Below are positions 1 to 64,000 of a stretch of 64,000 nucleotides of DNA, one piece after another. Source of the stretch: Aureispira anguillae (GTDB lineage Bacteria > Bacteroidota > Bacteroidia > Chitinophagales > Saprospiraceae); NCBI RefSeq assembly GCF_026000115.1, contig NZ_AP026867.1, forward strand, positions 2,649,716-2,713,715, given 5' to 3'. How positions within the stretch are numbered: the first letter of the stretch is position 1; each line of letters starts with the position of its first letter. The translations under genes were made by a program, and so were the position numbers. The notes beneath the pieces are model-generated. The model searched no databases. It had not been told where the DNA came from and saw nothing but the letters and a program-made list of their open reading frames with translations.

Positions 1-60
1 AATAGCCATAAAATTTATATTCCATTAGGGCAAGGTAGTCTAGCCATTGGTAATATAGGA

Positions 61-1128
61 ATGGACAAAAAAGACTTTGATGTTTTAGTCGATGAAAAAC
101 TAGCGATTAACTGGGATACTTTTAATACTCATTTTACAGGGCATGGTGAACAAAATAAGGATAAGTACCCTTATGGGGATTGGCCTCGTTTCTTTTATTA
201 TTCTGGGAATGACCTTGGTTTTATTAAATGGACGGCAAAAAGGAAAACAGAAAATTTTTCTTGGACACCTCAAAAATCAATTTCGGCAGATTTTACAAAA
301 GCCAACATAAGAAATTTAAGTATTCAGTCTAAAGATCTAAAGATTGGTTTAAAATTTGGGAAAAACATTGAAAATCTTTCCCTTTCTGGTAGCATTGAAA
401 AATTTGATATTCAGTCCAATGATGCTCTTACTTCATTAAGTATTTATCCTAACATTTCAAATGATAACGCCTATCTATTGCCAGAACTTAATGCCTTAAA
501 AGAAATCACAAGTTTAAGCGTATATGTAAATCCTTTAGAACAACCCTTTGACTGTAAGAGTCTATTGCAGTTTGATAACTTAACACATTTAAACCTCTCA
601 GGTAATTTTATCAATCTTGGTTGTTTAAAAAGTTTTAATAATTTACAGAGCTTGGCAATAAGGTATGCCCCCAATTTGGAAAACTTACCTGAACTGAAAA
701 GCTGGAAGCAGCTAACATCATTCATAGCTTGGAATATCGAAGAAACTAAAGGAAAACTTTTGCGGAGTGAACTGAGAAAGTTAGCTAAAGATAGAGAATT
801 AGAATATTCATCGGTAGCGCAATTAAGAAAAAAAATTTGGTTCACTACTGAATATGGAATCCCTTTCTCTAGCTGGACTGGTAAAGAAGCAAAATTAGCG
901 ATTAAGACTTATAAAGCTACAGTTAAAAAATTAAAAAAAGCTAAAACAGAACGTGATATAAAAAATTTATTAATTGAATTTACCAAGACTTTCAATGATT
1001 TTTCAAATATAGAAACGATAGAACGTGAAGATATTGGAGAAGCTGTAAATCAATTAAGGCAAGTGCCTATGTTAATAATTGACGCTGATAAGGCAAATAA
1101 ATGGTTTGATGAAGTTAGAGCTTATTAA
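61..1128 (+). CDS. Leucine-rich-repeat-like protein (hypothetical)
   Basis: 355 aa ORF with repeated LxxLxLxxN-type segments (NLSIQSKDLKIGL, NIENLSLSGSIEKFDI, LTHLNLSGNFINLGCL) typical of LRR proteins. No catalytic motif recognised. Confidence 0.5.
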   Translation: MDKKDFDVLVDEKLAINWDTFNTHFTGHGEQNKDKYPYGDWPRFFYYSGNDLGFIKWTAKRKTENFSWTPQKSISADFTKANIRNLSIQSKDLKIGLKFGKNIENLSLSGSIEKFDIQSNDALTSLSIYPNISNDNAYLLPELNALKEITSLSVYVNPLEQPFDCKSLLQFDNLTHLNLSGNFINLGCLKSFNNLQSLAIRYAPNLENLPELKSWKQLTSFIAWNIEETKGKLLRSELRKLAKDRELEYSSVAQLRKKIWFTTEYGIPFSSWTGKEAKLAIKTYKATVKKLKKAKTERDIKNLLIEFTKTFNDFSNIETIEREDIGEAVNQLRQVPMLIIDADKANKWFDEVRAY

Positions 1129-1300
1129 GTAAGTTAAAAGAAAAAAACTACTGCCAACATTTTCTTTTCACCAACAGTGGCATAGGCATATATCTCTATC
1201 GAATGCGAGACATTTAATTAGGGTTATTCTAACTTAACCTGAATTTATGCTAAAAATCCATCGTTTTAAAAAAAACAATTCATCCAAACGAAATAAAACA

Positions 1301-2194
1301 ATGAAAAACCCTTTTATTATTCTTTTAACGATCTCCCTATTCTCATGTCAAGAATTGCCAGAATCGTCAGAATCAAAAAATTTCACGTCCAACCTAGAAC
1401 TAGAGGAATTGTACAAATCCGACCAAGCGGATAGGCAAACTGCAAATATTGATTGGGCTATCGTATCAAAAAGAGATAAACAACGAGAAGCTAGAGTTTA
1501 CGAATTATTGGATTCAAACAAAGTGATCACTTCTGAAGATTTTGCAAATGCAGCAATGATTTTTCAACACGGAAGCGATACGATTGCTTCAGGAATGGCC
1601 GTAAAATTAATGCAAAAAGCGGTTGATCTAGATTCCACCAGAAGTAAATGGTTGTTGGCTGCAGCAATCGATAGAGATTTAATGCGAAGAGGCAAACCTC
1701 AGATATATGGGACGCAATACACTCGGAAGGGAGAAGGCGAACTTTGGCAAATTCATGATTTAGACACCACCAAAATCTCCGACAAAAAAAGGCGTGAATA
1801 TGGAGTAGAAACCTTATCTGAGCAAAAAGAAAAATTGCGAATGATGAACAAGAAAAAATTGAGTGCGCTTTTGGAATCAGGAAAGAGCATAGATGCTATC
1901 ATAGAATTTATAAAAGCATCTGATTTAATAAATTCAGCATATGATGTATCAGAAAGAGGGATTAATAGTTTTGGCTATCAATTACTTGGAAGCAATAAAA
2001 ATAAAGCGGCACTTAAAATTTTTAAGTTGAACACCGAACTGTACCCAGAAGGGTTTAACACTTACGATAGTTATGGGGAGTGCTTATTAAAAATGGGAAA
2101 AATTGATGAAGGGATCAAAGCCTATAAAAAATCTCTTGAACTTAATCCAAATAATGCTGGTGCAAAGAAAGCCTTAGAAAAATTGCAATTTTAA
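1301..2194 (+). CDS. Lipoprotein with C-terminal TPR repeats
   Basis: Start trimmed to the internal ATG at 1301, giving the lipobox-like signal MKNPFIILLTISLFSCQ. The C-terminus has TPR-like helices (YPEGFNTYDSYGECLLKMGKIDEGIKAYKKSLELNPNNAGAKKALEKL). Confidence 0.55.
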   Translation: MKNPFIILLTISLFSCQELPESSESKNFTSNLELEELYKSDQADRQTANIDWAIVSKRDKQREARVYELLDSNKVITSEDFANAAMIFQHGSDTIASGMAVKLMQKAVDLDSTRSKWLLAAAIDRDLMRRGKPQIYGTQYTRKGEGELWQIHDLDTTKISDKKRREYGVETLSEQKEKLRMMNKKKLSALLESGKSIDAIIEFIKASDLINSAYDVSERGINSFGYQLLGSNKNKAALKIFKLNTELYPEGFNTYDSYGECLLKMGKIDEGIKAYKKSLELNPNNAGAKKALEKLQF

Positions 2195-2314
2195 TTTTTT
2201 GTTAGTAAGTAGATGGACAAAATTTACAATTTCATTTTCAGATTAGTTACATTTAACTCCTATACAGTACAGAGCCCATATATCTATAAACAGCAAAAAA
2301 TCAATCGTTAAGAA

Positions 2315-2881
2315 ATGGATAGTTATTGCCCTAGCAGCAAAAAAGATTGGAGAAATTGGCTTAAAAAAAACCATTTAATCGAGGATTCAATATGGTTAAT
2401 AATTCATAAAAAAGGTTCTCCAACCCCCAATCTAAATTGGAGTGAAGCCGTTGATGAAGCGCTTTGTTTTGGGTGGATAGATAGTACCAAAAAGACCATT
2501 GATAAAGAGAAGTATAAGCAATATTTTAGCAAGAGAAGACCCAAAAGTACTTGGTCTAAGGTGAATAAGGATAAAGTGAAAACCTTAATTGAACAAGACC
2601 TTATGCATGAAGAGGGCTACAAAAGCATTAAAATTGCAAAAGAAAATGGTTCTTGGACAATGTTAGATCAAGTTGAAGCACTTGTCATCCCTGAAGATTT
2701 AAAAGAAGAATTTGCAAAGCACAAAGGCTCCATCGAATATTTTGAGTCTCTAAGCAAGTCTGCTAAAAAGATTTTATTGTACTGGGTCATTTCTGCCAAA
2801 AGAACGGAGACTAGGCAAAAGAGAATTTTAGAAATTGCAGTAAATGCAAGTAAAAATTTAAAACCCAAACAATTTAGATAA
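2315..2881 (+). CDS. YdeI/OmpD-associated (DUF1801-like) family protein
   Basis: 188 aa. The N-terminus DWRNWLKKNH...IWLIIHKKGSPTPNLNWSEAVDEALCFGWIDSTKK is characteristic of the YdeI/bacteriocin-protection family. Confidence 0.6.
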   Translation: MDSYCPSSKKDWRNWLKKNHLIEDSIWLIIHKKGSPTPNLNWSEAVDEALCFGWIDSTKKTIDKEKYKQYFSKRRPKSTWSKVNKDKVKTLIEQDLMHEEGYKSIKIAKENGSWTMLDQVEALVIPEDLKEEFAKHKGSIEYFESLSKSAKKILLYWVISAKRTETRQKRILEIAVNASKNLKPKQFR

Positions 2882-2943
2882 AAAAGCTAATAACGGACAA
2901 AGCATAGAATAGCCATCCCTAGCAAAACTAATCCATCATACAG

Positions 2944-3438
2944 ATGAAAATTAGAAAATACTTTTGTAACTGTTTCCTCCTTTTAATTCCACTTTTCTTA
3001 TGGAATATCATACTCGTTGGTTATTTACCGAAAGCTTACAGTCCTGATATTTTTTGGAAAGACATCCCCAATTGGATTGGTTATAGTGAAAATATCTTGA
3101 GGCTTCTTGTATTTGTTGTTCCTGCATTAATGATTTTTTCATTAAAAACACGATTGCAAAAAATAGGATTCGGGATTTATTGGGTTGGAATGGTTATCTA
3201 TTTTTTATCTTGGATTAGCGTAATTCTCTACCCTCAATCAGATTGGACTACAAGCCTAATCGGGTTTATGGCACCAGCCTACACAACAATAATTTTCTTT
3301 GTTGGAATTGGATTCATTGGCAACAAATCCTTTTTAAAATGCTCCAATATGTCACTAATTTATATCGTATTATCCACTCTGTTTGTAATCTTTCATTCTG
3401 CGCATGCCTATATTGTTTTTCAAAGTCTAAACAAGTAA
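2944..3438 (+). CDS. Hypothetical integral membrane protein
   Basis: 164 aa with four or five hydrophobic helices and no recognisable domain. Confidence 0.45.
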   Translation: MKIRKYFCNCFLLLIPLFLWNIILVGYLPKAYSPDIFWKDIPNWIGYSENILRLLVFVVPALMIFSLKTRLQKIGFGIYWVGMVIYFLSWISVILYPQSDWTTSLIGFMAPAYTTIIFFVGIGFIGNKSFLKCSNMSLIYIVLSTLFVIFHSAHAYIVFQSLNK

Positions 3439-3570
3439 AATGATAAGATATTTGAGTAAGTTTGCAATAATAGTACACCAATTTTTCAAATTTCCCCTAA
3501 TCTTTTCGATCAATCAAAGCTAAAAAGCAATCAGAAAATTTGTCAAAAAAAATATTTATTGCGGTAATAG

Positions 3571-3601
3571 TTGCCTAGGAAAATATTTTACTTTACATTT
3601 G
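3571..3601 (+). promoter_or_regulatory. Candidate Bacteroidota sigma-A promoter (TTG-N20-TAcaTTTG) for the MarR gene
   Basis: TTG at 3571-3573 and TACATTTG at 3594-3601 match the Bacteroidetes -33/-7 consensus TTG...TAnnTTTG. It lies about 20 bp upstream of the ATG at 3622 and overlaps the cctaggaaaata motif. Confidence 0.35.
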
Positions 3602-3621
3602 CATTATAACAATTCAATAGC

Positions 3622-4071
3622 ATGGCAACAATAGACGAATTAACAAAGACCAAATTTACAGATGATAGGCATCGTTTAGTAACGAACATCATGTATACCT
3701 CAAACTGGATAAAGAATTTATTTACCGAGTTACTAAAACCCTATGGTCTATCTGTACAACAGTTTAATATCCTTCGAATCCTTCGAGGGGCTAAGGACTG
3801 GGTTGCCATGAATGATGTTAAACGTTTAATGATAGAAAAGGCACCTAATGCCACCCGCCTTTCCGATAAATTGTTAGAAAAAAAGTTAATAGAAAGAAAA
3901 AGAAGTGAGCAAGATAGAAGAATGGTCTATCTGCGAATTTCTGATGCGGGATTAGCGGTATTAGAGCAGTTGGACTTAATTAAAGAAGGAGAACATATTG
4001 ATTTTATTGGACGTATTACAGAGGAAGAAGCAAAAGCCCTAAACCTTGTTATTGATAAATTGAGAGGGTAA
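3622..4071 (+). CDS. MarR-family transcriptional regulator
   Basis: 149 aa with a winged-HTH MarR signature (LSVQQFNILRIL...ATRLSDKLLEKKLIERKRSEQDRRMVYLRISDAGLAV). Confidence 0.8.
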   Translation: MATIDELTKTKFTDDRHRLVTNIMYTSNWIKNLFTELLKPYGLSVQQFNILRILRGAKDWVAMNDVKRLMIEKAPNATRLSDKLLEKKLIERKRSEQDRRMVYLRISDAGLAVLEQLDLIKEGEHIDFIGRITEEEAKALNLVIDKLRG

Positions 4072-4090
4072 AAAATTTTTAATAAATATT

Positions 4091-4115
4091 TACCTAGGAA
4101 AATAAACCCTAGGTA
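4091..4115. promoter_or_regulatory. Inverted repeat TACCTAGG-N9-CCTAGGTA between MarR and DoxX genes (candidate MarR operator)
   Basis: A perfect 8-bp inverted repeat. The 12-mer cctaggaaaata (4093-4104) is also present at 3574-3585, overlapping the putative marR promoter. Confidence 0.3.
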
Positions 4116-4151
4116 ATAAAATCAAATTTATAATAAATAAAATTCAATACA

Positions 4152-4517
4152 ATGAAAAACAAGAACTTAATAATTTATAGAGTTGTTACTGGCTTATTAT
4201 CACTATTAATGCTTTTTAGTGCTGGGATGTATATCGCTCAGTATGAAATGATCAGCAAAGTATTTTTACAATTAGGGTATCCAACCCATATTATTTATCC
4301 ATTAGCAATTGCAAAAATACTGGGGCTTGTAGCGATTTGGACCAATAAATCAAAAATGTTAAAAGAATGGGCTTATGCTGGATTCGTATTTGATTTAATT
4401 TTAGCGATAATGGCACATGTAAGTATCAATGATGGCGAATATATGGGAGCAGTAATTGGGCTTGTGTTGGTTTCTCTTTCTTACTATTATAATGGAAAAA
4501 CAACTCAGGAAGAATAA
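4152..4517 (+). CDS. DoxX-family membrane protein
   Basis: 121 aa with four TM helices and DoxX-like N-terminus (LIIYRVVTGLLSLLMLFSAGMY). It is the canonical MarR-DoxX gene pair. Confidence 0.6.
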   Translation: MKNKNLIIYRVVTGLLSLLMLFSAGMYIAQYEMISKVFLQLGYPTHIIYPLAIAKILGLVAIWTNKSKMLKEWAYAGFVFDLILAIMAHVSINDGEYMGAVIGLVLVSLSYYYNGKTTQEE

Positions 4518-4722
4518 ACAAAACGCCCCTATGCTTCGTTGAGTATAGGGGTACCTACCAATCGCCTAATTGAAGCATTGTCTAAAGACTAAAACCACCA
4601 CAGCTAAAACTAATTTTTAGTTCTTTAACATTGAAATTGTTTAAAAATGTACTCCCAACCATGTACATTTCTCATTTTTGCAATGGAACTTTTATGCCCC
4701 CAAAAAAGTTAACAGAGAGTAA

Positions 4723-7700
4723 TTGAAAAATAACGAATATAAAAAAATGAAAAACAAAATCAATAGTATTTTTCTAGGGCTGTTAGTAATCGTAATGAGT
4801 ACCTCCTTACAAGCCCAATTTCCCCAAATAGGAATGGATATAGATGGTGAAGCTCTTGGTGATTGGGCTGGCTGGTCTGTAAGTTTAAGCTCAGATGGAA
4901 GTACATTCGCAATAGGAGCACCTAATAATGATGGAAATGGGTTCAATGCAGGACATGTCCAAGTGTATGGCTTGATCGGTAATACATGGGTGCAAATGGG
5001 GAATGATATAGAAGGTGAAGCTGTTGGCGACTGGCTTGGTAAGTCTGTCAGTTTGAGTTCGGATGGAACCGTTCTGGCTGTTGGAGGAGATGGAAATGAT
5101 GCCAATGGTGCCAATGCAGGTTATGTTCGTCTTTACGAATGGACAGGCAATGCTTGGGTACAGTTAGGAAACGATATAGATGGCGAAGCTGCTGGCGACT
5201 TATCGGGTTATTCAGTAAGTTTAAGTGCCGATGGAACTATTGTTGCTATTGGAGCCTATAAAAATGACGGAGCGGGTTCAGATGCAGGGCATGTTCGTCT
5301 TTATCAATGGACAGGCAGTGCTTGGGTTCAATTGGGAAATGACATTGATGGTCAGAGTGGCAATGATTATTTTGGTCATTCAGTAAGTTTAAGTGCTGAT
5401 GGAACTGTTGTTGCTATTGGGGCTTACAGAGGTGGGAATTTTGTAGGTGGAGGTGAAGTAATCGTATATGAATGGACGGGCACTATTTGGAATCAAAAAG
5501 GATACAATATTTTTGGAGAATCTGGCTGGGATTGGTCAGGTTTCTCAGTAAGCTTAAATGCAGACGGAACTGTTGTTGCTATTGGTGCGCCTAAAAATAC
5601 AGGGAATGGTCCAGATGCAGGGCATGTACGTATATACGAATGGGCAGGGACTAGTTGGGTACAGAGAGGAAATGATATTGATGGAGTTGGTGCTGACTTT
5701 TCGGGCATTTCAGCAAGCTTAAGTGCCGATGGAACCCTCCTTGCTGTTGGAGCTCATAAAAACAATTCAGATGCAGGGCTTGTCCGCCTTTATCAATGGA
5801 CAGGGAGTGCTTGGATACAAATCGGAAATGGCATAGCAGGTGAAGCTGTTGGCGATTTTTCTGGTAGAGCAATTAGTTTGAGTGCCGATGGGAGTGCTTT
5901 GGCTGTTGGAGCGTTCTATAATGATGTCAATGGTATGAATTCAGGGCATGCAAGAATTTATAGAATTGGTGGACTAACTGGAATTGCCTACAAAGATTAC
6001 AACCAAAACTGCCAGAAGGACAGCAACGAAATCAGCAATCTCCCCAATCAAACTTTTATCATTCAACCAGGCAATATTACTCCACAAACAGACGAAAATG
6101 GTTTATGGTTTGTAACCCATAGCCTCACTCCAGGAATCTATACCATTACCGCAGATACTACTCAAAGCAACTGGCAAGTAACGTGTCCCGCTACGCAGAC
6201 CTTTGTGGTTAACAATCTAGATAGTTTCACGGTTGCGCCTTCTTTTGGTTTTATTTCCAATACCCCTTGCCCCGCTCCTACTATTTCTATCCATGCTCCT
6301 TTTTTAAGACCTGGCTTTTCAGATCAAAAAGTTTATATCAAAGCGTGTAATGACTACGCTGGCTCTGATAAAATAGACAGTGTTTATGTAATTGTTGAAC
6401 TAGATTCTCTACTTACAGTAAATAGCGCTTCTTTAGCGTATACTTCACTAGGGGCTAATCGGTATCAAATCTATGTTGCAGACTCCCTTTATCCTGGGGA
6501 ATGCATTGATTTTTGGATGAGTACAACCCTTTCTACCCATGCTATATTGGGGCAAACCTTGTGCCTAAATGCAGAATTGTATCCTGTAGCTTCTTGTGCC
6601 TTGGATTCTATTCCCAATCCTTACCCTCTAGGTCAAGTAAGCCCTTGTCTTTCTTCTTGGGATCAATCGAGTTTGGACATTGAAGCAACTTGTTTGGGCG
6701 ATTCTGTCCGCTTTGTTGTTTATAACACAGGAGCCCCTAACCACGGTGATATGAATTGCTTTGCTCCTCTAAGAGTGTATTTAGATGGTTTGCTTATTTC
6801 ATTAGATTCAATACAGTTAGCAGGTGGAGATTCTGCGGTCTTTACATTTGAAGGGAATGGGCAAACATGGCGTTTAGAAACCAATCAACATCCTTTACAT
6901 CCTGGTAATTCTAATCCATCTGCTACTATTGAAAACTGTGGCACAGGAAACTGGACGCCAGGTCTAGTAAATAGTTTCCCACATGATGATGCAGATCCCT
7001 TTATTGATATCTTTTGTGGAGTGGTTCGAGGCAGCTATGACCCCAATGACAAAACTGGTTTTCCTTTAGGAGCAGGTGCAATGCATGACATTCTACCCAA
7101 TCAAAAAATAGAATATTTAATTCGATTTCAAAATACAGGAACAGACACAGCATTCAACATAAGAATTCTAGATACCCTCTCTACGGACTTTAATATTTTT
7201 TCTGTTCAATCAGGTGTATCCAGCCATGATTATACTTTTAAGATTCATGATTCAAGGGTGCTAGAATGGACTTTTATGAATATCATGTTGGCAGACAGTA
7301 ATACCAATGAACCTTTATCGCATGGTTTTATTACCTTTGAAGTGGAACAAAATCCTAATCTCCCCAATGGCACTTTATTGGAAAATAATGCTGGAATTTA
7401 TTTTGATTTTAATGCCCCCATTATTACCAACACAAGCCAGCATACTGTAAATGACAACATTATATTAATCACTAGTCGTCAAAAAATAGCCTTAGAAAAA
7501 GAACTAAACATTAAACTTTACCCCAATCCGACATCAGGTTTATTGCACATTGAGAAACAGAACAATGAAAAACTAGAAGTCATGATAATAAACCAATTGG
7601 GTAGCGTTCTGAAGCATAAAACGATTCTTAGACGAAATGACAGTATAGATTTGGAAGAATTACCGATTGGAATTTATTTTATAACGTTATCTAATGGAAA

Positions 7701-7734
7701 AAAATCGCTAACGGAAAAGGTTGTTAAACAATAA
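4723..7734 (+). CDS. T9SS-secreted surface protein with 8 FG-GAP beta-propeller repeats and C-terminal sorting domain
   Basis: Signal peptide, then eight repeats of about 60 aa (FGHSVSLSADGTVVAIGAY...GHVRLYQWTGSAWVQLGNDIDGE) with the FG...GAP integrin-alpha pattern. C-terminal LYPNPTSGLLHIE...IGIYFITLSNGK matches the Por/T9SS type-A CTD. Confidence 0.8.
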   Translation: MKNNEYKKMKNKINSIFLGLLVIVMSTSLQAQFPQIGMDIDGEALGDWAGWSVSLSSDGSTFAIGAPNNDGNGFNAGHVQVYGLIGNTWVQMGNDIEGEAVGDWLGKSVSLSSDGTVLAVGGDGNDANGANAGYVRLYEWTGNAWVQLGNDIDGEAAGDLSGYSVSLSADGTIVAIGAYKNDGAGSDAGHVRLYQWTGSAWVQLGNDIDGQSGNDYFGHSVSLSADGTVVAIGAYRGGNFVGGGEVIVYEWTGTIWNQKGYNIFGESGWDWSGFSVSLNADGTVVAIGAPKNTGNGPDAGHVRIYEWAGTSWVQRGNDIDGVGADFSGISASLSADGTLLAVGAHKNNSDAGLVRLYQWTGSAWIQIGNGIAGEAVGDFSGRAISLSADGSALAVGAFYNDVNGMNSGHARIYRIGGLTGIAYKDYNQNCQKDSNEISNLPNQTFIIQPGNITPQTDENGLWFVTHSLTPGIYTITADTTQSNWQVTCPATQTFVVNNLDSFTVAPSFGFISNTPCPAPTISIHAPFLRPGFSDQKVYIKACNDYAGSDKIDSVYVIVELDSLLTVNSASLAYTSLGANRYQIYVADSLYPGECIDFWMSTTLSTHAILGQTLCLNAELYPVASCALDSIPNPYPLGQVSPCLSSWDQSSLDIEATCLGDSVRFVVYNTGAPNHGDMNCFAPLRVYLDGLLISLDSIQLAGGDSAVFTFEGNGQTWRLETNQHPLHPGNSNPSATIENCGTGNWTPGLVNSFPHDDADPFIDIFCGVVRGSYDPNDKTGFPLGAGAMHDILPNQKIEYLIRFQNTGTDTAFNIRILDTLSTDFNIFSVQSGVSSHDYTFKIHDSRVLEWTFMNIMLADSNTNEPLSHGFITFEVEQNPNLPNGTLLENNAGIYFDFNAPIITNTSQHTVNDNIILITSRQKIALEKELNIKLYPNPTSGLLHIEKQNNEKLEVMIINQLGSVLKHKTILRRNDSIDLEELPIGIYFITLSNGKKSLTEKVVKQ

Positions 7735-7794
7735 CTTGAGTTTTTCAATCGTACGATCTTAATTTTTAAAATTCAGTAGGATTTTTTCTGTAGA

Positions 7795-8250
7795 ATGGCT
7801 TGGTTCAAAATTCCATTTACCCTCTATTTTGTTTCATTAATTATCAATCTTAAAATGTCCCCAACGCATATAATCATATTAGTTTTTGTAGGAATACTTG
7901 GGTTATTATTAATTGGTTTGGGGAATTTTATACTACAAAAAAAAGGGCTCAAAAACAAACTGCGGGGTTACTATAAGTACTCTACAATGTTTCTAATCGT
8001 AGTTACTGCCATTCTATTCTTATTAGAAAAAGCATCTAGAACTCGTTATGTTGATTTCAAATTAAATGACAACATTAAAATCGAGGTCGAAGCAGTTGAG
8101 AGAGAATCTTTTTTGGATAATCCTACTGATTTTACATTTTCTATATTAAATCTAAACACCAATAATGAGCTGACTTTTGATTATTTCACAAATAATTTAT
8201 ATCCCTTTAAGTTTTATATTAGAAGTTGTTTAAAAATGGAATTTTGTTGA
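7795..8250 (+). CDS. Hypothetical small membrane protein
   Basis: 151 aa with two or three TM helices and no domain. Start uncertain. Confidence 0.35.
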   Translation: MAWFKIPFTLYFVSLIINLKMSPTHIIILVFVGILGLLLIGLGNFILQKKGLKNKLRGYYKYSTMFLIVVTAILFLLEKASRTRYVDFKLNDNIKIEVEAVERESFLDNPTDFTFSILNLNTNNELTFDYFTNNLYPFKFYIRSCLKMEFC

Positions 8251-8772
8251 TAATGAGTACTAATTTTTAGATAAACAAGGCAAAAATTTTCTTCATAGCA
8301 GCGCTATGGAGAAAATTTTTAACGCAGAGTAGCTAGAAATTAGCTTTCATTAGCGATGTAAGGCTATTCTTAAACAACTTCTTAACCAAAGAAAACAAAA
8401 ACCAACTATTTATTGCTCAAAAAGATGGCCCAATTGGTATGTATTGGATTATTAATCTAACAACCCTTAAACAGGAAAATAGAAATACTGAGTTTTTGGC
8501 AGAGACAAATTTTAAATTAATAGAAATAGCAACCTTAAGCACCTTCCATAAAATTGAATTAACGAAGTCAAAAAATTAAAATATTTGCTTTCAAAGCAAA
8601 GCCCTCTTCTCTCAGCTTGCACGATGAGTAGACCTAAGTTTGAATTAAATAAAAAACTTGGCTTTTCTAGGCTCCAAAATCTACGATTTTGATTAAGGAA
8701 CGGTTATATTTATATCCACATGGCGGCTATCACAGCCCCAACTTGCAACCAAAATCAAATCGTTAAAAAATT

Positions 8773-9666
8773 ATGCTTAAGTATTTACTATCGTTTCTCT
8801 TTATTACTATTAGTACATTCAGTACTCATGCTCAAAATAGTTCTGATACCATCCCTTTTGTCCTAACTCCTTTTAACAACATCTACATTCAGACAATTCT
8901 AAATAAAGTTGATACCCTTAACTTAATGTTTCATACGGGGGAACAGGGGGCTTCAATTACCGAAGAGGCACTAGACAAAATTCGTCAACCAGATTCCATA
9001 TCCAATTCTATTGCTAATAGCTGGGGTGGTAATGGCAATGCTAAATTCTTTGAAAACAACCAACTAAAAATTGGAAAAAGCACCTTTGATAGTCTCACTA
9101 TTTGGGTCAATAAGCGCTCAGGTCAATTGACTGATGGTAAATTTGGTCCCAAGCTTTTTCAAGGAAAAATCATCGAAATAAATTACGACGAAAAGCTTTT
9201 TATCGTTCATTCTAAATTTGATAAAAGGAAACAACAGGCATTTCAAAAATTAAAGCTTGTCCAAAACAATGATTTGCTCTTTATTAAAGGAAGGCTCAAA
9301 ATTGGAAAAATTAAACGCTCCCAAAAATTTATGCTTCATACGGGCTATGGGGGAAATATTTTACTGGATGATAAATTTGTACAAAAACATCAGCTTGGAG
9401 GCAAACTAGAAATACTCGGTGAAAGTGCTCTGACTGATTCATACGGGCATAAAATTATTACTAAAAAAGCACTACTCCCCTCTTTTACACTTGGAAAAAA
9501 CAAACTGGACGATTTGTCAATTAGCTTTTTTGAGGGAGCCATTGGCAGGCAAAAAATCAGCGTTTTAGGGAATGGTGTGCTAAAGAATTATAACACACTT
9601 CTAGATCTTGACAAAGGGGTCATCTACTTAAAGCCAATCCAAAAAAGAGCGGACTGCCACACATAA
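8773..9666 (+). CDS. Secreted two-domain protein, retropepsin-like fold suspected with HTG in place of DTG
   Basis: Signal peptide. Two internally similar halves carry NLMFHTGEQGASITEEA and FMLHTGYGGNILLDD, resembling clan-AA aspartic protease DTGA loops but with His. Confidence 0.45.
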   Translation: MLKYLLSFLFITISTFSTHAQNSSDTIPFVLTPFNNIYIQTILNKVDTLNLMFHTGEQGASITEEALDKIRQPDSISNSIANSWGGNGNAKFFENNQLKIGKSTFDSLTIWVNKRSGQLTDGKFGPKLFQGKIIEINYDEKLFIVHSKFDKRKQQAFQKLKLVQNNDLLFIKGRLKIGKIKRSQKFMLHTGYGGNILLDDKFVQKHQLGGKLEILGESALTDSYGHKIITKKALLPSFTLGKNKLDDLSISFFEGAIGRQKISVLGNGVLKNYNTLLDLDKGVIYLKPIQKRADCHT

Positions 9667-9751
9667 CATTATAGTATTGTACCAATCCTTCATTCCATTT
9701 TAACACCACGTTGCGTTTTATGTACGCAATATTAGCCACAAGCAAAAAATA

Positions 9752-10867
9752 ATGAAAATAGGTATCACAATATTCATTTCCGTTCATGCAATAATTCATT
9801 TATTTGGCTTTTTCAAAGCATTTGGAATAGCCGAATTTAAAGCCATTTCCAATCCCATTTCAAAAACGTTTGGATTAATTTGGCTGCTAGCATTTGTGCT
9901 TTTCATTGCAACAATAATGCTACTACTTTATGCCTTTGATTACTGGTGGGCAACGGCAATTATTGCCCTGATTGTATCCCAATTTTTGATTTTCAACAAT
10001 TGGTCTGATGCAAAATTTGGCACAATAGCCAATATAATCATTCTCTTAGCGGCAATAATCGCATATTCAACAATTCAATTTACCAATAAGGTACAGGAAG
10101 AAAGAGAGCAGATTCATGAAAATGCTAAACATATACCTCAAAAAATTGTCACAGAAGCGTCCATTTTAAATTTGCCCAAAACTGTCCAAAAATGGCTAAT
10201 CAATAGTGGTGTAATCGGGAAACAAACCATCTTTAACGTTCATTTAGTTCAGGAGTTGCAACTCAAAATGAAGGAAGACCAAAAGGAGTGGAATACGGCA
10301 ACAGCTGACCAATATTTCACCATACAGCCCCCTGCCTTTAATTGGAAGATCAATATGCAGATGAATCCCTTTATAAATATTATTGGGCGGGATAAGTTTG
10401 AAAATGGCAATGGCGAAATGTCTATCAAAATGTTTTCATTGATTCCAATTGCTAATGCCAGCAATGACCAGAAAGTAAATGAAGCCTCCTTACAACGATA
10501 CTTAGCTGAAATTATCTGGTTCCCAACAGCTGCCTTAAGCCCTTACATAACCTGGGAGCCCATAGATAGCCAATCTGCCAAAGCAACCATGAGTTTTCAA
10601 GGAACAGAAGGATCTGGAATTTTTCATTTTGACAACAATGGTGAATTTGTCCAATTTACTGCTATGCGTTTTAAGGAAGTAGGTGATAAAGCACCAACCT
10701 TGTGGACGGTTAGTTCCACAAAAATTGAAGCACGCAATGGGATAAAAATACCTGTCGAATGCGAAGCAAAATGGACATTGGAAAACCAAGATTGGACTTG
10801 GTTAAAACTAAAACTAACCGATATTAAATACAATTTAACAGAAATACCCATGCCTCACAAGGGCTAA
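9752..10867 (+). CDS. Hypothetical membrane protein (4 N-terminal TM helices plus soluble C-domain)
   Basis: 371 aa. Hydrophobic N-terminus followed by a roughly 250 aa domain with no recognisable motif. Confidence 0.5.
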   Translation: MKIGITIFISVHAIIHLFGFFKAFGIAEFKAISNPISKTFGLIWLLAFVLFIATIMLLLYAFDYWWATAIIALIVSQFLIFNNWSDAKFGTIANIIILLAAIIAYSTIQFTNKVQEEREQIHENAKHIPQKIVTEASILNLPKTVQKWLINSGVIGKQTIFNVHLVQELQLKMKEDQKEWNTATADQYFTIQPPAFNWKINMQMNPFINIIGRDKFENGNGEMSIKMFSLIPIANASNDQKVNEASLQRYLAEIIWFPTAALSPYITWEPIDSQSAKATMSFQGTEGSGIFHFDNNGEFVQFTAMRFKEVGDKAPTLWTVSSTKIEARNGIKIPVECEAKWTLENQDWTWLKLKLTDIKYNLTEIPMPHKG

Positions 10868-10868
10868 A

Positions 10869-11618
10869 ATGCTCCTTATCAATAAAATGACCAAGCACTT
10901 GCTCTATTTCTTTAAAAAATTGCTAAAAATGGAACCTCTAAACTATTTAGTAGCTCTCTGCTTACTAACGCTCTTCTCTTGTAATTCTGCCAAGCAGCAG
11001 CCCCAACAAAATCGGTTCTTTGAAGGAACCATTATATATTCTATTGAATACTTACCATACTCTCCTAGATTTAAAGCAGATGATCTTAAAGAAGATCTCG
11101 GTTCCCAAATTATTACTACGTTAAAAGAAGGAAACTACAAAAAACAATATGTCTCTCCAAGTGGAAAAATAATTAGTGAAAGGTATCTTGATTTAAATAG
11201 TAAAAAATCTTATTTAAAAGAAATGGATAATGATACTATTTATTGGTTTGATATTACAAAAAGTGACAGCAGAACAACTTTTAAACCATTAAACGATACT
11301 ATTATCTCTAAATACCACTTAAAAGGGGTTGAAACAGAAAGTACCATTAAAATTCAAAGCTTAGGTATTGATACTCTGCAATTAAAAAGGACATTTTATT
11401 ATTCTAAAAAGTATAAAGTAAATCCTAATTGGTATAAAGATTACAATGAGGATAACCTTAATAATATAATTAAGTATGGAAAAGGAATTCTATTATTCGA
11501 ACTCCATAAAGGTTTGTTTTGGGAACAAAAAATATCTGTTGAAACAATAACTCCGAAAAAAGTCGATGACCTAGAATTTCTTCCCATAAATGAGAACACG
11601 CCATTAAGAGAATTATAA
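10869..11618 (+). CDS. Hypothetical lipoprotein
   Basis: 249 aa. Internal signal/lipobox LTLFSCNS. A start at an internal Met is likely. Confidence 0.5.
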   Translation: MLLINKMTKHLLYFFKKLLKMEPLNYLVALCLLTLFSCNSAKQQPQQNRFFEGTIIYSIEYLPYSPRFKADDLKEDLGSQIITTLKEGNYKKQYVSPSGKIISERYLDLNSKKSYLKEMDNDTIYWFDITKSDSRTTFKPLNDTIISKYHLKGVETESTIKIQSLGIDTLQLKRTFYYSKKYKVNPNWYKDYNEDNLNNIIKYGKGILLFELHKGLFWEQKISVETITPKKVDDLEFLPINENTPLREL

Positions 11619-11715
11619 ATTTACTAGTATCAAGACAGCAATACTTTTAACATTATACAATTCTTATTCCCAAAACCATTAAATTAATACCTCTTTATAA
11701 ATTAGCCCCCTTCCC

Positions 11716-12570
11716 ATGAAAAGATATATAATACCCCTTATTCTTATATTTGTTTCTGCGATCAACTGTTTGTGTCAAAAAACGGATACTTGGTTAAATA
11801 TTAAAATCCATTGCAACACTTGTACCAATAAAAACTGTGATACACTCATTGTAAAAAAGACATACAACTATGCATCTTGCATGGTAAAAAAAGATACCAT
11901 TTATTCAGCTAAAAAGGACAGCCAATCTTTATTAAGTGGTTTGTGTAATCCCATTATTCATTTCTATGATTTTGATTATTTGGTTTGTTCTGAACACCTA
12001 GTTGATTCTAATAAAAATTGGAAAGCGTATAAAATCCTCCAACTTAATCAACACATTTATTATCGTAAAACATTCCAAAGCAAACATTTAAAACTAGTAA
12101 AGTGCTACGATCAAAATTATTCCTTATTATCAACAGATTCTATCCTCTTACATAACGGAAATAAAAATAAGCATTCCTACTTTACCTCCTATTATCAAAA
12201 TGAAGAAAACGAGGTTGCTCAAACAAAATTTTGGTACTATATAAATGGTCAATTAAAGAAAACCGAAAGAGTAACTCAAACCGACTCACATAACTATAAA
12301 TTCGTTTCTGAATTCACCCCAAAAGGGGAGCAAAAAAAGATTCAATATTTTCAATTTGAGCCTACACCTTATGATAAAAATAAGTTTGAATGGATATTAA
12401 TTGAAGAGTCTACTTTTCGTCGAATAAATTCAGAACTTACCATCGAAAAACAAAAAAATCGTCATATAGAAAGTGAATCTACAATATACCTATATAAAGG
12501 GGAAAATTACTCCCGAAGAATTGAAAAAACAGGCTGCCTAATCAAGACTGTAATTAACCAAAAGCTATAA
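11716..12570 (+). CDS. Hypothetical secreted protein
   Basis: 284 aa with an N-terminal signal peptide and no domain recognised. Confidence 0.5.
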   Translation: MKRYIIPLILIFVSAINCLCQKTDTWLNIKIHCNTCTNKNCDTLIVKKTYNYASCMVKKDTIYSAKKDSQSLLSGLCNPIIHFYDFDYLVCSEHLVDSNKNWKAYKILQLNQHIYYRKTFQSKHLKLVKCYDQNYSLLSTDSILLHNGNKNKHSYFTSYYQNEENEVAQTKFWYYINGQLKKTERVTQTDSHNYKFVSEFTPKGEQKKIQYFQFEPTPYDKNKFEWILIEESTFRRINSELTIEKQKNRHIESESTIYLYKGENYSRRIEKTGCLIKTVINQKL

Positions 12571-12617
12571 TTAGCTACTGATAACGATATTATACCTAAC
12601 CTTTAACAATAAAAATC

Positions 12618-12851
12618 ATGAGTTATTTCAGTCTAAAGAAACGAACCATTCCTCAACTATTTTTATTAGTCCTTGGAGCTTTGGGGACTTTTAATACGCT
12701 TGCAGCTATCCTAAACTATGGGTTAAGAGAAAGCTCTCAAATAGTTGCTCTAGTGCTGTTTTTAGGTTGTATTTGGAGTGGTACTTCGCCCACCAAAGAA
12801 GAGGAAAAATTAGATCAAGAAGAACAATTTGATGATATACTTGACCGCTAA
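12618..12851 (+). CDS. Small hypothetical membrane protein
   Basis: 77 aa with two hydrophobic helices and an acidic tail. Confidence 0.3.
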   Translation: MSYFSLKKRTIPQLFLLVLGALGTFNTLAAILNYGLRESSQIVALVLFLGCIWSGTSPTKEEEKLDQEEQFDDILDR

Positions 12852-12882
12852 ATTGGCTCTAAGGATGACTGCTTTGATAAAA

Positions 12883-13575
12883 TTAATTTAGAATGGATAA
12901 TAAAAGAGAATCTATTTGATGAATGATTTTAAAAAAAGTATGATCGGGGCAATGCTGTCTGTGTACGCTATGGGTTTCTGTTTTACTATGAAAGGTAAGT
13001 GCCGAATAGCTTCCATCTAAAGCCAAGCGTCCACAATTTTCTATACCTAAACGCATAAAATTTGAATCCTCAAGCGTCGAAATTATTGCGTTCCATTTTT
13101 CTAACGTCAAAACATCATGTTGAATGTTATTCCTATACACTTTCCCTAAATATTCCCCTGTCAAATGATTGGTTAAAGAAAGTGATTCTTCCCCTTTTTT
13201 TCCTTGATTGGTATAAAAGGCTTGCGTTAAATAAATCATTGAATCCCTTCTAAAGATTTGAGTAAATTTGCCTCCTAAAAATCCCGAAAAACTAATGTCA
13301 TGATAAAAAGTGAGTAAGGTGTCTGAAAAATGGATTTTATCACTCCTGGAAGGTTTTAACCCCAAAAAAGTTAATAACGCTTTCTCCCATTCATACGAAA
13401 GAGAATCTAAAAGTTTTTCTTCTTTGGCTTTATCCCTTTTTTCTTGCTCTATCAAAGCCAAACTGTCCTCTAAACGCTTTTGACCTTCCTCTTTTTGTTC
13501 CATTAAAACTTCATGTTGAAAAGCAATGCAACACCAAAGTATAAAACAAAAAAGCATTAAAACGATATATCTCAT
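12883..13575 (-). CDS. Hypothetical secreted protein
   Basis: 230 aa with a signal peptide and an E/K-rich coiled segment. Confidence 0.5.
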   Translation of the reverse strand: MRYIVLMLFCFILWCCIAFQHEVLMEQKEEGQKRLEDSLALIEQEKRDKAKEEKLLDSLSYEWEKALLTFLGLKPSRSDKIHFSDTLLTFYHDISFSGFLGGKFTQIFRRDSMIYLTQAFYTNQGKKGEESLSLTNHLTGEYLGKVYRNNIQHDVLTLEKWNAIISTLEDSNFMRLGIENCGRLALDGSYSALTFHSKTETHSVHRQHCPDHTFFKIIHQIDSLLLSILN

Positions 13576-13795
13576 AGTGTTTTCTTTTACATAAGCCCCC
13601 TAAAGCTAAAAGATACAGCAATAAACAGAAATTCATACCTACTTTTAACCAAGTGTTTCTAAGCTATGACTAAAAATTATAGCCTTTGCGAGTTATAAAT
13701 GAAAAAATCACAAACAAAATCATAGATTTTGTTCTCAGCTATTGTAAATTGGAAACATCACAGGACTTTAGCGAACAGCAATTAAAACAAAAAAA

Positions 13796-14377
13796 GTGGA
13801 AGCAATCATACTTGAAATTTTTAGGGATACTACATTGACTGAAAATGAAATAACATATTTATCTGGTAAGTTGGAAAAAATAACACTCAAAAGGAAAGAG
13901 TTCCTTTTGCAAGAAGGCGAAACTGTTCATTCTATTAATTACATTCATAGTGGCTGCCTGCGAAGTTATTTCATTGATTCTTATGGGAAGGAACATACCT
14001 TACAATTTGCTATTAAAGATTGGTGGATTAGTGATTATATTGCTCTTTTTGGTCAAGAAAAAAACACAGCTGTCTCTTACATTGAATGTATTAAAGATGC
14101 TACTTTGTTTAAAATTTCAAAAAGAGATTTTGATAATCTTTGTATTGAAATTCCTCAAATAAGTCATTTATATATCAAAAAGCTAGAATCAGCATTTGCT
14201 GCCTTCCAAAAACGCATCCTTCAAAATTTAACCTTGCCAGCAAAAGAACGTTATACCAACTTTGTAAATACCTATCCGAACATTGAGCAAAATGTAAAAA
14301 ATTATCACATTGCTTCCTTTCTCGGAATCACGACCGAAAGTTTAAGTAGAATTCGAAAAGAAATTGCCAACGAATAA
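13796..14377 (+). CDS. Crp/Fnr-family transcriptional regulator (cNMP-binding + HTH)
   Basis: 193 aa. Beta-barrel cNMP-binding motif (FLLQEGETVHSINYIHSGCLRSYF) and C-terminal HTH (IASFLGITTESLSRIRKE). Confidence 0.75.
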   Translation: MEAIILEIFRDTTLTENEITYLSGKLEKITLKRKEFLLQEGETVHSINYIHSGCLRSYFIDSYGKEHTLQFAIKDWWISDYIALFGQEKNTAVSYIECIKDATLFKISKRDFDNLCIEIPQISHLYIKKLESAFAAFQKRILQNLTLPAKERYTNFVNTYPNIEQNVKNYHIASFLGITTESLSRIRKEIANE

Positions 14378-14602
14378 TTCCTTTCTTACCATACATCAAT
14401 TTTTAGGAATTTATTAAGCTCTATTTTTGTGTTATTATTTATAAAAATGGATAACTACCATCACTCCATTAAAAATCGTATGCGACTGATTACCAAAAAT
14501 GATAAAAGCTTGCCACACAAAGCACCAATCAACTAACAATCAACCAAATACAAGATGTTTTTTTTTTATAAAAAAGCAATGGAGTGTTAAACTACAATAG
14601 AC

Positions 14603-15457
14603 ATGATAAAAAAATTATTGGGGCTAGCTCCTAAATTGGAAATGGATGGATCCTACAGCCCATCTAAAATTGCTTTAAAATTAGCCACTGCTCCCACAAC
14701 CGATTTTGAGAATGTTTCGTACAAAAAATACAGGGGTAAGCAATCAAAAATCTTGGTGATTTTTACCGAGCAAAAAAACATGAAAATGCAAAATGGCAAA
14801 TTGTTTTCTACGGGCAATCATCCTGTAGAAGCTTTGTTGCCTATGTTGCATCTTAAAAATGCAGGATTTGAGTTTGTAATTGCTACTCCAACAGGAAAAC
14901 CCGTTGTCTTAGAAATGTGGGCTTTTCCAAAAAAAGACGAGCATGTAAACGCCATTTACAAGGAACTAAAAAATGACTTTGAAAAGCCCAAAAAATTGGC
15001 TAATTTTATTCTTGAATCCTTTGATGATTCAAGCTCCTATGCAGCTGTTTTTGTGCCTGGTGGACACGGTGCTATGATTGGTATTCCAGAAGATAAAAAC
15101 GTGGGAAAAATCTTAAATTGGGCGCATCAAAACAACTTATTTACGATAAGCCTTTGCCACGGGCCTGGTTCTTTTTTAGCAACAACACTTAATAAGCAAC
15201 CATTTATCTACAAAGGCTATAATATGTGTGTATTTCCAGACTCTATCGACAAAAAAACACCAATGGTTGGTTATTTGCCAGGGCAAATGCCTTGGGGTTT
15301 AAGCGAAAAATTAAAACAGCTAGGCGTGAATATCATGAATACAAAGTCAGATAATACCGTTTGCTTAGACAGAAGATTAATCACTGGCGCAAGCCCACTA
15401 GCTTCTAACGCCTTAGGCAAATTAGCCGCTAATACTTTACTTAAAGAATTAAAATAA
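14603..15457 (+). CDS. hchA: Hsp31/glyoxalase III (HchA-type DJ-1/PfpI chaperone-glyoxalase)
   Basis: Near-colinear with E. coli HchA: KLFSTGNHPVEALLPMLHLKNAGFEF, FVPGGHGAMIGIPED, ISLCHGPGSFLA (catalytic Cys), LITGASPLASNALGKLAA. Confidence 0.85.
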   Translation: MIKKLLGLAPKLEMDGSYSPSKIALKLATAPTTDFENVSYKKYRGKQSKILVIFTEQKNMKMQNGKLFSTGNHPVEALLPMLHLKNAGFEFVIATPTGKPVVLEMWAFPKKDEHVNAIYKELKNDFEKPKKLANFILESFDDSSSYAAVFVPGGHGAMIGIPEDKNVGKILNWAHQNNLFTISLCHGPGSFLATTLNKQPFIYKGYNMCVFPDSIDKKTPMVGYLPGQMPWGLSEKLKQLGVNIMNTKSDNTVCLDRRLITGASPLASNALGKLAANTLLKELK

Positions 15458-15752
15458 AAACGGCTCTCAACAATAAAAGCAGGCAACAAAGACTAGGGAT
15501 AAAACTAATGTCCATTTGTCTGTGTGATGCTACTAAATCGTAAATTTTGCTAGTCTCGTAAAGAAAAATCACTAGCAAGATTTATGATTTTAGTTTTAAG
15601 GGGCGTATATTGTATTAATGCTCCGTTGATTTTTAAACGCAGTAATGCTATTACTGAAGAGCAACTAAAACATAGAAAAAGTAAAAAGAGCTGGATGCCC
15701 ATCTATTTATTCCCAATAATGAATTAATAGTTCATTAACTTCTTATAAAAAC

Positions 15753-16490
15753 ATGAAAGCTTCAAATACCACACAGATTAAACCATCTGCTTTTTTCTAC
15801 AGCATACTCTTAATTCATTTAATAGCCCTCAGTTGCCAAAATCAAACGTTTAGTACCAATCAAATCCATGAACAAAGCCTTTCTGAAAACACGCTAGGTG
15901 AAGCAGATACCTCAAACTTGGAAAGTCTCCCCGAAACACCAGCTTCAAACAACCAAAATAGTACTCCCCATACAAACGAGCCAAACCTTTCTCTTCAAGA
16001 GAGAGCGGCAGCTTTGAAGAAAAAAGAACTTCCAGCATTAAAGAATTATTTCGACTTTGATGAGGCAGAACATTATGCTATAAAAACAAGCAGCAACGAT
16101 CTTCTCATCTTACAAAATAAAGTGCAAAAGTCAGGGGATGAAAACCTTCTAATGAGCATTCTATACTCCTATGAACCCCAACAAATAGAAGATGTTCATT
16201 TCTTAGAAAAGTTAGAATTACTAGGATTTACCAAAAAGCAAATTAGCACAAAAAAACTAGATCGATTAAACTACTTGTTTAGTACAAAAAAACATACTAA
16301 AGCTTATTTAATGGGCTGCGCTCCTGTATTTAGAGACATTATTGTATTTAAAAAACATTCCAAAATAATTGGCATCGCTAAAATTTGCTTTCAATGCATG
16401 AGGCATCACATCGTAGGCAGCAATCTAAATGTAAGAAATTTTGGGCAGTCAGGAGATTTTTCTAGATTAGCTATTTTATTGTATAAATAA
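15753..16490 (+). CDS. Lipoprotein with C-terminal Cys motif C-x(9-11)-FK-x4-IG-x3-ICFxC
   Basis: Lipobox LIALSCQ. The C-terminus (MGCAPVFRDIIVFKKHSKIIGIAKICFQCMRHH) aligns with the C-terminus of the ORF at 25914-26606. Confidence 0.5.
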   Translation: MKASNTTQIKPSAFFYSILLIHLIALSCQNQTFSTNQIHEQSLSENTLGEADTSNLESLPETPASNNQNSTPHTNEPNLSLQERAAALKKKELPALKNYFDFDEAEHYAIKTSSNDLLILQNKVQKSGDENLLMSILYSYEPQQIEDVHFLEKLELLGFTKKQISTKKLDRLNYLFSTKKHTKAYLMGCAPVFRDIIVFKKHSKIIGIAKICFQCMRHHIVGSNLNVRNFGQSGDFSRLAILLYK

Positions 16491-16509
16491 TAATAAATAA
16501 AAACAAATT

Positions 16510-17025
16510 ATGAGCAAAAAAATCTATTGTATTGTCCTCTTATTAATCGGAAATCTATTGTATTCTTGTGGTTTAAACAGTATAGAATATAAAGATGAAT
16601 TCGAAGCTAGCAAAATTGCTTGGTTGAATTTTAAAGAATCTTCTAACAATACTTATACCTATACGGTAGCGAATAGTTCTTGGGTAGGAGTTAGTTGGGA
16701 GACCAACATAAGCGTAAAAAATGGTGTTGTGGTACAAAGAAGTTTTGAAATTACGGGTACAGAAGGATTACCTGCCGATTTTCCAGAACATGAACTTCAA
16801 TGGAACGAAACAGAAAACGAAATTGACACGCATGACAATGGAGCTGAACCGATTACATTGGATGAAATTTATACCAAAGCCCAACAACACTGGCTTGTTC
16901 GCAGAAAAAATACGTTCACCACTTTTAGGGCAGAGAATGATGGAATGATTTCAACCTGCGGATATGGTGAAAAACAATGTTCTGATGATTGCTTTAGAGG
17001 CGTAAATATAATCCGTATTCAATGA
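16510..17025 (+). CDS. Hypothetical lipoprotein
   Basis: 171 aa. Lipobox LLYSCG. No domain recognised. Confidence 0.5.
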   Translation: MSKKIYCIVLLLIGNLLYSCGLNSIEYKDEFEASKIAWLNFKESSNNTYTYTVANSSWVGVSWETNISVKNGVVVQRSFEITGTEGLPADFPEHELQWNETENEIDTHDNGAEPITLDEIYTKAQQHWLVRRKNTFTTFRAENDGMISTCGYGEKQCSDDCFRGVNIIRIQ

Positions 17026-17099
17026 GTTATACAAATTTCAAATAAAATACTCACCAATGTATTCAACAACGTCTTTAAATAGATAGATCTGTAATTGGT

Positions 17100-17591
17100 T
17101 TAATTTCTAAGATCAAGTAGCGGAGCCGTTTTGTAAAAAAAATAGAGGTATAAAACCATCATCCCTAGTGTAGACAAAAGATTAAACAAATCGTTATAAT
17201 AACCTAAAGAGGAATAATTTTCTAAAGAAGGAGCTCCAAACGCAAAAAACCAACTTATAATAGAGATTAGTCCACTCCAAAATAAAAAGACACCTAGCTT
17301 AGATTTTCCTTTATAAAAGGTTTGTCCTTGTTCTTCTTGCTTTACAACCTTGTATCTTCTCCAAATAACATAAAAGGTAGGCATCAAAAACCACAACACT
17401 ATAACAAAGGCAATTACCAATCTCGCCTCAAACGTCAAGGATAAACTAGGGTTTTGCATAAACAGGATGACCTTTGCAATAAAAAAAAGAGAACCTCCCC
17501 AAATAAGTATCTCTACTATTTTGAGTTTTGAGGTTCTCTTCATTTCCTTTTCTCTTTTTTCTAATGTTTCATCTAATATTATATTTTCCAT
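17100..17591 (-). CDS. Hypothetical membrane protein
   Basis: 163 aa with four TM helices and no domain. Confidence 0.45.
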   Translation of the reverse strand: MENIILDETLEKREKEMKRTSKLKIVEILIWGGSLFFIAKVILFMQNPSLSLTFEARLVIAFVIVLWFLMPTFYVIWRRYKVVKQEEQGQTFYKGKSKLGVFLFWSGLISIISWFFAFGAPSLENYSSLGYYNDLFNLLSTLGMMVLYLYFFYKTAPLLDLRN

Positions 17592-17597
17592 ACTCTA

Positions 17598-18584
17598 TTA
17601 TAACAAAAACCCTTGATCAGAAGAATATGGTGCAGGAATGTTTTCATCTTTAACCATCTCTCGCATATCAATCTCAATTCCCCTAGCAATGGAAGTAATT
17701 GGAACATCGTTGTACGTTCCTTCAAAAGGGTTTTCAGAATAATCTCCTATTTTTTCCATTAAAAAATAAATCCATATCAATAGAGCCGACATCAGGGGAT
17801 TTATATACAAAAGCCAAATCTCTACTCCTTTAAAAAAATCAAGCATTGAAAGGGGCAAAAACATACAGAAGGCAAAATTGAACCAAAGAGCAGTAGATGC
17901 ATACTGTCGAGGGAATGGGAAGTTTTTAATTCGTTCTGACTTTCCTTGACCATCATAGAAGCAACGAACTAGTTTAAAAAGTTCCATATGACGAAAATCG
18001 TCAAAGTATCCCTTATCGTGTAATTCTTGCAAACGAAGGGACTGTTTAACTAATATTTGAGTAGCTATATTGGATTGCCCCATATAAGATTCGAGTTCTT
18101 CACTGTCAATAATTTCATCCAACTCTTCCTCTAATTTAGAAAAAAGTGTTTCGGCAATTGGAGGGGCATATTTACCTTTTATACGTTCGTTGGTGTGCTC
18201 CCACTCTTTGGATAGCCTCAACTGATAACGCAAGGCTGTTAACCAAGCAATATGTCGATGAATTAATTCTTGCTGAATGCTCTTTTTGTTGTTGCCATTA
18301 ACAAAAGACATAACCCCTGCTCCAAAAGAACGGCTATCGTTGACAATCCCTCCCCATATTTTGCGTGCTTCCCATGTCCTATCGTAAGAACTATTGTTTT
18401 TAAAACCTAAATAAAAAGCTACAGCAATACCAATAATACTAACAGGTTGCCAAGGTAGAGAAATGTCTAAGTTGGTATAATGAGCAATAGCTCCAATGAC
18501 TCCAGAATAAATAAAACCAATAATGAATGGCCACTTTGACCACCGAACAGTCATCCAAAAACTGTAATTTCGTTTTGTATACAT
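17598..18584 (-). CDS. Bestrophin-like (UPF0187/YneE) anion channel family protein
   Basis: 328 aa. N-terminal TM hairpins with ISLPWQPVSIIGIAVAFYLGFKNNSSYDRTWEARKIWG, typical of bacterial bestrophin homologues (PF01062). Confidence 0.65.
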   Translation of the reverse strand: MYTKRNYSFWMTVRWSKWPFIIGFIYSGVIGAIAHYTNLDISLPWQPVSIIGIAVAFYLGFKNNSSYDRTWEARKIWGGIVNDSRSFGAGVMSFVNGNNKKSIQQELIHRHIAWLTALRYQLRLSKEWEHTNERIKGKYAPPIAETLFSKLEEELDEIIDSEELESYMGQSNIATQILVKQSLRLQELHDKGYFDDFRHMELFKLVRCFYDGQGKSERIKNFPFPRQYASTALWFNFAFCMFLPLSMLDFFKGVEIWLLYINPLMSALLIWIYFLMEKIGDYSENPFEGTYNDVPITSIARGIEIDMREMVKDENIPAPYSSDQGFLL

Positions 18585-18749
18585 AGGAATTCTTTATATT
18601 TTTTTAGTGAAAAAGATTTTTTTTGTGACATAAAAATCGCAGCACAGCATGAAAGATAATAGAAAAATTTAAGTAATATCCTGTCTTTCTAATTATTTAG
18701 AACAAGTGATCCATTTTTTATAAAAAACAAGAACCAAACTAGCTATAAA

Positions 18750-19796
18750 ATGAAATGTATTTTTTGGATAGCAATCATCTTTCTGTCAACCTCCTGTAAA
18801 TCAAAAAACAGAAAAATTAATGTCGCTAAACCTGAGCATCTAACAGAAAATAATGTTCCACAAATTGGACAATACATCACTGAAATATTTGAAGATTCTA
18901 AAGGGAATATTTGGTTTGGGACATTAGAAAAAGGCGTTGCCAAATACGATGGGCTTACTCTCTCCTATTTTACCCAAAACGATGGCTTACCCAGTAATAC
19001 AATTTCAAGTATTGTAGAAGATAAAAAGGGTACCCTATGGTTTGGAACACATGCAGGGCTATCCAAATATGATGGTAAGTCATTCATCAATTTTACTGAA
19101 AAAGACGGTCTCTGTCACCTTAGAATAAGTAATTTACTTCTGGATAGCAACGATAATTTTTGGATCGGCACATGGGGTGGCGTTTGCCAATATGATGGAA
19201 CTAAATTTACCAACTTTTTAATTCCCTATGCGCCTGTAGATACTTACCTCAATGAAGATACTAAAGATTGGGTAACTGAAATTATGGAGGACTCAAAAGG
19301 AAATATCTGGTTGGGTAGGGATGGTTATGGAGCTAGTAAATACGATGGTCAAAAATTTGTTCATTTCACAAAAGCAGATGGGCTTTACTCTAATAATGTG
19401 CAAGAAATTCAAGAAGATAAAAATGGAAATATTTGGTTTGGAACGAGGGTAGCAGAAAAAGATCATCCCGATGAAAACAAACGATTTGGTAAGGGAGGAA
19501 TAACTAGATGCAATGAAAAAGGTTGTACGCATTTCCCTGAAATAGAAGGGCTAAACAACAGTGACACCTATGCAATTTATAAAGATAATTCTGGCAATCT
19601 ATGGATTAGCACCTTGAACAACGGTATGTATAGATATGATGGTAAAGCATTTAAAAATTATCCTATCCCCATCCCCATCATGAGCATAATGGAAGATAAA
19701 AATGGAAAGTTATGGTTCGGAGGTGCTGGTGGTTTATACGCTATCGATACAAAAGGAACGATTGCGAATATTACCGTTAAAGGTCCTTGGAAATAA
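18750..19796 (+). CDS. Lipoprotein made of two-component-regulator propeller (Reg_prop) repeats
   Basis: Lipobox FLSTSC. Repeated units (IWFGTLEKGVAKYDG, LWFGTHAGLSKYDG, FWIGTWGGVCQYDG, IWLGRDGYGASKYDG, LWISTLNNGMYRYDG) are the Reg_prop/Y_Y_Y sensor beta-propeller signature. No kinase domain is present. Confidence 0.7.
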   Translation: MKCIFWIAIIFLSTSCKSKNRKINVAKPEHLTENNVPQIGQYITEIFEDSKGNIWFGTLEKGVAKYDGLTLSYFTQNDGLPSNTISSIVEDKKGTLWFGTHAGLSKYDGKSFINFTEKDGLCHLRISNLLLDSNDNFWIGTWGGVCQYDGTKFTNFLIPYAPVDTYLNEDTKDWVTEIMEDSKGNIWLGRDGYGASKYDGQKFVHFTKADGLYSNNVQEIQEDKNGNIWFGTRVAEKDHPDENKRFGKGGITRCNEKGCTHFPEIEGLNNSDTYAIYKDNSGNLWISTLNNGMYRYDGKAFKNYPIPIPIMSIMEDKNGKLWFGGAGGLYAIDTKGTIANITVKGPWK

Positions 19797-19831
19797 TACT
19801 ATTAAATCATCTAACAAAATCATACTTAACC

Positions 19832-20326
19832 ATGAAACAGACAATTCATCTACTCCTATACTTATTGGCTGGATCATTTTTTTATTCATGTGAAACAGCC
19901 CAAAGTAATTCAATAGAGAAAACAATAGAAGAGTATTATCAAGTATTCAATCAACGTCAAGAATTTGAACGATTTTTAGATTTTTACGACAAAAACATTA
20001 TACTCGAAGATATAATTAATGGTGATAGCATTGTAGGCAAACAAAACCTCAAAGATTTCTTGGATTGGTCTAATCCTGGTTTTGAACGGTTAACAGAAAA
20101 TAGCTTGGTCGTTGTTGACAAGATCATCGATAAAAACAATGCTGTTATTAAGGGTTATTTTACCGCTTTTAAATGGGGTGGCAAGCTGTTTGAAGCCATG
20201 CATTTTACAACAATTCTAACGTTTGGCAAATCTGGAAAAATAATCAAACAAGTGGATTGGGTGAATTATCCTTCAACGCTTATCAATTATAATGAACGAA
20301 AGAATTCCAATAAATGGATCAATTAA
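19832..20326 (+). CDS. SnoaL/NTF2-like lipoprotein
   Basis: Start trimmed to the internal ATG at 19832 (MKQTIHLLLYLLAGSFFYSC lipobox). IEEYYQVFNQRQEFERFLDFYDKNIILED is typical of the NTF2-like fold. Confidence 0.5.
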   Translation: MKQTIHLLLYLLAGSFFYSCETAQSNSIEKTIEEYYQVFNQRQEFERFLDFYDKNIILEDIINGDSIVGKQNLKDFLDWSNPGFERLTENSLVVVDKIIDKNNAVIKGYFTAFKWGGKLFEAMHFTTILTFGKSGKIIKQVDWVNYPSTLINYNERKNSNKWIN

Positions 20327-20574
20327 TCCTCATTCTAGTCCTCTAAACATTGGCGTTAGTCTATCCGTAGCCACTCCTTTTGGACTTATAGAGTAGTTTT
20401 TTTCTTCGTAGTTTTTTAACAAAATTTGCAATTTTAGTCTTGGGATTGCTTATCTTCATTGGTATAACAGCCATACCAACACAAAGCTAGACAATTGATA
20501 ACAAACGACATTTAATTTAAAACAAAATTAAATATCATTTTCCCATAAGCATCTGACTAAAAATTTATATAAAA

Positions 20575-22194
20575 TTGACTAGGGAACAAAAGAAAATATA
20601 TCGTGCAGATCTTTTCCAGCATTTAGATGGCATTGTAACTGCCCCCACTGCTTATGCTCTTTACAAAAAAGGGGTGCTAGATCTTATTCTAGCAGAAAAA
20701 AGCATCTCACTCTCCAAATTGACACAAACATTTAGGGCCAATGAAGGTTATCTCAATATCGCCTTGCACACCTTAGCATCACAAGGGTGGCTTAGGCACA
20801 CCATTAAAGCGGATAATGAGATTGAAATTGCCACCACAGCACTCAGTGAACTTGCCTTTAAATACATTCCCAAGTACAAAGATGTTGTTGAGCTGTTGCA
20901 AATTTCTGGCAAATATCACCCTAGAAAATTTGAGCTAGAACCCTTTCTTTTTTTGGAAAGCATCTTTAAGAAATATAGCAATAATTATGGCTTGGAGCTT
21001 TCTAACGATGAAAAACAACGGCAAATTCAACGTCAAGTACTAAAACATATTGAGGGCATTATAGTTGGTCCAACAGTTGTTGCGCTTGGGATGAGTGGTA
21101 TGTTCCACAATTATTTTATGGAAGCCTCTTTCCAACCAGAGGAGTTTCACAAGGATGGAGCAAGTTTTGGGCGATTGTTGGATTTTTTTGTTTTTCTAAA
21201 TTGGTTCGAAAAAAAGAACCAGACCTACCGATTTACAGAGAAAGGGATGTTTTATGCCCGCCGTGCAAGTGCTTATGGCGTAACCGTTTCCTACATTCCT
21301 ATGTTTAGAAAAGTGGAAGAATTAATTTTTGGCGATCCTGAAATATTTTGGCGTTTGCCCAAAAATGCCAAAGAAATTCACGTGGATAGAACCATGAACG
21401 TTTGGGGTAGCGGAGGAGCACATGCTGCCTATTTCAAAGTAGTAGATAAGATTATTATTGACCTTTTTAATCAACCTATAGAGCAACAACCCAAAGGGAT
21501 TGTAGATATGGGCTGTGGAAATGGGGCATTTTTAATTCATTTATACGAAGTCATTGAACAAAGAACAATTCGAGGAAAATTGCTGGAGGAATATCCATTG
21601 TTTTTGGTAGGAGCAGATTTTAATCAGGCAGCTCTAAATGTCACTCGTACAAACATTATTCAAGCCAATATTTGGGCAAAATTGATTTGGGGAGATATAG
21701 GTCGCCCTGATCTGTTAGCAAAAGATTTGGAAGAAAATTATGGCATTCAATTAAAAGATTTACTAAATGTCCGAACCTTCCTAGATCACAATAGAATATG
21801 GAGTAAGCCCATTGATAATCGTTCCCCAAAAGAAAGTTCATCGACGGGAGCCTATGCATTTAGAGGGCAACGGATTTCAACAACAGCGGTTGAAAATAAT
21901 TTAAGAGAACACCTCACTAAATGGTCGCCCTATGTAGAAAAATATGGCTTATTATTGATCGAGCTCCATACCATTCCTCCTGCTCTTGCTGCTTCCAATC
22001 TTGGAAAAACAGCCGCAACAGCCTACAATGCAACACATGGTTTTTCGGATCAATACATTGTTGAAGTGGATATATTTAATAAAATCGCTGAAGAAGCAGG
22101 CTTGTTTCCAGATAAAAACCATTTTACAAAATTTCCGAACTCAGACATCGCTACAGTAAGTATCAACTTATTAAAAAAAGACACAAACCAATAA
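20575..22194 (+). CDS. SAM-dependent (O-)methyltransferase-like protein with duplicated N-terminal winged-helix dimerisation-like domains; TTG start
   Basis: 539 aa. Two N-terminal repeats (LFQHLDGIVTAPTAYALYKKGVLDLI and VLKHIEGIIVGPTVVALGMSGMF) resemble the O-MT dimerisation domain. SAM motif I is GIVDMGCGNGAF. There is no in-frame ATG for more than 170 codons, and the ORF opens at TTG 20575 right after an in-frame TGA. Confidence 0.6.
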   Translation: MTREQKKIYRADLFQHLDGIVTAPTAYALYKKGVLDLILAEKSISLSKLTQTFRANEGYLNIALHTLASQGWLRHTIKADNEIEIATTALSELAFKYIPKYKDVVELLQISGKYHPRKFELEPFLFLESIFKKYSNNYGLELSNDEKQRQIQRQVLKHIEGIIVGPTVVALGMSGMFHNYFMEASFQPEEFHKDGASFGRLLDFFVFLNWFEKKNQTYRFTEKGMFYARRASAYGVTVSYIPMFRKVEELIFGDPEIFWRLPKNAKEIHVDRTMNVWGSGGAHAAYFKVVDKIIIDLFNQPIEQQPKGIVDMGCGNGAFLIHLYEVIEQRTIRGKLLEEYPLFLVGADFNQAALNVTRTNIIQANIWAKLIWGDIGRPDLLAKDLEENYGIQLKDLLNVRTFLDHNRIWSKPIDNRSPKESSSTGAYAFRGQRISTTAVENNLREHLTKWSPYVEKYGLLLIELHTIPPALAASNLGKTAATAYNATHGFSDQYIVEVDIFNKIAEEAGLFPDKNHFTKFPNSDIATVSINLLKKDTNQ

Positions 22195-22218
22195 ATAGCT
22201 TAGATAAACGCTTTCCCC

Positions 22219-22812
22219 ATGAATAATCAGGCAAGTAAAAAACTTAAACGAACACTCAAAGTTGTTGGGTTCTTATTGGTTTTAACTCTTATATTTAGGG
22301 GGTGGATTTTTAGGCAAAGTATTTCATATACTCCAATTGGCACCAGAAACCATATCAAACTTACCGATAAAAAATTAATCGCAACGCTAAAACTGGAACA
22401 AGAAAAACAAACGAATACCAGCCTTGACGAAATCATAAAAATTGCTCGAAACAAAACGAATGAAAACTTGTCATTCACAACCGAAAAAAGTTCAAGGAAC
22501 CCAAACCAAGCACTAAAAGTTGGCAAAGCAAATTGTATCGCTTATTCCGCCTTGTTTAATTCGATTGCCAATTACCTTATTAATGCTCAAAACCTTGAAA
22601 CAAAATACAAAGCAATTCATTGGATCGGAAAAATTGATTTTATGGGCATCGATTTACATCAATTCTTTGAAAGTACTTTCTTTAAACAGCATGATTATAA
22701 CGAAATACTAAACCTCGAAACAGGAGAAAAAATCCATATCGATCCAACCATCAGTGACTATCTCAAAATTCACTCGGTCTCTTCTAAAATCAATTCAGTA
22801 GAAAATAAATAA
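22219..22812 (+). CDS. Transglutaminase-like cysteine peptidase domain protein
   Basis: 197 aa with an N-terminal TM anchor. Cys-His-Asp pattern in order: KANCIAYSALF ... AIHWIG ... IHIDPT. Confidence 0.5.
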   Translation: MNNQASKKLKRTLKVVGFLLVLTLIFRGWIFRQSISYTPIGTRNHIKLTDKKLIATLKLEQEKQTNTSLDEIIKIARNKTNENLSFTTEKSSRNPNQALKVGKANCIAYSALFNSIANYLINAQNLETKYKAIHWIGKIDFMGIDLHQFFESTFFKQHDYNEILNLETGEKIHIDPTISDYLKIHSVSSKINSVENK

Positions 22813-22949
22813 GCAACAATCTACGCACTCTTTTTACCTTAGAAGTGATTAAGACAACTTTAGAGCAAAAAGATTCTACAGAGAGAACGTTTTAAGAAAA
22901 AATGTCGTTCTAGAATAGGTATAACTAAGAAAACAATACCTCCCCGACA

Positions 22950-23771
22950 ATGAAATTAACCGTAAATGATATAACCCCCATAGAAACTTATCCTTACTTA
23001 GAAGTTGGTTCTTCTAATTTAGAGCACCTCTCCTTTCCTCAACTTTTACATAAATCACTCCCGATTTATCTTGGAGAATGGGTTAATGAAAACGCTAAAG
23101 TCGATTTAATTATTATTTGTTCAGATTTGCAAGGAATCATTGAAGAAGCTGGAGAACACTATCTATTGGGAGAAAAGTTACCTGCATTTTTAAAATTATT
23201 AATTGAAATGGATTTATCTCCCAATAATAAAATTGGGGTATTCTTATGCGGGGATCTATATACTTCAATAAAAAAAAGAGGTTCCAGCGGAGATGTAAGA
23301 ACTGTTTGGAAAGAATTTAAAAAACATTTCTCTTGGGTTGTTGGCGTTGCTGGAAATCATGATCTTTTTGGAAATTCAAATGAAAAAGAAGCTTTCAAGG
23401 CATTAGAAGGCATTTACCTACTTCATCAAGAGGCAATAAACATAGATGGAATTAGAATCGGAGGAATTAGTGGAATTATAGGTCGGGATGACAAAATTAA
23501 TCGTATAGAAGAAAGTCACTATCTAAAAAACCTTAGGAAGCTATTAAAAAAGAAAATAGATTTTGTTTTACTTCATGAAAGCCCTGATTACCCATCCTTA
23601 AATCAAATTGGGAATCCTAAAATAAGAGTAGAGATAGAACAAGCATCTAAATCAAAAATCTGTTGTGGACATTGTTTTTGGCAAAAAACATTAGTTGAAT
23701 TTGAAAATGAAACACAAGTGTTGAATACAGATTCTAAGGTTGTAATCTTACAAATAAAGAAAAATCTATAA
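22950..23771 (+). CDS. Calcineurin-like metallophosphoesterase
   Basis: 273 aa. Motifs LIIICSDLQG (DxH-like), FLCGDLY (GD), VVGVAGNHD (GNHD), LLHESP. Confidence 0.65.
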   Translation: MKLTVNDITPIETYPYLEVGSSNLEHLSFPQLLHKSLPIYLGEWVNENAKVDLIIICSDLQGIIEEAGEHYLLGEKLPAFLKLLIEMDLSPNNKIGVFLCGDLYTSIKKRGSSGDVRTVWKEFKKHFSWVVGVAGNHDLFGNSNEKEAFKALEGIYLLHQEAINIDGIRIGGISGIIGRDDKINRIEESHYLKNLRKLLKKKIDFVLLHESPDYPSLNQIGNPKIRVEIEQASKSKICCGHCFWQKTLVEFENETQVLNTDSKVVILQIKKNL

Positions 23772-23823
23772 ATACACAAAATTTGCGTAAGTTGCTATTT
23801 TGCCTTCCATTATATCATAAAAG

Positions 23824-24846
23824 ATGAAACCATTAAAAAATAAAGATTACATAAAAGGAAGTTTATTTGGTATGGCTATTGGCGATGGCTTTGGATACCC
23901 CACTGAATTTCTATCAATAAGTGAAATAGTAGAAAAATGGCCTCCAACTGGTCCTGATAAACCAGAAGGGAATCCAATTCTTGTCACCGATGACACCCAA
24001 ATGGCTATTGCTGTTGCCAAAGCTCTTATGGAAAGCGAAAACCAAGGCTTCTCGCCTTCTTTATTAGAGCAAAAACTCACTAAATATTATATTCAATGGC
24101 TGAATGATCCTAAAAATAACCGAGCTCCAGGCATGACTTGTATCAGAGCCTGTGAAAGATTAGAAAAGGGGCTAGCCTGGGAAAAATCTGCTGAATTAAA
24201 TTCCAAAGGTTGTGGTGCAAATATGAGGGTTGTACCTGTAGGGCTTCTGTCCCAAAAAGGTCTATCTGAAAATAAAATTGGAGCAATTGCACAATTTCAA
24301 TCTGCACTGACTCATGCACACCCCACTGCATTAGCCGCATCTGAAATTACGGCTATTACTATCGCTAAATTAATCAATGGTGTTCGGCATCAAGATTTAC
24401 TATCTGAACTACTTAATTATTCTGAAAAGCAAAAGAAAATTTATCATAGAAATTATTTAAAAGAAATATGGGATCGTCCTCCATTCAGAACCCCTGAAGA
24501 ATATATAACACTTGGATGGGAACAAGTTATCGATGTTTTATTAAAAGTAAAAGAAGGTCTTAGAAAAAATGAAACTAAAACAAACCCTTGCTTAATCAGT
24601 GGCGAAGGTTGGATTGCAGAAGAAGCTTTTGCTACAGCATTACTTTGCTTTTTGTTATTTCCCCAAAGCCCTACTAAAGTCTTAAAAAGAGCTGTTGTTA
24701 CCTCTGGCGATTCTGACTCCATTGCATGCCTTGCTGGAGCTTTTAGCGGAGCCTATTGTGGTTTGGAAAGTTTTCCAATAGATTGGGTAAATAGAGTCGA
24801 GTACAAAAAGGATCTAGAATCCATTGCAGCGTTCTACAAACAATAA
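23824..24846 (+). CDS. ADP-ribosylglycohydrolase family protein (ARH/DraG-like) 1
   Basis: 340 aa. GMAIGDGFGYPTEF, VTDDTQMAIAVAKAL and C-terminal TSGDSDSIACLAGAFSGAYCG are diagnostic ARH metal-binding motifs. Confidence 0.8.
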   Translation: MKPLKNKDYIKGSLFGMAIGDGFGYPTEFLSISEIVEKWPPTGPDKPEGNPILVTDDTQMAIAVAKALMESENQGFSPSLLEQKLTKYYIQWLNDPKNNRAPGMTCIRACERLEKGLAWEKSAELNSKGCGANMRVVPVGLLSQKGLSENKIGAIAQFQSALTHAHPTALAASEITAITIAKLINGVRHQDLLSELLNYSEKQKKIYHRNYLKEIWDRPPFRTPEEYITLGWEQVIDVLLKVKEGLRKNETKTNPCLISGEGWIAEEAFATALLCFLLFPQSPTKVLKRAVVTSGDSDSIACLAGAFSGAYCGLESFPIDWVNRVEYKKDLESIAAFYKQ

Positions 24847-24933
24847 GGTCAAATACAAAACAGTATTTATACGATCCACGTACCCTTTCTTTTTATTAAT
24901 TAAACTTTATGACTATTATCTTATATAATTAAA

Positions 24934-25872
24934 ATGAACAGTAATATTGTAACGAGAGCATTTTTAGGCTTAGCAATTGGAGATGCGCTCGGTTTGCCTG
25001 TAGAATTTATAGAAAGAAAATACTTAAAAGAAAACCCCGTTAAAGATTTTACCGAATTTGGTACGCACAATCAACCTAAAGGAACTTGGTCTGATGATAG
25101 TTCTTTAACGTTTTGCTTAGCTCAAACTTTAACTAATGGATATCATCTAAAAGAGATTGCGGCTTCCTTCGTTTGTTGGTATAATGAAAATTATTGGACA
25201 GCTAGAGGTCATGTTTTTGATATTGGAGCTTCTACTTCTAAAGCCATACAAAATATCATTAAAGGAATTCCTCTGTCTAAAGTTGGAGGCGCTAGTGAAA
25301 GGGATAATGGAAATGGATCCTTAATGAGAATACTCCCACTCTGCTTCTATCTAAAAGATTTTGAAATTGAAAAAAGGTTTGCGGTTATTAAGGAGGTTTC
25401 ATCAATAACTCATGCCCACTCTCGCTCAATTCTTTGTTGCTTCATTTATATTGAAATTTGCATTCAAATTCTAAAAGGTGAAAGCAAAAGGAATGCGTAC
25501 TATGAAGCTGTCGCAATAGTAAATGACTATTGTGCCAATCATAATCAATTAAAAAAAGAATGCTTCCACTTAAAAAGAGTACTTGGATATTTATTGGAAG
25601 AAGTTCCTGAACATGAAATCTACAGTAGTGGTTACGTTGTCCATTCATTGGAAGCAGCAATTTGGTGCTGGTTAAAAGAAGACTCTTACGAAAAGGCTGT
25701 TTTAAAAGCTGTAAATCTTGGCGATGATTCTGATACTATTGCATCAATTACAGGTGGTCTAGCAGGTCTTTCGTCTAAAACAAATGAAATTCCTAAAAAA
25801 TGGATAAAAGACTTAGCTAAAGTTGATGAAATCATTATTTTAAGTAATGAGATATTTCAAAAATATTTCTAA
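24934..25872 (+). CDS. ADP-ribosylglycohydrolase family protein (ARH/DraG-like) 2
   Basis: 312 aa. LGLAIGDALGLPVEF, WSDDSSLTFCLAQTL and LGDDSDTIASITGGLAGL. A paralogue of the preceding gene. Confidence 0.8.
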   Translation: MNSNIVTRAFLGLAIGDALGLPVEFIERKYLKENPVKDFTEFGTHNQPKGTWSDDSSLTFCLAQTLTNGYHLKEIAASFVCWYNENYWTARGHVFDIGASTSKAIQNIIKGIPLSKVGGASERDNGNGSLMRILPLCFYLKDFEIEKRFAVIKEVSSITHAHSRSILCCFIYIEICIQILKGESKRNAYYEAVAIVNDYCANHNQLKKECFHLKRVLGYLLEEVPEHEIYSSGYVVHSLEAAIWCWLKEDSYEKAVLKAVNLGDDSDTIASITGGLAGLSSKTNEIPKKWIKDLAKVDEIIILSNEIFQKYF

Positions 25873-25913
25873 AGTAGCTATAAAGAAGAGCTTTCACTCT
25901 ATTTTTTTATGAA

Positions 25914-26606
25914 TTGAAGGTATTTCAAAAATTAACTACTCGCCTATCAATTTTTGTATTATCAATAAAACTAAAACCTAAAATGACTCCCACCCAAAGC
26001 AACTATAAGCACCTAAGATACCTCCTACTAATATTTTTCAGTATTATTGTAATTGGTTATCTTCTCCCTAAAAAGAATCTTTCTTCCGACAAAGAAGAAA
26101 AAAATAAAACCGTAGCGGTTGAGAACCCCAAAATTGAATACGATAAGAAGGAGTTTTTTGACGACCTAGTGTATGAAGGTTTAGAACGTCTAAATACAAT
26201 TATTGATTCAAGCGATGAAGTCAGAGCTTATAACTGGAATGGAAATTCAGGAAATGCAGCAAATGTTTTCCATCATATTGTAGATGGTTATGGAAAATTT
26301 AGGACTGGGCTTAGTCAAGCCATTATTTTATCCCCAACTGAGGTATTAGAATTAAAAGAAATTATTGCAGATCATTCAATCTACGCCGAAGAGAATTCAG
26401 ACTGTTTTATTCCCCATATTGCTTTCGTATATTTTAAAAATCAGGCAGTCATTGGGCAATCCAACATTTGTTTTTTGTGTGCAGGAATAAAAAGTATCCC
26501 TAAATCAACAAAAGCATTAAATATTTTGGGGGTTAGAAAATTAAGAAAATTCTGTGAATCACTAGGTTTAAAAATCGTTGATGGCTCTGAGCCTTTAGAA
26601 TATTAA
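25914..26606 (+). CDS. Membrane-anchored protein with C-terminal Cys motif C-x(9-11)-FK-x4-IG-x3-ICFxC
   Basis: 230 aa. An alternative start is the ATG at 25983. It has a TM anchor. The C-terminus (SDCFIPHIAFVYFKNQAVIGQSNICFLCAG) is paralogous to the C-terminus of ORF 15753-16490. Confidence 0.5.
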   Translation: MKVFQKLTTRLSIFVLSIKLKPKMTPTQSNYKHLRYLLLIFFSIIVIGYLLPKKNLSSDKEEKNKTVAVENPKIEYDKKEFFDDLVYEGLERLNTIIDSSDEVRAYNWNGNSGNAANVFHHIVDGYGKFRTGLSQAIILSPTEVLELKEIIADHSIYAEENSDCFIPHIAFVYFKNQAVIGQSNICFLCAGIKSIPKSTKALNILGVRKLRKFCESLGLKIVDGSEPLEY

Positions 26607-26682
26607 CAAAAGCTTTATCTTATAAATAAAATTTATTATTCGTTAAATTTATTGCGTTCAGTCCTAACTCAAAACCCATCAT

Positions 26683-27750
26683 ATGATATTCGCACTTAAA
26701 TCATATTCTTTACTCATCTTGGCATTTATCATTATTGCTTGCAATGACCCTAATCTCAAAAAATCAGATACCAATACTCCTGCTCCGAGAGCATTAAACG
26801 ATAAAATTACAATGCCTAAAAATGGTTTTAACAGTGGGCTATTAGATAGTCGTCGCAATTTGTGGTTTGGAAGTAATGGCGGTGGTCTTTATTGTTATAA
26901 TGGAAGCACTTTTGTGCAGTATACGGAAGATGATGGCTTGTGTAATAATCAACTCTATTCAATAATTGAAGACCAAGAACATAACTTGTGGCTGGGTACT
27001 CAAAATGGATTATGCAATTATAATAGAAAAATATTCACCCACATTTCGATCCCTTTTAAAGATACAACAAGTAGTTGGCTGGATGAGGTTTATCCAATTA
27101 TTAACCCTAATGCTGTTCATTCTTTGGCACAAGATAAGGAAAATAATATTTGGATTGGAACAGCAGGAGGCGGTGCCTATTGTTATGACGGTATGCATTT
27201 CAACGCTCATTTATCTGAGATCGGTACCAAACAACCCGATAGTTTATATCATAACTGGATTCCAAGTATCGCAGAAGATTCAGATGGGAATATTTGGTTG
27301 GCTTCTATGACCCATGGAGGAGTTAGTCGTTATGATGGAAAAATATTTACTCAATTTATGCCTAAGGACGGTTTGAGTGATGATATGGTTCGAACTATTT
27401 TCAAGGATCGATCGGGCAAATTATGGTTTGGTTTTAATGGTAACAGAGGCAGTGCTTTAACCTTTTATGATGGAAAAACGTTTAAAAACTTAACAAAAGA
27501 GGATGGGCTTTGCAGCACAAGTATTTTAGCAATTTTTGAAGATAAAAAAGGAAATATCTGGCTAGGTTCTGGTAGAGGAAACTTATGTATTTATGATGGA
27601 GAAAGCTTTGCTGAATTTACTTCAAAAACGGGGGAAACGTTCTCAGAAGTATTTTTTATTTTAAGCGATTCTGATGAGAACATTTGGTTTGGGGGAAAGA
27701 ATGGGCTATGGCAGTTTGATGGAGAAGCCGTAATAAATATGATGGAATAA
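26683..27750 (+). CDS. Lipoprotein made of Reg_prop beta-propeller repeats
   Basis: Lipobox IIIACND. Repeats LWFGSNGGGLYCYNG, LWLGTQNGLCNYN, IWIGTAGGGAYCYDG, IWLGSGRGNLCIYDG. A paralogue of 18750-19796. Confidence 0.7.
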   Translation: MIFALKSYSLLILAFIIIACNDPNLKKSDTNTPAPRALNDKITMPKNGFNSGLLDSRRNLWFGSNGGGLYCYNGSTFVQYTEDDGLCNNQLYSIIEDQEHNLWLGTQNGLCNYNRKIFTHISIPFKDTTSSWLDEVYPIINPNAVHSLAQDKENNIWIGTAGGGAYCYDGMHFNAHLSEIGTKQPDSLYHNWIPSIAEDSDGNIWLASMTHGGVSRYDGKIFTQFMPKDGLSDDMVRTIFKDRSGKLWFGFNGNRGSALTFYDGKTFKNLTKEDGLCSTSILAIFEDKKGNIWLGSGRGNLCIYDGESFAEFTSKTGETFSEVFFILSDSDENIWFGGKNGLWQFDGEAVINMME

Positions 27751-27776
27751 AAGAATTTATTGTTCTAAGATTTTAG

Positions 27777-27801
27777 CCCCTATTACAGCGTTTAATAGGG
27801 G
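27777..27801 (+). terminator. Stem-loop CCCCTATTA-N7-TAATAGGGG downstream of Reg_prop gene (weak U-tract)
   Basis: 9-bp perfect stem with a 7-nt loop, 27 bp after the stop at 27750. The same CCCCTAT/ATAGGGG stem type occurs at 4525-4553 after the DoxX gene. Confidence 0.3.
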
Positions 27802-27947
27802 TTAAAAGCAAAGTGGTCTAGCATCTAAAATTGCCCTCTGATATAATTCACAAAATTGAAAAAAAGCATAAAAAAATTGCCTTGGAGGACATCCTTGATG
27901 ATGGATAATAAAACGAACCAAAAGCATAAATTAAAAAGAACAAGAAT

Positions 27948-28916
27948 ATGAAAGCAGTTACATTTGTTAAATACGGAACACCAGAGGTGCTTCAGTTAGA
28001 AAGCATCAAAAAACCGATCCCTAAAGCTGATGAGATATTAATAAAAATTAATGCCATACCTGTTACTACAGAAGATCCTTTGCTAAGAAGAGGAGAACCG
28101 TATTTTACGAGACTATTTTTAGGCTTAACCAAACCCAAAAATTCTGTCTTAGGGGCTGAGTTTTCAGGCGAAATAGAAGCGATCGGTCAAAACGTTACCC
28201 TATTTAAGATAGGAGATAAAGTTTTTGGGCATTCTGGGCAAAATTTGGGCTGTTATGCAGAGTATGTTTGCGTTAAAGAAAAAGGTCTACTACTAAAAAG
28301 ACCGCCCAATATGAGCGCTGAAGAGGTAGCACCTGTCTGTACATTTATGGCTGCTTGGAATTTTATGGTAGCTCTTGCCGAGGTAAAACACCATCAAAAA
28401 GTTCTTATTAATGGTGCTTCTGGAAGCGTAGGTTCTGCTGCGGTTCAAATTGCAAAAACATTTGGAGCAAATGTCACAGGAGTGTGTAGTACGGCTAATA
28501 TTAATTTGGTAAAATCTTTAGGTGCCGATAAAGTCATTGATTATACCACTGACCAATTTACGAAAAATGGAGCGCTCTATGATATTGTTTTTGATGTTGC
28601 TAATAAGAGTTCATTTTATAGTTGTAGAAATTCTTTAACTAAAAACGGAATCTACCTAAATCCTGTCCTTAAAATTTCTACTCTTATCCAAATGCTCTGG
28701 ACTAATTTTTTTAGTAAAAAGAAAGTAATGTTTTCAGCAACAGGTCTCCAACCCATTTCAAAACGTAAAACCTTCCTAAAAGAGCTCACCAAACTTTTTG
28801 AAACAGGAAAATTAAAAACGATCATTGACAAAAGGTATAATTTAGAACAAATCGTTGACGCTCACAGATATATTGAGAGCGGAAATAGAAAGGGAAATGT
28901 CATTATAAATCTGTAG
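27948..28916 (+). CDS. Medium-chain (zinc-type) dehydrogenase/reductase, quinone-oxidoreductase-like
   Basis: 322 aa. MKAVTFVKYGTPEVLQLESIKKPIPKADEILIKINAIPV (GroES-like N-domain) and NGASGSVGSAAVQIAKTFGANVTGVCS (Rossmann GxGxxG). Confidence 0.75.
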   Translation: MKAVTFVKYGTPEVLQLESIKKPIPKADEILIKINAIPVTTEDPLLRRGEPYFTRLFLGLTKPKNSVLGAEFSGEIEAIGQNVTLFKIGDKVFGHSGQNLGCYAEYVCVKEKGLLLKRPPNMSAEEVAPVCTFMAAWNFMVALAEVKHHQKVLINGASGSVGSAAVQIAKTFGANVTGVCSTANINLVKSLGADKVIDYTTDQFTKNGALYDIVFDVANKSSFYSCRNSLTKNGIYLNPVLKISTLIQMLWTNFFSKKKVMFSATGLQPISKRKTFLKELTKLFETGKLKTIIDKRYNLEQIVDAHRYIESGNRKGNVIINL

Positions 28917-29160
28917 TAAAAGAAAAATTAACGGCGTAATGAGAAAAAACAACTAGGCAATTATCCTTCATTTTACCCTATGCTTTCAGTTATAAATTAC
29001 TGAAAGCGTAGACTTCTTAATATCTACTTGACCTCCTCCTTATCTTTGCATAAATGGACAAAACATAAAAGATGCAAGCCCTTTAGCAGCACATAAAGCA
29101 CAGGCTCCAAACTAAGTATACCCTACCTTTTTACATCGATAAGTTAATTTGTATTTAAAA

Positions 29161-29201
29161 ACCATTAATGCAACACTGTTGCATTAATGGTTTTTTATTT
29201 T
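29161..29201 (+). terminator. 13-bp perfect hairpin ACCATTAATGCAA-N5-TTGCATTAATGGT + T-tract (rho-independent terminator and/or operator 45 bp upstream of MerC-like gene)
   Basis: accattaatgcaacactgttgcattaatggt followed by tttttatttt, and preceded by aaaa (potentially bidirectional). Confidence 0.5.
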
Positions 29202-29237
29202 ATCTTTGTAGCATTATTCCCATTAAAACAATGCTAA

Positions 29238-29657
29238 ATGATCTTATCACAAAAATCTGACACATTTGGAGCCATTGCAAGTACGTTATGTCTTATTCAT
29301 TGTATAAGCACTCCATTTATCTTTGCCCTCCAAACCTGTTCGGCAAGTTGCTGTAAAAATTCTCCTGGATGGTGGCAAGCAATAGATTATCTTTTTTTAG
29401 GGATTTCTTTTTTTGCGGTTTGGCAGTCTGCCAGAACGACTTCAAAACACTGGGTGGCTTATGCACTTTGGGCAAGTTGGATTGGAATTTTTGTTGTGCT
29501 ACTAAATGAAAAGCTAGCAATTCTACCAGTCCTCAACCATCTGCTTTATGTGCCTGCATTAACCTTGGTTGTGTTACATCTCTATAACCAAAAATATTGT
29601 CACTGTTCAGGTACTGAATGCTGTAATTTTTCTACGAATTCCAAAGAAGTTTCTTAG
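29238..29657 (+). CDS. MerC-like metal-transport membrane protein
   Basis: 139 aa with four TM helices. N-terminal LCLIHCISTP (CxxHC) and a Cys-rich loop CSASCC. The C-terminal CHCSGTECC is typical of Bacteroidetes MerC-domain proteins. Confidence 0.5.
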   Translation: MILSQKSDTFGAIASTLCLIHCISTPFIFALQTCSASCCKNSPGWWQAIDYLFLGISFFAVWQSARTTSKHWVAYALWASWIGIFVVLLNEKLAILPVLNHLLYVPALTLVVLHLYNQKYCHCSGTECCNFSTNSKEVS

Positions 29658-29690
29658 CACTAAGATCAATAACTTTTAACGTTTATTAAA

Positions 29691-29882
29691 ATGATACCAT
29701 CTACTTTTGAACAATGGGTGCACTGCATCACAAACGACTGTAAAATTAATTTAACCAAAGACTTCGCCCAAAAACGACTGGCTGTATATCAAAATAGGAA
29801 CAATCCTGAGACTCAAAAATTCCTTTCGCTATTTGGTGAACAACATTTAGAAAATATTATTAACTGGTTTAAACAAATATGA
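29691..29882 (+). CDS. Small protein (63 aa) translationally coupled to COG0523 GTPase
   Basis: Stop TGA overlaps the start of the next gene (ATATGA at 29877-29882). No domain recognised. Confidence 0.4.
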
Positions 29883-31102
29883 GTACTATAAATAAATTAC
29901 CCACAACTGTTCTGAGCGGTTTTCTAGGAGCAGGAAAAACAACATTATTAAATCATATCTTACACAACAAACAAGGCTTAAAGGTTGCTGTTATTGTCAA
30001 TGATATGAGTGAAGTAAACGTTGATGCCAACTTAGTAAAAAATGAAAATATACTCTCTCGCACAGAAGAAAAATTAGTAGAAATGAGCAATGGCTGTATT
30101 TGCTGTACGCTCCGAGAGGATTTAATGATAGAAATAGAACGTTTGGCCAAGGAAAATCGCTTTGACTATTTACTGATTGAAAGTACAGGCATTAGTGAAC
30201 CCATACCCGTTGCGCAAACATTTAGTTTTGTTGATGAAGAAAATGGCATCGACCTTTCTAAGTGGAGTTATATTGATACGATGGTTACGGTTGTTGACGC
30301 TTATAATTTTTTTGCAGATTTTGGCAGCCCAGAAACGTTAATGGATCGAGCATTAACAAATATAGAAAACGACAATCGAACGATTGTCAATCTTTTAATA
30401 GACCAGATCGAATTTGCCAATGTAATTATTCTAAATAAAACAGATCTGGTATCTAAAGAACAGTTGGGCTTTTTAGAAGCCACGATCCATAAGCTCAACC
30501 CTAATGCAAAAATCATAAAATCCACTTTTAGTAACGTTAATCCTACAGAAATCCTTAATACCAACCTTTTTGATTTTGAAGAAGCCGAACAAAGCGCAGG
30601 TTGGATTGAAGAGTTGAATAAAGAGGAACATACACCTGAAACCGAAGAATATGGAATCGGTTCATTTGTCTATCGTAGCAGAATGCCTTTTGAACCAAAC
30701 CGATTTTGGAATTATGTACAGCATGAATTTCCAAATACAGTTATACGAAGTAAAGGCTTATTTTGGTTGGCTTCTCGCCCCAACCAAGCATTGGTTTGGG
30801 GGCAAGCAGGAGGCTCACTAAAAGCAGATAGTGCGGGCGTTTGGTGGAGCAGTATGCCTTACGAGCAACGCATACAATATCTAGCATTTACAGACAATCG
30901 AGAACTCATTGAATCCAGTTGGGATAAAGATTTGGGGGATAGAATCAATGAAATTGTTTTTATTGGTCGAAATATGGATGAAACGCTAATTCGAGAACAA
31001 CTTAATCAGTGTTTGTCTACAAAAGAAGAACTTCCTTCCCAATATTTGGAAAAAGGCTATCATGACGAATGGCCCATCCAGAGAACACATCCTATCGATT
31101 AA
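29879..31102 (+). CDS. COG0523-family G3E GTPase (CobW/ZigA-like putative zinc metallochaperone)
   Basis: 407 aa. P-loop [18 protein letters not shown], metal-binding GCICCTL (CxCC), NKTDL. The C-terminal CobW_C-like domain has the acidic/His stretch [16 protein letters not shown]. Confidence 0.8.
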
Positions 31103-31133
31103 GCGGGATTGTTCCTTATCTAGAAAGAAAAAA

Positions 31134-31170
31134 GCCTAATTAAGCAGTTCACTTAATTAGGCTCATTTTT
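31134..31170. terminator. Bidirectional rho-independent terminator between convergent COG0523 and SBBP genes
   Basis: Stem gcctaattaag / cttaattaggc (11 bp) with loop cagttca. It is flanked by gaaaaaa upstream and tcattttttgg downstream. Confidence 0.55.
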
Positions 31171-31191
31171 TGGCTCAAATTGGTCTTTCGC

Positions 31192-34100
31192 CTATTCTTT
31201 TATCATTTTGATAACCGTTCTCTCTTTACCTGAAACGACAGCTACAAAATAAATTCCAGCAGGCAAAAATTGTACAGGCAATGTTATTTTTTTAGTAGCT
31301 GTATAATTTTGATCCAAGACAACCTTACCACTCACATCTAGTACACTGACGTTTAACAAATTAATATATTCAGACAGTTCTATCATTAACAAATCCTTTG
31401 TTGGTATGGGATAATATTTTATCGCTTCAAATAATTGTTTCGTATCCTTTACTCCTGAAATAATAACATTCATACAATTGGAAGTATCAATACAATTATT
31501 GCTTGTGATGATAACGGCATAATTTCCGTTAGCAGGAGGCGTATAACTCTGATTATTTGCTCCTATAATTAAGGTATTTGTATTGCAATCCAACCATTGA
31601 TAAATTGCTCCTGATATATGGTTAGCCATTAGGGTATTTCCTGTTAAATTGATTTGGGCATTGACTGTATCGATCGTTAGATTCAGTGTTATAATCGAAT
31701 CGCAACCCATTCCATTTACCAAGGTATCTGTTGCTGTTGTGCTACTCGTATAGGTCACTCCATTTGTCCATGTATAAGCCCCACAAGCTGTTGCAGATAC
31801 CGTGCTTGTTGTTGCATTATTGATCGTTAAATTCAAGGTTACAATCGAATCGCAACCCATTGCATTTACCAAGGTATCCATTGCCGTTGTACTACTCGTA
31901 TAGGTCACTCCATTTGTCCATGTATACGAACCACAAGCCGTTGCGGATACCATGCTTGTTGTTGCATTATTGATTGTTAAATTCAGTGTTACAATCGAAT
32001 CGCAGCCCATTGCATTTACCAAGGTATCCATTGCCGTTGTGCTGCTCGTATAGGTCATCCCATTTGTCCATGTATAAGCCCCACAAGTTGTTGCAGATAC
32101 CGTGCTTGTTGTTGCATTATTGATTGTTAAATTCAGTGTTACAATCGAATCGCAGCCCATTGCATTTACCAAGGTATCCATTGCCGTTGTGCTGCTCGTA
32201 TAGGTCATCCCATTTGTCCATGTATAAGCCCCACAAGTTGTTGCAGATACCGTGCTTGTTGTTGCATTATTGATTGTTAAATTCAGTGTTATAATCGAAT
32301 CGCAACCTATTGCATTTACCAAGGTATCTGTTGCCGTTGTACTGCTCGTATAGGTCACCCCATTTATCCATGTATAAGCCCCACAAGCCGTTGCAGATAC
32401 CATGCTTGTTGTTGCATTATTGATCGTCAAATTCAAGGTTATAATCGAATCGCAACCCATTGCATTCACCAAGGTATCTGTTGCTGTTGTGCTACTCGTA
32501 TAGGTCATTCCATTTATCCATGTGTACGTGTCACAGGCACTTGCGGATATGGTAGAGGATGTGTTAGAACATATACGTCCTCTAAATTTAGCTAAAAATC
32601 CATCATAAACTCCTCCTCCATGAACATTCTGATGCCCACCCAAAGCTATATCTGTAATAGATTGTGTCCAACCTGCCAAATATATATTACCCGCAGAATC
32701 GGCAGCACAAGCAACCCCTTCATCTCTACTGATCCCCCCATAATAGGTTCCCCATTGGCGAGCACCACTGCTGTCAAACTTAACCAAAAATGCATCAAAA
32801 GTTCCTCCCCCATAAACATTTTGATGCCCTACTGAGGCTATATTTGTAGTAGATCCAGTATATCCAACCAAGAACACATTACCCTCTCTATCCACTGAAA
32901 CATTCTCTAACTTATCTCTGCTACTCCCCCCATAATAAGTTCCCCATTGGCGTACTCCATTGTTATTAAATTTAACCAAAAACGCATCGTAGTCCGTCCA
33001 AGAACCGTGTATATTTTGATGACCATTAAAAACAATATTATTAAGCGATCGAGTAGACCCACCTAGAAAAACATTCCCCTGTATATCTACAGCGATACGC
33101 CCTTCTCGATCAGAACTATTTCCTCCATAATAAGTCCCCCACTGACGTACGCCATTATTATTCAATTTAACTAAAAAAACATCATCAACGCCTCCTCCAT
33201 GGGTAGCTTGATGGGCATTTGAAACGATATTGTTAAGAGATCGAGTAATTCCACTCAAGAATACATTACCTTGCGTATCGATAGCCGTTCCCAAACCAAG
33301 TTCATCGTCATTCCCTCCATAATAAGTCGCCCACTGACGCACACCGCTGCTGTTAAACTTGACCAAAAACGCATCGACGTTTCCTCCAAAATTATTTTGA
33401 TGTCCTCCCACAGTAGCTATATTGTTAAGTGATCCTGTAGTTCCACACAAGAATACATTATCTTGTCCATCTATTGCTATACTTGTACCTTCATCACTAT
33501 TATTTCCCCCGTAGTAAGTCGCCCACTGACGAACACCACTACTGTTAAATTTGACCAAAAACGCATCCAAAGTTCCTCCCCCATAAACATTTTGATGTCC
33601 TCCTGACGCTATATTATTACTTGATTCCGTAATCCCTGTTAAAAATATATTGCCACTTCCATCCGATACACAATCATATCCACCATCAAAATCACTGCCT
33701 CCATAATAAGTCGCCCACTGGCGGACACCATTACTGTTAAATTTAACTAAAAAGGCATCTGTATCTCCTCCAAAAGTATTTTGATGTCCTCCTGACGCTA
33801 TATTGGTAGTAGAATAAGTGTTTCCTGCTAAAAAAACGTTGCCACTAAGATCTACTGTGCATGAATAACCAAATTCATAGTTATTGCCCCCATAATAAGT
33901 TGCCCATATTAAGCTAGGATCAATAATTAAATCTTTATTGGTGTCATAATTGGCTAATTTAAACGATATAGTATGATCACTTAATTGAAATTGGGTTGAA
34001 ATTTCATGCGTTCCTTGAAAAGAAACGGGCGCTTGCTCCGTAATACTTCCCATCCTATTGGAAATCGTAAAACTACCATTCTCGTTCATTTTTATCGTTT

Positions 34101-34707
34101 CGTGATCTTTGAAATGGATTTGTATTTGATTAGGGTCTGCACCAGCATGTACGATGAAGTCATACTTTAGCCCCTGCTCCGTACTGTAAACCACCCAATC
34201 AATACCAGGGTATATGTCTTGATAAATAAGCTTCTGAAAACTATGTACTTTTAGAGCCTCTTTATTATAATAATTGATGTAATCTTGGCTTTTTCCCTCT
34301 GTCATAATAGTTGCATTCGGATTCGCTCCTACCAATTCCATATCCATACGATACGTTTCTAGCCGAATTTGGTCACGCAATCGCTCTTGTTCTTTGCGTT
34401 CTGTGGGGGTAAGGTTTTTAGAATTCTGTTGGTATCCTTTAGGATAATGCACCTTACTAAATTGATAAGCGATTCCCTTCGGTAACATAAAAAGTTGCAA
34501 TGCTCCTTTTTGATAATGATACCTAACATTAGGCGCAGCGTGATTATTGTGATTTTGTATTTGTCCTTTATTCTCTTCAAAAAAAGTCGGTTTTTCTTCT
34601 AGGAATTTATTAGCCTGATTCACCGTCATTTTTTGAGCCTCAACAGCAAAATGATTGCCTAATAAAAATAATAAAGTAGTGTAAAAAATAAAAAATGAGC
34701 ACTTCAT
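31192..34707 (-). CDS. Giant T9SS-secreted protein: about 10 SBBP beta-propeller repeats + 6 tandem 50-aa Cys repeats + C-terminal sorting domain
   Basis: Signal peptide. SBBP units (ATYYGGNNYEFGYSCTVDLSGNVFLAGNTYSTTNIASGGHQNTFGGDTDAFLVKFNSNGVRQW) occur ten times. Six copies of CxxYTWxNGxTYTSSTTAxDTLVNAxGCDSIxTLNLTINNATTS follow. The CTD is KYYPIPTKDLLMIE...AGIYFVAVVSGK. Confidence 0.8.
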   Translation of the reverse strand: MKCSFFIFYTTLLFLLGNHFAVEAQKMTVNQANKFLEEKPTFFEENKGQIQNHNNHAAPNVRYHYQKGALQLFMLPKGIAYQFSKVHYPKGYQQNSKNLTPTERKEQERLRDQIRLETYRMDMELVGANPNATIMTEGKSQDYINYYNKEALKVHSFQKLIYQDIYPGIDWVVYSTEQGLKYDFIVHAGADPNQIQIHFKDHETIKMNENGSFTISNRMGSITEQAPVSFQGTHEISTQFQLSDHTISFKLANYDTNKDLIIDPSLIWATYYGGNNYEFGYSCTVDLSGNVFLAGNTYSTTNIASGGHQNTFGGDTDAFLVKFNSNGVRQWATYYGGSDFDGGYDCVSDGSGNIFLTGITESSNNIASGGHQNVYGGGTLDAFLVKFNSSGVRQWATYYGGNNSDEGTSIAIDGQDNVFLCGTTGSLNNIATVGGHQNNFGGNVDAFLVKFNSSGVRQWATYYGGNDDELGLGTAIDTQGNVFLSGITRSLNNIVSNAHQATHGGGVDDVFLVKLNNNGVRQWGTYYGGNSSDREGRIAVDIQGNVFLGGSTRSLNNIVFNGHQNIHGSWTDYDAFLVKFNNNGVRQWGTYYGGSSRDKLENVSVDREGNVFLVGYTGSTTNIASVGHQNVYGGGTFDAFLVKFDSSGARQWGTYYGGISRDEGVACAADSAGNIYLAGWTQSITDIALGGHQNVHGGGVYDGFLAKFRGRICSNTSSTISASACDTYTWINGMTYTSSTTATDTLVNAMGCDSIITLNLTINNATTSMVSATACGAYTWINGVTYTSSTTATDTLVNAIGCDSIITLNLTINNATTSTVSATTCGAYTWTNGMTYTSSTTAMDTLVNAMGCDSIVTLNLTINNATTSTVSATTCGAYTWTNGMTYTSSTTAMDTLVNAMGCDSIVTLNLTINNATTSMVSATACGSYTWTNGVTYTSSTTAMDTLVNAMGCDSIVTLNLTINNATTSTVSATACGAYTWTNGVTYTSSTTATDTLVNGMGCDSIITLNLTIDTVNAQINLTGNTLMANHISGAIYQWLDCNTNTLIIGANNQSYTPPANGNYAVIITSNNCIDTSNCMNVIISGVKDTKQLFEAIKYYPIPTKDLLMIELSEYINLLNVSVLDVSGKVVLDQNYTATKKITLPVQFLPAGIYFVAVVSGKERTVIKMIKE
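31663..32560 (-). repeat. Six in-frame tandem 150-bp repeats (two copies 100% identical) inside the SBBP gene
   Basis: The unit recurs at 31741, 31891, 32041, 32191, 32341 and 32491 (...ctcgtataggtca...). Blocks 31981-32130 and 32131-32280 are identical. Confidence 0.85.
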
Positions 34708-34944
34708 AAAAATTATACTTTAATCTGTAATTGGAAATAATGCTCAAAGATACCCTAAAAGGATTCCAATTAGTTTGTTGGATCATTGCAGTTATAATTA
34801 TATTACACCTAAAGTAGTAGCAAAAAACTTTATGCAAAAAATTAAAACACTATCAATCAAACTTTTAAAACTCAAAAAACCACCTCACAACTTTTCTACC
34901 TCTAAACAAAAGAGATAAAAAATAAAGAAATACCAACAATTATC

Positions 34945-36417
34945 ATGAATCGAGAAATACAGCATTTATACGCAGAGCTATCGACCAAAGACAAAGATGA
35001 ATTATGGAAAGATTATGCGCAGTCTCCCAAAATGCTACGCTATCTTCAACTTTTGGAAAGTGCTCAGTTGTTCAATACTCCCAAAGCCATTCAATTTATT
35101 TATGAAGAAGATTACACCGCCGTAGAAGATCAGATTTTGACCAATCGCTTTTATAAATTGCGGAAAGTATTGCGTATAAAATTATTGAATAAATTAAAAA
35201 ATGTACTCCGAAGCCATACCGAAGAAGAAATAGAATTAAAATTTTTGCAGTTATTGTTCTTCAAAAACGAACATGCTTATGTCTTGGACAAAGCACAGAA
35301 ATTGGAAAAAAAATATTGGGAAGCGAATTTATTTGAGTTATTGCCAGATCTACTCCATCTTATCATTTCGACCTTACATTTCCACAAGTCTCGTAATGTA
35401 GATGAAATAGCGGAATACATTGAGAAGCTAGATTTAGCCAATGAATTGCAATATACGCTCTATAAATTTAAAAATTCCATTAATTCGTTTAGGCTGCACG
35501 TTTTGGGTGTTTATAATCTTTCTGAAATAAGTGAACACTACAATACTACCATTGCTAAAATGAAACGAAAATCTAACGACTGGAAACAATTCACAAGATT
35601 TCGTTTAATATACCATTATGCTAGTTTTTCCATTGGTTCTAAACTCCAAAATGTTGTCCACAAATCAGGAAATGCACTAACCCGTCACCTAAATCAGCTA
35701 GAAAAAATATTAGCAGAACATCCCGAGATGCCTATCATGGATTATATCACCAATCATAGACTATATTACCTTAATTCAATTCTTTTAAATAAAGCCGTTT
35801 ATTGGTACCAAAAGGGGAAAACAAAAAAAAGCTATCAATGCATCTTGGATTATGAAACACTTAGAGCAGAAGTCCCAGAAATAGCACTTCCCGAATCAGG
35901 ACCAGATTTTGATAATATTTTATTGTGTTGCTGGGCTGCTAAAGAGTACAAAACTATGCTCGCATACACCCAGAAATTAAAAGAATTCCAAATCAGTAAT
36001 GTTGCTCTAAAAACGCAAATTCCTTATTTTGTCTATCAATTATTGGCTTATACTGGTTTATACCCAAAAGAAAAACATCCCAACCCCTCTCAATTGACCC
36101 TAGTAGCAGAAAAATTCTTAGAGACTGCTGCTGAAAGTTTTGATTGGGTTTATGGTGTTTTAGGAACCTTTACTATGCTCTATGGGGATTACAAACGAAG
36201 TAGAAAACTCCTAGAACACCCTCCCTTAATTACCGAATACCAACAAGCGGAATACAATATTCCTACCATAGAATTGTTGGATGCTATAGAAGCGAATAAT
36301 TACGAAGCGATAATTACCCTCACAAGAAAAATACGCCTGTTCAAGAAAAAAAATACTGATAGAGACATATTAACTCATTTAGAAGAATTAGAAATGTTAA
36401 CCAAGTTATTTTTGTGA
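34945..36417 (+). CDS. Hypothetical protein
   Basis: 490 aa, soluble and helical. No recognisable motif. Confidence 0.5.
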   Translation: MNREIQHLYAELSTKDKDELWKDYAQSPKMLRYLQLLESAQLFNTPKAIQFIYEEDYTAVEDQILTNRFYKLRKVLRIKLLNKLKNVLRSHTEEEIELKFLQLLFFKNEHAYVLDKAQKLEKKYWEANLFELLPDLLHLIISTLHFHKSRNVDEIAEYIEKLDLANELQYTLYKFKNSINSFRLHVLGVYNLSEISEHYNTTIAKMKRKSNDWKQFTRFRLIYHYASFSIGSKLQNVVHKSGNALTRHLNQLEKILAEHPEMPIMDYITNHRLYYLNSILLNKAVYWYQKGKTKKSYQCILDYETLRAEVPEIALPESGPDFDNILLCCWAAKEYKTMLAYTQKLKEFQISNVALKTQIPYFVYQLLAYTGLYPKEKHPNPSQLTLVAEKFLETAAESFDWVYGVLGTFTMLYGDYKRSRKLLEHPPLITEYQQAEYNIPTIELLDAIEANNYEAIITLTRKIRLFKKKNTDRDILTHLEELEMLTKLFL

Positions 36418-36483
36418 TCGTTTTTTAATGAATTGTGATCTAACAACCTAGCAAATAACAATCTGTTCTAATATACCCAAACT

Positions 36484-37095
36484 ATGCCATTAAAGACCAA
36501 AGAAGCCGTTTGTAATTGGGTCAATGAAAAATTAAAACAACACCAAATACAAAATAAGAAGAAGTTTTTGAAGTATGATTCTTGTATAAATCTATGGGTG
36601 AGTAATATACTTCGCCCTAAGAAAGTACAAGTTCCCATTTATACTACTAAATGGAAACTAAAAATACTTCGTTCCTTGCAAAAGTTATTTTACGGCCCAG
36701 AAGAAATGAAAATGGAGCATTGGTGTTCAAGGATAGATTTTTCTAAAATTATCTGGGCTGATCAATGGAAAAAATATCCTTTTACTTATGAAATCGCCCT
36801 CCCTAAATATACAACAGAGCATAAATACTGCTGGGAAATTAGTCTTAATCATGCATTTTTTCAAGAGGACTTACAATTTGGAGTAAGACCTATCCATGTT
36901 TATAAATATACAGTAGACATGGGAAAAGGTCCTCTCATTGTTAACAAAAACAACGGCAAAATATATGCCTTAGGGAGTGGAGTGATGCTCATCGATTGCA
37001 TTAAAGATTTTGAACATTTTATAATGCAACAACATTCTGACCTGCAGTGGGATTGCTATGAAGTCAAATCCTCCAACTTCCCATTCTATTCTTGA
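36484..37095 (+). CDS. Hypothetical protein
   Basis: 203 aa. No recognisable motif. Confidence 0.5.
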   Translation: MPLKTKEAVCNWVNEKLKQHQIQNKKKFLKYDSCINLWVSNILRPKKVQVPIYTTKWKLKILRSLQKLFYGPEEMKMEHWCSRIDFSKIIWADQWKKYPFTYEIALPKYTTEHKYCWEISLNHAFFQEDLQFGVRPIHVYKYTVDMGKGPLIVNKNNGKIYALGSGVMLIDCIKDFEHFIMQQHSDLQWDCYEVKSSNFPFYS

Positions 37096-37241
37096 ACTCT
37101 ATTTTTTCCCTAAATTCAAAAAACAGTCATTAGTGTTTAGTTGGACAAATTTTTTAACAAAAAAAAAGAACGCAACCGTAATGAAAGTAGATTACTTAGT
37201 TCTACATTTAAGCGTTTTTTTCACTCCCTAAAAATAAAATC

Positions 37242-37604
37242 ATGAAAAATACCTCCATTAATGTACTTAGCTTATTGTTTTGCCTACTATTTTTTCTTAC
37301 CTCGCCAGCAACAATCAATGCTGCAATAGAATATAACCCTCCCGTTAAAAAGACAAAAGTTGTCCAAAAAAAGCATAAAAAAAGAAAGGCTGCTTCTCGT
37401 AAAAAAAAGATAAAAAAAGAAAGCCGATTATCTCCTATGGTCGTCCTTCTTTTATTATCAGTGGTTTTTATTACAGGAGTTGTTTTGCTAATTGTTGGAT
37501 TGGTGCAGATGAACCCCGTACTTTGGATTACTGCATTGTGTTTGTTGGGAGCCTTCTTATTAACACTTTTCCTTTTTCTTTTCAAAAAGAAAATTAGACG
37601 TTAA
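37242..37604 (+). CDS. Small secreted/membrane protein with Lys-rich segment
   Basis: 120 aa: signal peptide, KKTKVVQKKHKKRKAASRKKKIKKE, then two TM helices. Chosen over the antisense ORF 37208-37585 because of the signal peptide and TM architecture. Confidence 0.35.
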   Translation: MKNTSINVLSLLFCLLFFLTSPATINAAIEYNPPVKKTKVVQKKHKKRKAASRKKKIKKESRLSPMVVLLLLSVVFITGVVLLIVGLVQMNPVLWITALCLLGAFLLTLFLFLFKKKIRR

Positions 37605-37923
37605 TTTTTACTTATTTTCAGTTGCAAATCACTTGCCCCTTTTAATCTAAAAATCTCTTTACACTTAGCTAGCAAGGTCTCCTTTAAACGTATAAATGGA
37701 GACTTTGTCATTTCTATGCCCTTCCTAAAAATTGCCAATCATCCTATTCAACCTTCTTGATCGATTCCCCCAAAAGTCCTTTGTTATCCGTTCAGTTTTT
37801 TTTGCATCTATAACAACTCGTATCGCTATAAATTACTGAACATTCATCATGCCTAAACCAACATCTACAGCATCTATATTGGCATCTATAATATAGTTTT
37901 TATGAATAATCTATTTGCGCTAG

Positions 37924-40257
<2,334 letters not shown>

Positions 40258-40284
40258 TCTGCTGCTCCCCAAGGCACAATAACG

Positions 40285-40325
40285 ATAGCGGTTTAGGTTT
40301 TTATCTAAGCCGCTATTTCTGTTAT
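40285..40325 (+). terminator. Putative rho-independent terminator after katG
   Basis: atagcggtttag / ctaagccgctat stem (one G.U pair) with loop gtttttat, followed by ttctgttattt. Confidence 0.4.
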
Positions 40326-40577
40326 TTACAGAGCAACTATCCCATTTTGTATTCAATTACCTCCGATCTTCCTAAGATATAGTCACAACCATTACCACTA
40401 ATTTATCTCTCAACAATAGATATTTTTAGGAATTAAGGATAAAAGTTCTTGTTCATCTTATTTAAACAGTATATTTATAGATGAAGGGTTATACTTAGGG
40501 ATGAACGTACAACTTAAATGTTCATTGCTTAATTCTAATTGTAACACATTATTGTCTCATCGTTAAAAGAATTTTAT

Positions 40578-41009
40578 ATGGCAGATAGTTTCAACAAAAA
40601 AGAACGTGAAAAGAAAAAGGAAAAAAGAAGAAAAGAAAAAGCAGAACGAAAGCTAAAACAAAAACTAGAAGGAAACAAAACCGAAGAATTCATGTATTTG
40701 GATGAAAATGGGAATCTCACTCCCATAAAACCAGATCCTAGTAAAAAAACTGAAATTAATCTCGAAGACATTGAAATCGGTGTTCCGAAAAAAACGGACC
40801 TAGAAGAAGAGCTTGTCCAAACTGGTGTTGTCAAGTTTTTTAACACAGAAAAAGGGTATGGATTCATTACTAAAAAAGATTCCAACGAAAGTATATTTGT
40901 CCATGTTAACAACCTCATTGATGAAATAAAAGATAAGGACAAAGTTGCTTTTGAAGTAGAAATGGGGGCTAAAGGTCCCATTGCTGTAAATGTAAAGTTG
41001 CTCCCTTAA
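40578..41009 (+). CDS. Cold-shock-domain protein with about 75-aa K/E-rich N-terminal extension
   Basis: C-terminal CSD GVVKFFNTEKGYGFITKKDSNESIFVHVNNL (RNP1-like KGYGFI, RNP2-like VFVHV). The N-terminus is KKEREKKKEKRRKEKAERKLKQK. Confidence 0.75.
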   Translation: MADSFNKKEREKKKEKRRKEKAERKLKQKLEGNKTEEFMYLDENGNLTPIKPDPSKKTEINLEDIEIGVPKKTDLEEELVQTGVVKFFNTEKGYGFITKKDSNESIFVHVNNLIDEIKDKDKVAFEVEMGAKGPIAVNVKLLP

Positions 41010-41229
41010 AAATATCGACCAATTACAAAATACACACTGTAAGATTTAAAATCTATCAAATTTCACCTTTTGCGCTCCACAGAACAGGTGGCTGCGAATG
41101 CTGCATCGTCAGTTGGGGAAACACGCTGCTTCTTGGTGTATTTTCTTAAACTGGCGTTAAAGTTTTTTATTATTTATTCCCTTCATAATTTAAAAGGCTC
41201 TTTCGTTTAAGTTTGCCTAAATAAAAATA

Positions 41230-41643
41230 ATGACCGAATTATCACCAGAATATTTCAAGCTTGTAGCAGAGCAATTAGTTTTAATTAGTGTTTTTCTTGG
41301 AGGAATTTCTACTACTATTTTGGGCACAATCATTATGCATGAAAGTGATGATAAAATACTCAAGTTTATGATCTTGGGATTATCGCTTGCAGCAGTATCA
41401 TTTATCGTCTCGGTTATCGGGATGAATAAAGTGCTAATGGTTTTAGCTCCCGACTCTCCTTACCAAAATAAAAATGAACTATTGTTTTACCCTCGTTTAA
41501 TTGGTGGGCTATCCTTTTATTTAGGTATCTATTCACTCCTTTTTGTTATAGGGTTGACGGGATGGATGAAATCCAAGAAAATAGGTATTTTTACAACAAC
41601 AATCGGAATTTTGAGTGCCTATCTAATATTTATCTTAACCTAA
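41230..41643 (+). CDS. Hypothetical membrane protein
   Basis: 137 aa with four TM helices. Confidence 0.45.
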   Translation: MTELSPEYFKLVAEQLVLISVFLGGISTTILGTIIMHESDDKILKFMILGLSLAAVSFIVSVIGMNKVLMVLAPDSPYQNKNELLFYPRLIGGLSFYLGIYSLLFVIGLTGWMKSKKIGIFTTTIGILSAYLIFILT

Positions 41644-42008
41644 GAAAAAAACTTAGTCGTAAATAGATAATACTCCGTTGCTTTTTTAGTTTATTAAGCC
41701 ATCAAAACTCATAACACTGATAACCAACATAGTACATTTTTAATGGGTTTATTTTTTCTAAGTACGTTGAGAGAGAAAAGAGCAGGTTAAAAATTGGCGT
41801 ATAAGTAGGGTAATCAATACCTATTGTTCTTTTTGCATTAGCTTCGCTGCTACTCCGTGGTGCCCAATGAATTTATTTAAATACTACTAGAGTAGAATTT
41901 AAATAAATGAACCAAACCAAAAACGCTAGGACTGGATGACTTCTTGGACAAAGTATCTTCTTGAAAACTTAGGCTTTCAGAAACTCGCTTCGCTCAGATA
42001 TGAGCTTT

Positions 42009-42037
42009 ATTTTAATAGATTGAGAATCTATTAAAAT
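42009..42037. terminator. AT-only 13-bp perfect hairpin (attttaatagatt-gag-aatctattaaaat) between convergent genes
   Basis: Lies in the 640-bp non-coding gap between the + gene ending at 41643 and the - gene ending at 42291. Possibly a bidirectional terminator or a protein-binding palindrome. Confidence 0.25.
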
Positions 42038-42290
42038 GAAGGGAACCAAAAACCTTCATGCTATGCCTTTGGTACCTTGCACCAAGCTTACGCAGTTCCC
42101 TACGGTCATCTTATAGAAAAATAACAGTTTTCTGCGGCGTACTTTGTTCCCAATCAGTCATATGCCCACCCAAAAACACTCCTAAAAACATTCAAAAGAA
42201 ATTTATTGCAAATAATAGCATCTAAAACACTTGGAGCAATACATTTATTTTACTCCTGAAAGCGTATAAGTAGCTTTAATAAGTCCTACA

Positions 42291-43526
42291 TTAATCCATT
42301 GTCTGAGCCAGCTTATTCCCTCCAATAAATAGCACTCCGCTTAAAAACAAGGTCGTCACAAAACAAAGAAAAATAACTAGAGGACTAATTTCTAGCGTTA
42401 TAACCTCCATGATTCCATATGCCAATGCGGGGAAGGTTAGATAAAAACCTAATATTGAAGAGGCGTATTTTGAATTGCTCATTCTTGTAATAAATGACAT
42501 TACCAAAGGTGCAAAAATAGACGTCAATGCAGTAAACATTATATATTCAATAATCCACAGTAAGACATAGTTATTGTCAAGGAAAATTGCTGTGAATATT
42601 GCTAAAATAGTAAACGCAAACAACAAATAAAATCCTGCGATTTGATGCCATGTATTTGAAGTCTCAGTCCTATATCTAGCAAAAACAAATAACAGAACCA
42701 ATGCTACAATATATCCGAAACCATTTCCCTTAAGTACTTCGTATAAATTCAAACCATTAATTTTAAATAAAGCATCCATTTTTATTCCTGCGAGCTCCAT
42801 AATAAATGTAAAAATAAAAAGCCCCACCATTAATAGTGCTAGTTGGAGCTTGGGCGTTGGGACTAAATCTATATATTGTTCATTCTCTTTCTCCAACTCT
42901 AAAATTGAATCATTTAAACCTTTAGGTTCGTTCTTTTGAGGAAAATAACGCTCGGAAAATGATAACTTATTCTGAATCATTAAAAACAAAATACCACTTC
43001 CCAATGTTGCAAGAACAAAAAGATCAAAACCTCTAAAAAATAGATTGGTATCAAAATAAGACATTGGAATAAAAGATAAAAATCCGCCGATTTCTATAAA
43101 AATGAATAACACCATAAAACCTATATCACGTTTCTTGTCACTCCTCTTAAACAACCAACTTAACAAGATGTACAAATTAACTCTAACCAAACCAAAACCT
43201 AATACCAACAAAGCAATGCTTAAATACACACTTTGATCCATTAATAGTACTAAAAATCCAGCTATCAACATTCCAAATCCTAAGAAAATTGCACGTTTTT
43301 GCCTCAACCAAACATCGGTTATCAGCCCCATAAAAAATGGAGCTATTCCAACTAAAACAATAAACCAATTACATAACTTATCAACAGAGGTATAATCTAA
43401 CTTCAAACCATCTTCAGATATAGCATGTATAACAAATACACCTCTAAATCCATAAAAAATCATTCTCTCTAAAAGGGCCATTAAGAACAACAAAATTAAG
43501 CTGTAAGTTATTGAAAGGTTTTTCAT
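42291..43526 (-). CDS. Polytopic membrane transporter (MFS/POT-like)
   Basis: 411 aa with 10-12 predicted TM helices. The N-terminal half has MFS-like hairpins. No certain family assignment. Confidence 0.45.
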   Translation of the reverse strand: MKNLSITYSLILLFLMALLERMIFYGFRGVFVIHAISEDGLKLDYTSVDKLCNWFIVLVGIAPFFMGLITDVWLRQKRAIFLGFGMLIAGFLVLLMDQSVYLSIALLVLGFGLVRVNLYILLSWLFKRSDKKRDIGFMVLFIFIEIGGFLSFIPMSYFDTNLFFRGFDLFVLATLGSGILFLMIQNKLSFSERYFPQKNEPKGLNDSILELEKENEQYIDLVPTPKLQLALLMVGLFIFTFIMELAGIKMDALFKINGLNLYEVLKGNGFGYIVALVLLFVFARYRTETSNTWHQIAGFYLLFAFTILAIFTAIFLDNNYVLLWIIEYIMFTALTSIFAPLVMSFITRMSNSKYASSILGFYLTFPALAYGIMEVITLEISPLVIFLCFVTTLFLSGVLFIGGNKLAQTMD

Positions 43527-43764
43527 CTTGAAATGTAGATATGGAATGAGTACATTATTTATCTTAGCTTAACGCTAGTACCCAATCAATCCTATTTTGT
43601 AAAAAAAAGTTCAAAATAGAAGATAATAAACTCCTTACCCCTTCCCTATATCTTTTTCGCTCTTACTTGCTTTATTTACAAATAATAAAGATATATTGTT
43701 AGTGTATACGAAACTAACCGTTACAACGCACCTATTTAAAGCTTAATTTCTTATAAATCAACCC

Positions 43765-44163
43765 ATGAAAAACCGACACCCTTTACTACTAATTTTATCT
43801 TTACTGACCGCTTTTCCCACACTAAGCTTTGCTCAACACGGTTCTGGAGGAGCTGGTGCAATGGGAGTATTTGTCATCGTGATCATTGTTTGGTTGGCTA
43901 TTGTAGCTATTCTATCGCTTATTGTTCTTATTCTTAACGTAAGAGCTTACCACAACAAAACAGGCACTAAAACTAGAATAGCAGGAATCGTACTCTCTGT
44001 CATATTATTTGCACTCTTTCTTTTAGCGGTAGTAAGTGATTTTGTACCTGCCATACTCGGATTAATTTTATCTATTGGTTCTATTCTTCATTTGTCATAC
44101 AAAGAACGCATTGTGTATAAAAATGAGCACGATAACATCCTAGACGATGCAAACGATTATTAA
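43765..44163 (+). CDS. Small membrane protein with signal peptide
   Basis: 132 aa with a signal peptide (LSFAQ) and three TM helices. Confidence 0.4.
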   Translation: MKNRHPLLLILSLLTAFPTLSFAQHGSGGAGAMGVFVIVIIVWLAIVAILSLIVLILNVRAYHNKTGTKTRIAGIVLSVILFALFLLAVVSDFVPAILGLILSIGSILHLSYKERIVYKNEHDNILDDANDY

Positions 44164-44312
44164 TTAACGCCCTTCTTAGTTGAATCATTAAATCCCAACG
44201 AATTTCTAAATCCTTTTGGAGCATAAAGCATCCCGAATCTTAAAATCAATCTAAAATTCGGGATCGTTTATTGTTAACAGCCCAATTGATCCTAATTAGC
44301 AATTTAGGTTTA

Positions 44313-45515
44313 TTAAATCAATGCCATTTTTTTGTTAAGTACCTCAGCATAAAATGCTTCTATTTGTACGCAAAAGTTATCCATAGAAAATTTTTGCAGG
44401 GCAATAGATTGACCGTTTTTGCCAATTTTTTCCCTTTTTGCAGGATTTGTTATTAAATCGCCAATGCTATCAGACAACACTTTGATGTTTTTTGCAGGAA
44501 CAAAAATGACCTCCTCTTCATTTTCGGGAATTTCATCAAACCCAGAAACCTCATTCAAAATCACAGGGCATCCCACAACCATACTTTCAATAGCAGAAAA
44601 CCCTAGCCCCTCTTTATAACTTGGCAAAACAACTAGATCAGATGCTTTTAATAAATCAGGCATATCGTTTCGTTGAACTTCCGTAATAATGCATTCAAAA
44701 TCTATATTTTTTGTTTTTTCTCTAACCTCTAATAGATATTCATTGGAGCCTGAGTTGGTGCTTCCAGCCAAAACGCAAACTATCGTTGATTTTAATTCAG
44801 ATGGCAAGGCTTGAATGGCATTTAGCAAATCCAACTGCCCTTTCCTTGGAGAAAATCGACTGGGGCAAGTTATGACCATCTTTTCATTTGAAACATTCAT
44901 GCCTTTTCTCCCCCTTTCTCTTTCCCCACTTGAAAATAAGTCTACATCTACAGCCGCAGCAATTCCAAAAACTCCCGCTTTGCACCCATGATTTTTGGCA
45001 ATATCAATATAATATTGACTGATCTGAACTAACCCATCCAAAGGCAAATGATAGATAAATTGTGACCGAGCAATTCCAAAAGGACTATCTTCAGTAGACA
45101 TTTCACAGGTGGTAGCCACTAGTTTGGGGCGAATCGCTTCAGGCATTCCCTTTATTGCAATTGAAGCAGACAATATGGTATCATGACTCAAAGCATGAAT
45201 AATATCAACCTTATTATTGACAATCGTTTTATGAATCGCCTCTGACCTAGAAAACATAGCCCACTCCCATCCAACATAACCATCTATACTGCCAAAAGTA
45301 GTACCTAAAATCGTAATAGATCCTCCAGTTTCTTCGATTTGTTGGATTACTTTTTCCCTAGGAGCCTCTGCGGTAATTAAATGCACTTTCATGGCTAACT
45401 TAACCAAAGAAAGTGTCAATACTTCTGCAAAAGTTTCTGCTCCTCCTGTTAACGGAGGCATTGTTGGAGCAACTACACATACCGATAGTGCTTTTCCCGC
45501 TTCAAATGATTTCAT
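44313..45515 (-). CDS. Glycosyltransferase family 4 (GT-B, group 1)
   Basis: 400 aa. C-terminal domain PSRFSPRKGQLDLL...DLVVLPSYKEGLGFSAIESMVVGCPVI is the E-x7-E GT4 retaining-GT signature region. Confidence 0.8.
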   Translation of the reverse strand: MKSFEAGKALSVCVVAPTMPPLTGGAETFAEVLTLSLVKLAMKVHLITAEAPREKVIQQIEETGGSITILGTTFGSIDGYVGWEWAMFSRSEAIHKTIVNNKVDIIHALSHDTILSASIAIKGMPEAIRPKLVATTCEMSTEDSPFGIARSQFIYHLPLDGLVQISQYYIDIAKNHGCKAGVFGIAAAVDVDLFSSGERERGRKGMNVSNEKMVITCPSRFSPRKGQLDLLNAIQALPSELKSTIVCVLAGSTNSGSNEYLLEVREKTKNIDFECIITEVQRNDMPDLLKASDLVVLPSYKEGLGFSAIESMVVGCPVILNEVSGFDEIPENEEEVIFVPAKNIKVLSDSIGDLITNPAKREKIGKNGQSIALQKFSMDNFCVQIEAFYAEVLNKKMALI

Positions 45516-45525
45516 TTTTTATATT

Positions 45526-46422
45526 TTAACTACTAATTCTTCTAAAAAAATAATTTCCTTCGCATACTTGTTGCTCTGGTTGATAGCCCAAATTCTTCAT
45601 CAAAACCAAGATGTCTTGATGACTTACATTAGCCTTTTTGAGTAGTGATTCTTTTATTTCAAAGATCAAACAACGTGGTTCAAATTTTTGAATAGAATTA
45701 CTCATTCCTTTTAGAATATCAAACTCAGCTCCTTCGGCATCAATTTTTATAACATCTATCTTATTTAGACTACTCTGTTTAATCCAGTCATCAAATTTGT
45801 GCACCTCAACCTCTTGGATAATTGCACCATTGCCAAAAAAAGATCGTACCGCAGCATCGTGTACGCCCCAATTTTTATCCCCATAGAGCGATAATGTTTC
45901 CGATTGATTTCCAAGCGCAATTTTTTGAAGGCTTATTGCAAGATGATTTGCTTTGCTGTTCTCTATAATTCTTTTTTGAGAATCGTTTGTCGGTTCAAAG
46001 GCGATTACTTGCCCCCCTCCTAACGATTTCAATTTTTGGGCAGCAACCAAAGAATGTATGCCTATATGAGCCCCCACATCAATAAAAACATCGTTAGGCT
46101 GCAACTCATTTCGGATAAGCGCTAAAGTTTGAGGTTCGTATTTCCCTGTAAAATAAATGCAGCGTTGAATATTATCTCTAAGGTCTAATGTCAAGTTTAA
46201 CCCCAAACGATTTGCTTTTACGATAGGATCAACATTCCACCACTTTGGTTGTAGTGACAAGGGCAATGGTTCTGAGATAAGATTAGGATCAACCAAACGC
46301 ATACAAGCACGTTCATAGCCCTGACTCGTCATTGAATCTTGTGTTAAAATTTTGGCGACATAAGGTCTAAGATATCGGATTGGTACTAATTTCTCCGCTT
46401 TTATTAAGGTGCTCAATTTCAT
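45526..46422 (-). CDS. FkbM-family methyltransferase
   Basis: 298 aa. DVFIDVGAHIGIHSL (SAM motif I) and IDVIKIDAEGAEFDILKG are typical FkbM. Confidence 0.75.
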   Translation of the reverse strand: MKLSTLIKAEKLVPIRYLRPYVAKILTQDSMTSQGYERACMRLVDPNLISEPLPLSLQPKWWNVDPIVKANRLGLNLTLDLRDNIQRCIYFTGKYEPQTLALIRNELQPNDVFIDVGAHIGIHSLVAAQKLKSLGGGQVIAFEPTNDSQKRIIENSKANHLAISLQKIALGNQSETLSLYGDKNWGVHDAAVRSFFGNGAIIQEVEVHKFDDWIKQSSLNKIDVIKIDAEGAEFDILKGMSNSIQKFEPRCLIFEIKESLLKKANVSHQDILVLMKNLGYQPEQQVCEGNYFFRRISS

Positions 46423-46452
46423 TATTGTATCTTCCTTTTACTACCTATTGAA

Positions 46453-47649
46453 TTAAATTTTTAATGCACAACCCCTGCTTTCGAGTTTATTAACACGTCT
46501 TTTGATTTCAATAATATCACTGACAATACCACAAGTACATTTTACTTGCTCGTGCACCACTCCAAAGTCATCACTCAATACAAATCCAGGATAACTAACA
46601 GCAGTAGGGTCTGCAAAACTTAAAATCCCTAATTCTCCAGAGGCTTGAACGGTTAAATTTTGGGGATTTCTGGCTCTTGCATAAAGCCAAGGCGGACAAT
46701 GTTTTTTGTGGTGCTTGCATTCAAAAATAACTGTATTTAGCTCGACCATATTGTAAACATCTCGCACATACTCCTCGTTGAGCAAACCAAATGCTTCGAC
46801 AATTCGTTGCGTCAACTCCTTGCGCTCAACAATATCCCCTTGCCGAGATTTCCAACCTCCCATTGTCACAATTAAACATCGGTCTAGTAAATTTAAATTT
46901 CCTGTTTTGGCAAGCTCTTTGGTTGTATCCAAAACTAAAGCAGGAGGTCCAATAATGACAATCTTTTTGCCATTCTTATCTTGATCTACCTTTCTCAAAT
47001 CACTCACCAACTGTTCTACTTTAAATTCATCATTTGAAACATAAAATTTACTAGGAAAATAAAGTGAAACGCCTGTGATTACGTACGAAATCCAAAGGTG
47101 TTTAATCTCTTCAAGCTTGGGGCTAAGACAATATAAATCCAGATTAGATTGAGGAATTTCAAAAACCTCTTGAACCCCCGCTGCAACGGAAGCAAAAAAA
47201 CGCATTAATGTAGTATTATCCCTAGGCACCTGAGATACCGTCCCTTTTGTCCCACTACTTGTCGTAAGCATAACACTATCATCCCAGTTAGACTGTACAA
47301 ATTTTAAGTCATTTTTAAATATCGCAGAAGGTAAAAGAGGAATTTTATTTAAATCGAATTCATCCTCCTCTATATTAAAATTCATTCTTTTACAGTAATC
47401 TGCATAATAAGGGTTGCTATTAATATGATGACGAATAATTGCTTTCAAAAATTCTGTTAACTTCTTCCTGCTTTTATTAAAATCTTGCAAAAAAACATCA
47501 TCTGAGGATAGAAATTCATCAATCGCTGATATACCACCAACCTTATCTTCTACTAAATTATTTGATTTTAATCCCATTATTACTATTTTTTTTATTATCA
47601 ATATAAGTGCGGTATTGTGGATATTTATCTTGAAACCAATACTGCTCAA
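46453..47649 (-). CDS. luxE: LuxE-family acyl-protein synthetase (fatty acid--protein ligase)
   Basis: Colinear with Photorhabdus/Vibrio LuxE: MLTTSSGTKGTVSQVPRD (TSSGTxG), TMGGWKS, VELNTVIFECKHHKKHCPPWLYARARNP, SYPGFVLSDDFG, RRVNKLESRGCAL. An alternative start is the ATG at 47577. Confidence 0.8.
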   Translation of the reverse strand: MSSIGFKINIHNTALILIIKKIVIMGLKSNNLVEDKVGGISAIDEFLSSDDVFLQDFNKSRKKLTEFLKAIIRHHINSNPYYADYCKRMNFNIEEDEFDLNKIPLLPSAIFKNDLKFVQSNWDDSVMLTTSSGTKGTVSQVPRDNTTLMRFFASVAAGVQEVFEIPQSNLDLYCLSPKLEEIKHLWISYVITGVSLYFPSKFYVSNDEFKVEQLVSDLRKVDQDKNGKKIVIIGPPALVLDTTKELAKTGNLNLLDRCLIVTMGGWKSRQGDIVERKELTQRIVEAFGLLNEEYVRDVYNMVELNTVIFECKHHKKHCPPWLYARARNPQNLTVQASGELGILSFADPTAVSYPGFVLSDDFGVVHEQVKCTCGIVSDIIEIKRRVNKLESRGCALKI

Positions 47650-49057
47650 GATTCGGTCTTAAAGAGTAATACCTGCCCATATCCGACCATGGTCTTTCAA
47701 TGCTTACGAGCCTTACCATTGGATGCATTCCGTGCATTCCATCGTGCGTAAAACCTGATCGAAAAATACGAGACCACCCCAGTTCAACTAATCGACAAAT
47801 CCCATTTGACGCCCATTCATCTCGATAATCTTTTATAATCGACCACGGGTAAACACTTAAGGTCTGATTGTCTCTATTAAAATGTTTTGAAATAGCACTC
47901 AAATCATCTACAGGATGTATAAATATAGTTCTGGTCAGAGGATGATTAATTTCGTTTGCTTCTTCTTCATCCATTACCACAATTGCCCAGTCGTCTCCGT
48001 TTTCGACATTTAACCCTACATAATTTGCTTCCAAAAGAGAAATAGAACGGTTAGCTAAGACATCAATGTTTTTATTTAAAAAGGGGACATTTTTGGAAAA
48101 AACTTTAAAGTATTTTTTTAGTTCTACCAAAAAAGCATCTAAATCACCTTTTACATAGGCTCTTTGTGTATTAAAACAGGCTTCTTGATCGTAATACGAA
48201 CAATCTTCAATCAATCTAAAAGCAGCCTTTTCCATATCACATTGATTCAAGTCTATCGCACTAGCACTCCATCTTGGTCCATATTCTGCAAAAGGTACAT
48301 TTGCTGGTACCTTTTTCTTTATAGCTTCTACGGCACTTTTTCCTCCCCATACACAAACAGAGTCCGAGGCATTAATAAATGCGGTTCCTATCTCATCATT
48401 TTGATGCCAATACCCAAGGGATAAAGATCTTGTTATTGGATGATCTGGGTCTGCTTCAATAAAACATTGAACAAAACCTATTGGTGTTACAGGATCACGG
48501 CTGGGAAGTTTTGCAAAATTTCTGTTTTTTGTCATGATCCCCCGCAAAAGGCTGTAGATAGATGCCAATGGGAGATTTCCTACAAGATAATGCAAGGCTA
48601 AGCCCCTTGGGAAAGCACGCACGTATGACATCTGGGTAGGAATCCATTCGTCAAAAATCCTTTCATTACCAAACTCAGATTCAATTTGGTCATACATATG
48701 GAAACGTTGCATCATAAAATCCCCAATTGTCTTATAATCTCCCTCTATCACAATATCAGAATACTGTGTAAGTAGCGGAGCATAAGTTTCTGCCATTTTC
48801 CTTCCTTGCAAGGCAGATTGATCCCAAAGGTTTCCTACTTTATTTAGAAAAATAGCAATGTCAGAAGTTGTTAATTCTTGTAACTCTTTCGCTATTTTTT
48901 TTCCTTCTTCCAATACCAACTCTAAATCTTTAGCTGTAATTTTTGGCATTCTTATCTCTATCCCACTATCGTACCTAAACGTTACCCGCTCCTCATCCTC
49001 AGAAGAGAGGTAATATTGTTTACCATTAATTATTTTAGGCAAATCGATTGATTTCAT
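47558..49057 (-). CDS. luxC: LuxC-family acyl-CoA/acyl-protein reductase (fatty aldehyde-forming)
   Basis: 499 aa. [77 protein letters not shown] and [25 protein letters not shown] match LuxC block by block. Confidence 0.85.
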   Translation of the reverse strand: [499 protein letters not shown]

Positions 49058-49068
49058 AATTGATGTTT

Positions 49069-49623
49069 TCAGTTTTTAAAATATTTTTGAACAAAGCTTA
49101 ACAGGTCTAGACAAATATCTGTTGCATAAGCACTTTTGTCATTTTGCCTCCCTGACAGTAGGTGAATTCTTTGGGAAACACCAAAATTGATTCCTGCTTG
49201 CATGTCAGTGTCATGGTCGCCAATCATCCAACATTCAGAAGCTTTTTTATCAAAATCAATACAAGCTTGTTCCAGCATTCCTGTTTGAGGTTTACGACAA
49301 AAACAGGCATCTTCTGCCGTATGAGGGCAGTAATAAAATTTTATTTGATCGTTAGAAAGTTGAAGTGATTTTTGAATATAACAATTTGTATTTTCAACAA
49401 ATGTTTCTTCTATTAAACCACGACTGATTGGGGACTGATTTGTAACAACAGCAATCGGTATCCCCATTGAAGCAATAAATTGTAAAGCTTCTACCGAACC
49501 AGCAACAAATTCAATCTCATCAGACTTTAGAATATAAGGTTCCTTATGTTTCAAAATAACACCATCTCTATCGATCAGCAGTAGATTGGGTGGAGGGTTA
49601 TTTTTATTGAATAACGTACGCAT
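49069..49623 (-). CDS. gmhB: D-glycero-D-manno-heptose 1,7-bisphosphate phosphatase-like HAD-IIIA hydrolase
   Basis: 184 aa. LLLIDRDGVI (DxD nucleophile), AVVTNQSPISRG, CFCRKPQTGML (Zn-binding Cys-rich loop of GmhB), MIGDHDTDMQAG. Confidence 0.75.
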   Translation of the reverse strand: MRTLFNKNNPPPNLLLIDRDGVILKHKEPYILKSDEIEFVAGSVEALQFIASMGIPIAVVTNQSPISRGLIEETFVENTNCYIQKSLQLSNDQIKFYYCPHTAEDACFCRKPQTGMLEQACIDFDKKASECWMIGDHDTDMQAGINFGVSQRIHLLSGRQNDKSAYATDICLDLLSFVQKYFKN

Positions 49624-49633
49624 TGAATTATCA

Positions 49634-50164
49634 TTAATTTGAAGGATTTAATTCGTCCGATAAGCGTTTTAACACATCGGGAATATGGGATGGGAATGCA
49701 ATTTTTTCAGGCAAATGATTTATATCAAACCACTTGACCTGCCCTATTTCTATTCCATCTGGCAAAGCAAAAAAATCACCCATTGGTTCAGCGGTATAAT
49801 AGACACAAACATTCTCACCATAATCACTATGATCCGTAGGTTCCATCCAAATACCATGATACTCCTTAAGTTTGACCTTTATTCCAGTTTCTTCAAACAC
49901 CTCTCGAATAGCACAATCTTTAGGGTGTTCATTCCATTCACAATAGCCCCCTGGAATATCCCAGAAGCCATCCCATGGAGCAATCAACCGTTTCACCATT
50001 AACACTTTATTCTTATCTAGCACTAATGCTCCAGCGCAGCACCTTGGGTTTCTCCAAAATTCTGTATGACATTGAGAACACTTATAGGGCAACTCTTTGT
50101 TAGCAGGTGCTCCACAGTTTGAGCAAAAATTCATTTTATCTATTTTTTTTAGCAATAGCCTCAA
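49634..50164 (-). CDS. NUDIX hydrolase with N-terminal zinc ribbon
   Basis: CSNCG...CSQCH ribbon, then Nudix box GGYCEWNEHPKDCAIREVFEETGI. An alternative start is the ATG at 50134. Confidence 0.7.
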   Translation of the reverse strand: MRLLLKKIDKMNFCSNCGAPANKELPYKCSQCHTEFWRNPRCCAGALVLDKNKVLMVKRLIAPWDGFWDIPGGYCEWNEHPKDCAIREVFEETGIKVKLKEYHGIWMEPTDHSDYGENVCVYYTAEPMGDFFALPDGIEIGQVKWFDINHLPEKIAFPSHIPDVLKRLSDELNPSN

Positions 50165-50900
50165 TCGCTAGGTTTAATTTTGAAGAGTCATTGGGGAATC
50201 GTAAAAGGTGGACATCAGGAAGCGTTTCGAAAACAGTACTTGTTCTATCGGTTGCCTGAAAAATTTCTTCAAACCCAGCTTGCTTTAGCAAATTGGTCAG
50301 CATTGTTCGTGAAAGTAGACTTTTATGCTGTCCCCACTGATGCGAAAGGCGGTTAATAAATCTTGCTGAACGCATTCCATCATCGGGCCAGCGATGAATT
50401 TTTGAATCCTCCAAAACATCGTGATCCATTTCTGCCTGTTTTCCCATAATGATAAGTTCAGCAATGTTCTTTGCATCTGGGCAAACAATTCTAATTTTTC
50501 CTCCAGGAGCCAAAACTCGATAGCATTCTTTTAGTAAAAAACAAATATCATCATAGTAAAAATGCTCGATGATATGCTCAGCAAGAATCGCATCAACACT
50601 ATTGTCTTTGAGGGGCAGTTTTAAAAGTAAATTTACAGGATATACATTCTTACCCAATCGGTGGGTATCAAAACCAATCCATCCATCTGCAACCGTAGTT
50701 CCCGAACCAAGGGCAATATTAACTTGGTCTAAAGACGCTAAATGTTTTTCTAATTTTCGTACTTTTATTTGATTCTTAAACAACCGATATAGTTGTTTCG
50801 GAAAGGACAAAAATTCTTTTACTAGATCTTTTTTCGTTAGTGGCACAAATCCCCAATCATCCTTTTCATCAACTCTCCAATTTGGTTCTCTAGTTACCAT
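50136..50900 (-). CDS. Class I SAM-dependent methyltransferase
   Basis: 254 aa. IALGSGTTVADGWIGFD (motif I-like) and RVLAPGGKIRIVCPD (motif post-II). Confidence 0.65.
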   Translation of the reverse strand: MVTREPNWRVDEKDDWGFVPLTKKDLVKEFLSFPKQLYRLFKNQIKVRKLEKHLASLDQVNIALGSGTTVADGWIGFDTHRLGKNVYPVNLLLKLPLKDNSVDAILAEHIIEHFYYDDICFLLKECYRVLAPGGKIRIVCPDAKNIAELIIMGKQAEMDHDVLEDSKIHRWPDDGMRSARFINRLSHQWGQHKSLLSRTMLTNLLKQAGFEEIFQATDRTSTVFETLPDVHLLRFPNDSSKLNLAIEAIAKKNR

Positions 50901-51637
50901 AAATCTGCTTTTCTATGTGGCATTAAATCGATTAGCTTATCCAATGAGTCTACAGAAAACGTAGGCATTGGGATGGAGTTTAATGCCAAATTATTGTTCC
51001 CAATATAAACCGTTTTGTACCCTCTATTAATGGCAGGTAACATATCAGCCTCATAACTATTTCCAACAAATAGGACAAAGTCTTTAGGTGTTAAATTGAT
51101 TGTTTCCTCCAATTGCTTAAATACATTAGATGAAGGTTTTCGCCAGCCACATTCACTAGATAAAATGATCTCATCAAAATAGCCTCCTAATTGATGGGTC
51201 TCAAAGACTTTATTTAATAAAGACTTAGGGATTGCTGTATTTGAAAGGGCTATAATTTCTCCTCCACTCTCCTTTAAATCTTTTAGCAATTCTCTTGCTC
51301 CCTCCAAAGGAGTCAAATAAGTAGTTTCGGCTCCTCCAAAAAGCTGCCAAGCTACTTCTTCCAATATTTCTAACGAAATATTGAGTTTAAAATGATCGAG
51401 TGTATTTTGCAGTATCGTACTAGCAGGGATTTGGTCATCTGACAATCGAAAGTTTTCTTTCATCAATTGATCAATGCCATAATACAGCAATTGGGTCAAT
51501 GATTTTTCATCCATCCCCGTTTTTTCAATGAGCGCTTTGGGCAGTGCTTTTAATTCGGGCATTGCTTCATCAACTAACGTTCCTCCCAAATCAAAAACCA
51601 CGATATAGCGCCCTTCTGTGAAATTGTATTTATTCAT
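50894..51637 (-). CDS. HAD-IA family hydrolase/phosphatase
   Basis: 247 aa. VVFDLGGTLVDE (DxG motif I), ALSNT (motif II), VGNSYEADM (motif IV region). Confidence 0.7.
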   Translation of the reverse strand: MNKYNFTEGRYIVVFDLGGTLVDEAMPELKALPKALIEKTGMDEKSLTQLLYYGIDQLMKENFRLSDDQIPASTILQNTLDHFKLNISLEILEEVAWQLFGGAETTYLTPLEGARELLKDLKESGGEIIALSNTAIPKSLLNKVFETHQLGGYFDEIILSSECGWRKPSSNVFKQLEETINLTPKDFVLFVGNSYEADMLPAINRGYKTVYIGNNNLALNSIPMPTFSVDSLDKLIDLMPHRKADLW

Positions 51638-51651
51638 TGTTTATGTTTATT

Positions 51652-52440
51652 TTACCTTTGAAAGCCTCCTTCACTTGCTATGGTCTGACCAGTTATCCAC
51701 CGTGCATAATCACTATGTAAAAAATGCACCAATCGAGCAGCATCTTTGGGCATTCCCCATCTTCCAGAGGGGAACATATCTGCAACTTGATCGTATAGCT
51801 CACCAGTAAGATAACCAGTGTCCGTAGGACCTGGATTTACGCAGTTAACCCGAATGTTATGTGGTGCAAGTGCTGTAGCTACTTGCTGACACATTCCCCG
51901 AATGGCTTCTTTTGAAAGTGCATATGCAATTTCATCAATCATAGGTCCCAAGTATTGACCACTAGTAAATAAAGTGATTGCCCCTCCCTTTTCCTTATCT
52001 ATTTGTTGGGCAAACGCTTGAATCATAAGCATCGAAGCCCTTACATTAATAGAAAAATGATTGTCAATATGTTCTGATGTCCATTCAAAGATTGGAGCAT
52101 GAACAGAATAAGCATGATTTAGGATCAAACCATCTAAGCTACCTGTTACTTTAGTGGCAGCTTTTATGATTTTTTCTGGTTCATCTGATTTGGATAAATC
52201 AGACGGTGGCAATGCTGTTACTTGATAACCTTTAGCCCTAAGTTCCTTTTCCAAGGAAAATACAAAATCGGTCGTTGCATCTGGATAAGCTCGATCCTTA
52301 TCGTAATTGGAATTTCCATGAATAATAACATGACCTTTTGCTTTTGCACAAAGCTCTGTTATCGCCGTTCCGATGCCTAATGATCTACTAACCCCAGTTA
52401 CTAGTAAGGTTTGATTTTCTAAAGATAAATTACTTTCCAT
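51652..52440 (-). CDS. Short-chain dehydrogenase/reductase (classical SDR)
   Basis: 262 aa. LVTGVSRSLGIGTAI (TGxxxGxG) and a YxxxK-region in the mid-protein. Rossmann fold. Confidence 0.7.
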   Translation of the reverse strand: MESNLSLENQTLLVTGVSRSLGIGTAITELCAKAKGHVIIHGNSNYDKDRAYPDATTDFVFSLEKELRAKGYQVTALPPSDLSKSDEPEKIIKAATKVTGSLDGLILNHAYSVHAPIFEWTSEHIDNHFSINVRASMLMIQAFAQQIDKEKGGAITLFTSGQYLGPMIDEIAYALSKEAIRGMCQQVATALAPHNIRVNCVNPGPTDTGYLTGELYDQVADMFPSGRWGMPKDAARLVHFLHSDYARWITGQTIASEGGFQR

Positions 52441-53347
52441 TTTCTAATCGTCTATTTATAAATACGTTAGTTGGACCTTTTCTTCCTACTATTCCTTCAA
52501 AACCAGCATCTAAAAGCGCCTTGGTTATTTTCTTTCGATCAACATATTTGTCATGTATTTCTACAATCAAAATTCTTACTCTCTGAAACCATTTTGGATT
52601 GTCCAATATAGCAGGTTCCTCAGCTCCTTCAATGTCCATTTTTAATATATCCACAATATCCATATTATGGCGATCAAAAACAACATCTACAGGAATTGCT
52701 TCAACTTCTTCAGGAGGAAGTTTGTGGTTGTACTCAACACGTCCTTCATTAGATTGGCGTTTATCTGCAATGTCCTTATTAACAGTACTTGAACTCCACC
52801 ACTCATTTGGATACAAGGTTACAGATCCCACACTAGATTGAATCGCCGCAGTCTCAACCCCCCAAGAGAAATTATTATTTGAAGCATTTTTCTTTATCAT
52901 TTCTACGTTGTGGCTAACAGGTTCTACACAAACTACTTTTGCATTGGGAAACCTATTCTGAAAGTAAAGTGATGTTAATCCAATATTAGCCCCTAGATCC
53001 ACAACACTTTTGACATTCGGCACAATTGACTCATAATCAAAATCATAAATATTTTGTATAAAATTCTCTCTTAAGATATAGAGATCACTTTGATTTTGAC
53101 GAAACTCAAGCACCAAGGGTCTATTGTGTAGCGTAAGTTTAATTTTAGCAGTTTCTCTAGATATCAAAGGCTGAAAAAACATCCCCATGTGGTATTTTTT
53201 AAGCCAAAAAGCAAGCGTTTTAAATTCTTCTTTTGATACTTGTTCTTTTGCTTGTTTTTTTTCTTCAGACCATTCTGAAAATTGTCTTTTTGCCACTTGA
53301 TAGAGTGACATTTTGGGATCTCCATCCCGACGTAAGTACTTAAACAT
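52430..53347 (-). CDS. FkbM-family methyltransferase
   Basis: 305 aa. VVDLGANIGLTSLYF and ILKMDIEGAEEPAIL. Confidence 0.7.
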   Translation of the reverse strand: MFKYLRRDGDPKMSLYQVAKRQFSEWSEEKKQAKEQVSKEEFKTLAFWLKKYHMGMFFQPLISRETAKIKLTLHNRPLVLEFRQNQSDLYILRENFIQNIYDFDYESIVPNVKSVVDLGANIGLTSLYFQNRFPNAKVVCVEPVSHNVEMIKKNASNNNFSWGVETAAIQSSVGSVTLYPNEWWSSSTVNKDIADKRQSNEGRVEYNHKLPPEEVEAIPVDVVFDRHNMDIVDILKMDIEGAEEPAILDNPKWFQRVRILIVEIHDKYVDRKKITKALLDAGFEGIVGRKGPTNVFINRRLENGK

Positions 53348-53414
53348 AAATTTTAGTTATTTATTTATAATAGTCCGTCCTATAGTGTTATGCACAGTTT
53401 TTAACAGACTAATG

Positions 53415-54104
53415 TTATTTAGACCAATTCAAAAAACTTGAATAGGCTTTTGGTATTCCAATATGCATCGAAGGTTTTCCGTGGTTATAATAACCAAGCT
53501 TACCTAATGCTGCTAATGGTTTGAATAGATCGTCTTCGTTTAGAAATTCAAGTGGATCATTTTTTAAAACTGCTAACGCTTGTTTATCTATCACCATCAT
53601 TCCAACATCAACATGAGTCATTGCCCCATCATTCTTAGAATAGATTTTGATTCCATTGCTATCAAGCATTATATTTGCATTCTCCTTTGCTATTTCTTTT
53701 TCACAGACAGACAAACATGCCAGATGTTCATCCTTAACTGCATGGAGTAGTTTTTTCAGATCAACAGTAGGATATACGTCCCCATATGTAAAAATAAATT
53801 GGGGAGGCAGGCAACTTTCTGCAAATTTCAATGCTCCAATAACGCCTAATGGATAAGGTTCTATCGTGGCTGATATTTTCAAATTTCCATTTGATTGATG
53901 CAACCAATTCATAGCTGCCTCCCAAACCTGATCTGCCCCCACTCCTAACAATAAGTGAACACGTTCACAGTTCACACTAGACCAATAGTCTAATACTTTG
54001 TGAAGAAAAACCCCACTGGGAACAGGTGCTAAGATTTTAGGACTATCCTTAAGAATATCTTTCATTCTTGTTCCCTTTCCACCGCATGCTATTACAACTT
54101 CCAT
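53415..54104 (-). CDS. Sugar-phosphate nucleotidyltransferase (heptose-1-phosphate guanylyl/nucleotidyltransferase-like)
   Basis: 229 aa. N-terminal VVIACGGKGTRMKD is the NTP-transferase G-x-G-T-R motif. The heptose-1-P substrate is inferred from context. Confidence 0.7.
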   Translation of the reverse strand: MEVVIACGGKGTRMKDILKDSPKILAPVPSGVFLHKVLDYWSSVNCERVHLLLGVGADQVWEAAMNWLHQSNGNLKISATIEPYPLGVIGALKFAESCLPPQFIFTYGDVYPTVDLKKLLHAVKDEHLACLSVCEKEIAKENANIMLDSNGIKIYSKNDGAMTHVDVGMMVIDKQALAVLKNDPLEFLNEDDLFKPLAALGKLGYYNHGKPSMHIGIPKAYSSFLNWSK

Positions 54105-54110
54105 AAGATA

Positions 54111-54701
54111 TTATTTAGAAAGTCTTTTTCTTATTTCTGCGCAAATCACATGATGCAAGCAAACATGAATAGACTCTGTAACAGGCGTAATATATTCTTT
54201 CTCTGGTGTTGGAACGACTAAGGCGACATCGCATAATTTAGCAAATGTTCCTCCTCCTGCGCCCGCAAATCCAATTGTTTTGGCACCACGTGATTTTGCT
54301 AATTCAATAGCCTTTACAAGATTTCCAGACCATCCACTACCACCATGTACAGAAAACAGCACTAAAATATCATCTTTTTTAATCCATGGGTCCAACATTC
54401 CATACCAAGCATTTTCCCAATCTGTATCGTTGGTCCATGCTGTATGCGCACTATAATTACTAACTAAATCCAGTGTGCGAAACCCACCGTTGTCTCCTGT
54501 TGCATACTTTGCCAAATCAGCTACAAAATGAGCTGCTGTTGAAGCAGAGCCCCCATTACCAACAGAATAGATAACATTATCCGTTTTATGTACTGATAAA
54601 ATTAAATCTACTGCTTTTTGTACAGACTCTAAATCAACCTTTTGCATTGATTTAATCATTTCTTCGGTAGCTACTTGTAAGCTATTTTCTACTGTGTTCA
54701 T
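54111..54701 (-). CDS. gmhA: Sedoheptulose-7-phosphate isomerase (SIS domain, GmhA)
   Basis: 196 aa. VIYSVGNGGSASTAAHFVADL and ILVLFSVHGGSGWSGNLVKAIELAKSRGAKTIGFAG match GmhA. Confidence 0.8.
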   Translation of the reverse strand: MNTVENSLQVATEEMIKSMQKVDLESVQKAVDLILSVHKTDNVIYSVGNGGSASTAAHFVADLAKYATGDNGGFRTLDLVSNYSAHTAWTNDTDWENAWYGMLDPWIKKDDILVLFSVHGGSGWSGNLVKAIELAKSRGAKTIGFAGAGGGTFAKLCDVALVVPTPEKEYITPVTESIHVCLHHVICAEIRKRLSK

Positions 54702-54707
54702 CTTTCT

Positions 54708-55634
54708 TTATTTTAATTTAAATTCTTTTACTTTATTTACCCCTTCTGTTGAAACAGTTGTTTCGACGATTTTAAACTCAAGTTTTTTGAGCGCATTAAT
54801 CACTTGTGTTCGTGTTTCAGATTTTCCACTAATAAGTACAAACCCTCCTGCTCCTGCTCCAATTGCTTTAGCACCACTAGCCCCTTTCTCTATTGCAGTC
54901 TGTATAATGGTATCTATGGTATCTGTTGTTGCCTCTGGTAAGCGTTTACATTTTGCAGCCCAATGACGGCGTAAAATGTCACCAAACATTTCTCCATCTT
55001 TTAATAAAATTGCTTTTTCAACTTCTTCGACTGAAGCTGGACGAGAATCATCGGTTCCATCCACATAAGAAGCTCCTAGGCTTTTTAATATTTTGCTTGC
55101 GTTTCTGCGAATACCCGTTTCAACCAATACAAAATTGTGCTCAAAAAGATACGCTAGACCATCCAACAAATCATTGCGTTTTTTTACGCTTATCTCACCA
55201 TTGGAATTCGCTACCATTTCAACACAGCCCCCCACTGCTGACGCTAATTGATCCTGAAAGCCAACGGGTTGATTTAATATTTCTCGTTCCCACTTGTAGG
55301 CCTTCAATCCAATATCAAGAGGCGTTTCTATTTTTCCCTTTTTTAAAAAATTACTTGCTGCTACCAGAGCCACAGCCACAGCCCCACTCCCTCCTAAACC
55401 AGCGCCTGGGCTTACTTCTGATTTAATATTCACATTAAAATTGGGATGTTCTTTTTTAAATAAATCATTTAACTGCGTAGAGTCATGTTTTATATCTGTT
55501 CCTACCGAAACTTTGACTTTTAATTTTAGAGATACAGCCAAAAGATGCGCTCCTGATTTTAGATAACATTCAGGCAGGTCAGTCCCTCCTCCAGCTAGAG
55601 AAAGTCTCAGAGGAGCATAAAATTCTAAATTCAT
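54708..55634 (-). CDS. hddA: GHMP-family sugar kinase (D-glycero-D-manno-heptose 7-phosphate kinase-like)
   Basis: 308 aa. N-terminal APLRLSLAGGGTDLPEC and GHMP motif SPGAGLGGSGAVAVALV. HddA-like architecture. Confidence 0.7.
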   Translation of the reverse strand: MNLEFYAPLRLSLAGGGTDLPECYLKSGAHLLAVSLKLKVKVSVGTDIKHDSTQLNDLFKKEHPNFNVNIKSEVSPGAGLGGSGAVAVALVAASNFLKKGKIETPLDIGLKAYKWEREILNQPVGFQDQLASAVGGCVEMVANSNGEISVKKRNDLLDGLAYLFEHNFVLVETGIRRNASKILKSLGASYVDGTDDSRPASVEEVEKAILLKDGEMFGDILRRHWAAKCKRLPEATTDTIDTIIQTAIEKGASGAKAIGAGAGGFVLISGKSETRTQVINALKKLEFKIVETTVSTEGVNKVKEFKLK

Positions 55635-55695
55635 GGTTTAATTTTTAATCGTTAATCATCAACTGTGCAGCACTCATGCCATAATCAACAGAGTG

Positions 55696-56625
55696 TCATA
55701 ATAGCGTAAGCCAATTAAATGTATCCTCCTTTCTACCTTCACATATACCTAAATAAGTTGTTTGTAGTTTTTGGGTAATCGGTCCAACTGCCCCATTTCC
55801 AATATCAATTTTATCAATACTAAGCACAGGAGTCAACTCCGCCAATGTTCCTGTAAGAAATATTTCATCTGCCCAGTAAAGTTCTGTTCTAGGAATATCT
55901 CTTTCAACTACCTGAATCTTGAAATGAGATCTTAAGAGATTAATACAATTACTTCTGGTAATACTTTCTAGAATTCCAGCAGAAATTGGAGGAGTAATCA
56001 CTTGACCATTTCTAACCATAAAAATAGTAGCTCCAGTAGTTTCAGCTACCAAACCTTTATCGTTCAACAAAATTGCTTCATCATAACCGCCATTAAGTGC
56101 ATCAATCATTGGTAGTTTAAAGGATTGATAAGCAGCTCCTGCTTTTAGCAAAGGCGACATACTCAAATCATTCATTCTTCTCCATGAGCTAACACAACAC
56201 TTAATTCCCTCTTGAATCGAGGGACTACGTTCAACAGGAAAAGCAACAATATAAGCTCCATTCTTCACCTCGCCATAGCCCTCACCATATCTACCTTTTT
56301 CAACATATACAGTAGGACGTACATAAATATGCCCTTCTAATTTTAGCGCATTAATTAAATCTATGATTCCAGCCTTAAGCTCTTCTTTAGTAAAAGGACT
56401 AGCAATGCGTAGGATTTTAAGCGCAGAAAATAACCTATTTAGATGTTGTTCAAGAGAGATCAAAGCATGAGATCCATCTTTTTGTTGATAACAACGTATC
56501 CCCTCAAATATATTCGCTCCACGTGTCGCTAATTCTGACCAAACATGAACCGTAGCATTTTCCCAAGGTTCTACGTTTCCATTAAACCAAATTAGAGAAG
56601 GCTGTTCCTGTTTTTTCATAATCAA
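55696..56625 (-). CDS. ilvE: Fold-type IV PLP aminotransferase, IlvE-like (branched-chain amino acid aminotransferase)
   Basis: 309 aa. IWFNGNVEPWENATVHVWSELATRGANIFEGIRCY, VRPTVYV and ETTGATIFMVRNGQVITPP..GILESITR are colinear with E. coli IlvE. Confidence 0.75.
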   Translation of the reverse strand: MIMKKQEQPSLIWFNGNVEPWENATVHVWSELATRGANIFEGIRCYQQKDGSHALISLEQHLNRLFSALKILRIASPFTKEELKAGIIDLINALKLEGHIYVRPTVYVEKGRYGEGYGEVKNGAYIVAFPVERSPSIQEGIKCCVSSWRRMNDLSMSPLLKAGAAYQSFKLPMIDALNGGYDEAILLNDKGLVAETTGATIFMVRNGQVITPPISAGILESITRSNCINLLRSHFKIQVVERDIPRTELYWADEIFLTGTLAELTPVLSIDKIDIGNGAVGPITQKLQTTYLGICEGRKEDTFNWLTLL

Positions 56626-57646
56626 TTGGGTTTATTTTAATTCTACATTCTTTTTTTGCGGCTAAATAAGCCATTTCAACAAACTGACTCGCTCGAACAC
56701 CATCTATGCCCGTTCCCAATAATTCTCCTCCATTTAGCAGAAAATCTACAAAATGATTCCATTCATTTTTCCAAGATTTATCCCCTCCTCTATAATCAAT
56801 AACTTCTTCTTTGAATGGTCCATTCGGGTCCCGTTTTCCAATTCTGAGTCGTTGCACATCATAGCTTCCACCAAGACCATTTATCTCAACATAACCCATT
56901 GTTCCATACAACTCCAATCGGAATCGATTTCGCCATTGCGTTATAGAAGAATTAACGGTAACTGAAACGCCATCTGAGCGGTGGAACAATGCTGTTGCAG
57001 TATCTTCTAGAGGAGCGATTGGGAAAACAAGCGTTGCAACATTGGCAGAAACAGCCTCAAATTCTCCAACAAACCACCTAAAAAGGTCAATACAGTGAAT
57101 CCCCTGCTCCATTAGTTGTCCACCTGCTGTTATTTCTACATCTGAACGCCACTCTTTTTCGCAATTTTCTCTTCCGCAGATGCCATACAAAGCTCTTCCT
57201 GTAATCGGTTTTCCAATTGCGCCACTTTTTATTAATTCATTCGCCTTTATCATAGCAGGATGGTGTCTATGATTAAAGCCACATTTTAGGATGACCTTAT
57301 TTTCTGCTGCCAATTGCACTAATTTTTGAGCATCACTTGACTTTCTTGTTAGTGGTTTTTCACAAAGGATGTGTTTCTTATTCTTTATAGCCGCTTGAGC
57401 TATTTCAAAATGCACATTAGGGGGGGTACAAATAACCACAATATCTATTTCTTCATCTTCAATGATATTTTTCCAATGTGGTACTGCTATTGCGTTTGCC
57501 TTTTGTGCAACTATCTTTACCTGCGTTTCGTCAACTCCTGCTATTGACTTTATTTCCGTATATGGATTTTCTTGAATAGATAGCAGCCTACGATTAGCTT
57601 GTAATCCTGAACCTACAATACCTATTTTCATTATTTGTTTATTCAC
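56582..57646 (-). CDS. Gfo/Idh/MocA-family NAD(P)-dependent oxidoreductase (WbpB-like sugar dehydrogenase candidate)
   Basis: 354 aa. MKIGIVGSGLQANRRL Rossmann N-terminus, EKPL motif (ILCEKPLTRK), and a C-terminal alpha/beta domain. Confidence 0.75.
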   Translation of the reverse strand: MNKQIMKIGIVGSGLQANRRLLSIQENPYTEIKSIAGVDETQVKIVAQKANAIAVPHWKNIIEDEEIDIVVICTPPNVHFEIAQAAIKNKKHILCEKPLTRKSSDAQKLVQLAAENKVILKCGFNHRHHPAMIKANELIKSGAIGKPITGRALYGICGRENCEKEWRSDVEITAGGQLMEQGIHCIDLFRWFVGEFEAVSANVATLVFPIAPLEDTATALFHRSDGVSVTVNSSITQWRNRFRLELYGTMGYVEINGLGGSYDVQRLRIGKRDPNGPFKEEVIDYRGGDKSWKNEWNHFVDFLLNGGELLGTGIDGVRASQFVEMAYLAAKKECRIKINPIDYEKTGTAFSNLV

Positions 57647-58904
57647 AGCCTGGTTTTAAATAGATTAAGTTTGTGTTTTTCACTTCATTTTGTTCATACA
57701 AATGCCATAGATCCATCAAAATGTTTCCATTCATTGCCTCTGATATATCCTGAACACTTATTCCCTTCGCACATCCTGATTTTAGAATAAGAACGACATC
57801 TGCATTTTGGATCGCTCCGATTGCGGTATCAAAGAGTTCTATATTTAGCGCTGTTTCTTTGACCATTGGATCAAAGGCCGTTATCGCTGCCTTGTACTGA
57901 TTTAAATATTGAATCACTTGCAAGCCTGGAGATCTTCTAAGCGTATCAGTGCCTTCTGTATATACAAGCCCTAATAGTGCAACCCGCTTATTCTCTAAAG
58001 AAGTAAATGCTTCTATTCTCTTAAAAAGGGTATCAATTCGATCCTCATTAATAGCAATTACAGTGTCAAATAAGGAGGTTTTTTTATTGGTCTTGCGCCC
58101 TATTTCCTGCAAAGAACGAATATCTCTGGCAAGCGTCCCTCCACTAAACCATGGTCCAGGAAGAAGTGGCATTCTATTGCTAATTCTTTGATCCTTTTTC
58201 ATGATTTCAACCACCTGATAAGCATCTGCTTGCATCGCTACTGCTATATCCGACAATTGATTTGAAAAACTAATTGATGTTGCTAAAAAAGAATTTATGG
58301 CATGCTTTGCCAATTCAGCTGTCCTGAGGTCACACAAAATTGGATTCTTATCAATCGAGGAAAGTAAATCTGCAATTTCTTTGGTATACGATCTGTCATT
58401 GGCTCCAATAACCGTCATATCTGGATTTTGAAATTTCTCTATTGCTTTTCCAAGTTGCAAATTTTCAGGTATATATGCGATTTTACTTCCATTCCTAATT
58501 TGCGCATCAGTTAATAACTTTTCGGTTGTTCCAATTGGAACTTGAGAACTAATCATATAATTCTTTATCGGCAAATCAGATAGCTTTTGCATAATTGCCT
58601 CAATAGAATCTAAACTACATACATCATTTTCATCAATGGGGGTATCAATTGTTATCCATACATAATCCGCCTTTGCCAAGGCTTCTATGTCCGAAACAAA
58701 TTCCAACCTATTTGCTGAAATTCCTTTAGTGATTAGCTCATTTAAATTGGGTTCAAATAAGGGCGCTTTTCCCAAATTTAATTGATCGACCTTTTCTCTA
58801 TCTTCATCAAAACCAATAATATGTTGAAAACTTTCGGACAGGGCAGCAGCCGTAACACAACCTAAGTGCCATAAACCAACAATAGCTATAGTTTTATTTA
58901 TCAT
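57639..58904 (-). CDS. Nucleotide-sugar 6-dehydrogenase (UDP-glucose/GDP-mannose dehydrogenase family; WbpA/TviB-like)
   Basis: 421 aa. TIAIVGLWHLGCVTAAAL (GxGxxG), a central dimerisation helix, and a C-terminal UDP-binding domain. Confidence 0.8.
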   Translation of the reverse strand: MINKTIAIVGLWHLGCVTAAALSESFQHIIGFDEDREKVDQLNLGKAPLFEPNLNELITKGISANRLEFVSDIEALAKADYVWITIDTPIDENDVCSLDSIEAIMQKLSDLPIKNYMISSQVPIGTTEKLLTDAQIRNGSKIAYIPENLQLGKAIEKFQNPDMTVIGANDRSYTKEIADLLSSIDKNPILCDLRTAELAKHAINSFLATSISFSNQLSDIAVAMQADAYQVVEIMKKDQRISNRMPLLPGPWFSGGTLARDIRSLQEIGRKTNKKTSLFDTVIAINEDRIDTLFKRIEAFTSLENKRVALLGLVYTEGTDTLRRSPGLQVIQYLNQYKAAITAFDPMVKETALNIELFDTAIGAIQNADVVLILKSGCAKGISVQDISEAMNGNILMDLWHLYEQNEVKNTNLIYLKPGCE

Positions 58905-59884
58905 TCTTTTAGGTAATTTATCATTCTTTCTACTGCGATTTCAACCGCTTTATCTGAATTATTGGGAGGATTCCAACCTATTTTTTCAACTTTAGAGACA
59001 TCTAACTGAACAACGGGTTGATCTCCAGGCCAGCCTATTTTACCACCAGTATAATTATAATCAACCCCTGATAAGCCCAAGGCTTTTGTGACATAATTTG
59101 CAATGGTAATAATAGATGTCACTTTTGTATTTCCTAGATTAAAAATCTCTACTTGATGATCGTTTGGAATTTCATAATTATCTAATAACCACAAGATTCC
59201 TTTGATGCAATCCTCGACCAAAAAATAACTTTTTGCCTGCTTCCCATCTCCTAGAATAGTGAGTTGAGTTGGATCCTCCTTCAACCTTGTAATAAAGTCC
59301 CTTATTGCTCCACGAGACATACGATTTCCCAATACATTTCCAAATCGAAAAATCCAGCCCCTTATCCCAAATAGATTGGCATAAGAAGAAATAAAAGCTT
59401 CAGCAGATATTTTGCCAGCGCCATACATAGATAATGGATACAAAGGAGCACTACTTTCCGTAACCTTTTGTTGCGACAAATTTCCATAGACAGCCCCAGT
59501 ACTAGAAAAAACGATGTCCTTTATTCCTTCCGCAACCATTGCATCAAGGATATTTCGAGTACCATAAACAGCAGAGTCAATATCAATTCGTGTATTCTTA
59601 ATGCCAATAGGGATATTTGCATTCCCCGCTAAATGCCAAACTTGTTGCTGGGACACCATTGCTTTACGAACAATATTTTCATCTTGAATATCTCCTTCAA
59701 TAAAGTTAAACCGTTCTCTTTTTTTTGCCTTTTCTAACCATGCCTGATTAGCATTTGATAGATTATCCAAAACTGTAATTGTTCGTCCTGAATCTAATAA
59801 AGCATCTACTAAATGGCTGCCTATAAAACCTGCTCCTCCTGTAACAATTACATTGTTAGGAATTGACTTAGGAATTGGTATCAT
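58901..59884 (-). CDS. Extended-SDR NAD-dependent epimerase/dehydratase (WbpP/TviC-like)
   Basis: 327 aa. NVIVTGGAGFIGSHLVDALL and a YxxxK catalytic region (MYGAGK). Confidence 0.8.
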   Translation of the reverse strand: MIPIPKSIPNNVIVTGGAGFIGSHLVDALLDSGRTITVLDNLSNANQAWLEKAKKRERFNFIEGDIQDENIVRKAMVSQQQVWHLAGNANIPIGIKNTRIDIDSAVYGTRNILDAMVAEGIKDIVFSSTGAVYGNLSQQKVTESSAPLYPLSMYGAGKISAEAFISSYANLFGIRGWIFRFGNVLGNRMSRGAIRDFITRLKEDPTQLTILGDGKQAKSYFLVEDCIKGILWLLDNYEIPNDHQVEIFNLGNTKVTSIITIANYVTKALGLSGVDYNYTGGKIGWPGDQPVVQLDVSKVEKIGWNPPNNSDKAVEIAVERMINYLKE

Positions 59885-60543
59885 ACATTTATCTTTGTTG
59901 CTGCATTATCAAATTCTGCCGCAGTATGTTTGGACATTTCATGTACCGTGCATTTTTGGAGAATAGCTGGCGTAACAGTACAAATATGGGGTCTTCCGAT
60001 CGCTGCACTTGTAATAGCAAACACCGTTCGTATACTCCCCACAATAATTTCGGTATCACTTCCTACTTCATCAATCCAATTTCTGACGCTAGCTATTTGC
60101 TCAACAGGATCAGCTCCTTGGTCACTAATTCTACCAAAAAACAAAGAAACATACCTAGCGCCAGCTTTTGCTGCCATAATTGCTTGAGGTGCCATCATAC
60201 AAGCGGTTGCATTAATAGCATACCCCTCGTCACTTAATTCCTTAATGATCGGAAGCAGTGATTTTCCATCTGCATCAACAACAGGTACCTTTATTACTAT
60301 ATTCTCTCCTAAACTTGCAAACTTCTTTGCTTGCTTTAGAATACTCTCTCGATCTTTCCCACTAACTTGAATAGAAACGGGTGCTCCATTTGCTGCTGCA
60401 ACCATTTTAATAAGATGAGAATCCACATCACTAATACCTTGTTTTTTTATAATCAAAGGATTCGTTGTAATCCCCTCTCCAACTCCAATATTGAACCAAT
60501 ATTTAATGCTTTCAATATCACAACTATCTACAAAAAATTTCAT
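59881..60543 (-). CDS. Fructose-6-phosphate aldolase / TalC-type short transaldolase
   Basis: 220 aa. MKFFVDSCDIESIKYWFNIGVGEGITTNPLII and IVIKVPV (Schiff-base Lys) are colinear with FsaA/TalC. Confidence 0.8.
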   Translation of the reverse strand: MKFFVDSCDIESIKYWFNIGVGEGITTNPLIIKKQGISDVDSHLIKMVAAANGAPVSIQVSGKDRESILKQAKKFASLGENIVIKVPVVDADGKSLLPIIKELSDEGYAINATACMMAPQAIMAAKAGARYVSLFFGRISDQGADPVEQIASVRNWIDEVGSDTEIIVGSIRTVFAITSAAIGRPHICTVTPAILQKCTVHEMSKHTAAEFDNAATKINV

Positions 60544-60736
60544 ATTATATTGTTTTTATAATACTCCTTGGATTAGTTACACACTGCATTTTTGAGCCCA
60601 TAAAATAGTTTTCAATTTTTATGAACTAAAGCATGAACGCAGTAAAAGGCAAACTATGAGCAAAAGGTGTTCAATAATTATTCACAGTCAACCAACTAAG
60701 TCCTACGCAGTCTCTTACGGAGTAATCTTTTATTAA

Positions 60737-61567
60737 TTAATTTTTATTTGCGGCTTGTATTATTTCCCTAAAATCTGGCACTACTAAATCATCACCATCC
60801 TCATTCATTAGTTTCAGACATTCCCGTGTAGCAAATTCAAAATATGCCAAAGCAACTTTAGGGTTTCGATCTATTTTGTGCGATGCAGATTCTACAGGAA
60901 TTAACTGCACTTCTTTTTCTAAATTTTTGGCAAAAGAGATTGCCTTTTTAACCTGATTAAATGAAACCCAAGGATCACTGGTTCCCGCAATAAAAGAAAG
61001 TTTGCCTTTTATTCCTTTGACATCATCAAGGGTAGTTTCAAATGTTTCAAAGTTATTTTTGATACAATCCTCTATAAAACTTGCATTGATAGAATAGCCC
61101 AATACTTCAGCAGATGGATTTCCAGCAAAATATGCCTCGAATACATTTTCGTCAGATGCTTCTGTAAGGGTATGTCTTACATCTACCACTGGAGCAATAA
61201 ATACAGTATTTAATTCTTTGTCCAATGCTCCCAATGCTCTTAGAGTTGCTCTTGCCGACAAACTCATGGAAACAATGACATTACACTTTGTGAAATTAAC
61301 TGCACTTATGACATCTTCAACCTGCTTAGATAAACTTGAATCTGAAATCTTCCCTGAACTTTCCCCCACATGGTTTCTAAAATCCATACGGTAAACCTTA
61401 AACCCATTCTGAGTTAGAAAATAACTTAAAGAAAAAATACGTTTGGCAGTAATACCAAAAGCTGGGGTAATCAAGACACTCCCCTTACAATCCCCCTCAT
61501 TTGGCTTGTCCACTGTAAGACTGATAACTTCCCCATTAACTTCTATTATTTCTTTTTTACTGATCAT
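60737..61567 (-). CDS. luxD: LuxD-family acyltransferase (acyl-ACP thioesterase/transferase)
   Basis: 276 aa. VLITPAFGITAKRIFSLSYFLTQNGFKVYRMDFRNHVGESSGKI, IVSMSLSARATLRA (active Ser) and VDVRHTLTEA align with Vibrio LuxD (NGFHVFRYDSLHHVGLSSGSI, ASLSARVA, VNLRDTLEKA). Confidence 0.8.
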   Translation of the reverse strand: MISKKEIIEVNGEVISLTVDKPNEGDCKGSVLITPAFGITAKRIFSLSYFLTQNGFKVYRMDFRNHVGESSGKISDSSLSKQVEDVISAVNFTKCNVIVSMSLSARATLRALGALDKELNTVFIAPVVDVRHTLTEASDENVFEAYFAGNPSAEVLGYSINASFIEDCIKNNFETFETTLDDVKGIKGKLSFIAGTSDPWVSFNQVKKAISFAKNLEKEVQLIPVESASHKIDRNPKVALAYFEFATRECLKLMNEDGDDLVVPDFREIIQAANKN

Positions 61568-62553
61568 TTAATTTAAATCTTTTATACACGCTAATTAGGT
61601 TTTAAAATATTGACGTTGTAAAAAAAACATTTTAATACCTGTATTATTTAGCCATAGTTTAATAGCAAACATAAGCCTATCTGCTCATGGATTAAGGCAA
61701 CTTAACCAATGACACTTTTAAAATAACTTCACTTTAAAGTCCTTCTTTATTCTATTGTTTAAAAAACCTTCAGGTTCATTTAACATGCTTATTCATTTCA
61801 AGACATACCTCTCCCTCAAGCACAACCAACCTTAGGCTATACTTCAATCTAGAGCAGAGGGTGCCCTAACAAAAAAATTTTTATTTTTTTAGTTCATTAG
61901 ATATTAGTAGGTAAATAACCAACCTAAGTTAGTTGCTTACCAGCAATGCTTTCCTATTCTGTAAATTTCACAACAACAGTTGCCTGATAGCCTGCAAAAT
62001 CAGTTGATTATGCACACAAAGACGCTTACCCGTTTAATTATTTAATTTAACCAAACAGATTAAAAACCATTGAAAATCAAATAGGTTTACCAATTTTTTT
62101 AGATAACTCTAAATACATAAGTAGGACGCAAGTATTTTCTAAAAAATACTTCATCTTCATCAAACACCTTTAACTTTATTATCAATAATTGTTGATTTGG
62201 GGTAAAAATCTATTATTACTTGATGATAATATTATGAATGAATGTAACGCCGTTTCTTATAAAAAAAGTTGAATATAACTTAATGAAATGGATAGAGGTT
62301 CTTCTATATAGATTATATATTTTGGAAGGTTTGGGAATAATGGATTTTAAATGTTTCTTTTTACAACAAAACAAATTTAGTCTAATTTATAACAAAATGC
62401 AAGGACTATATGAATATTTTTTATTCCAATATATTAATGTAATATTCAATAAAATCAACTATAGTCTTCTAATAGCTTTCCACTTAAGTATAGAAATATT
62501 ATACAATCCCTACCAGCACGCTATCCTAGACCTTGACCTAAAGAAAATTCTAA

Positions 62554-63432
62554 TTAATTAAAATCCTTTCCCCATGACTCCGCAATAAATTCAAGATAAT
62601 GTAAATTAGTTGGATACTCCCAAAGCTCAATAAGTCGGTGCCCTTTGTTCTCAATAATTTTAAATTTATGCTGAATACCATGCATTCTCAAATAATCACT
62701 CATGATTGGACTCCCCTTTCGGTTGTTATTCTGAACATATTGATCCTGATCCCCTATCAACAGCTCAATCTTTATATTGCTTTTTAGAATTTCATCCAAA
62801 TTTTTATCTACCGCCTGTTTTAGACGTTTGATTGCATAATCACTTACAAATGCACTAGAAACCACTGAAGCAAATTTAGTAGGAAAGTAAAGCGCAAAAT
62901 TCAAAGCCCCTGTTGCCCCTCTAGAATGTCCAATAACAGAAATTTGGGTACTTTCCATTGTTGTATGAAAATTTTCAGCACAAAATCGCCTGAGTTCTTG
63001 TTTTTTATCACTGGTGATCATTTCTTCATTGGGGTTGGTATACCACTGCATTTCATTTGTATTTGTCCCACCTCTTACTGCAACAATAACCATTTCAGGA
63101 ATAAGTTGATTCTTCATCCAATGATTTAGACTTGATACAGGGAATGCCTGAATAAATGTATTTTCATCTTCACCTTGACCATGCAATAGAATCAGAAGAG
63201 GATACTTTTTAGCCCTTTCTTGAGACCAATTTGAAGGAAGATAAACGTTGAAATCAACCTGCCCTCTACTCTTACTTGTAAAAGAAGAATGGGTATAATT
63301 ACCTGTTTTAAAAACTTTGGTTATGGCTTGATTATGTTGGCTTATACGGTCTCCAGTACAAGCCAACAATGCTATGGTTACGAATAAGCACCAATAAATA
63401 TTTTTTCCCATTTTGACGGTAGGTAAAATCAA
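62554..63432 (-). CDS. Alpha/beta-hydrolase lipoprotein (putative esterase)
   Basis: 292 aa. Lipobox IALLACTG, nucleophile elbow VIGHSRGATGAL, and LILLHGQGED upstream. Confidence 0.65.
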   Translation of the reverse strand: MILPTVKMGKNIYWCLFVTIALLACTGDRISQHNQAITKVFKTGNYTHSSFTSKSRGQVDFNVYLPSNWSQERAKKYPLLILLHGQGEDENTFIQAFPVSSLNHWMKNQLIPEMVIVAVRGGTNTNEMQWYTNPNEEMITSDKKQELRRFCAENFHTTMESTQISVIGHSRGATGALNFALYFPTKFASVVSSAFVSDYAIKRLKQAVDKNLDEILKSNIKIELLIGDQDQYVQNNNRKGSPIMSDYLRMHGIQHKFKIIENKGHRLIELWEYPTNLHYLEFIAESWGKDFN

Positions 63433-64000
63433 AGATTAAAATATTCTTTTTGTTGAACTACTTCCAGCATCACATCAGTAATATACGTCAAATCTTTTTC
63501 ATTGATAATATAAGGCGGCATAATGTAAATCATGTTTTTAAAGGGACGTATCCAAACTCCTTGTTGCACAAAAAATGCCTGAATGGCTCCTACCTCAACA
63601 GGATAATGAGTTTCTATTACTCCAATTGCGCCTAGGACACGTACAGACTTCACCAACTCATAGTTTAGCGCTTTTTGCAATTTATAGGTCAAAATTTGCT
63701 CTATTTTCGCAATTCGCTGTTCCCAATTGGATGCTATTAACAACGCTAAACTAGCATTAGCAACCGCACAAGCCAAAGGATTACCCATAAAAGTAGGTCC
63801 ATGCATCATTACCCCTGCTTCTCCATTACAAATGGTATTGGCAACGGTTCGGCTACAAATAGTAGCGGCTAAGGTCATGTAACCTCCCGTCAATGCCTTT
63901 CCAACACAGATAATATCGGGAATAATATCGGCATGTTCTACCGCAAACATCTTTCCTGTACGCCCAAATCCTGTTGCAATTTCATCAGCAATTAACAAAA
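63429..64000 (-). CDS. bioA: Adenosylmethionine-8-amino-7-oxononanoate aminotransferase (class III AT), 3' portion only - N-terminus beyond window end
   Basis: LIADEIATGFGRTGKMFAVEHADIIPDIICVGKALTGGYMTLAA (PLP Lys in VGKAL), and C-terminal VWIRPFKNMIYIMPPYII, typical of BioA. Confidence 0.75.
   Translation of the reverse strand, partial: LLIADEIATGFGRTGKMFAVEHADIIPDIICVGKALTGGYMTLAATICSRTVANTICNGEAGVMMHGPTFMGNPLACAVANASLALLIASNWEQRIAKIEQILTYKLQKALNYELVKSVRVLGAIGVIETHYPVEVGAIQAFFVQQGVWIRPFKNMIYIMPPYIINEKDLTYITDVMLEVVQQKEYFNL

Follow-up and report, generated by a model that had tools for sequence, protein, structure and literature searches.

Organization and recurrence of the operon

The gliding bacterium Aureispira anguillae carries nineteen co-directional genes in the 64-kb stretch of DNA analyzed here (the window), and all ORFs were confirmed at the coordinates given in Table 1. 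With starts refined by means of the gene calls of a Logan contig of identical sequence, neighboring genes overlap by 4, 4, 38, 11, 7, and 20 nt or are separated by gaps of 1 to 67 nt, plus a single 193-nt gap between the LuxD and transaldolase genes. Longest-ORF starts overstate three junctions: LuxC/LuxE (92-nt overlap versus 20 nt refined), methyltransferase/NUDIX (29-nt overlap versus a 1-nt gap), and DH*/Gfo (8-nt overlap versus a 7-nt gap). The ORF coordinates and short junctions bear out the single tight operon described in an earlier sequence-only reading of this DNA, and Pfam and NCBIfam searches upheld all 19 of its domain assignments.

Table 1. Features of the operon and its borders, numbered by position in the window
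Feature	Position	Strand	Length	Match or note
19-gene operon	44313-61567	-		
AT-rich non-coding leader, putative promoter region	61568..62553	-	~985 nt	directly upstream of gene 1
1, LuxD-like acyl transferase	60737..61567	-	276 aa	PF02273, 73 bits
2, TalC/FSA-type aldolase	59881..60543	-	220 aa	PF00923, 137 bits
3, SDR NDP-sugar epimerase/dehydratase-family protein	58901..59884	-	327 aa	PF01370, 160 bits
4, UGDH-family protein without catalytic Cys (DH*)	57639..58904	-	421 aa	all three UGDH domains
5, Gfo/Idh/MocA oxidoreductase	56582..57631	-	349 aa	PF01408, PF22725, PF02894
6, BCAT-type fold-IV aminotransferase (IlvE*), remodelled pocket	55696..56619	-	307 aa	
7, GHMP kinase, HddA-like	54708..55634	-	308 aa	PF00288, PF08544
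8, SIS-domain sugar-phosphate isomerase, GmhA-like	54111..54701	-	196 aa	PF13580
9, sugar-1-phosphate nucleotidyltransferase, HddC-like	53415..54104	-	229 aa	NCBIfam HddC
10, FkbM-family methyltransferase 1	52430..53347	-	305 aa	PF05050; TIGR01444, 92 bits
11, classical SDR, FabG-like	51652..52440	-	262 aa	PRK12748, 269 bits
12, HAD-IA hydrolase, CTE7/YjjG nucleotidase type	50894..51637	-	247 aa	PF00702, TIGR02253
13, class-I SAM methyltransferase	50136..50900	-	254 aa	PF08241, partial match alone
14, NUDIX hydrolase, N-terminal Cys4 ribbon, NudC-like	49634..50134	-	166 aa	PF00293
15, GmhB-like HAD-IIIA sugar-bisphosphate phosphatase	49069..49623	-	184 aa	NF006506
16, LuxC-family acyl-thioester reductase	47558..49057	-	499 aa	PF05893, 216 bits
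17, LuxE-family acyl-protein synthetase	46453..47577	-	374 aa	PF04443, 207 bits
18, FkbM-family methyltransferase 2, RfbT-like	45526..46422	-	298 aa	PF05050, 95 bits; PF05575, weak
19, GT4 glycosyltransferase	44313..45515	-	400 aa	PF00534, 102 bits
Terminator-like hairpin	44230..44264	-		15-pair stem, 49 nt past GT4 stop codon

The leader contains no family-matching ORF and no Rfam match. Genes flanking the operon are unrelated to it, both upstream (esterase and BioA) and downstream (MFS transporter, KatG, CobW, and T9SS cargo proteins), and a PADLOC defense search returned nothing apart from a generic Nudix match.

Neighborhood searches showed that the combination of LuxCDE with sugar genes recurs. 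At least 11 distinct contigs, drawn from Cyanobacteria, Bacillota, Actinomycetota, and metagenomes, carry the whole operon, mostly in the same gene order, and the same gene set is found in at least four bacterial phyla. With recurrence on this many independent contigs, the arrangement is far beyond chance. The sequence-only reading knew of no described pathway with this composition, and a literature search likewise found no paper on the cluster.

The tailoring genes differ in how widely they are kept. The first FkbM methyltransferase is found in all cluster versions and the class-I methyltransferase in most, while the SDR is missing from four (L031, L033, L042, and L045) and is therefore optional. 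The best NCBIfam match of the NUDIX protein is NAD diphosphatase, in an alignment that covers the Cys4 ribbon region. The GT4 enzyme, the sole glycosyltransferase of the operon, is kept at the operon end in L031, L032, L033, L040, and L042.

A Lux-type module without luciferase

All three Lux-type proteins gave full-length NCBIfam matches to LuxC (315 bits versus a cut-off of 750), LuxE (249 versus 550), and LuxD (82 versus 420), each less than half of the equivalog cut-off. They are real homologues and not generic aldehyde dehydrogenases or AMP-ligases; for LuxC, the PF05893 score compares with 23 bits for the generic Aldedh family. The LuxC sequence shows 100% identity with a protein of Aureispira anguillae. 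Judged from alignments, the catalytic residues of all three are intact. The LuxC catalytic Cys lies in YDQEAC, aligned to Y(D/E)QQAC of Photobacterium and Aliivibrio LuxC, the Cys of the LuxE C-terminal RGCALK(I/M) motif is kept in 16 of 16 aligned homologues, and the LuxD triad of Ser (SLSAR), Asp (DPW), and His (SH) is kept in orthologues. In L034, L035, and L036, too, the operon begins with a LuxD orthologue. To our knowledge, the sole known role of LuxD is to free fatty acyl groups from acyl-ACP, and it is kept alongside LuxC/E in nearly all contexts scanned.

In a neighbor-joining tree without support values, LuxC sequences from the sugar clusters were not monophyletic: they split among three clades, of which one is sister to true LuxC. 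The sugar genes are 42 to 55% identical across cluster versions despite this swapping of LuxC paralogues, which suggests a generic, swappable lux module.

As the sequence-only reading had stated, no luxA/B-like ORF lies in the window: a tblastn search of the 64 kb using V. harveyi LuxA as the query had no match better than E = 1.9, while the same query did detect LuxA-like genes in related loci, and Pfam found no Bac_luciferase domain in LuxA/B-sized ORFs of the window. LuxA of lux systems is an aldehyde monooxygenase. LuxA homologues accompany the LuxCDE triad in L025, L026, L078, and L079, lying inside the related cluster in L025 and L079, and a close homologue stands beside LuxE/LuxD in two actinobacterial versions of the cluster. 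These homologues and the intact catalytic residues would fit a split bioluminescence system, in which LuxCDE supply aldehyde to luciferase genes (luxAB) located at another site of the 7.6-Mb genome and the sugar genes just happen to lie alongside. We consider this highly improbable, given the lack of luxA/B in the window, the low equivalog scores, and the interleaving and translational coupling of the lux-like genes with sugar genes in a layout kept across phyla.

The further statement that LuxCDE are known solely from luciferase operons was too strong, as triads lacking luciferase are common. Our scans found about 50 LuxC loci without luciferase, most with LuxE and/or LuxD adjoining. They include phosphonate and RiPP-like contexts, which use the same LuxC clade as the sugar cluster. 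Furthermore, LuxC/LuxE-like genes are reported from flagellin glycosylation islands (PMC4875605), and TabE, a LuxC-like reductase, functions in tambjamine biosynthesis (bioRxiv 10.1101/2025.08.11.669332).

One predicted higher-sugar pathway and its aminotransferase

The sequence-only reading proposed a complete GDP-heptose pathway, and this stands at the family level only: all four proteins score well below the equivalog cut-offs (kinase, HddA, 92 bits versus 600; isomerase, TIGR00441 gmhA, 87 versus 209; nucleotidyltransferase, HddC, full length, 59 versus 300; phosphatase, NF006506, 140 versus 178). The gene 2 aldolase, aligned to 1vpx, 3r8r, and TacTal, keeps the Schiff-base Lys and the Phe and has Gln (PVSIQV) at the position of the transaldolase catalytic Glu. 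This Gln is common to L035, L036, and L039 and is not found in the Lawsonia protein. In L031 a class-II FBP aldolase substitutes for the transaldolase, which indicates that the aldol step is a conserved need.

The epimerase (best PDB matches, 3ehe and 8rdg) immediately precedes DH* in every locus compared, and all loci, the lux-free L039, L083, and L084 among them, have Gfo paired with DH*. DH* has SGGTLARD where UGDH has GGSCFPKD and GLWHLG where UGDH has GxGxxG; these changes are invariant among cluster orthologues and present in 112 of the best 120 database matches. Lacking both the catalytic Cys and GxGxxG, DH* is unlikely to form a uronic acid. The genes for DH*, Gfo, epimerase, transaldolase, SIS isomerase, GHMP kinase, GmhB, and nucleotidyltransferase travel as one unit, which was also found free of lux genes in a Dehalococcoidales metagenome-assembled genome and on two plasmids, Lawsonia plasmid 3 and one of Rhizobium jaguaris.

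These observations bear on the layout of the sequence-only reading, in which a GDP-D-glycero-D-manno-heptose pathway stood next to an independent UDP-sugar branch (epimerase, 6-dehydrogenase, Gfo, and aminotransferase) to a 2-acetamido- or amino-uronic acid, with both sugars, or just one, attached to a LuxCDE-derived aldehyde, alcohol, or amine. The GmhA/HddA/GmhB/HddC-type families are all there with heptose enzymes as their best NCBIfam matches, and the epimerase, dehydrogenase, Gfo, and aminotransferase set superficially resembles WbpA/B/E-type routes. Nevertheless, we regard two pathways as unlikely. Every DH* orthologue lacks the acid-forming Cys and GxGxxG, which, with its co-inheritance with the transaldolase and heptose-type genes in three lux-free loci, speaks against UDP-sugar tailoring and a 2-acetamido-uronic sugar; the heptose-type proteins fall some 3 to 6 times under their cut-offs, and the cluster has no N-acetyltransferase. 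Sedoheptulose 7-phosphate supply requires no dedicated aldolase, so gene 2 would be superfluous there, and an octose would suit it no less well than a heptose.

The same enzyme families make up the lincosamide GDP-octose pathway (LmbR/N/P/K/O/M/L/Z; PMC4351081, table 2; PMC12945683, table 1), a likeness by family set and not by measured orthology. The Cys-less DH* and its co-inheritance in lux-free loci thus suggest that the sugar genes form one pathway resembling this route, not two. The two systems differ in the amination enzyme, which is of the DegT family in the lincosamide pathway (LmbS) and BCAT-type here; L031 and L079 carry an additional DegT gene.

IlvE* exceeds the IlvE equivalog cut-off (290 versus 279 bits) and keeps K159, F36, G38, R40, Y95, R97, Y164, E193, and T257. 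In every orthologue, Arg occupies both the Y31 and G106 positions; W126 is missing, and Val, Thr, or Leu stands at the Y129 position. The two invariant extra Arg residues, in the O-pocket and the 105-110 loop, would fit an anionic substrate such as a phosphate or nucleotide. The nearest structures are the fold-IV transaminases 6h65 and TaTT (6gkr), the latter of which accepts an (R)-amine too (PMC8320979). IlvE* always comes straight after epimerase-DH*-Gfo in lux-bearing versions, while an SDR holds that slot in lux-free L039. Its position, pocket Arg residues, and transaminase relatives point to an amination step in the sugar pathway. However, the BCAT score and retained R40, Y95, R97, and T257 mean that the substrate may be an alpha-keto acid instead of an NDP-keto-sugar. 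With all alpha-carboxylate-binding residues of BCAT retained, a fatty amine made by this enzyme, as once suggested, is not the obvious reading.

LuxE and LuxC could also act on a pathway-internal carboxylate, for example an amino acid that IlvE* would produce from an anionic alpha-keto acid, to give a non-lipid amino-aldehyde or amino-alcohol glycoside of a methylated higher sugar. A comparable proposal exists for RfbL/RfbN, the LuxE/LuxC-like proteins of Vibrio cholerae O1 tetronate synthesis. The full BCAT site with two Arg in the side-chain pocket agrees with this scheme, as do the LuxC/LuxE-like genes of glycan islands and the LuxCDE triads of phosphonate and RiPP-like clusters, where the shared LuxC clade has no obvious need of a fatty chain. 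Such a product is conceivable but rather unlikely, since LuxD is retained nearly everywhere with LuxC/E, LuxC paralogue swapping points to a generic substrate, and LuxA homologues stand beside the triad in four loci.

Predicted product of the cluster

An ORF domain search bore out the claim of a single glycosyltransferase without polysaccharide export genes: no Wzx/Wzy/Wza/Wzc-type gene was found among the ORFs tested in the window, nor any initiating transferase, flippase, or polymerase in the 64 kb. Transporters (MacAB-TolC, ABC-2, or FtsX) and sugar O-methyltransferases of the TylF/CmcI type are encoded in cluster variants. The ABC-2 transporters of L031 and L025 are of a type used also in O-antigen and teichoic acid export, and the lux-free L039 cassette lies in a multi-GT glycan-type locus (three GT2, GT4, and DUF6311). 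Both would suit modification of a cell-envelope polymer (LPS core, S-layer, or gliding-surface glycan) with transferases and exporters encoded elsewhere and LuxCDE as the source of a lipid anchor or acyl decoration. This appears quite unlikely for a compact, self-contained unit that has one glycosyltransferase and no polymer genes around it and is mobile between phyla with very different envelopes; L021 combines a MacB-type efflux pump with TylF/CmcI natural-product methyltransferases. Together with the unrelated flanks, these features argue for a small molecule.

Our leading, tentative interpretation is that the operon is the A. anguillae version of an orphan gene cluster, conserved and spread by horizontal transfer, for a small O-methylated lipo-amino-sugar, with a lipo-amino-heptose or -octose conjugate as the best inference. 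The aldolase would form a 7- or 8-carbon ketose phosphate, which the SIS isomerase, GHMP anomeric kinase, GmhB phosphatase, and nucleotidyltransferase would convert to an NDP-heptose or NDP-octose. Epimerase, DH*, and Gfo would rework this NDP-sugar to a keto (probably deoxy) intermediate, in steps likened to those of LmbM/LmbL/LmbZ on GDP-octose, and IlvE* would convert it to an amino sugar. LuxD, LuxE, and LuxC would draw off a fatty acyl chain and turn it into an aldehyde by reduction, a reading supported by the complete triad, the LuxC module swapping, and the LuxA homologue in two actinobacterial versions. Aldehyde and amine would be joined by an N-alkyl or N-acyl link, for which the optional SDR may be the reductase; against this interpretation, no coupling enzyme was recognized in the operon and the SDR is absent from several versions. 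The three methyltransferases would decorate the sugar, the GT4 enzyme would move it onto a small acceptor, and the NUDIX and HAD enzymes would trim nucleotide or phosphate groups. The cluster therefore probably makes a methylated lipid–amino-sugar compound, possibly exported, and not light or a capsule.

Organization and recurrence of the operon

The 19 open reading frames (ORFs) that the sequence-only reading had placed in a single minus-strand operon are real, and the domain it assigned to each was borne out by Pfam and NCBIfam searches. Starts were refined from the gene calls of an identical Logan contig (see the table). With these starts, neighboring genes overlap by 4 to 38 nt or are spaced by 1 to 67 nt, and the sole larger intergenic gap, 193 nt, follows the LuxD gene. 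The operon is preceded by an AT-rich noncoding region and followed by a hairpin. No Rfam match was found anywhere in the window, the upstream region included, and a riboswitch or RNA leader was dropped as a candidate for this reason. Counts from a sigma-70 promoter scan, which is poorly suited to Bacteroidota, equaled the shuffled expectation.

Neither flank is related to the operon. A lipoprotein esterase gene and BioA precede it, and on the downstream side come a small opposite-strand ORF, an MFS transporter, cold-shock and KatG genes, T9SS cargo proteins, and CobW. The MFS gene was considered as the exporter of the cluster and rejected because the hairpin and the opposite-strand ORF intervene and the gene is not kept beside other versions. 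A role in anti-phage defense, prompted by a partial match to the GT4-conflict Pfam family, was also rejected, as PADLOC gave just a generic Nudix match. The GC content is 0.35 to 0.38 in the operon versus ∼0.33 around it, and the GC skew is strongly negative. The slightly raised GC content and negative skew are compatible with horizontal acquisition but are no proof of it.

Elsewhere, the window encodes a stand-alone 539-amino-acid (aa) protein with AprA N-terminal, winged-helix, and MT2-like domains (PF23525, 394 bits), which is attached to no PKS module. A tandem pair of ADP-ribosylglycohydrolase genes (215 and 240 bits) lies between two Reg_prop beta-propeller proteins. T9SS C-terminal sorting domains occur in two large proteins (1003 and 1171 aa), combined with DUF7619 and FG-GAP in one and with DUF7948 and SBBP in the other.

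Coordinates of features in the window and in the loci compared with it
Sequence	Position	Strand	Feature
Window	4723-7734	plus	T9SS-sorted protein
Window	18750-19796		Reg_prop beta-propeller protein
Window	20575-22194	plus	AprA-like protein
Window	23824-25872	plus	ADP-ribosylglycohydrolase pair
Window	26683-27750		Reg_prop beta-propeller protein
Window	31192-34707	minus	T9SS-sorted protein
Window	42291-43526		MFS transporter
Window	44001-62000		Region of GC and skew analysis
Window	44313-61567	minus	Operon of 19 genes
Window	49 nt past last stop codon of operon		Hairpin, 15-bp stem
Window	47577	minus	Refined start, LuxE
Window	50134	minus	Refined start, NUDIX
Window	56619	minus	Refined start, IlvE-type aminotransferase
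Window	57631	minus	Refined start, Gfo
Window	57639-58904	minus	UGDH-family protein lacking the catalytic Cys
Window	59881-60543	minus	TalC-type aldolase
Window	Upstream of operon		AT-rich noncoding region, ∼985 nt
L025	6253-7760		LuxA homolog, actinobacterial contig
L026	11447-12418		LuxA homolog, actinobacterial contig
L030	6758-20299		Phosphonate-type cluster, Leptospira weilii
L037	4366-12265		RiPP-like locus
L038	4476-12606		RiPP-like locus
L078	834-1889	minus	LuxA homolog
L079	12775-13887		LuxA homolog, actinobacterial contig

The combination of LuxCDE with heptose-type sugar genes, noticed in the window from its sequence, recurs on several independent contigs. The order LuxD-Tal-Epim-UGDH homolog-Gfo-IlvE-GHMP-SIS-NTP-FkbM-[SDR]-HAD-MT-NUDIX-GmhB-LuxC-LuxE-FkbM-GT4 is mostly kept, where Tal is the TalC-type aldolase and Epim the epimerase. 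The cluster was found on metagenomic contigs L032, L033/L036, L034, L040, L042, and L045 and in one Bacillota metagenome-assembled genome (MAG; L031). It is divided into two divergent operons in the cyanobacterium Halotia wernerae (L035), and its gene order is shuffled in a Frankia symbiont of Coriaria (L025), a MAG (L021), and a 74%-GC soil contig (L079). The L021 MAG additionally bears a MacAB-TolC pump and TylF/CmcI methyltransferases. This recurrence across contigs that span 30% to 74% GC indicates that the cluster is a mobile, conserved unit. L031 has a class-II FBP aldolase in place of the transaldolase, which indicates that the aldol step is conserved and not one particular aldolase. 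No description of this cluster was found in the literature.

Lux-type genes and their relatives

LuxC of the window scored 216 bits with PF05893 versus 23 bits with the generic Aldedh family, which places it outside the generic aldehyde dehydrogenases, as initially read. It is 31 to 33% identical to LuxC of Photobacterium and Aliivibrio, and its catalytic Cys (YDQEAC) aligns with theirs. LuxE (PF04443, 207 bits) conserves the acylatable C-terminal Cys in RGCALKI, and LuxD (PF02273, 73 bits) keeps the Ser/Asp/His triad in the motifs SLSAR, DPW, and SH. Scores with the NCBIfam models were 315 bits for LuxC (cut-off of 750), 249 for LuxE (550), and 82 for LuxD (420). The three proteins are full-length homologs, not equivalogs, of the enzymes of luminous bacteria.

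The operon resembles luxCDABE in that all three families are full length and retain these catalytic residues. It differs in that luxA, luxB, and luxG are missing from the window, the lux-type genes are scattered among sugar genes, the scores are below the equivalog level, and the clade is one common to phosphonate and RiPP-like clusters. No LuxA- or LuxB-like sequence was found within the 64-kb window, as had been noted from the sequence; the Vibrio harveyi LuxA query gave strong, specific matches elsewhere. Because LuxD is retained alongside LuxC and LuxE, fatty acyl reduction is the most economical reading of the module. A route in which the fatty aldehyde is the aldolase acceptor and yields a long-chain ketose, similar to phytosphingosine synthesis, was rejected because the conserved GmhB phosphatase and HddA-type kinase need a terminal sugar phosphate.

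The sequence-only reading took LuxCDE to be known solely from luciferase operons, which was an overstatement. Scans of genomes and soil metagenomes returned ∼50 luciferase-less LuxC loci, most of them with adjoining LuxE and/or LuxD. LuxC is found beside PEP mutase and phosphonopyruvate decarboxylase in a Leptospira weilii cluster (L030) and in L070. The L. weilii LuxC is 58% identical to that of the window, and its cluster further holds LuxE, LuxD, a MetRS-like gene, a cupin, a DAO-family oxidase, and a methyltransferase. RiPP-like contexts are found in actinobacterial loci where a short ORF with the C-terminal residues PALLQDC is accompanied by two nitroreductase-like genes and ThiF. In L037, L038, L008, L009, and L048, the order is the short ORF, terminating in F(V/A)PALLQDC, then the nitroreductase-like pair, ThiF, and LuxE-LuxD-LuxC; L037 has an additional metallo-beta-lactamase-fold gene.

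LuxC proteins of the sugar clusters split into three separate positions in a neighbor-joining tree without support values; at one of these, LuxC of L025 and L079 forms the sister group of true LuxC. The sugar genes of these clusters, in contrast, remain 42 to 55% identical to those of the window. The Lux module has probably been swapped between paralogs among sugar clusters, which suggests a generic function.

LuxA homologs adjoin LuxE/LuxD in L079 and the Frankia locus L025, both inside the same sugar cluster, and are also found beside LuxC/D/E triads in two further actinobacterial contigs, L078 and L026. The three that were scored (L079, L078, and L026) gave full-length matches of 213 to 296 bits with the NCBIfam luciferase-alpha model, whose cut-off is 600, and ≤128 bits with any other LLM family. 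No LuxB partner was evident in the four loci. These LuxA homologs may be relevant to how the lux operon arose.

Lux-type genes also have precedents in glycan loci. Vibrio cholerae O1 rfbKLMNO, for the tetronate side chain, has LuxC/LuxE-like genes. Similar genes are found within enterobacterial flagellin glycosylation islands (PMC4875605). As in the window, these sugar loci house LuxE-type activation and LuxC-type reduction for a nonsugar substituent. Those loci have an ACP, lack LuxD, and serve polymers or glycoproteins, whereas the window operon has no ACP, includes LuxD, and is self-contained with a single glycosyltransferase (GT). TabE, a LuxC-like reductase in tambjamine BE-18591 biosynthesis, feeds an alkylamine (bioRxiv 10.1101/2025.08.11.669332). 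Here too, a LuxC-related reductase provides a fatty aldehyde in a secondary-metabolite cluster for an amine-linked alkyl tail, but TabE works alone as an acyl-ACP reductase, with neither LuxE nor LuxD, and the tambjamine pathway has no sugar.

The argument first made against a capsule or O-antigen locus stands: the GT4 is the sole GT, and no Wzx/Wzy or ABC export, initiating transferase, or Wza/Wzc was found among the window ORFs tested. In cluster variants elsewhere, efflux or ABC transporters are encoded, as are sugar methyltransferases of the natural-product type. The single GT, the lack of polysaccharide machinery, and the transporters and methyltransferases of the variants favor a small exported metabolite over a polymer.

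The sugar cassette and the aminotransferase

The GDP-heptose pathway read from the sequence was confirmed at the level of enzyme families, as GmhA, HddA, GmhB, and HddC families are all in one locus, but not at the level of equivalogs, as all four scores are below the cut-offs (GmhA, 87 versus 209 bits; HddA, 92 versus 600; GmhB, 140 versus 178; HddC, 59 versus 300). The likeness to GDP-D-glycero-alpha-D-manno-heptose synthesis lies in these best NCBIfam matches and in the order of isomerization, C1 phosphorylation, removal of the terminal phosphate, and nucleotidylation. In contrast to the S-layer glycan, capsule, and O-antigen loci that house that pathway, a dedicated aldolase is always attached here, and the genes are in a single-GT operon and not in a polysaccharide locus. 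With the aldolase as an obligatory partner, an octose is equally possible as a heptose. By analogy with the octulose 8-phosphate made by LmbR, the dedicated aldolase argues for a ketose phosphate outside primary metabolism; alternatively, it may provide an extra supply of sedoheptulose 7-phosphate. Gln replaces the transaldolase catalytic Glu in the aldolase, as in FSA; this Gln is common to L035, L036, and L039 (a Dehalococcoidales MAG), and the Lawsonia copy (L083) retains Glu. The aldolases of the window, L035, L036, and L039 also keep Phe at the position of the catalytic Tyr of FSA and contain a short insertion past the Schiff-base Lys.

A parallel in family content is the lincosamide amino-octose pathway of Streptomyces lincolnensis and S. 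caelestis. There, the LmbR transaldolase, LmbN isomerase, LmbP kinase, LmbK phosphatase, and LmbO guanylyltransferase lead to GDP-octose (PMC4351081 table 2; PMC12945683 table 1), and the LmbM epimerase, LmbL "dehydrogenase," and LmbZ oxidoreductase, followed by the LmbS aminotransferase, lead to GDP-lincosamide (PMC4351081; PMC12945683). The operon matches all of the TalC-type, SIS, GHMP, GmhB-type, nucleotidyltransferase, epimerase, UGDH-family, Gfo/Idh/MocA, and aminotransferase families, and Pfam searches and the lux-free loci described below showed the set LmbR/N/P/K/O plus LmbM/L/Z to be present and co-inherited. Work by Wang et al. in PNAS in 2020 is said to have assigned LmbM, LmbL, LmbZ, and LmbS to 6-epimerization, 6,8-dehydration, 4-epimerization, and 6-transamination of GDP-octose. 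The UGDH-like and Gfo-like proteins reportedly act on the side chain of this same NDP-sugar, and no uronic acid is made.

The two systems also differ. LmbS and CcbS are C6 aminotransferases of the DegT family, while the aminotransferase here is of fold type IV (PF01063). Genes for the thiol (mycothiol/ergothioneine), NRPS-like condensation, and propylproline are missing here, and none of the LmbT/V/E/C/D/F families for thiol-dependent S-glycosylation and amino-acid condensation is found among the 19 genes. Beyond the shared families, the cluster encodes LuxCDE, three methyltransferases, NUDIX, HAD, and GT4, and its hosts are Bacteroidota, Cyanobacteria, Bacillota, and Actinomycetota. The resemblance was established by comparing families and is one of family set and logic.

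The UGDH-family protein of gene 4 has the three-domain architecture of this family (PF03721, PF00984, and PF03720) and aligns along its whole length with UDP-glucose dehydrogenases. Its catalytic Cys is replaced by Thr (GGSCFPKD to SGGTLARD), and its NAD motif is GLWHLG where UDP-glucose dehydrogenases have GxGYVG (GxGxxG). Both changes are invariant across the cluster orthologs and recur in 112 of the 120 top database matches, archaeal and CPR proteins included; no protein named LmbL was among these 120. Because the cysteine nucleophile is missing, the protein is not expected to carry out the four-electron oxidation that yields a uronic acid. Proteins with GLWHLG and F(A/S)GGTLARD form a large subfamily in Bacteria, Archaea, and CPR that is everywhere annotated as UDP-glucose 6-dehydrogenase.

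This subfamily is also found in lux-free loci of the Dehalococcoidales MAG (L039), Lawsonia intracellularis plasmid 3 (L083), and a Rhizobium jaguaris plasmid (L084). In all three, it is adjoined by Gfo, an SDR or epimerase, a GHMP kinase, a GmhB-type HAD, a TalC-type transaldolase, and a SIS isomerase, with a nucleotidyltransferase in L039 and L083. This shared gene set indicates that genes 2 to 5, 7 to 9, and 15 are one recurrent cassette. The sugar genes would thus be one pathway, not two, and the separate UDP-sugar or uronic branch proposed earlier is not retained, given this cassette and a dehydrogenase homolog without the catalytic Cys and GxGxxG.

The aminotransferase of gene 6 passes the IlvE equivalog cut-off (290 versus 279 bits). 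It retains K159, F36, G38, R40, Y95, R97, Y164, E193, and T257 of Escherichia coli BCAT, which include the PLP Lys and the alpha-carboxylate site; the numbering of the E. coli reference sequence used reproduces all literature residues. The hydrophobic side-chain pocket (Y31*, W126, Y129, M107, and V109*) is not kept. Every cluster ortholog has Arg for Y31 and for G106, a deletion of W126, and Val, Thr, or Leu for Y129. The nearest solved relatives are the fold-IV transaminases 6h65, the Haliangium mixed-type enzyme, and 6gkr, TaTT of Thermobaculum. Y31 is an O-pocket residue in the BCAT pocket assignment (PMC8320979 table 2), and TaTT is active on an (R)-amine as well (PMC8320979).

The aminotransferase gene always follows Epim, the UGDH homolog, and Gfo, a slot filled by an SDR in the lux-free L039. 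On the basis of this position and the altered pocket, we read the enzyme as one that would aminate a keto-sugar nucleotide where the SDR of L039 would reduce it, the new arginines probably binding phosphate. An anionic alpha-keto acid as the substrate is a serious alternative. An NDP-hepturonic alpha-keto acid was also considered and set aside; it was attractive since the carboxylate site is kept, and it is weakened by the Cys-less UGDH homolog.

Proposed pathway and implications

With amination of a keto-sugar as the preferred reading, the pathway would begin with assembly of an NDP-heptose or NDP-octose, whose side chain would be oxidized or deoxygenated before amination. LuxD/E/C would supply a fatty aldehyde for coupling to the amine; imine formation and then reduction would be the natural chemistry, with the SDR, though an optional gene, as the candidate reductase. 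Two FkbM enzymes and one class-I methyltransferase would methylate the sugar, the sole GT would move it onto a small acceptor, and NUDIX and HAD would trim nucleotide or phosphate groups. This overall picture, in which all chemical steps are inferred, is tentative, falling somewhat short of probable, and its individual steps are less certain. We rate the cluster as an orphan sugar-nucleotide biosynthetic cluster with three unusual parts, namely, a LuxCDE module, a Cys-less UGDH subfamily in an Lmb-like cassette, and a re-tooled BCAT.

An unlikely extension is that the cluster family represents the pre-luminous context of lux. The LuxD/E/C module would first have built a lipid-linked amino-heptose or amino-octose metabolite by joining the aldehyde to an amino sugar from a widespread, unrecognized Lmb-like cassette using the Cys-less UGDH homolog, and a cluster of this kind would be the ancestor of the luciferase operon. 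To this, the actinobacterial versions would add the closest known non-luminous relatives of LuxA.

If the proposed pathway holds, the cluster would make a new class of bacterial lipo-amino-sugar metabolite, and its maker would be a portable operon of 17 to 19 genes in Bacteroidota, Cyanobacteria, Bacillota, and Actinomycetota. It would put a complete LuxCDE fatty acid reductase to work in biosynthesis, not luminescence, and would include a BCAT scaffold remodeled by two arginines in its pocket. A large, mislabeled subfamily of "UDP-glucose dehydrogenases" would be unable to make uronic acids and would instead act beside Gfo and a dedicated aldolase in a higher-sugar route resembling that of lincosamine. 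The LuxA homologs in the related actinobacterial clusters would then offer a concrete starting point for the unsolved question of how the lux operon arose.

What the first reader, a model, noticed from the sequence alone, without database searches (positions are those of the whole stretch)
46453..49057. Adjacent, overlapping luxC-luxE pair with block-by-block conservation to luminous-bacteria LuxC and LuxE
LuxC-like: [43 protein letters not shown] and [16 protein letters not shown] are nearly the same as the Photorhabdus LuxC blocks ([59 protein letters not shown]). LuxE-like: TSSGTKG (adenylation P-loop analogue), VELNT..PPWLYARA, and the C-terminal GCAL with the acylated Cys region. In lux operons these genes are separated by luxAB. 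Here luxE starts 20-92 bp inside the 3' end of luxC, implying translational coupling and a 1:1 reductase:synthetase complex without luciferase.
Basis: partly seen in the sequence, partly recalled or inferred. Interest (0 to 1): 0.8.

Follow-up and report, generated by a model that had tools for sequence, protein, structure and literature searches.

The report
LuxCDE-like aldehyde module in sugar operon
A non-luminous marine bacterium (Aureispira anguillae) carries intact relatives of all three enzymes that luminous bacteria use to turn a fatty acid into an aldehyde, with no luciferase nearby; they sit inside a 19-gene unusual-sugar operon that recurs in several phyla, which points to an undescribed glycoconjugate rather than to light production.

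Summary
Window 47558-49057 (-) encodes a 499-aa LuxC homologue and 46453-47577 (-) a 374-aa LuxE homologue. Both match the P. phosphoreum LuxC-LuxE structure 7XC6 (E 4e-77 and 4e-61). Both acylated cysteines and the other mutationally important residues are present, and the genes overlap by 20 nt.

- A LuxD homologue with an intact Ser/Asp/His triad opens the same 19-gene operon (61567 to 44313).
- The proteins belong to a rare non-luminous clade, 26-33% identical to the P. leiognathi Lux proteins and far below the NCBIfam equivalog cut-offs. The distal half of the acyl tunnel of LuxC is replaced by clade-conserved Thr/His/Gln/His/Tyr/Trp, so myristate is doubtful.
- The operon also encodes transaldolase, isomerase, kinase, phosphatase and nucleotidyltransferase, plus an epimerase, a Cys-less NDP-sugar dehydrogenase, a Gfo oxidoreductase and an aminotransferase. 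This is the same enzyme-family set as the lincosamide amino-octose pathway.

The operon recurs in Cyanobacteria, Bacillota, Frankia and metagenomes. Related LuxCDE triads sit in phosphonate and YcaO/ThiF clusters.

Tight LuxC-LuxE linkage is the norm outside luminous bacteria, and such pairs are already reported in glycosylation islands. No luciferase gene lies in the window. The substrate and the final product remain unknown.

The parts
47558..49057 (-). luxC-like acyl-thioester reductase gene (499 aa)
   Evidence: PF05893 E=7.8e-64. 7xc6_A E=4.3e-77 over residues 6-479. NCBIfam LuxC 315 bits against a cut-off of 750. 100% identical to the NCBI 'acyl-CoA reductase [Aureispira anguillae]'.
48176..48178 (-). 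codon of LuxC Cys294 ([10 protein letters not shown]), the predicted acyl-accepting cysteine
   Evidence: Aligns with PpLuxC Cys296. Invariant in 113 homologues. The codon is TGT.
46453..47577 (-). luxE-like acyl-protein synthetase gene (374 aa from the ATG at 47577)
   Evidence: PF04443 E=4.1e-61. 7xc6_E E=4.2e-61. NCBIfam LuxE 249 bits against a cut-off of 550. The 374-aa gene call appears in two independent assemblies.
46468..46470 (-). codon of LuxE Cys370 in the C-terminal RGCAL, the predicted self-acylated cysteine
   Evidence: Aligns with PpLuxE Cys364 in the motif TRxxKGCxLS. K243 (GGWK) aligns with K238, and R360/R361 with R354/R355.
47558..47577 (-). 20-nt overlap of the luxC 3' end and the luxE 5' end
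   Evidence: Sequence read: AAT AAT GGG ATT AAA ATC AAA TAA, with the luxE ATG inside it. Gap table.
60737..61567 (-). luxD-like acyltransferase/thioesterase gene (276 aa), first gene of the operon
   Evidence: PF02273 E=2.7e-20. NCBIfam LuxD 82 bits against a cut-off of 420. 26% identity to P. leiognathi LuxD, E=1e-20. The SLSAR serine, the D of SDPWV and the H of SASHK align with the LuxD triad region.
59881..60543 (-). transaldolase / fructose-6-phosphate aldolase family gene
   Evidence: PF00923 E=1.4e-39. Follows luxD in L034, L035 and L036 as well.
58901..59884 (-). GalE-like SDR epimerase/dehydratase gene
   Evidence: PF01370 E=9e-47. Best PDB hit is the archaeal GalE-1 3ehe, E=9e-71.
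57639..58904 (-). NDP-sugar dehydrogenase-family gene that lacks the catalytic cysteine (GGTLARD instead of GGSCFPKD)
   Evidence: TIGR03026 279.6 bits. The alignment to UGDH 4a7p shows Cys replaced by Thr. 118 of the 120 best homologues share the GGTL(A/G)R(D/E) core, and all 120 have Thr in place of Cys.
56582..57646 (-). Gfo/Idh/MocA oxidoreductase gene
   Evidence: PF01408/PF22725. Always directly downstream of the Cys-less dehydrogenase.
55696..56625 (-). class IV (branched-chain-type) aminotransferase gene
   Evidence: PF01063 E=1.9e-45. NCBIfam IlvE models score above their cut-offs, 290 against 279. BCAT structures match at E=1e-70.
54708..55634 (-). GHMP sugar kinase gene (HddA-like)
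   Evidence: PF00288/PF08544. HddA model 92 bits against a cut-off of 600.
54111..54701 (-). SIS sugar-phosphate isomerase gene (GmhA-like)
   Evidence: PF13580. gmhA model 87 bits against a cut-off of 209.
53415..54104 (-). sugar-1-phosphate nucleotidyltransferase gene (HddC-like)
   Evidence: PF12804. HddC model 59 bits against a cut-off of 300.
52430..53347 (-). FkbM-family methyltransferase gene 1
   Evidence: PF05050 E=8e-17.
51652..52440 (-). FabG-like short-chain dehydrogenase gene (not present in every version of the cluster)
   Evidence: PF13561 E=2e-37. Absent in L005 and L035.
50894..51637 (-). HAD-IA phosphatase gene (nucleotidase-like)
   Evidence: PF00702/PF13419. NCBIfam hits.
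50136..50900 (-). class I SAM methyltransferase gene
   Evidence: PF08241 E=1e-9.
49634..50164 (-). NUDIX hydrolase gene with an N-terminal Cys4 zinc-ribbon-like segment
   Evidence: PF00293 E=5e-21. Weak NudC-like NCBIfam hit.
49069..49623 (-). GmhB-like HAD-IIIA sugar-bisphosphate phosphatase gene
   Evidence: NF006506 140 bits against a cut-off of 178.
45526..46422 (-). FkbM-family methyltransferase gene 2
   Evidence: PF05050 E=9.5e-27.
44313..45515 (-). GT4 glycosyltransferase gene, last gene of the operon
   Evidence: PF00534 E=4.6e-29. Conserved downstream of luxE in L005 and L006.
44230..44264 (-). terminator-like hairpin 49 nt after the GT4 stop
   Evidence: 15-bp stem, the only such site in 43400-44600. 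This is a consensus match only.

Best explanation
luxC (47558-49057) and luxE (46453-47577), together with the luxD-like gene at 60737-61567, encode a complete LuxCDE-type module that reduces a carboxylic acid to an aldehyde. The module belongs to a rare non-luminous clade.

Inferred steps, by homology to the characterised Photobacterium enzymes:
- LuxD (Ser/Asp/His) captures or releases an acyl group.
- LuxE adenylates the acid with ATP (TSSGTKG loop; K243/R361) and parks it as a thioester on its C-terminal Cys370.
- The flexible LuxE tail hands the acyl group to LuxC Cys294.
- NADPH then releases the aldehyde.

There is no luciferase here. The module is an integral part of a 19-gene, tightly packed operon (61567 to 44313). 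The rest of that operon builds and decorates a nucleotide-activated higher-carbon amino sugar. The building steps are transaldolase, SIS isomerase, GHMP kinase, GmhB-type phosphatase and nucleotidyltransferase. The tailoring steps are an SDR epimerase, a Cys-less NDP-sugar dehydrogenase, a Gfo oxidoreductase and an aminotransferase. Three methyltransferases, NUDIX and HAD hydrolases and one GT4 transferase follow.

The distal acyl tunnel of LuxC is remodelled, so the acid is probably not myristate but a shorter or more polar acyl group.

My best guess for the fate of the aldehyde (inference only): it is joined to the amino group of the sugar as an N-alkyl or N-acyl type substituent, or it is reduced to the alcohol that GT4 glycosylates. 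Either route would give a small methylated glycoconjugate rather than a polysaccharide.
For: Shown:
- Homology and catalytic residues. LuxC Y289, C294, F295, D332, Q398, F432, H438 and D439 are identical to PpLuxC Y291, C296, F297, D335, Q402, F436, H442 and D443. LuxE K243, R360, R361 and C370 match K238, R354, R355 and C364. The LuxD triad region aligns.
- C294, D332, Q398 and D439 are invariant in 113 homologues, together with the GN.P...N....K block shared with canonical LuxC.
- Operon structure. All 18 junctions are 193 nt or shorter, 8 of them overlap as ORFs are listed, and a terminator-like hairpin follows GT4.
- The same gene order (luxD, TAL, epimerase, DH, Gfo, AT, kinase, SIS, NTP-transferase, FkbM ... 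NUDIX, GmhB, luxC, luxE, GT4) is seen in part or whole in a Bacillota MAG, Halotia wernerae and four metagenome contigs. A Frankia symbiont carries the same gene set in a different order.
- In Frankia the same sugar genes are joined to a LuxE-D-C set from a different LuxC clade, and in L025 to a third. The pairing of sugar pathway and Lux-type module is therefore maintained despite module replacement.
- LuxC, LuxE and LuxD are linked in 24 of 27 genomic loci.
- Tunnel remodelling. PpLuxC L107, W111, M114, S118, A121, T169, T465, I472, L478 and F483 become G, T, D, Q, H, Y, G, P, W and Y. T, H/D, Q, H, Y and W are conserved across the 52-member clade. L478W inactivates PpLuxC, which the authors suggest may block the tunnel exit.
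- No polysaccharide export or polymerase gene, and only one GT, lie in the operon.

The enzyme-family set matches the assigned lincosamide amino-sugar enzymes LmbR/N/P/K/O and LmbM/L/Z/S. The Cys-less DH + Gfo + epimerase + TAL/SIS/kinase/phosphatase/NTP-transferase block recurs even in Dehalococcoidales and Bathyarchaeia.
Against: - No biochemical data exist for any member of this clade. Substrate, cofactor and product are all inferred.
- The tunnel argument rests on a sequence alignment to one cryo-EM structure, not on a structure of this protein.
- The Frankia version of the cluster uses a LuxC with a more canonical, hydrophobic tunnel (W111 kept) and has a LuxA-like gene beside it. That would fit a long-chain aldehyde after all.
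- The sugar enzymes score well below the heptose-pathway equivalog cut-offs. LmbL was not among the 120 best named homologues of the dehydrogenase. The octose or lincosamine-like reading is therefore only a family-level analogy.
- The aminotransferase looks like a genuine branched-chain amino-acid transaminase. It may act on an amino or keto acid rather than on the sugar.
- A luciferase elsewhere in the 7.58-Mb genome was not excluded.
Confidence: 0.55

Rival explanations
1. This is a classical long-chain fatty acid reductase. LuxD takes a C14-C16 acyl group off acyl-ACP, and LuxE/LuxC make the fatty aldehyde. The aldehyde either becomes the lipid tail (alkyl or N-alkyl) of a glycolipid made by this operon, or feeds a luciferase-like monooxygenase encoded elsewhere in the genome.
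For: - All three subunits are present with catalytic residues intact.
- The only characterised relatives reduce myristate.
- The Frankia version of the same sugar cluster has a LuxC with W111 and hydrophobic tunnel residues, next to a LuxA-like gene that is 33% identical to LuxA.
- A GT4 and an adjacent transporter would suit an amphiphilic product.
Against: - None of the 10 distal tunnel residues is conserved. They are replaced by clade-conserved polar or bulky residues, including Trp at the position where L478W kills PpLuxC.
- Bit scores are 315, 249 and 82 against equivalog cut-offs of 750, 550 and 420.
- There is no LuxA/B in the window.
- Close relatives of this LuxC (58% identity) sit in a phosphonate cluster, where a C14 aldehyde has no obvious role.
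Confidence: 0.25
2. This is an RfbN-like side-chain pathway. LuxE/LuxC reduce one carboxyl of a small di-acid or hydroxy/amino acid, as proposed for 3-deoxy-L-glycero-tetronate in V. cholerae O1. The FabG-like SDR reduces the aldehyde to an alcohol, and the resulting hydroxy-acyl group is transferred (by LuxD?) to the amino group of the sugar.
For: - There is precedent for LuxC/LuxE-domain proteins in amino-sugar N-acyl side-chain synthesis and in flagellin glycosylation islands.
- The clade has polar His/Gln/Tyr tunnel residues.
- An amino sugar is predicted in the same operon, and a FabG-like SDR is present.
Against: - The ACP and AMP-ligase that accompany LuxC/LuxE in those systems are absent, and no intergenic space exists for an ACP gene.
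- RfbN-like 800-900-aa proteins, which I take to be LuxC-LuxE fusions, are only about 25-29% identical to this LuxC.
- The SDR is missing from two versions of the cluster.
- A second activation step for amide formation is not encoded.
Confidence: 0.15
3. LuxC/LuxE act on a sugar carboxylate and reduce an NDP-uronic (or aldonic) acid made by the neighbouring dehydrogenases back to an aldehyde for further chemistry.
For: A UDP-glucose dehydrogenase-family gene and a Gfo/Idh/MocA oxidoreductase are in the operon.
Against: - The dehydrogenase-family protein lacks the catalytic Cys needed for the second oxidation to the acid (Thr in GGTLARD), as do its 120 best homologues. No uronic acid is therefore expected.
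- The same DH-Gfo pair occurs without LuxCDE in Dehalococcoidales and Bathyarchaeia.
- The LuxCDE triad occurs without sugar genes in most loci.
Confidence: 0.03

Closest known systems
LuxC-LuxE(-LuxD) fatty acid reductase complex of luminous bacteria (P. phosphoreum, PDB 7XC6; luxCDABE operons)
   Same: - Same three protein families, with full-length alignments.
- The acylated Cys of LuxC and of LuxE are retained, as are LuxE K238/R354/R355, the LuxC entry residues Y291/F297/Q402/F436/H442/D443 and the D335-R354 interface pair.
- The LuxD Ser/Asp/His region aligns.
   Different: - Only 26-33% identity to the P. leiognathi Lux proteins, far below the NCBIfam equivalog cut-offs.
- No luxAB in the window.
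- Gene order is D...(13 genes)...C-E instead of C-D-A-B-E.
- All 10 distal tunnel residues differ.
- The module is embedded in a sugar-nucleotide operon.
LuxC/LuxE genes of flagellin glycosylation islands (Aeromonas group II, Enterobacteriaceae) and V. cholerae O1 RfbN (tetronate side chain)
   Same: LuxC/LuxE-family proteins without luciferase, inside glycan-biosynthesis loci, next to a glycosyltransferase. Their function there is likewise only inferred.
   Different: - Those cassettes carry ACP, an AMP-dependent ligase and FabG, and no LuxD. Here there is a LuxD and no ACP or ligase.
- 800-900-aa relatives, which I take to be RfbN-like fusions, are much more distant, about 25-29% identity.
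- There are no pseudaminic-acid or flagellar genes here.
Lincosamide amino-octose pathway (LmbR/N/P/K/O then LmbM/L/Z/S, GDP-octose to GDP-lincosamide)
   Same: - Same enzyme families. Building steps: transaldolase, SIS isomerase, GHMP kinase, GmhB-type phosphatase, nucleotidyltransferase. Tailoring steps: SDR epimerase, NDP-sugar-dehydrogenase family, Gfo/Idh/MocA oxidoreductase, aminotransferase.
- The tailoring genes are adjacent.
   Different: - The aminotransferase is fold-type IV (BCAT-like), not the LmbS type.
- LmbL was not among the top named homologues, and no sequence comparison with Lmb proteins was possible.
- No LmbC/D/N-CP condensation system, and no mycothiol or ergothioneine steps. 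LuxCDE occupies the place of an acyl-supplying system.
- The host is a Bacteroidota species, not Streptomyces.
GDP-D-glycero-alpha-D-manno-heptose pathway (GmhA, HddA, GmhB, HddC)
   Same: The best-scoring NCBIfam models for the isomerase, kinase, phosphatase and nucleotidyltransferase are these four.
   Different: All four score below the curated cut-offs: 87/209, 92/600, 140/178 and 59/300. A dedicated transaldolase and a Cys-less DH + Gfo pair accompany them, which is not part of the heptose pathway.

Membership tests
LuxC, long-chain-fatty-acyl-CoA reductase of lux operons (NCBIfam NF052251 equivalog) | Full-length LuxC (PF05893) domain | tested here: met
   PF05893 E=7.8e-64, profile positions 3-400 of 401. 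7xc6_A residues 4-472 align.
LuxC, long-chain-fatty-acyl-CoA reductase of lux operons (NCBIfam NF052251 equivalog) | Acyl-accepting catalytic cysteine (PpLuxC Cys296; Cys286 in the older numbering) and the entry residues whose mutation abolishes activity (F297, Q402, F436, H442, D443) | tested here: met
   C294, F295, Q398, F432, H438 and D439 are identical. S166 is replaced by Ala. C294 is invariant in 113 homologues.
LuxC, long-chain-fatty-acyl-CoA reductase of lux operons (NCBIfam NF052251 equivalog) | Equivalog-level sequence similarity (curated cut-off 750 bits) | tested here: not met
   315.4 bits. 31% identity to P. leiognathi LuxC.
LuxC, long-chain-fatty-acyl-CoA reductase of lux operons (NCBIfam NF052251 equivalog) | Long hydrophobic L-shaped tunnel that holds a C14 chain (L107, W111, M114, S118, A121, T169, T465, I472, L478, F483) | tested here: not met
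   None of the 10 positions is identical. They read G, T, D, Q, H, Y, G, P, W and Y, and are conserved within the clade. This is alignment-based, not structural.
LuxC, long-chain-fatty-acyl-CoA reductase of lux operons (NCBIfam NF052251 equivalog) | Linkage to luxAB luciferase genes | tested here: not met
   tblastn of P. leiognathi LuxA and LuxB against the window gives best E of 1.3 and 0.97. The rest of the genome was not searched.
LuxC, long-chain-fatty-acyl-CoA reductase of lux operons (NCBIfam NF052251 equivalog) | NADPH-dependent reduction of an acyl thioester to an aldehyde | not testable with these tools
   Needs an enzyme assay.
LuxE, acyl-protein synthetase (NCBIfam NF052244 equivalog) | LuxE (PF04443) domain without the ANL C-terminal subdomain, ending in a short Cys-bearing tail | tested here: met
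   PF04443 E=4.1e-61, profile positions 14-385 of 391. 374 aa, ending ...KRRVNKLESRGCALKI.
LuxE, acyl-protein synthetase (NCBIfam NF052244 equivalog) | Adenylation pair K238/R355, interface R354 and acylated Cys364 | tested here: met
   K243 (GGWK), R360, R361 and C370 align. The motif TRxxKGCxLS is only partly kept, as KLxxRGCxLK.
LuxE, acyl-protein synthetase (NCBIfam NF052244 equivalog) | Equivalog-level similarity (cut-off 550 bits) | tested here: not met
   248.9 bits. 33% identity to P. leiognathi LuxE.
LuxD, acyl transferase (NCBIfam NF052253 equivalog) | PF02273 fold with the Ser/Asp/His triad | tested here: met
   PF02273 73 bits against a cut-off of 20.3. The SLSAR serine, the D of SDPWV and the H of SASHK align with P. 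leiognathi LuxD. The identity of the triad residues comes from my knowledge of the V. harveyi LuxD structure.
LuxD, acyl transferase (NCBIfam NF052253 equivalog) | Equivalog-level similarity (cut-off 420 bits) | tested here: not met
   81.8 bits. 26% identity.
RfbN / glycosylation-island LuxC-LuxE cassette | Accompanying acyl carrier protein and AMP-dependent ligase (and FabG) | tested here: not met
   None of the 19 operon genes has a PP-binding or AMP-binding Pfam hit. The largest intergenic gap is 193 nt. A FabG-like SDR is present.
Lincosamide-type NDP-amino-octose pathway | Presence of all nine enzyme families (LmbR, N, P, K, O, M, L, Z, S) | tested here: inconclusive
   Eight families are present. 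The aminotransferase is of a different fold type. The comparison is at family level only.
Lincosamide-type NDP-amino-octose pathway | Specific sequence relationship to the Lmb/Ccb proteins, and a C8 sugar product | not tested
   Lmb sequences were not obtainable here. LmbL was not among the 120 best named hits. The key paper (PMC7547251) is not held.
GDP-glycero-manno-heptose pathway | GmhA, HddA, GmhB and HddC at equivalog level | tested here: not met
   All four are the best-scoring models but fall below their cut-offs.

The most novel reading that the evidence does not exclude
The LuxCDE triad of this clade may be a mobile, substrate-retuned cassette that turns a carboxylate into an aldehyde and that unrelated biosynthetic clusters plug in: NDP-amino-sugar, phosphonate and YcaO/ThiF-type clusters. 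In this operon it would supply a non-fatty aldehyde or acyl unit that is coupled to a lincosamine-like amino-octose. The product would be an undescribed family of methylated glycoconjugates made by Bacteroidota, Cyanobacteria, Bacillota and Frankia.
Probability: 0.3. Interest if true: 0.7.

Novelty: new variant of a known kind. Interest (0 to 1): 0.5.

Why it matters
LuxCDE is textbook bioluminescence chemistry and a much-used reporter and aldehyde-production tool, yet only the luminous-bacteria enzymes have been characterised.

Here a rare sister group keeps all the catalytic machinery but has a remodelled substrate tunnel. Only 81 of 1.84 billion representative proteins match this LuxC at E<=1e-30. 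The group travels as a three-gene cassette through several kinds of biosynthetic cluster.

If its substrate is not a fatty acid, it would be a new ATP/NADPH-dependent carboxylate reductase with a built-in carrier thiol, which would interest biocatalysis.

The surrounding operon is conserved across at least four phyla. It pairs this module with a sugar pathway whose enzyme set mirrors lincosamide amino-octose synthesis. That gives a concrete and testable genome-mining lead to an unknown glycoconjugate.

Tried and rejected
- I looked for a luciferase. tblastn of P. leiognathi LuxA, LuxB and LuxG against the window found nothing.
- I considered that LuxE/LuxC reduce a uronic acid made by the neighbouring dehydrogenase. 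I rejected this because that protein and its 120 best homologues lack the catalytic Cys.
- I considered that the LuxC aldehyde is the acceptor of the operon's transaldolase. I set this aside because a GmhB-type bisphosphate phosphatase implies a phosphorylated acceptor such as a pentose or tetrose phosphate. This is inference.
- I tried to tie the dehydrogenase to LmbL by name in a homologue search. It was not among the top 120.
- I tried to obtain Lmb sequences or the 2020 PNAS and 2012 JACS papers. They are not held.
- The context look-up for the Rathayibacter toxicus homologue failed.
- Literature searches found no description of this operon. The terms were LuxC/LuxE with heptose, natural product, YcaO or phosphonate, and Aureispira gene clusters.
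- The sigma-70 promoter scan is uninformative for Bacteroidota, and its count was at chance level.
- Convergent tunnel residues among the three LuxC clades that serve the sugar cluster were not seen, so a common substrate could not be argued from sequence.

Full report
**1. What is at the coordinates**

On the minus strand, 47558-49057 is a 499-aa ORF. The ORF at 46453-47649 is 398 aa if it starts at a TTG.

Pfam assigns the first ORF to LuxC (PF05893, E=7.8e-64, profile 3-400 of 401). It assigns the second to LuxE (PF04443, E=4.1e-61). Against all PDB sequences, each protein hits only one entry. These are the two chains of the P. phosphoreum LuxC-LuxE cryo-EM complex 7XC6, at E=4.3e-77 and 4.2e-61, aligned almost end to end.

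The LuxC sequence is 100% identical to an NCBI protein of Aureispira anguillae (Bacteroidota, 7.58-Mb chromosome).

**2. Start codon and overlap**

The 24 residues between the TTG (47649) and the ATG (47577) have no counterpart in PpLuxE. The ATG gives 374 aa against 373 aa for PpLuxE. Gene calls on two independent assemblies also use the ATG.

The DNA reads ...AAT AAT GGG ATT AAA ATC AAA TAA, with the luxE ATG embedded in it, so the overlap is 20 nt.

This overlap is not a special feature of the pair. Eight of the 18 junctions between consecutive ORFs overlap by 4-44 nt as listed (some depend on the start chosen). The orthologous luxC-luxE junctions elsewhere show a 4-nt overlap (L005), a 4-nt gap (L006) or a 21-nt gap (L. 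weilii).

**3. Catalytic residues**

The residue numbering in the 7XC6 paper equals the PDB chain index plus 11; this fits all 19 named residues. On that basis:
- LuxC Cys294 (codon 48176-48178) matches the acylated Cys296.
- Y289, F295, Q398, F432, H438 and D439 match Y291, F297, Q402, F436, H442 and D443.
- D332 matches D335, which forms a salt bridge to LuxE R354.

In LuxE:
- K243 (GGWK) matches K238.
- R360 and R361 match R354 and R355.
- Cys370 (RGCAL, codon 46468-46470) matches Cys364.

C294, D332, Q398 and D439 are invariant across 113 homologues that include luminous species.

Both proteins look catalytically competent.

**4.

Thirteen genes upstream on the same strand, 60737-61567 encodes a 276-aa protein of the LuxD family (PF02273, 73 bits; best NCBIfam model LuxD). 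It is 26% identical to P. leiognathi LuxD (E=1e-20). The serine of the SLSAR motif, the Asp of SDPWV and the His of SASHK align with the LuxD triad region.

From luxD (61567) to a GT4 glycosyltransferase (44313) there are 19 genes, with junctions of 193 nt or less. A terminator-like hairpin follows at 44230-44264.

The genes, in order, are:
- luxD
- a transaldolase/FSA
- a GalE-like SDR
- an NDP-sugar-dehydrogenase-family protein
- a Gfo/Idh/MocA oxidoreductase
- a class IV aminotransferase
- a GHMP kinase
- a SIS isomerase
- a nucleotidyltransferase
- an FkbM methyltransferase
- a FabG-like SDR
- a HAD phosphatase
- a class I methyltransferase
- a NUDIX hydrolase
- a GmhB-like phosphatase
- luxC
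- luxE
- a second FkbM methyltransferase
- GT4

No LuxA or LuxB homologue is detectable anywhere in the 64-kb window (best tblastn E about 1).

**5. Relationship to canonical Lux proteins**

- Identity to the P. leiognathi proteins is 31% (LuxC), 33% (LuxE) and 26% (LuxD).
- Scores against NCBI's equivalog models are 315/750, 249/550 and 82/420. The proteins are family members but not equivalogs.
- An exhaustive HMMER scan of 1.84 billion representative proteins finds only 81 at E<=1e-30 and 563 at E<=1e-10, so the close family is small.
- The 800-900-aa proteins in that list, which I take to be RfbN-like LuxC-LuxE fusions, are only about 25-29% identical.
- In a neighbour-joining tree the window protein falls in a clade with orthologues from the same operon in other organisms. 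Leptospira weilii, Rathayibacter toxicus and Cellulomonas also fall there, well apart from the luminous-bacteria clade.

**6. Substrate tunnel**

The 7XC6 study describes a hydrophobic L-shaped cleft longer than 40 angstroms that holds the myristoyl chain, and it names the residues lining it.

The residues near the entry are conserved here, but all ten distal or exit residues differ. L107, W111, M114, S118, A121, T169, T465, I472, L478 and F483 become G, T, D, Q, H, Y, G, P, W and Y.

In the 52 sequences that are at least 43% identical to the window protein, the replacements are themselves conserved: T (40/52), H or D (40/52), Q (33/52), H (41/52), Y (48/52) and W/Y/F at position 478 (51/52). 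L478W inactivates PpLuxC, and the authors suggest it may block the exit.

I infer a shorter or more polar acyl substrate than myristate. This rests on alignment only.

The same signature occurs in clade members from quite different gene contexts. That suggests one common building block for the clade.

**7. The operon is conserved and mobile**

The same gene order, in part or whole, occurs in:
- a Bacillota MAG (L005) and a JGI metagenome contig (L006);
- the cyanobacterium Halotia wernerae (L034) and two ENA contigs (L035, L036), all starting with luxD then the transaldolase.

The same gene set in a different order occurs in a further MAG (L025) and in the Frankia symbiont of Coriaria (L029).

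In Frankia the sugar genes are joined to a LuxE-LuxD-LuxC set that is closer to canonical Lux: its LuxC is 36% identical to P. leiognathi and 30% to the window protein. A LuxA-like gene, split between two frames, lies beside it. In L025 the LuxC belongs to yet another clade.

Replacement of the module while the association persists argues that the sugar pathway needs a Lux-type activity.

**8. The triad as a cassette**

In 27 loci from species-representative genomes, LuxE lies within the locus in 26 and a LuxD homologue in 24. The usual orders are E-D-C or D-C-E. The surrounding genes vary widely:
- PEP mutase plus a phosphonopyruvate-decarboxylase-like TPP enzyme, a MetRS-like protein, a cupin and an FAD oxidase in L. 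weilii;
- two nitroreductase-family proteins and a ThiF-like protein in Solirubrobacteraceae and Mycobacteriales loci, with the nitroreductase pair also in two Sphaerisporangium loci;
- a YcaO protein, ThiF-rhodanese and a class II tRNA-synthetase-like protein in Marinimicrobium and a Legionella MAG, the latter also with an asparaginase, a class V aminotransferase and an ABC exporter.

Tight LuxC-LuxE(-LuxD) linkage without luxAB is thus the rule outside luminous bacteria. The luxCDABE order is the exception.

**9. The sugar part**

The isomerase, kinase, phosphatase and nucleotidyltransferase hit the GDP-glycero-manno-heptose enzymes (GmhA, HddA, GmhB, HddC) best, but all are below their cut-offs.

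The dehydrogenase-family protein has Thr where UDP-glucose dehydrogenases have the catalytic Cys: GGTLARD against GGSCFPKD in 4a7p. All 120 best homologues share this, so no uronic acid is expected.

Members of this Cys-less family in a Dehalococcoidales MAG and a Bathyarchaeia MAG sit in the same block: SDR epimerase, DH, Gfo, with TAL, SIS and NTP-transferase nearby, plus GHMP kinase and HAD in the Dehalococcoidales locus.

This family set is the one assigned to the lincosamide amino sugar:
- LmbR transaldolase
- LmbN isomerase
- LmbP kinase
- LmbK phosphatase
- LmbO guanylyltransferase
- LmbM epimerase
- LmbL dehydrogenase
- LmbZ oxidoreductase
- LmbS aminotransferase

LmbM, LmbL, CcbZ and CcbS convert GDP-octose to GDP-lincosamide.

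I could not compare sequences with the Lmb proteins, and LmbL was not among the named top hits. The parallel is therefore a lead, not a membership claim.

The aminotransferase here is a branched-chain-type fold IV enzyme that scores above the IlvE cut-offs. That differs from LmbS and leaves its substrate open.

The operon has one glycosyltransferase and no flippase, polymerase or polyprenyl-phosphate transferase. A peptide-transporter-like MFS gene follows in Aureispira (not co-oriented in one transcript), and ABC transporter genes lie downstream in L005. I infer a small glycoconjugate rather than a polysaccharide.

**10. Mechanism proposed**

Shown: three intact Lux-type proteins, co-oriented and tightly packed with a sugar-nucleotide pathway, and a conserved association across phyla.

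Inferred by homology:
- LuxD captures an acyl group.
- LuxE adenylates the acid and thioesterifies it on Cys370.
- The acyl group is transferred to LuxC Cys294.
- NADPH-dependent release gives an aldehyde.

Speculative: the aldehyde (or its acyl precursor) is attached to the amino group of the sugar, or it is reduced to the alcohol that GT4 glycosylates. The three methyltransferases then decorate the product.

The fact that modules lacking the aminotransferase (L038, L039) also lack LuxCDE fits a link between the amine and the Lux product, but this rests on two loci only.

**11. Comparison with the literature**

LuxC/LuxE genes without luciferase are already reported next to glycosyltransferases in Aeromonas and enterobacterial flagellin glycosylation islands. 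There they occur with ACP, FabG and an AMP-ligase, and no function has been proven. They are also reported in V. cholerae O1 RfbN.

The present case differs in four ways: it has LuxD instead of ACP and ligase, it is much closer to canonical LuxC/LuxE, it has a remodelled tunnel, and it partners a lincosamine-like sugar pathway.

I found no paper describing this operon.

**12. Verdict**

- This is a new variant of a known kind of system. It is a good genome-mining lead of moderate interest.

Noticed in passing
window 57639-58904; loci L038 8001-9299 and L039 3854-5149: There is a large family of 'UDP-glucose 6-dehydrogenase'-annotated proteins with GGTLARD (Thr) in place of the catalytic-Cys motif GGSCFPKD. 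In every locus I examined, the gene sits between an SDR epimerase and a Gfo/Idh/MocA oxidoreductase, with TAL, SIS and nucleotidyltransferase genes nearby and usually a GHMP kinase and a GmhB-like HAD. This holds in bacteria (Dehalococcoidales) and archaea (Bathyarchaeia). They are probably mis-annotated as uronic-acid-forming enzymes.
   Followed up: partly
L029 6253-7757, L030 11447-12463, L031 17268-18290: LuxA-like luciferase-family monooxygenase genes lie directly beside LuxE-LuxD-LuxC sets in actinobacterial genomes: the Frankia symbiont of Coriaria, an Ilumatobacteraceae MAG and a Solirubrobacteraceae MAG. They are 23-33% identical to P. leiognathi LuxA (E down to 1e-42). The LuxC proteins of L029 and L030 form the sister group of luminous-bacteria LuxC in an NJ tree. 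The Frankia copy is split between two reading frames.
   Followed up: partly
L003 6758-20299 (Leptospira weilii JQRO01000099.1): The LuxC (58% identical to the window protein), LuxE and LuxD triad is embedded in a putative phosphonate cluster. Its neighbours are PEP mutase, a phosphonopyruvate-decarboxylase-like TPP enzyme, a 745-aa NAD_binding_9 protein, a double cupin, a MetRS-like protein, an FAD oxidase, a methyltransferase and an aminotransferase.
   Followed up: no
L011 4485-11512; L018 7941-18300; L023 897-16990: The LuxCDE triad lies next to RiPP- or peptidyl-nucleotide-like machinery. In L011 this is two nitroreductase-family proteins and a ThiF-like protein. In L018 (Marinimicrobium) and L023 (a Legionella MAG) it is YcaO, ThiF-rhodanese and a truncated class II Asp/Lys/Asn-tRNA-synthetase-like protein. 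L023 also has an asparaginase, a class V aminotransferase and an ABC exporter.
   Followed up: no
L014 (Kitasatospora phosalacinea NRRL B-16230, contig12.1): The producer of the phosphinothricin peptide phosalacine also carries a LuxD/LuxE/LuxC triad (LuxC 43% identical to the window protein), flanked by very long ORFs. The ORF calls in this high-GC locus are unreliable, and the context was not annotated.
   Followed up: no
window 20575-22194 (+): A stand-alone 539-aa protein matches all three AprA-type domains: AprA N-terminal, winged helix and MT2-like methyltransferase (E=3e-118). In my recollection these domains are known from the apratoxin PKS loading module.
   Followed up: no
window 4723-7734 (+) and 31192-34707 (-): Two very large proteins (1003 and 1171 aa) carry type IX secretion C-terminal sorting domains (Por_Secre_tail) with FG-GAP/DUF7619 and DUF7948/SBBP repeats. 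This fits a gliding Bacteroidota host.
   Followed up: no
window 49634-50164 (-): The NUDIX hydrolase of the operon has an N-terminal CxxC...CxxC segment and a weak NudC (NAD diphosphatase) match. In the Bacillota version (L005), PnuC-like NMN transporter genes lie downstream of the cluster, after two ABC transporter genes. Whether the target is the NDP-sugar or a nicotinamide cofactor is unclear.
   Followed up: no

Follow-up and report, generated by a model that had tools for sequence, protein, structure and literature searches.

Which sugar is made by the genes clustered in the genome of Aureispira anguillae (Bacteroidota), and does it serve the cell surface or a small metabolite? The window analysed here, a stretch of 64,000 nucleotides, contains a minus-strand operon running from 61567 to 44313, in which 19 co-directional genes mostly overlap or are separated by less than 70 bp, and which is followed by a gene for an MFS transporter:

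60737..61567, minus strand: LuxD-like alpha/beta-hydrolase acyltransferase, operon gene 1 (Pfam Acyl_transf_2, 73.2 bits)
59881..60543, minus strand: LmbR/CcbR-type transaldolase-family enzyme (Pfam TAL_FSA, 136.6 bits)
58901..59884, minus strand: extended SDR epimerase/dehydratase, LmbM family (Pfam Epimerase, 159.9 bits)
57639..58904, minus strand: Cys-less, LmbL-type UDP-glucose/GDP-mannose dehydrogenase-family enzyme (NCBIfam NDP-sugar dehydrogenase passes, 279.6 vs 189.8)
56582..57646, minus strand: Gfo/Idh/MocA oxidoreductase, LmbZ/CcbZ family (Pfam GFO_IDH_MocA N- and C-domains)
55696..56625, minus strand: class IV (BCAT-fold) aminotransferase (Pfam Aminotran_4, 155.9 bits; NCBIfam BCAT passes, 290 vs 279)
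54708..55634, minus strand: GHMP anomeric sugar-phosphate kinase, LmbP/CcbP clade (Pfam GHMP_kinases_N and _C)
54111..54701, minus strand: LmbN-type SIS-domain ketose/aldose phosphate isomerase (Pfam SIS_2, 49.9 bits)
53415..54104, minus strand: HddC/LmbO-like sugar-1-phosphate nucleotidyltransferase (Pfam NTP_transf_3 sub-threshold, 21.8 bits vs 27)
52430..53347, minus strand: FkbM-family methyltransferase 1 (Pfam Methyltransf_21, 62.3 bits; TIGR01444 passes)
51652..52440, minus strand: classical SDR, FabG-like (Pfam adh_short_C2, 129.5 bits)
50894..51637, minus strand: HAD-IA phosphatase (Pfam Hydrolase, HAD_2)
50136..50900, minus strand: class I SAM methyltransferase (Pfam Methyltransf_11, 39.4 bits)
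49634..50164, minus strand: Nudix hydrolase (Pfam NUDIX, 75.6 bits)
49069..49623, minus strand: GmhB-like HAD-IIIA phosphatase (NCBIfam HAD-IIIA and histidinol-phosphatase-type domain models pass)
47558..49057, minus strand: LuxC-family acyl-CoA/acyl-protein reductase (Pfam LuxC, 216.4 bits; NCBIfam LuxC, 315 vs 750)
46453..47577, minus strand: LuxE-family acyl-protein synthetase (Pfam LuxE, 207.4 bits, from ORF residue 40)
45526..46422, minus strand: FkbM/RfbT-like methyltransferase 2 (Pfam Methyltransf_21, 94.6 bits)
44313..45515, minus strand: GT4 glycosyltransferase, last gene of the operon (Pfam Glycos_transf_1, 101.6 bits)
44230..44264, minus strand: terminator-like hairpin, 15-pair stem directly after the GT4 stop codon (consensus scan only)
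42291..43526, minus strand: MFS transporter (Pfam MFS_1, 35.5 bits)

A sequence-only reading had assigned five of these genes to a GDP-D-glycero-D-manno-heptose route of the GmhA/HddA/HddC type. The five open reading frames lie on the minus strand exactly where they had been placed (59881-60543, 220 aa; 54111-54701, 196 aa; 54708-55634, 308 aa; 53415-54104, 229 aa; 49069-49623, 184 aa), and for four of them Pfam confirms the superfamily named (TAL_FSA, SIS_2, GHMP, HAD), while the nucleotidyltransferase remains below the Pfam threshold and has HddC as its best NCBIfam match. The profile models proposed as a check yield a different outcome: each named heptose model is indeed the best NCBIfam match of its protein, but all scores fall below the curated equivalog cut-offs (GmhA, 86.7 vs 209 bits; HddA, 91.9 vs 600; HddC, 58.9 vs 300; GmhB, 140 vs 178), as does that for FSA/TalC (136 vs 246). 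The SDR, UGDH-like, Gfo/Idh/MocA and aminotransferase genes within 49069-60543 had been left uninterpreted; the first three match LmbM, LmbL and LmbZ by family, and the fourth takes the place of LmbS.

According to Pfam and NCBIfam, this one operon hence carries the R, N, P, K, O, M, L and Z families of the lincosamide module leading from GDP-octose to lincosamine, families to which the synthesis of C8 sugars has been ascribed (PMC4351081 Table 2; PMC12945683). Identities to the lmb-like (L007, L008, L011) and ccb-like (L003, L024) open reading frames of the Streptomyces comparison clusters are 27-44%. The module differs in that an LmbS-type aminotransferase was not found in the Aureispira operon, where a class IV enzyme stands in place of the DegT-type LmbS. 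We thus consider it probable that the interval represents the sugar-nucleotide core of a mobile cassette which is homologous to the lincosamide C8 amino-sugar module, and not a GmhA/HddA/HddC pathway; the sugar itself is probably a C8 sugar.

Two proteins carry this assignment by their clades, and three by active-site or indel characters. In neighbour-joining trees, for which the locus set was collected by a kinase-derived pattern, the cassette and lincosamide kinases are separated from 30 heptose-type kinases in 199 of 200 bootstraps. Consistently, the HddA model aligns only partially with the Aureispira kinase (91.9 bits) and likewise with Lmb-type kinases (78-110 bits), whereas it covers heptose-type kinases at full length (153-476 bits). 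Against solved heptose kinases, the Aureispira and a CcbP-like kinase score 54-71 and 90-99 bits, respectively, and a kinase from inside the heptose-type clade (L019) scores 384-437 bits. The activity of LmbP is itself a prediction (PMC4351081). The isomerase scores 78-87 bits with the NCBIfam GmhA models (cut-offs 209-276) and forms a clade with LmbN-type proteins (support 84.5-99%). It also shares two features with LmbN/CcbN-like proteins, that is, (i) a remodelled phosphate loop, FSVHGG...GWS.NL, where the GmhA type has ISTSGNS, and (ii) a four-residue insertion ahead of the catalytic Glu/His. Neither insertion occurs in the 25 GmhA-type sequences compared, among them that of E. coli GmhA.

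The transaldolase shares 37% identity with P0062, a CcbR-like protein, and has Gln and Phe at FSA positions 59 and 131, where all cassette and lincosamide transaldolases have Gln together with Phe or Leu. Among the 120 nearest homologues, 99 exhibit Glu and Phe at these positions; Gln replaces Glu in only 21, and each of those for which the context was read belongs to a cassette or a lincosamide cluster. LmbR, which carries the same Gln plus Leu/Phe signature, was reported to be a working transaldolase that converts fructose-6-phosphate (F6P) or sedoheptulose-7-phosphate (S7P) with ribose-5-phosphate (R5P) as acceptor into octulose-8-phosphate (PMC5854111). A transaldolase gene is found nearby in 13 of 15 LmbN-type loci but in none of 22 GmhA-type loci, which indicates that S7P is normally supplied without a dedicated enzyme; together with the active-site signature, this leaves the earlier view of a TalC that merely supplies S7P unsupported. 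The dehydrogenase has Thr (SGGTLARD) at the position of the catalytic Cys253 in E. coli Ugd (GGYCLPKD), as have seven cassette homologues and all four LmbL/CcbL-like proteins; to the latter it is 29-32% identical.

The remaining families are less discriminating. The extended SDR is 42-44% identical to LmbM/CcbM-like open reading frames (L007, L008, L011, L024), with a clade support of only 59% and 3ehe as best solved structure (242 bits), and generic GalE and UGDH structures are about equally close to the SDR and the dehydrogenase as are LmbM and LmbL. The phosphatase, the nucleotidyltransferase and the Gfo-type enzyme are not specifically Lmb-like. The GmhB-like phosphatase, with GmhB (4pnh, 80.5 bits) as best solved structure, forms a clade of its own with L006, L042 and L048 (100%), and no more than 18 of 200 bootstraps unite it with LmbK-like proteins; the nucleotidyltransferase matches best the solved structure of Y. 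pseudotuberculosis HddC (54.5 bits), is 29-30% identical to LmbO/CcbO-like open reading frames and clusters with these in fewer than half of the bootstraps (95 of 200). For the Gfo/Idh/MocA enzyme, identities to LmbZ/CcbZ-like open reading frames are 35-41%, yet many unrelated metagenomic homologues from outside the lincosamide set are closer (44-49%); hence, it is to be regarded only as a member of the LmbZ family and a candidate orthologue. The aminotransferase retains four residues of E. coli IlvE (K159, E193, Y95, R97), while its side-chain pocket is altered in all eight cassette enzymes (Y31R, M107R and V109G/A/S in E. coli IlvE numbering). It is encoded in every cassette variant, also in those without LuxCDE, and is proposed to be a keto-sugar aminotransferase replacing LmbS.

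The gene set is by no means confined to Aureispira. A cassette of 19-20 genes recurs at ∼30-68% identity (lower in reduced variants) in one cyanobacterium and on about ten contigs from metagenomes or MAGs. Halotia wernerae (L001) and several metagenome contigs share the bulk of these genes with little change in their order, including the series of Nudix, GmhB-like, LuxC, LuxE and GT4 genes. Since the operon comprises 19 genes, and gene set and order largely recur in other phyla, the grouping of the five genes is not due to chance. FkbM methyltransferase 1 is kept in all variants, the class I methyltransferase and the HAD-IA phosphatase in most, and Nudix is a core gene wherever the variant was read far enough (L001, L002, L006, L042, L043, L048, L052, L053); the DNA of L044 ends ahead of the expected Nudix position. 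The FabG-like SDR is present in L001, L002, L043 and L044 and missing from L042, L048, L052 and L053. FkbM/RfbT-like methyltransferase 2 has a 61% identical counterpart in Halotia, and the GT4 enzyme is matched at 51% identity in L053 and at 27-29% in L006 and L048.

Fatty-acid-reductase homologues (LuxC, LuxE and LuxD), confirmed by Pfam beside the sugar genes along with the two FkbM methyltransferases, are often part of the cassette. The LuxD-like gene, the product of which scores 81.8 bits with NCBIfam LuxD (cut-off 420), heads it in L001, L002, L042, L043, L044 and L052; the LuxC gene follows the GmhB-like gene also in L042 and L053, with 55-56% identity in L052 and L053; and LuxE is 44% identical in L053. 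The listed LuxE reading frame starts at a TTG (47649), and its translation MGLKSNN... begins 24 codons further in, so that the true start is likely the ATG at 47577.

How well, then, does a heptose product survive? In this reading, GmhA, HddA, GmhB and HddC would yield GDP-D-glycero-alpha-D-manno-heptose, the transaldolase would boost S7P and the other genes would tailor the heptose. Apart from the best NCBIfam matches, the best solved structures are likewise heptose enzymes, and the phosphatase, which lies outside the LmbK group, comes nearest to its cut-off. Moreover, a transaldolase was not found in the DNA read of variants L052 and L053 (the dehydrogenase is also missing from L052); a dedicated C8-forming step is thus not common to all cassettes, in keeping with a substrate, for instance S7P, that central metabolism provides. 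Nonetheless, we regard a heptose as unlikely: every equivalog cut-off is missed by far, a split supported at 84-99% sets kinase and isomerase apart from 25-30 heptose-type enzymes, the phosphate loop of the isomerase is remodelled, the 22 GmhA-type loci are devoid of a transaldolase, and the Aureispira transaldolase has the LmbR-specific Gln instead of the canonical Glu. To our knowledge, known heptose tailoring does not combine a Gfo/Idh/MocA enzyme with a UGDH-like enzyme that lacks the Cys. Both families do occur in the lincosamide set (PMC4351081).

Alternatively, the likeness to Lmb proteins might reflect shared ancestry only, and the product might be another higher-carbon or otherwise unusual sugar nucleotide, for example a C7 sugar of different configuration or a C9 sugar made from another acceptor, or a sugar arising from an FSA-like aldolase that uses dihydroxyacetone. 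The cassette enzymes indeed branch as sister groups beside the lincosamide clades instead of falling inside them, so that the chain length of the substrate could differ; the transaldolase is devoid of both the transaldolase Glu and the FSA Tyr and adjoins E. coli FSA in trees built without the signature columns; and the aminotransferase belongs to a fold class different from that of LmbS. However, the nine families of the gene set are the same and three independent derived characters are shared, both of which speak for conserved chemistry, and the R5P acceptor reported for LmbR points in the same direction, which makes this explanation rather improbable. Finally, that the locus is an ordinary one for Aureispira O-antigen, capsule or protein glycosylation, its sugar being a residue of a cell-surface polymer, is highly improbable: GT4 and FkbM/RfbT-like enzymes are typical of such loci, luxE and luxC homologues occur in Aeromonas flagellin glycosylation islands, and a related locus (L050), which combines a kinase and an LmbN-type isomerase with a canonical transaldolase, adjoins Wzx, Wzy and several glycosyltransferases, but the operon has a single glycosyltransferase and, by Pfam, no Wzx, Wzy, ABC exporter or initiating transferase, it adjoins an MFS transporter, and the compact cassette is mobile across phyla, with transposase or conjugation genes next to some copies and an EryCIII-like natural-product glycosyltransferase in one.

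Returning to the lincosamide-type C8 amino sugar, we infer the following scheme, in which the C8 substrate, the nucleotide, the succession of tailoring steps, the function of the Lux proteins and the end product are all proposals. The LmbR-type transaldolase would transfer a C3 unit from F6P or S7P to R5P, the resulting octulose-8-phosphate would be converted to octose-8-phosphate by the LmbN-type isomerase and phosphorylated at C1 by the LmbP-type kinase, the HAD-IIIA phosphatase would then remove the 8-phosphate in the role of LmbK, and the nucleotidyltransferase would form an NDP-octose, probably GDP-octose. The succession of transaldolase, isomerase, anomeric kinase, phosphatase and NDP-transferase recognized by the sequence-only reading is thus right, and the kinase is not of the hexose type, whereas a hexose-type kinase had been named beforehand as a finding that would speak against the proposal; it is the assignment to a GDP-heptose that is unsupported. 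The SDR, the Cys-less dehydrogenase and the Gfo/Idh/MocA enzyme might subsequently accomplish epimerisation, oxidation and deoxygenation, and the class IV aminotransferase would introduce the amine. The FkbM and class I methyltransferases might methylate the sugar, the LuxD, LuxE, LuxC and FabG-like proteins might provide an acyl or aldehyde group, the GT4 enzyme would transfer the sugar, and the Nudix and HAD-IA enzymes might trim nucleotides or phosphates. The MFS transporter is possibly the exporter of the product, although its membership of the unit is uncertain; cassette variant L048 also has an MFS gene, which is unrelated to that of Aureispira. The locus encodes, as had been suggested, a dedicated route to a specialised metabolite rather than LPS-core synthesis, and it does so in a cassette that has passed as a compact unit from one bacterial phylum to other, distant ones.

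Matches to Pfam and NCBIfam families delineate, on the minus strand of the Aureispira anguillae window, an operon of 19 co-directional genes extending from 61567 down to 44313, most of which overlap or are separated by gaps of <70 bp. We consider it rather probable that this operon, as part of a mobile cassette found in several phyla, constitutes an NDP-octose/amino-octose module of the lincosamide type.

Table. Genes of the operon, from 61567 down to 44313 (families called from Pfam and NCBIfam profile matches)
Gene 1, minus strand: LuxD-like acyltransferase
Gene 2, 59881-60543, minus strand: transaldolase
Gene 3, minus strand: extended SDR
Gene 4, minus strand: UDP-glucose-dehydrogenase-family enzyme
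Gene 5, minus strand: Gfo/Idh/MocA oxidoreductase
Gene 6, minus strand: class IV aminotransferase
Gene 7, minus strand: GHMP kinase
Gene 8, minus strand: SIS isomerase
Gene 9, minus strand: nucleotidyltransferase
Gene 10, minus strand: FkbM methyltransferase
Gene 11, minus strand: FabG-like SDR
Gene 12, minus strand: HAD-IA phosphatase
Gene 13, minus strand: class I methyltransferase
Gene 14, minus strand: Nudix hydrolase
Gene 15, minus strand: GmhB-like HAD-IIIA phosphatase
Gene 16, minus strand: LuxC
Gene 17, 46453-47649 (as listed, with a TTG start), minus strand: LuxE
Gene 18, minus strand: second FkbM methyltransferase
Gene 19, minus strand: GT4 glycosyltransferase

As listed, the LuxE reading frame overlaps LuxC by 92 nt and the family alignment starts at residue 40; the in-frame ATG at 47577 appears more likely to be the start than the TTG. 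A terminator-like hairpin is located directly 3' of the GT4 gene, and 0.8 kb beyond it follows an MFS transporter gene on the same strand; no Wzx, Wzy, ABC exporter or second glycosyltransferase was found among the genes of the operon region. On the other side, a 1-kb, AT-rich, non-coding gap (61568-62553) separates the operon from an esterase gene. This gap exhibits no convincing promoter consensus and yielded no riboswitch or other Rfam match, and a sigma-70 promoter scan, the consensus of which is unsuited to Bacteroidota, gave fewer matches than shuffled sequence. The esterase-family, lipoprotein-like gene itself (62554-63432, minus strand) and a class III aminotransferase gene cut by the window end (63429-63998, minus strand; Pfam Aminotran_3), which we take from direct reading of the sequence to be BioA-like, lie just upstream of the cluster and were not found in other cassette copies. 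The G+C content of the operon is 35-38% versus ~33% in its neighbours. Farther away, the window encodes a 1171-residue protein (31192-34707, minus strand) comprising DUF7948, SBBP β-propeller repeats and a C-terminal type IX secretion sorting domain and, in a G+C-richer stretch (~0.41), a 759-residue protein (37978-40257, plus strand) with two peroxidase-domain stretches, which looks like a KatG-type catalase-peroxidase.

The sequence-only reading had assigned five of the genes to a GDP-heptose route, in which an FSA/TalC-type transaldolase feeds GmhA, HddA, HddC and GmhB. All five reading frames are present on the minus strand with exactly the coordinates proposed, and Pfam confirms the TAL_FSA, SIS, GHMP kinase and HAD superfamilies, while the nucleotidyltransferase gave only a sub-threshold match to NTP_transf_3. 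Likewise, the best NCBIfam match of each protein is the very model that had been named, but all five remain below the equivalog cut-offs. The labels FSA/TalC (136 bits versus a cut-off of 246), GmhA (TIGR00441, 86.7 versus 209.45; NF001628, 77.9 versus 265), HddA (NF049969, 91.9 versus 600, with partial alignment) and HddC (NF049965, 58.9 versus 300) are thus not borne out. For GmhB, the HAD-IIIA and histidinol-phosphatase-type domain models pass, while the GmhB models do not (140 bits versus 178, 101 versus 150, and 91.5 versus 250).

The operon does share reaction logic and superfamilies (SIS isomerase, GHMP anomeric kinase, HAD-IIIA phosphatase, nucleotidyltransferase) with the GDP-D-glycero-α-D-manno-heptose pathway of Campylobacter and Burkholderia capsules and of S-layer glycans, which also provides the best-scoring named models and solved structures. 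It differs, however, in that (i) its proteins fail all curated cut-offs, (ii) its kinase and isomerase fall outside the heptose-type clades, (iii) the phosphate loop of its isomerase is remodelled, and (iv) it contains a dedicated transaldolase along with an Lmb-type tailoring set, which are absent from 22 GmhA-type loci. We regard the GmhA/HddA/GmhB/HddC route as unlikely to be the true product pathway: the heptose label is probably wrong, with the kinase, isomerase, transaldolase and dehydrogenase exhibiting lincosamide-type characters instead. That the genes encode a specialised route was recognised correctly, the pathway being real and non-trivial.

The C8 amino-sugar set of lincosamide producers comprises the transaldolase LmbR, the C8 isomerase LmbN, the predicted C8 kinase LmbP, the C8 phosphatase LmbK, the guanylyltransferase LmbO, the epimerase LmbM, the dehydrogenase LmbL, the oxidoreductase LmbZ and the aminotransferase LmbS (PMC4351081 Table 2; PMC12945683). 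LmbR transfers a C3 unit from F6P or S7P to ribose-5-P, yielding octulose-8-P (PMC5854111), and the sequence in which LmbM, L, Z and S act is taken partly from a review (PMC12945683). Our literature search revealed no report of a dedicated C8 transaldolase route outside lincosamide producers. To our knowledge, a dedicated transaldolase route leading to C8 sugar nucleotides has so far been characterised in producers of these antibiotics alone. Wang et al. are said to have shown in 2020 that LmbM, LmbL, CcbZ and CcbS turn GDP-octose into GDP-lincosamide by 6-epimerisation, 6,8-dehydration, 4-epimerisation and 6-transamination.

Simple distance (neighbour-joining) trees place the kinases of cassettes and lincosamide clusters on one side of a bipartition, against 30 other kinases, in 199/200 bootstraps, which sets the window kinase apart from the heptose-type clade to which the HddA label would have assigned it; the clade in which it joins five LmbP/CcbP-like Streptomyces kinases is supported at 97-99.5%. 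The 30 other kinases are anchored as heptose kinases because the one from locus L019 matches solved heptose-7-P kinases with 384-437 bits. The window kinase scores 54-71 bits against 4n3o, 3k85 and 4usk, and a CcbP-like kinase 90-99 bits against solved heptose kinases. Consistently, heptose-type kinases align with the HddA model over its full length (153-476 bits), and the lincosamide-type kinases align partially (78-110 bits; window kinase, 92 bits). An exact-sequence look-up of the window kinase matched no record.

The window isomerase is 36-39% identical to LmbN-type isomerase domains and forms a clade with LmbN/CcbN-like proteins at 99% support (84.5% once the metagenome surface-glycan locus L050 is included). 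The stronger evidence is that it is devoid of the GmhA-type phosphate loop I-S-(T/A)-S-G-(N/K)-S, which is present in E. coli GmhA (ISTSGNS) and in 24 other GmhA-type proteins; the loop of the window protein is FSVHGGSGWSGNL, with an insertion, and that of cassette and LmbN/CcbN-like proteins reads FSV(H/N)GG...(G/S)(W/V)S.NL. A second insertion, of four residues, precedes the catalytic Glu/His. Both insertions are shared by every cassette protein and every LmbN/CcbN-like protein and are absent from the 25 GmhA-type proteins including E. coli GmhA. In contrast to LmbN, the window isomerase does not carry a carrier-protein domain.

The transaldolase is 37% identical to the CcbR-like homologue P0062, the gene of which is part of a Streptomyces cluster with celesticetin-type lincosamide gene content. 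Where transaldolases have their catalytic Glu (a site occupied by Gln59 in E. coli FSA), Gln is found in the window, every cassette and every LmbR/CcbR-like protein, and the same proteins have Phe or Leu at the position of FSA Tyr131. Among the 120 nearest homologues, 99 of which exhibit the canonical Glu and Phe, this signature is restricted to cassette and lincosamide proteins; likewise, all Gln-type transaldolases with genomic context read belong to a cassette or a lincosamide cluster. When the signature columns are removed, the Glu-type transaldolases still separate in 77 of 100 bootstraps. The Gln-type proteins (window and the Streptomyces clusters L007, L008 and L024) lack both known acid/base residues, that is, the transaldolase Glu and the FSA Tyr, yet LmbR has been reported to be active. 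A transaldolase gene is found within 13 of 15 LmbN-type loci versus none of 22 GmhA-type loci (Fisher p = 3e-8, the loci not being independent), and since the latter carry none, clusters using S7P evidently need no dedicated transaldolase. L050 (L050:1-15791, JGI metagenome contig Ga0556622_003046) is a Wzx/Wzy polysaccharide locus that encodes a transaldolase of the canonical Glu type. Accompanying it are a GHMP kinase of the heptose clade, an epimerase, a nucleotidyltransferase, a Gfo-like enzyme and an isomerase that is of the LmbN type and has the loop insertion; transaldolase-fed higher-sugar routes may therefore exist in surface-glycan loci too.

The UGDH-like dehydrogenase is 29-32% identical to LmbL/CcbL-like proteins. 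Cys253 of E. coli Ugd (GGYCLPKD) is replaced by Thr (SGGTLxRD) in the window protein, seven homologues from cassettes and each of the four LmbL/CcbL-like proteins, and the change of the KD motif to RD is common to the window and LmbL-like enzymes. Because the catalytic Cys is a Thr, uronic acid formation by the canonical thioester route is impossible, and we reject this role for the dehydrogenase, which has its active site in common with LmbL. The SDR is 42-44% identical to LmbM-type proteins, with 59% clade support. Comparison with solved structures did not discriminate lincosamide-type from generic for either enzyme, the SDR and the dehydrogenase being about equally close to GalE/UGDH structures as to LmbM/LmbL. 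The best structural match of the SDR is 3ehe (242 bits), almost equalled by 8rdg (240 bits), which is titled 'SDR family NAD(P)-dependent oxidoreductase'; the same comparison also gave 8rdh and 8rdi. The Gfo/Idh/MocA enzyme is 35-41% identical to LmbZ-type proteins; LmbZ is ruled out as its nearest relative, since many generic homologues are closer (44-49% identity).

Orthology with Lmb proteins is unsupported in the trees for the nucleotidyltransferase (29-30% identical to LmbO-like proteins; weak joint clade in 95/200 bootstraps) and the phosphatase (27-32% identical to LmbK-like proteins; joint clade in only 18/200), and the HAD-IIIA phosphatase forms its own cassette-specific clade, joining neither E. 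coli GmhB nor LmbK. No DegT/DnrJ/EryC1-type aminotransferase, the type of LmbS, is encoded in the operon, its sole aminotransferase being of class IV. This enzyme passes the BCAT model and retains Lys159, Glu193, Tyr95 and Arg97 of E. coli IlvE. Substitutions in the hydrophobic pocket for the side chain are found throughout the eight cassette members (Tyr31 to Arg, Met107 to Arg, Val109 to Gly, Ala or Ser). We reject a plain BCAT role in supplying an acyl precursor because the enzyme is retained in the Lux-less variants L006 and L048 and pocket residues have become arginines. We infer that it may take the place of the non-orthologous LmbS by aminating the anionic NDP-keto-sugar.

Taken together, the operon shares with the lincosamide octose module (i) the enzyme families for eight of nine steps, (ii) the clades of kinase and isomerase with LmbP and LmbN, (iii) the Gln transaldolase, the isomerase loop insertions and the Cys-to-Thr dehydrogenase, and (iv) the linkage of the transaldolase to isomerase and kinase. 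However, the eight window proteins with homologues in lincosamide clusters exhibit only 27-44% identity, the phosphatase does not group with LmbK, and a class IV enzyme takes the place of the DegT-type LmbS. The operon is also devoid of the ergothioneine/mycothiol S-glycosylation genes LmbT, V and E, of the condensation genes LmbC and D, of the LmbN carrier-protein domain, and of propylproline and resistance genes. A Pfam search among 20 genes found no resistance gene and none of the families of LmbC, D, E, F, T, V and IH (A-domain, TldD-like, PIG-L, MDMPI_N); the A-domain, TldD-like, PIG-L and MDMPI_N families are present in the ccb-like loci L003 and L024 and in L049. Conversely, the operon contains LuxCDE homologues, two FkbM methyltransferases, a Nudix hydrolase, a HAD-IA phosphatase and a GT4 as extras. 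Hence the operon is not a lincosamide cluster: it has neither the LmbS type nor genes for condensation, thiol machinery or resistance. The cassette clades are, moreover, sister to the lincosamide clades and not nested inside them, which counts against the octose reading, as do the tree placements of the phosphatase and the nucleotidyltransferase, the closer generic relatives of the Gfo enzyme, the similar closeness of SDR and dehydrogenase to GalE/UGDH structures, and the simplicity of the distance trees.

The hosts differ as well: the cassette is not confined to actinomycetes but occurs in Bacteroidota, cyanobacteria and others. Its relatives, found via close homologues of the transaldolase and the Gfo enzyme, comprise largely the same gene set, with the order kept in most copies and rearranged in few. 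Besides the marine gliding bacterium of the window, a cyanobacterium and about ten contigs from metagenomes or MAGs carry it. Halotia wernerae UHCC 0503, the cyanobacterium (L001), encodes 15 of the proteins at 50-68% identity; further copies are on contigs L002, L042, L043, L044, L052 and L053, and L048 and L006 (the latter a Nocardioidaceae MAG) represent reduced variants. The Lux genes belong to the cassette unit, because L042 and L053 keep the window order Nudix, GmhB-like, LuxC, which in L053 continues with LuxE and GT4. Nudix and GmhB-like HAD-IIIA genes are present in every variant read far enough and HAD-IA in most, and the L044 copy contains an EryCIII-like glycosyltransferase. In L052 (L052:1-19241), the cassette lies beside IS110 and rve transposases and a HicAB pair, and in L043 (L043:1-7000) beside Bacteroidota-type conjugation genes (TraG-like, DUF4099, DUF3945); these adjoining mobile-element genes fit horizontal spread. 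From its sequence context, the cassette looks like a mobile biosynthetic unit, not a lineage-specific surface-glycan locus. No description of it was found in our literature search.

In the DNA read, neither L052 nor L053 has a transaldolase, and L052 is also devoid of the dehydrogenase. A substrate drawn from central metabolism would account for this more readily, which again counts against the octose reading. A kinase pattern scan covering one genome per species yielded 37 kinase loci, including four Streptomyces lincosamide-type clusters (L007, L008, L011 and L024, the first three with the gene order R-S-O-P-Z-N-M-L-K), the Halotia cassette and L006. About 30 of the loci, from Chloroflexota, Dormibacterota, Alphaproteobacteria, cyanobacteria and others, contain kinase, isomerase or phosphatase genes and no transaldolase.

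The operon shares the LuxC, LuxE and LuxD (Acyl_transf_2) families with the LuxCDE system of luminous bacteria, here linked to a FabG-like SDR. Its proteins match the Pfam families but score far below the Lux equivalog cut-offs (LuxC, 315 bits versus 750; LuxE, 249 versus 550; LuxD, 82 versus 420), and Pfam detected no luciferase-family gene (luxAB) in the operon. In some cassette variants, an AMP-ligase or a protein weakly resembling PapA is swapped in or added. Aeromonas flagellin glycosylation islands likewise combine luxE and luxC homologues with a 3-oxoacyl-ACP reductase beside sugar genes, and a lipo-sugar is suspected there (PMC7874193). Because luciferase is missing, acyl genes are exchanged among variants and this precedent exists, we propose that the LuxD, LuxE and LuxC homologues would provide the amino-sugar with an acyl or aldehyde substituent. 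The methyltransferases would decorate this sugar and the GT4 would transfer it, while the Nudix, GmhB-like HAD-IIIA and HAD-IA enzymes would trim nucleotide or phosphate and the MFS transporter may export the product. We tentatively raise the possibility that the cassette represents a previously undescribed, horizontally spreading class of natural products from Bacteroidota, cyanobacteria and actinobacteria, namely a lincosamine-like amino-octose that is O-/N-methylated and N-acylated or N-alkylated via LuxD/LuxE/LuxC.

For annotation, these results call for caution, since best matches below the cut-offs of GmhA, HddA and HddC may hide a different sugar chain length. Three sequence markers, that is, the transaldolase Gln, the isomerase loop insertion and the Cys-less dehydrogenase, can be used for mining such pathways. 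Diagnostic C8 enzymes in a compact cassette would mean that octose-type sugars are more widespread than thought, and the cassette points towards an amino-sugar product with lipid or acyl decoration that is as yet uncharacterised. Were the natural-product class raised above real, it would represent the first octose amino-sugar metabolite from beyond the Streptomyces lincosamides, and possibly a bioactive one.
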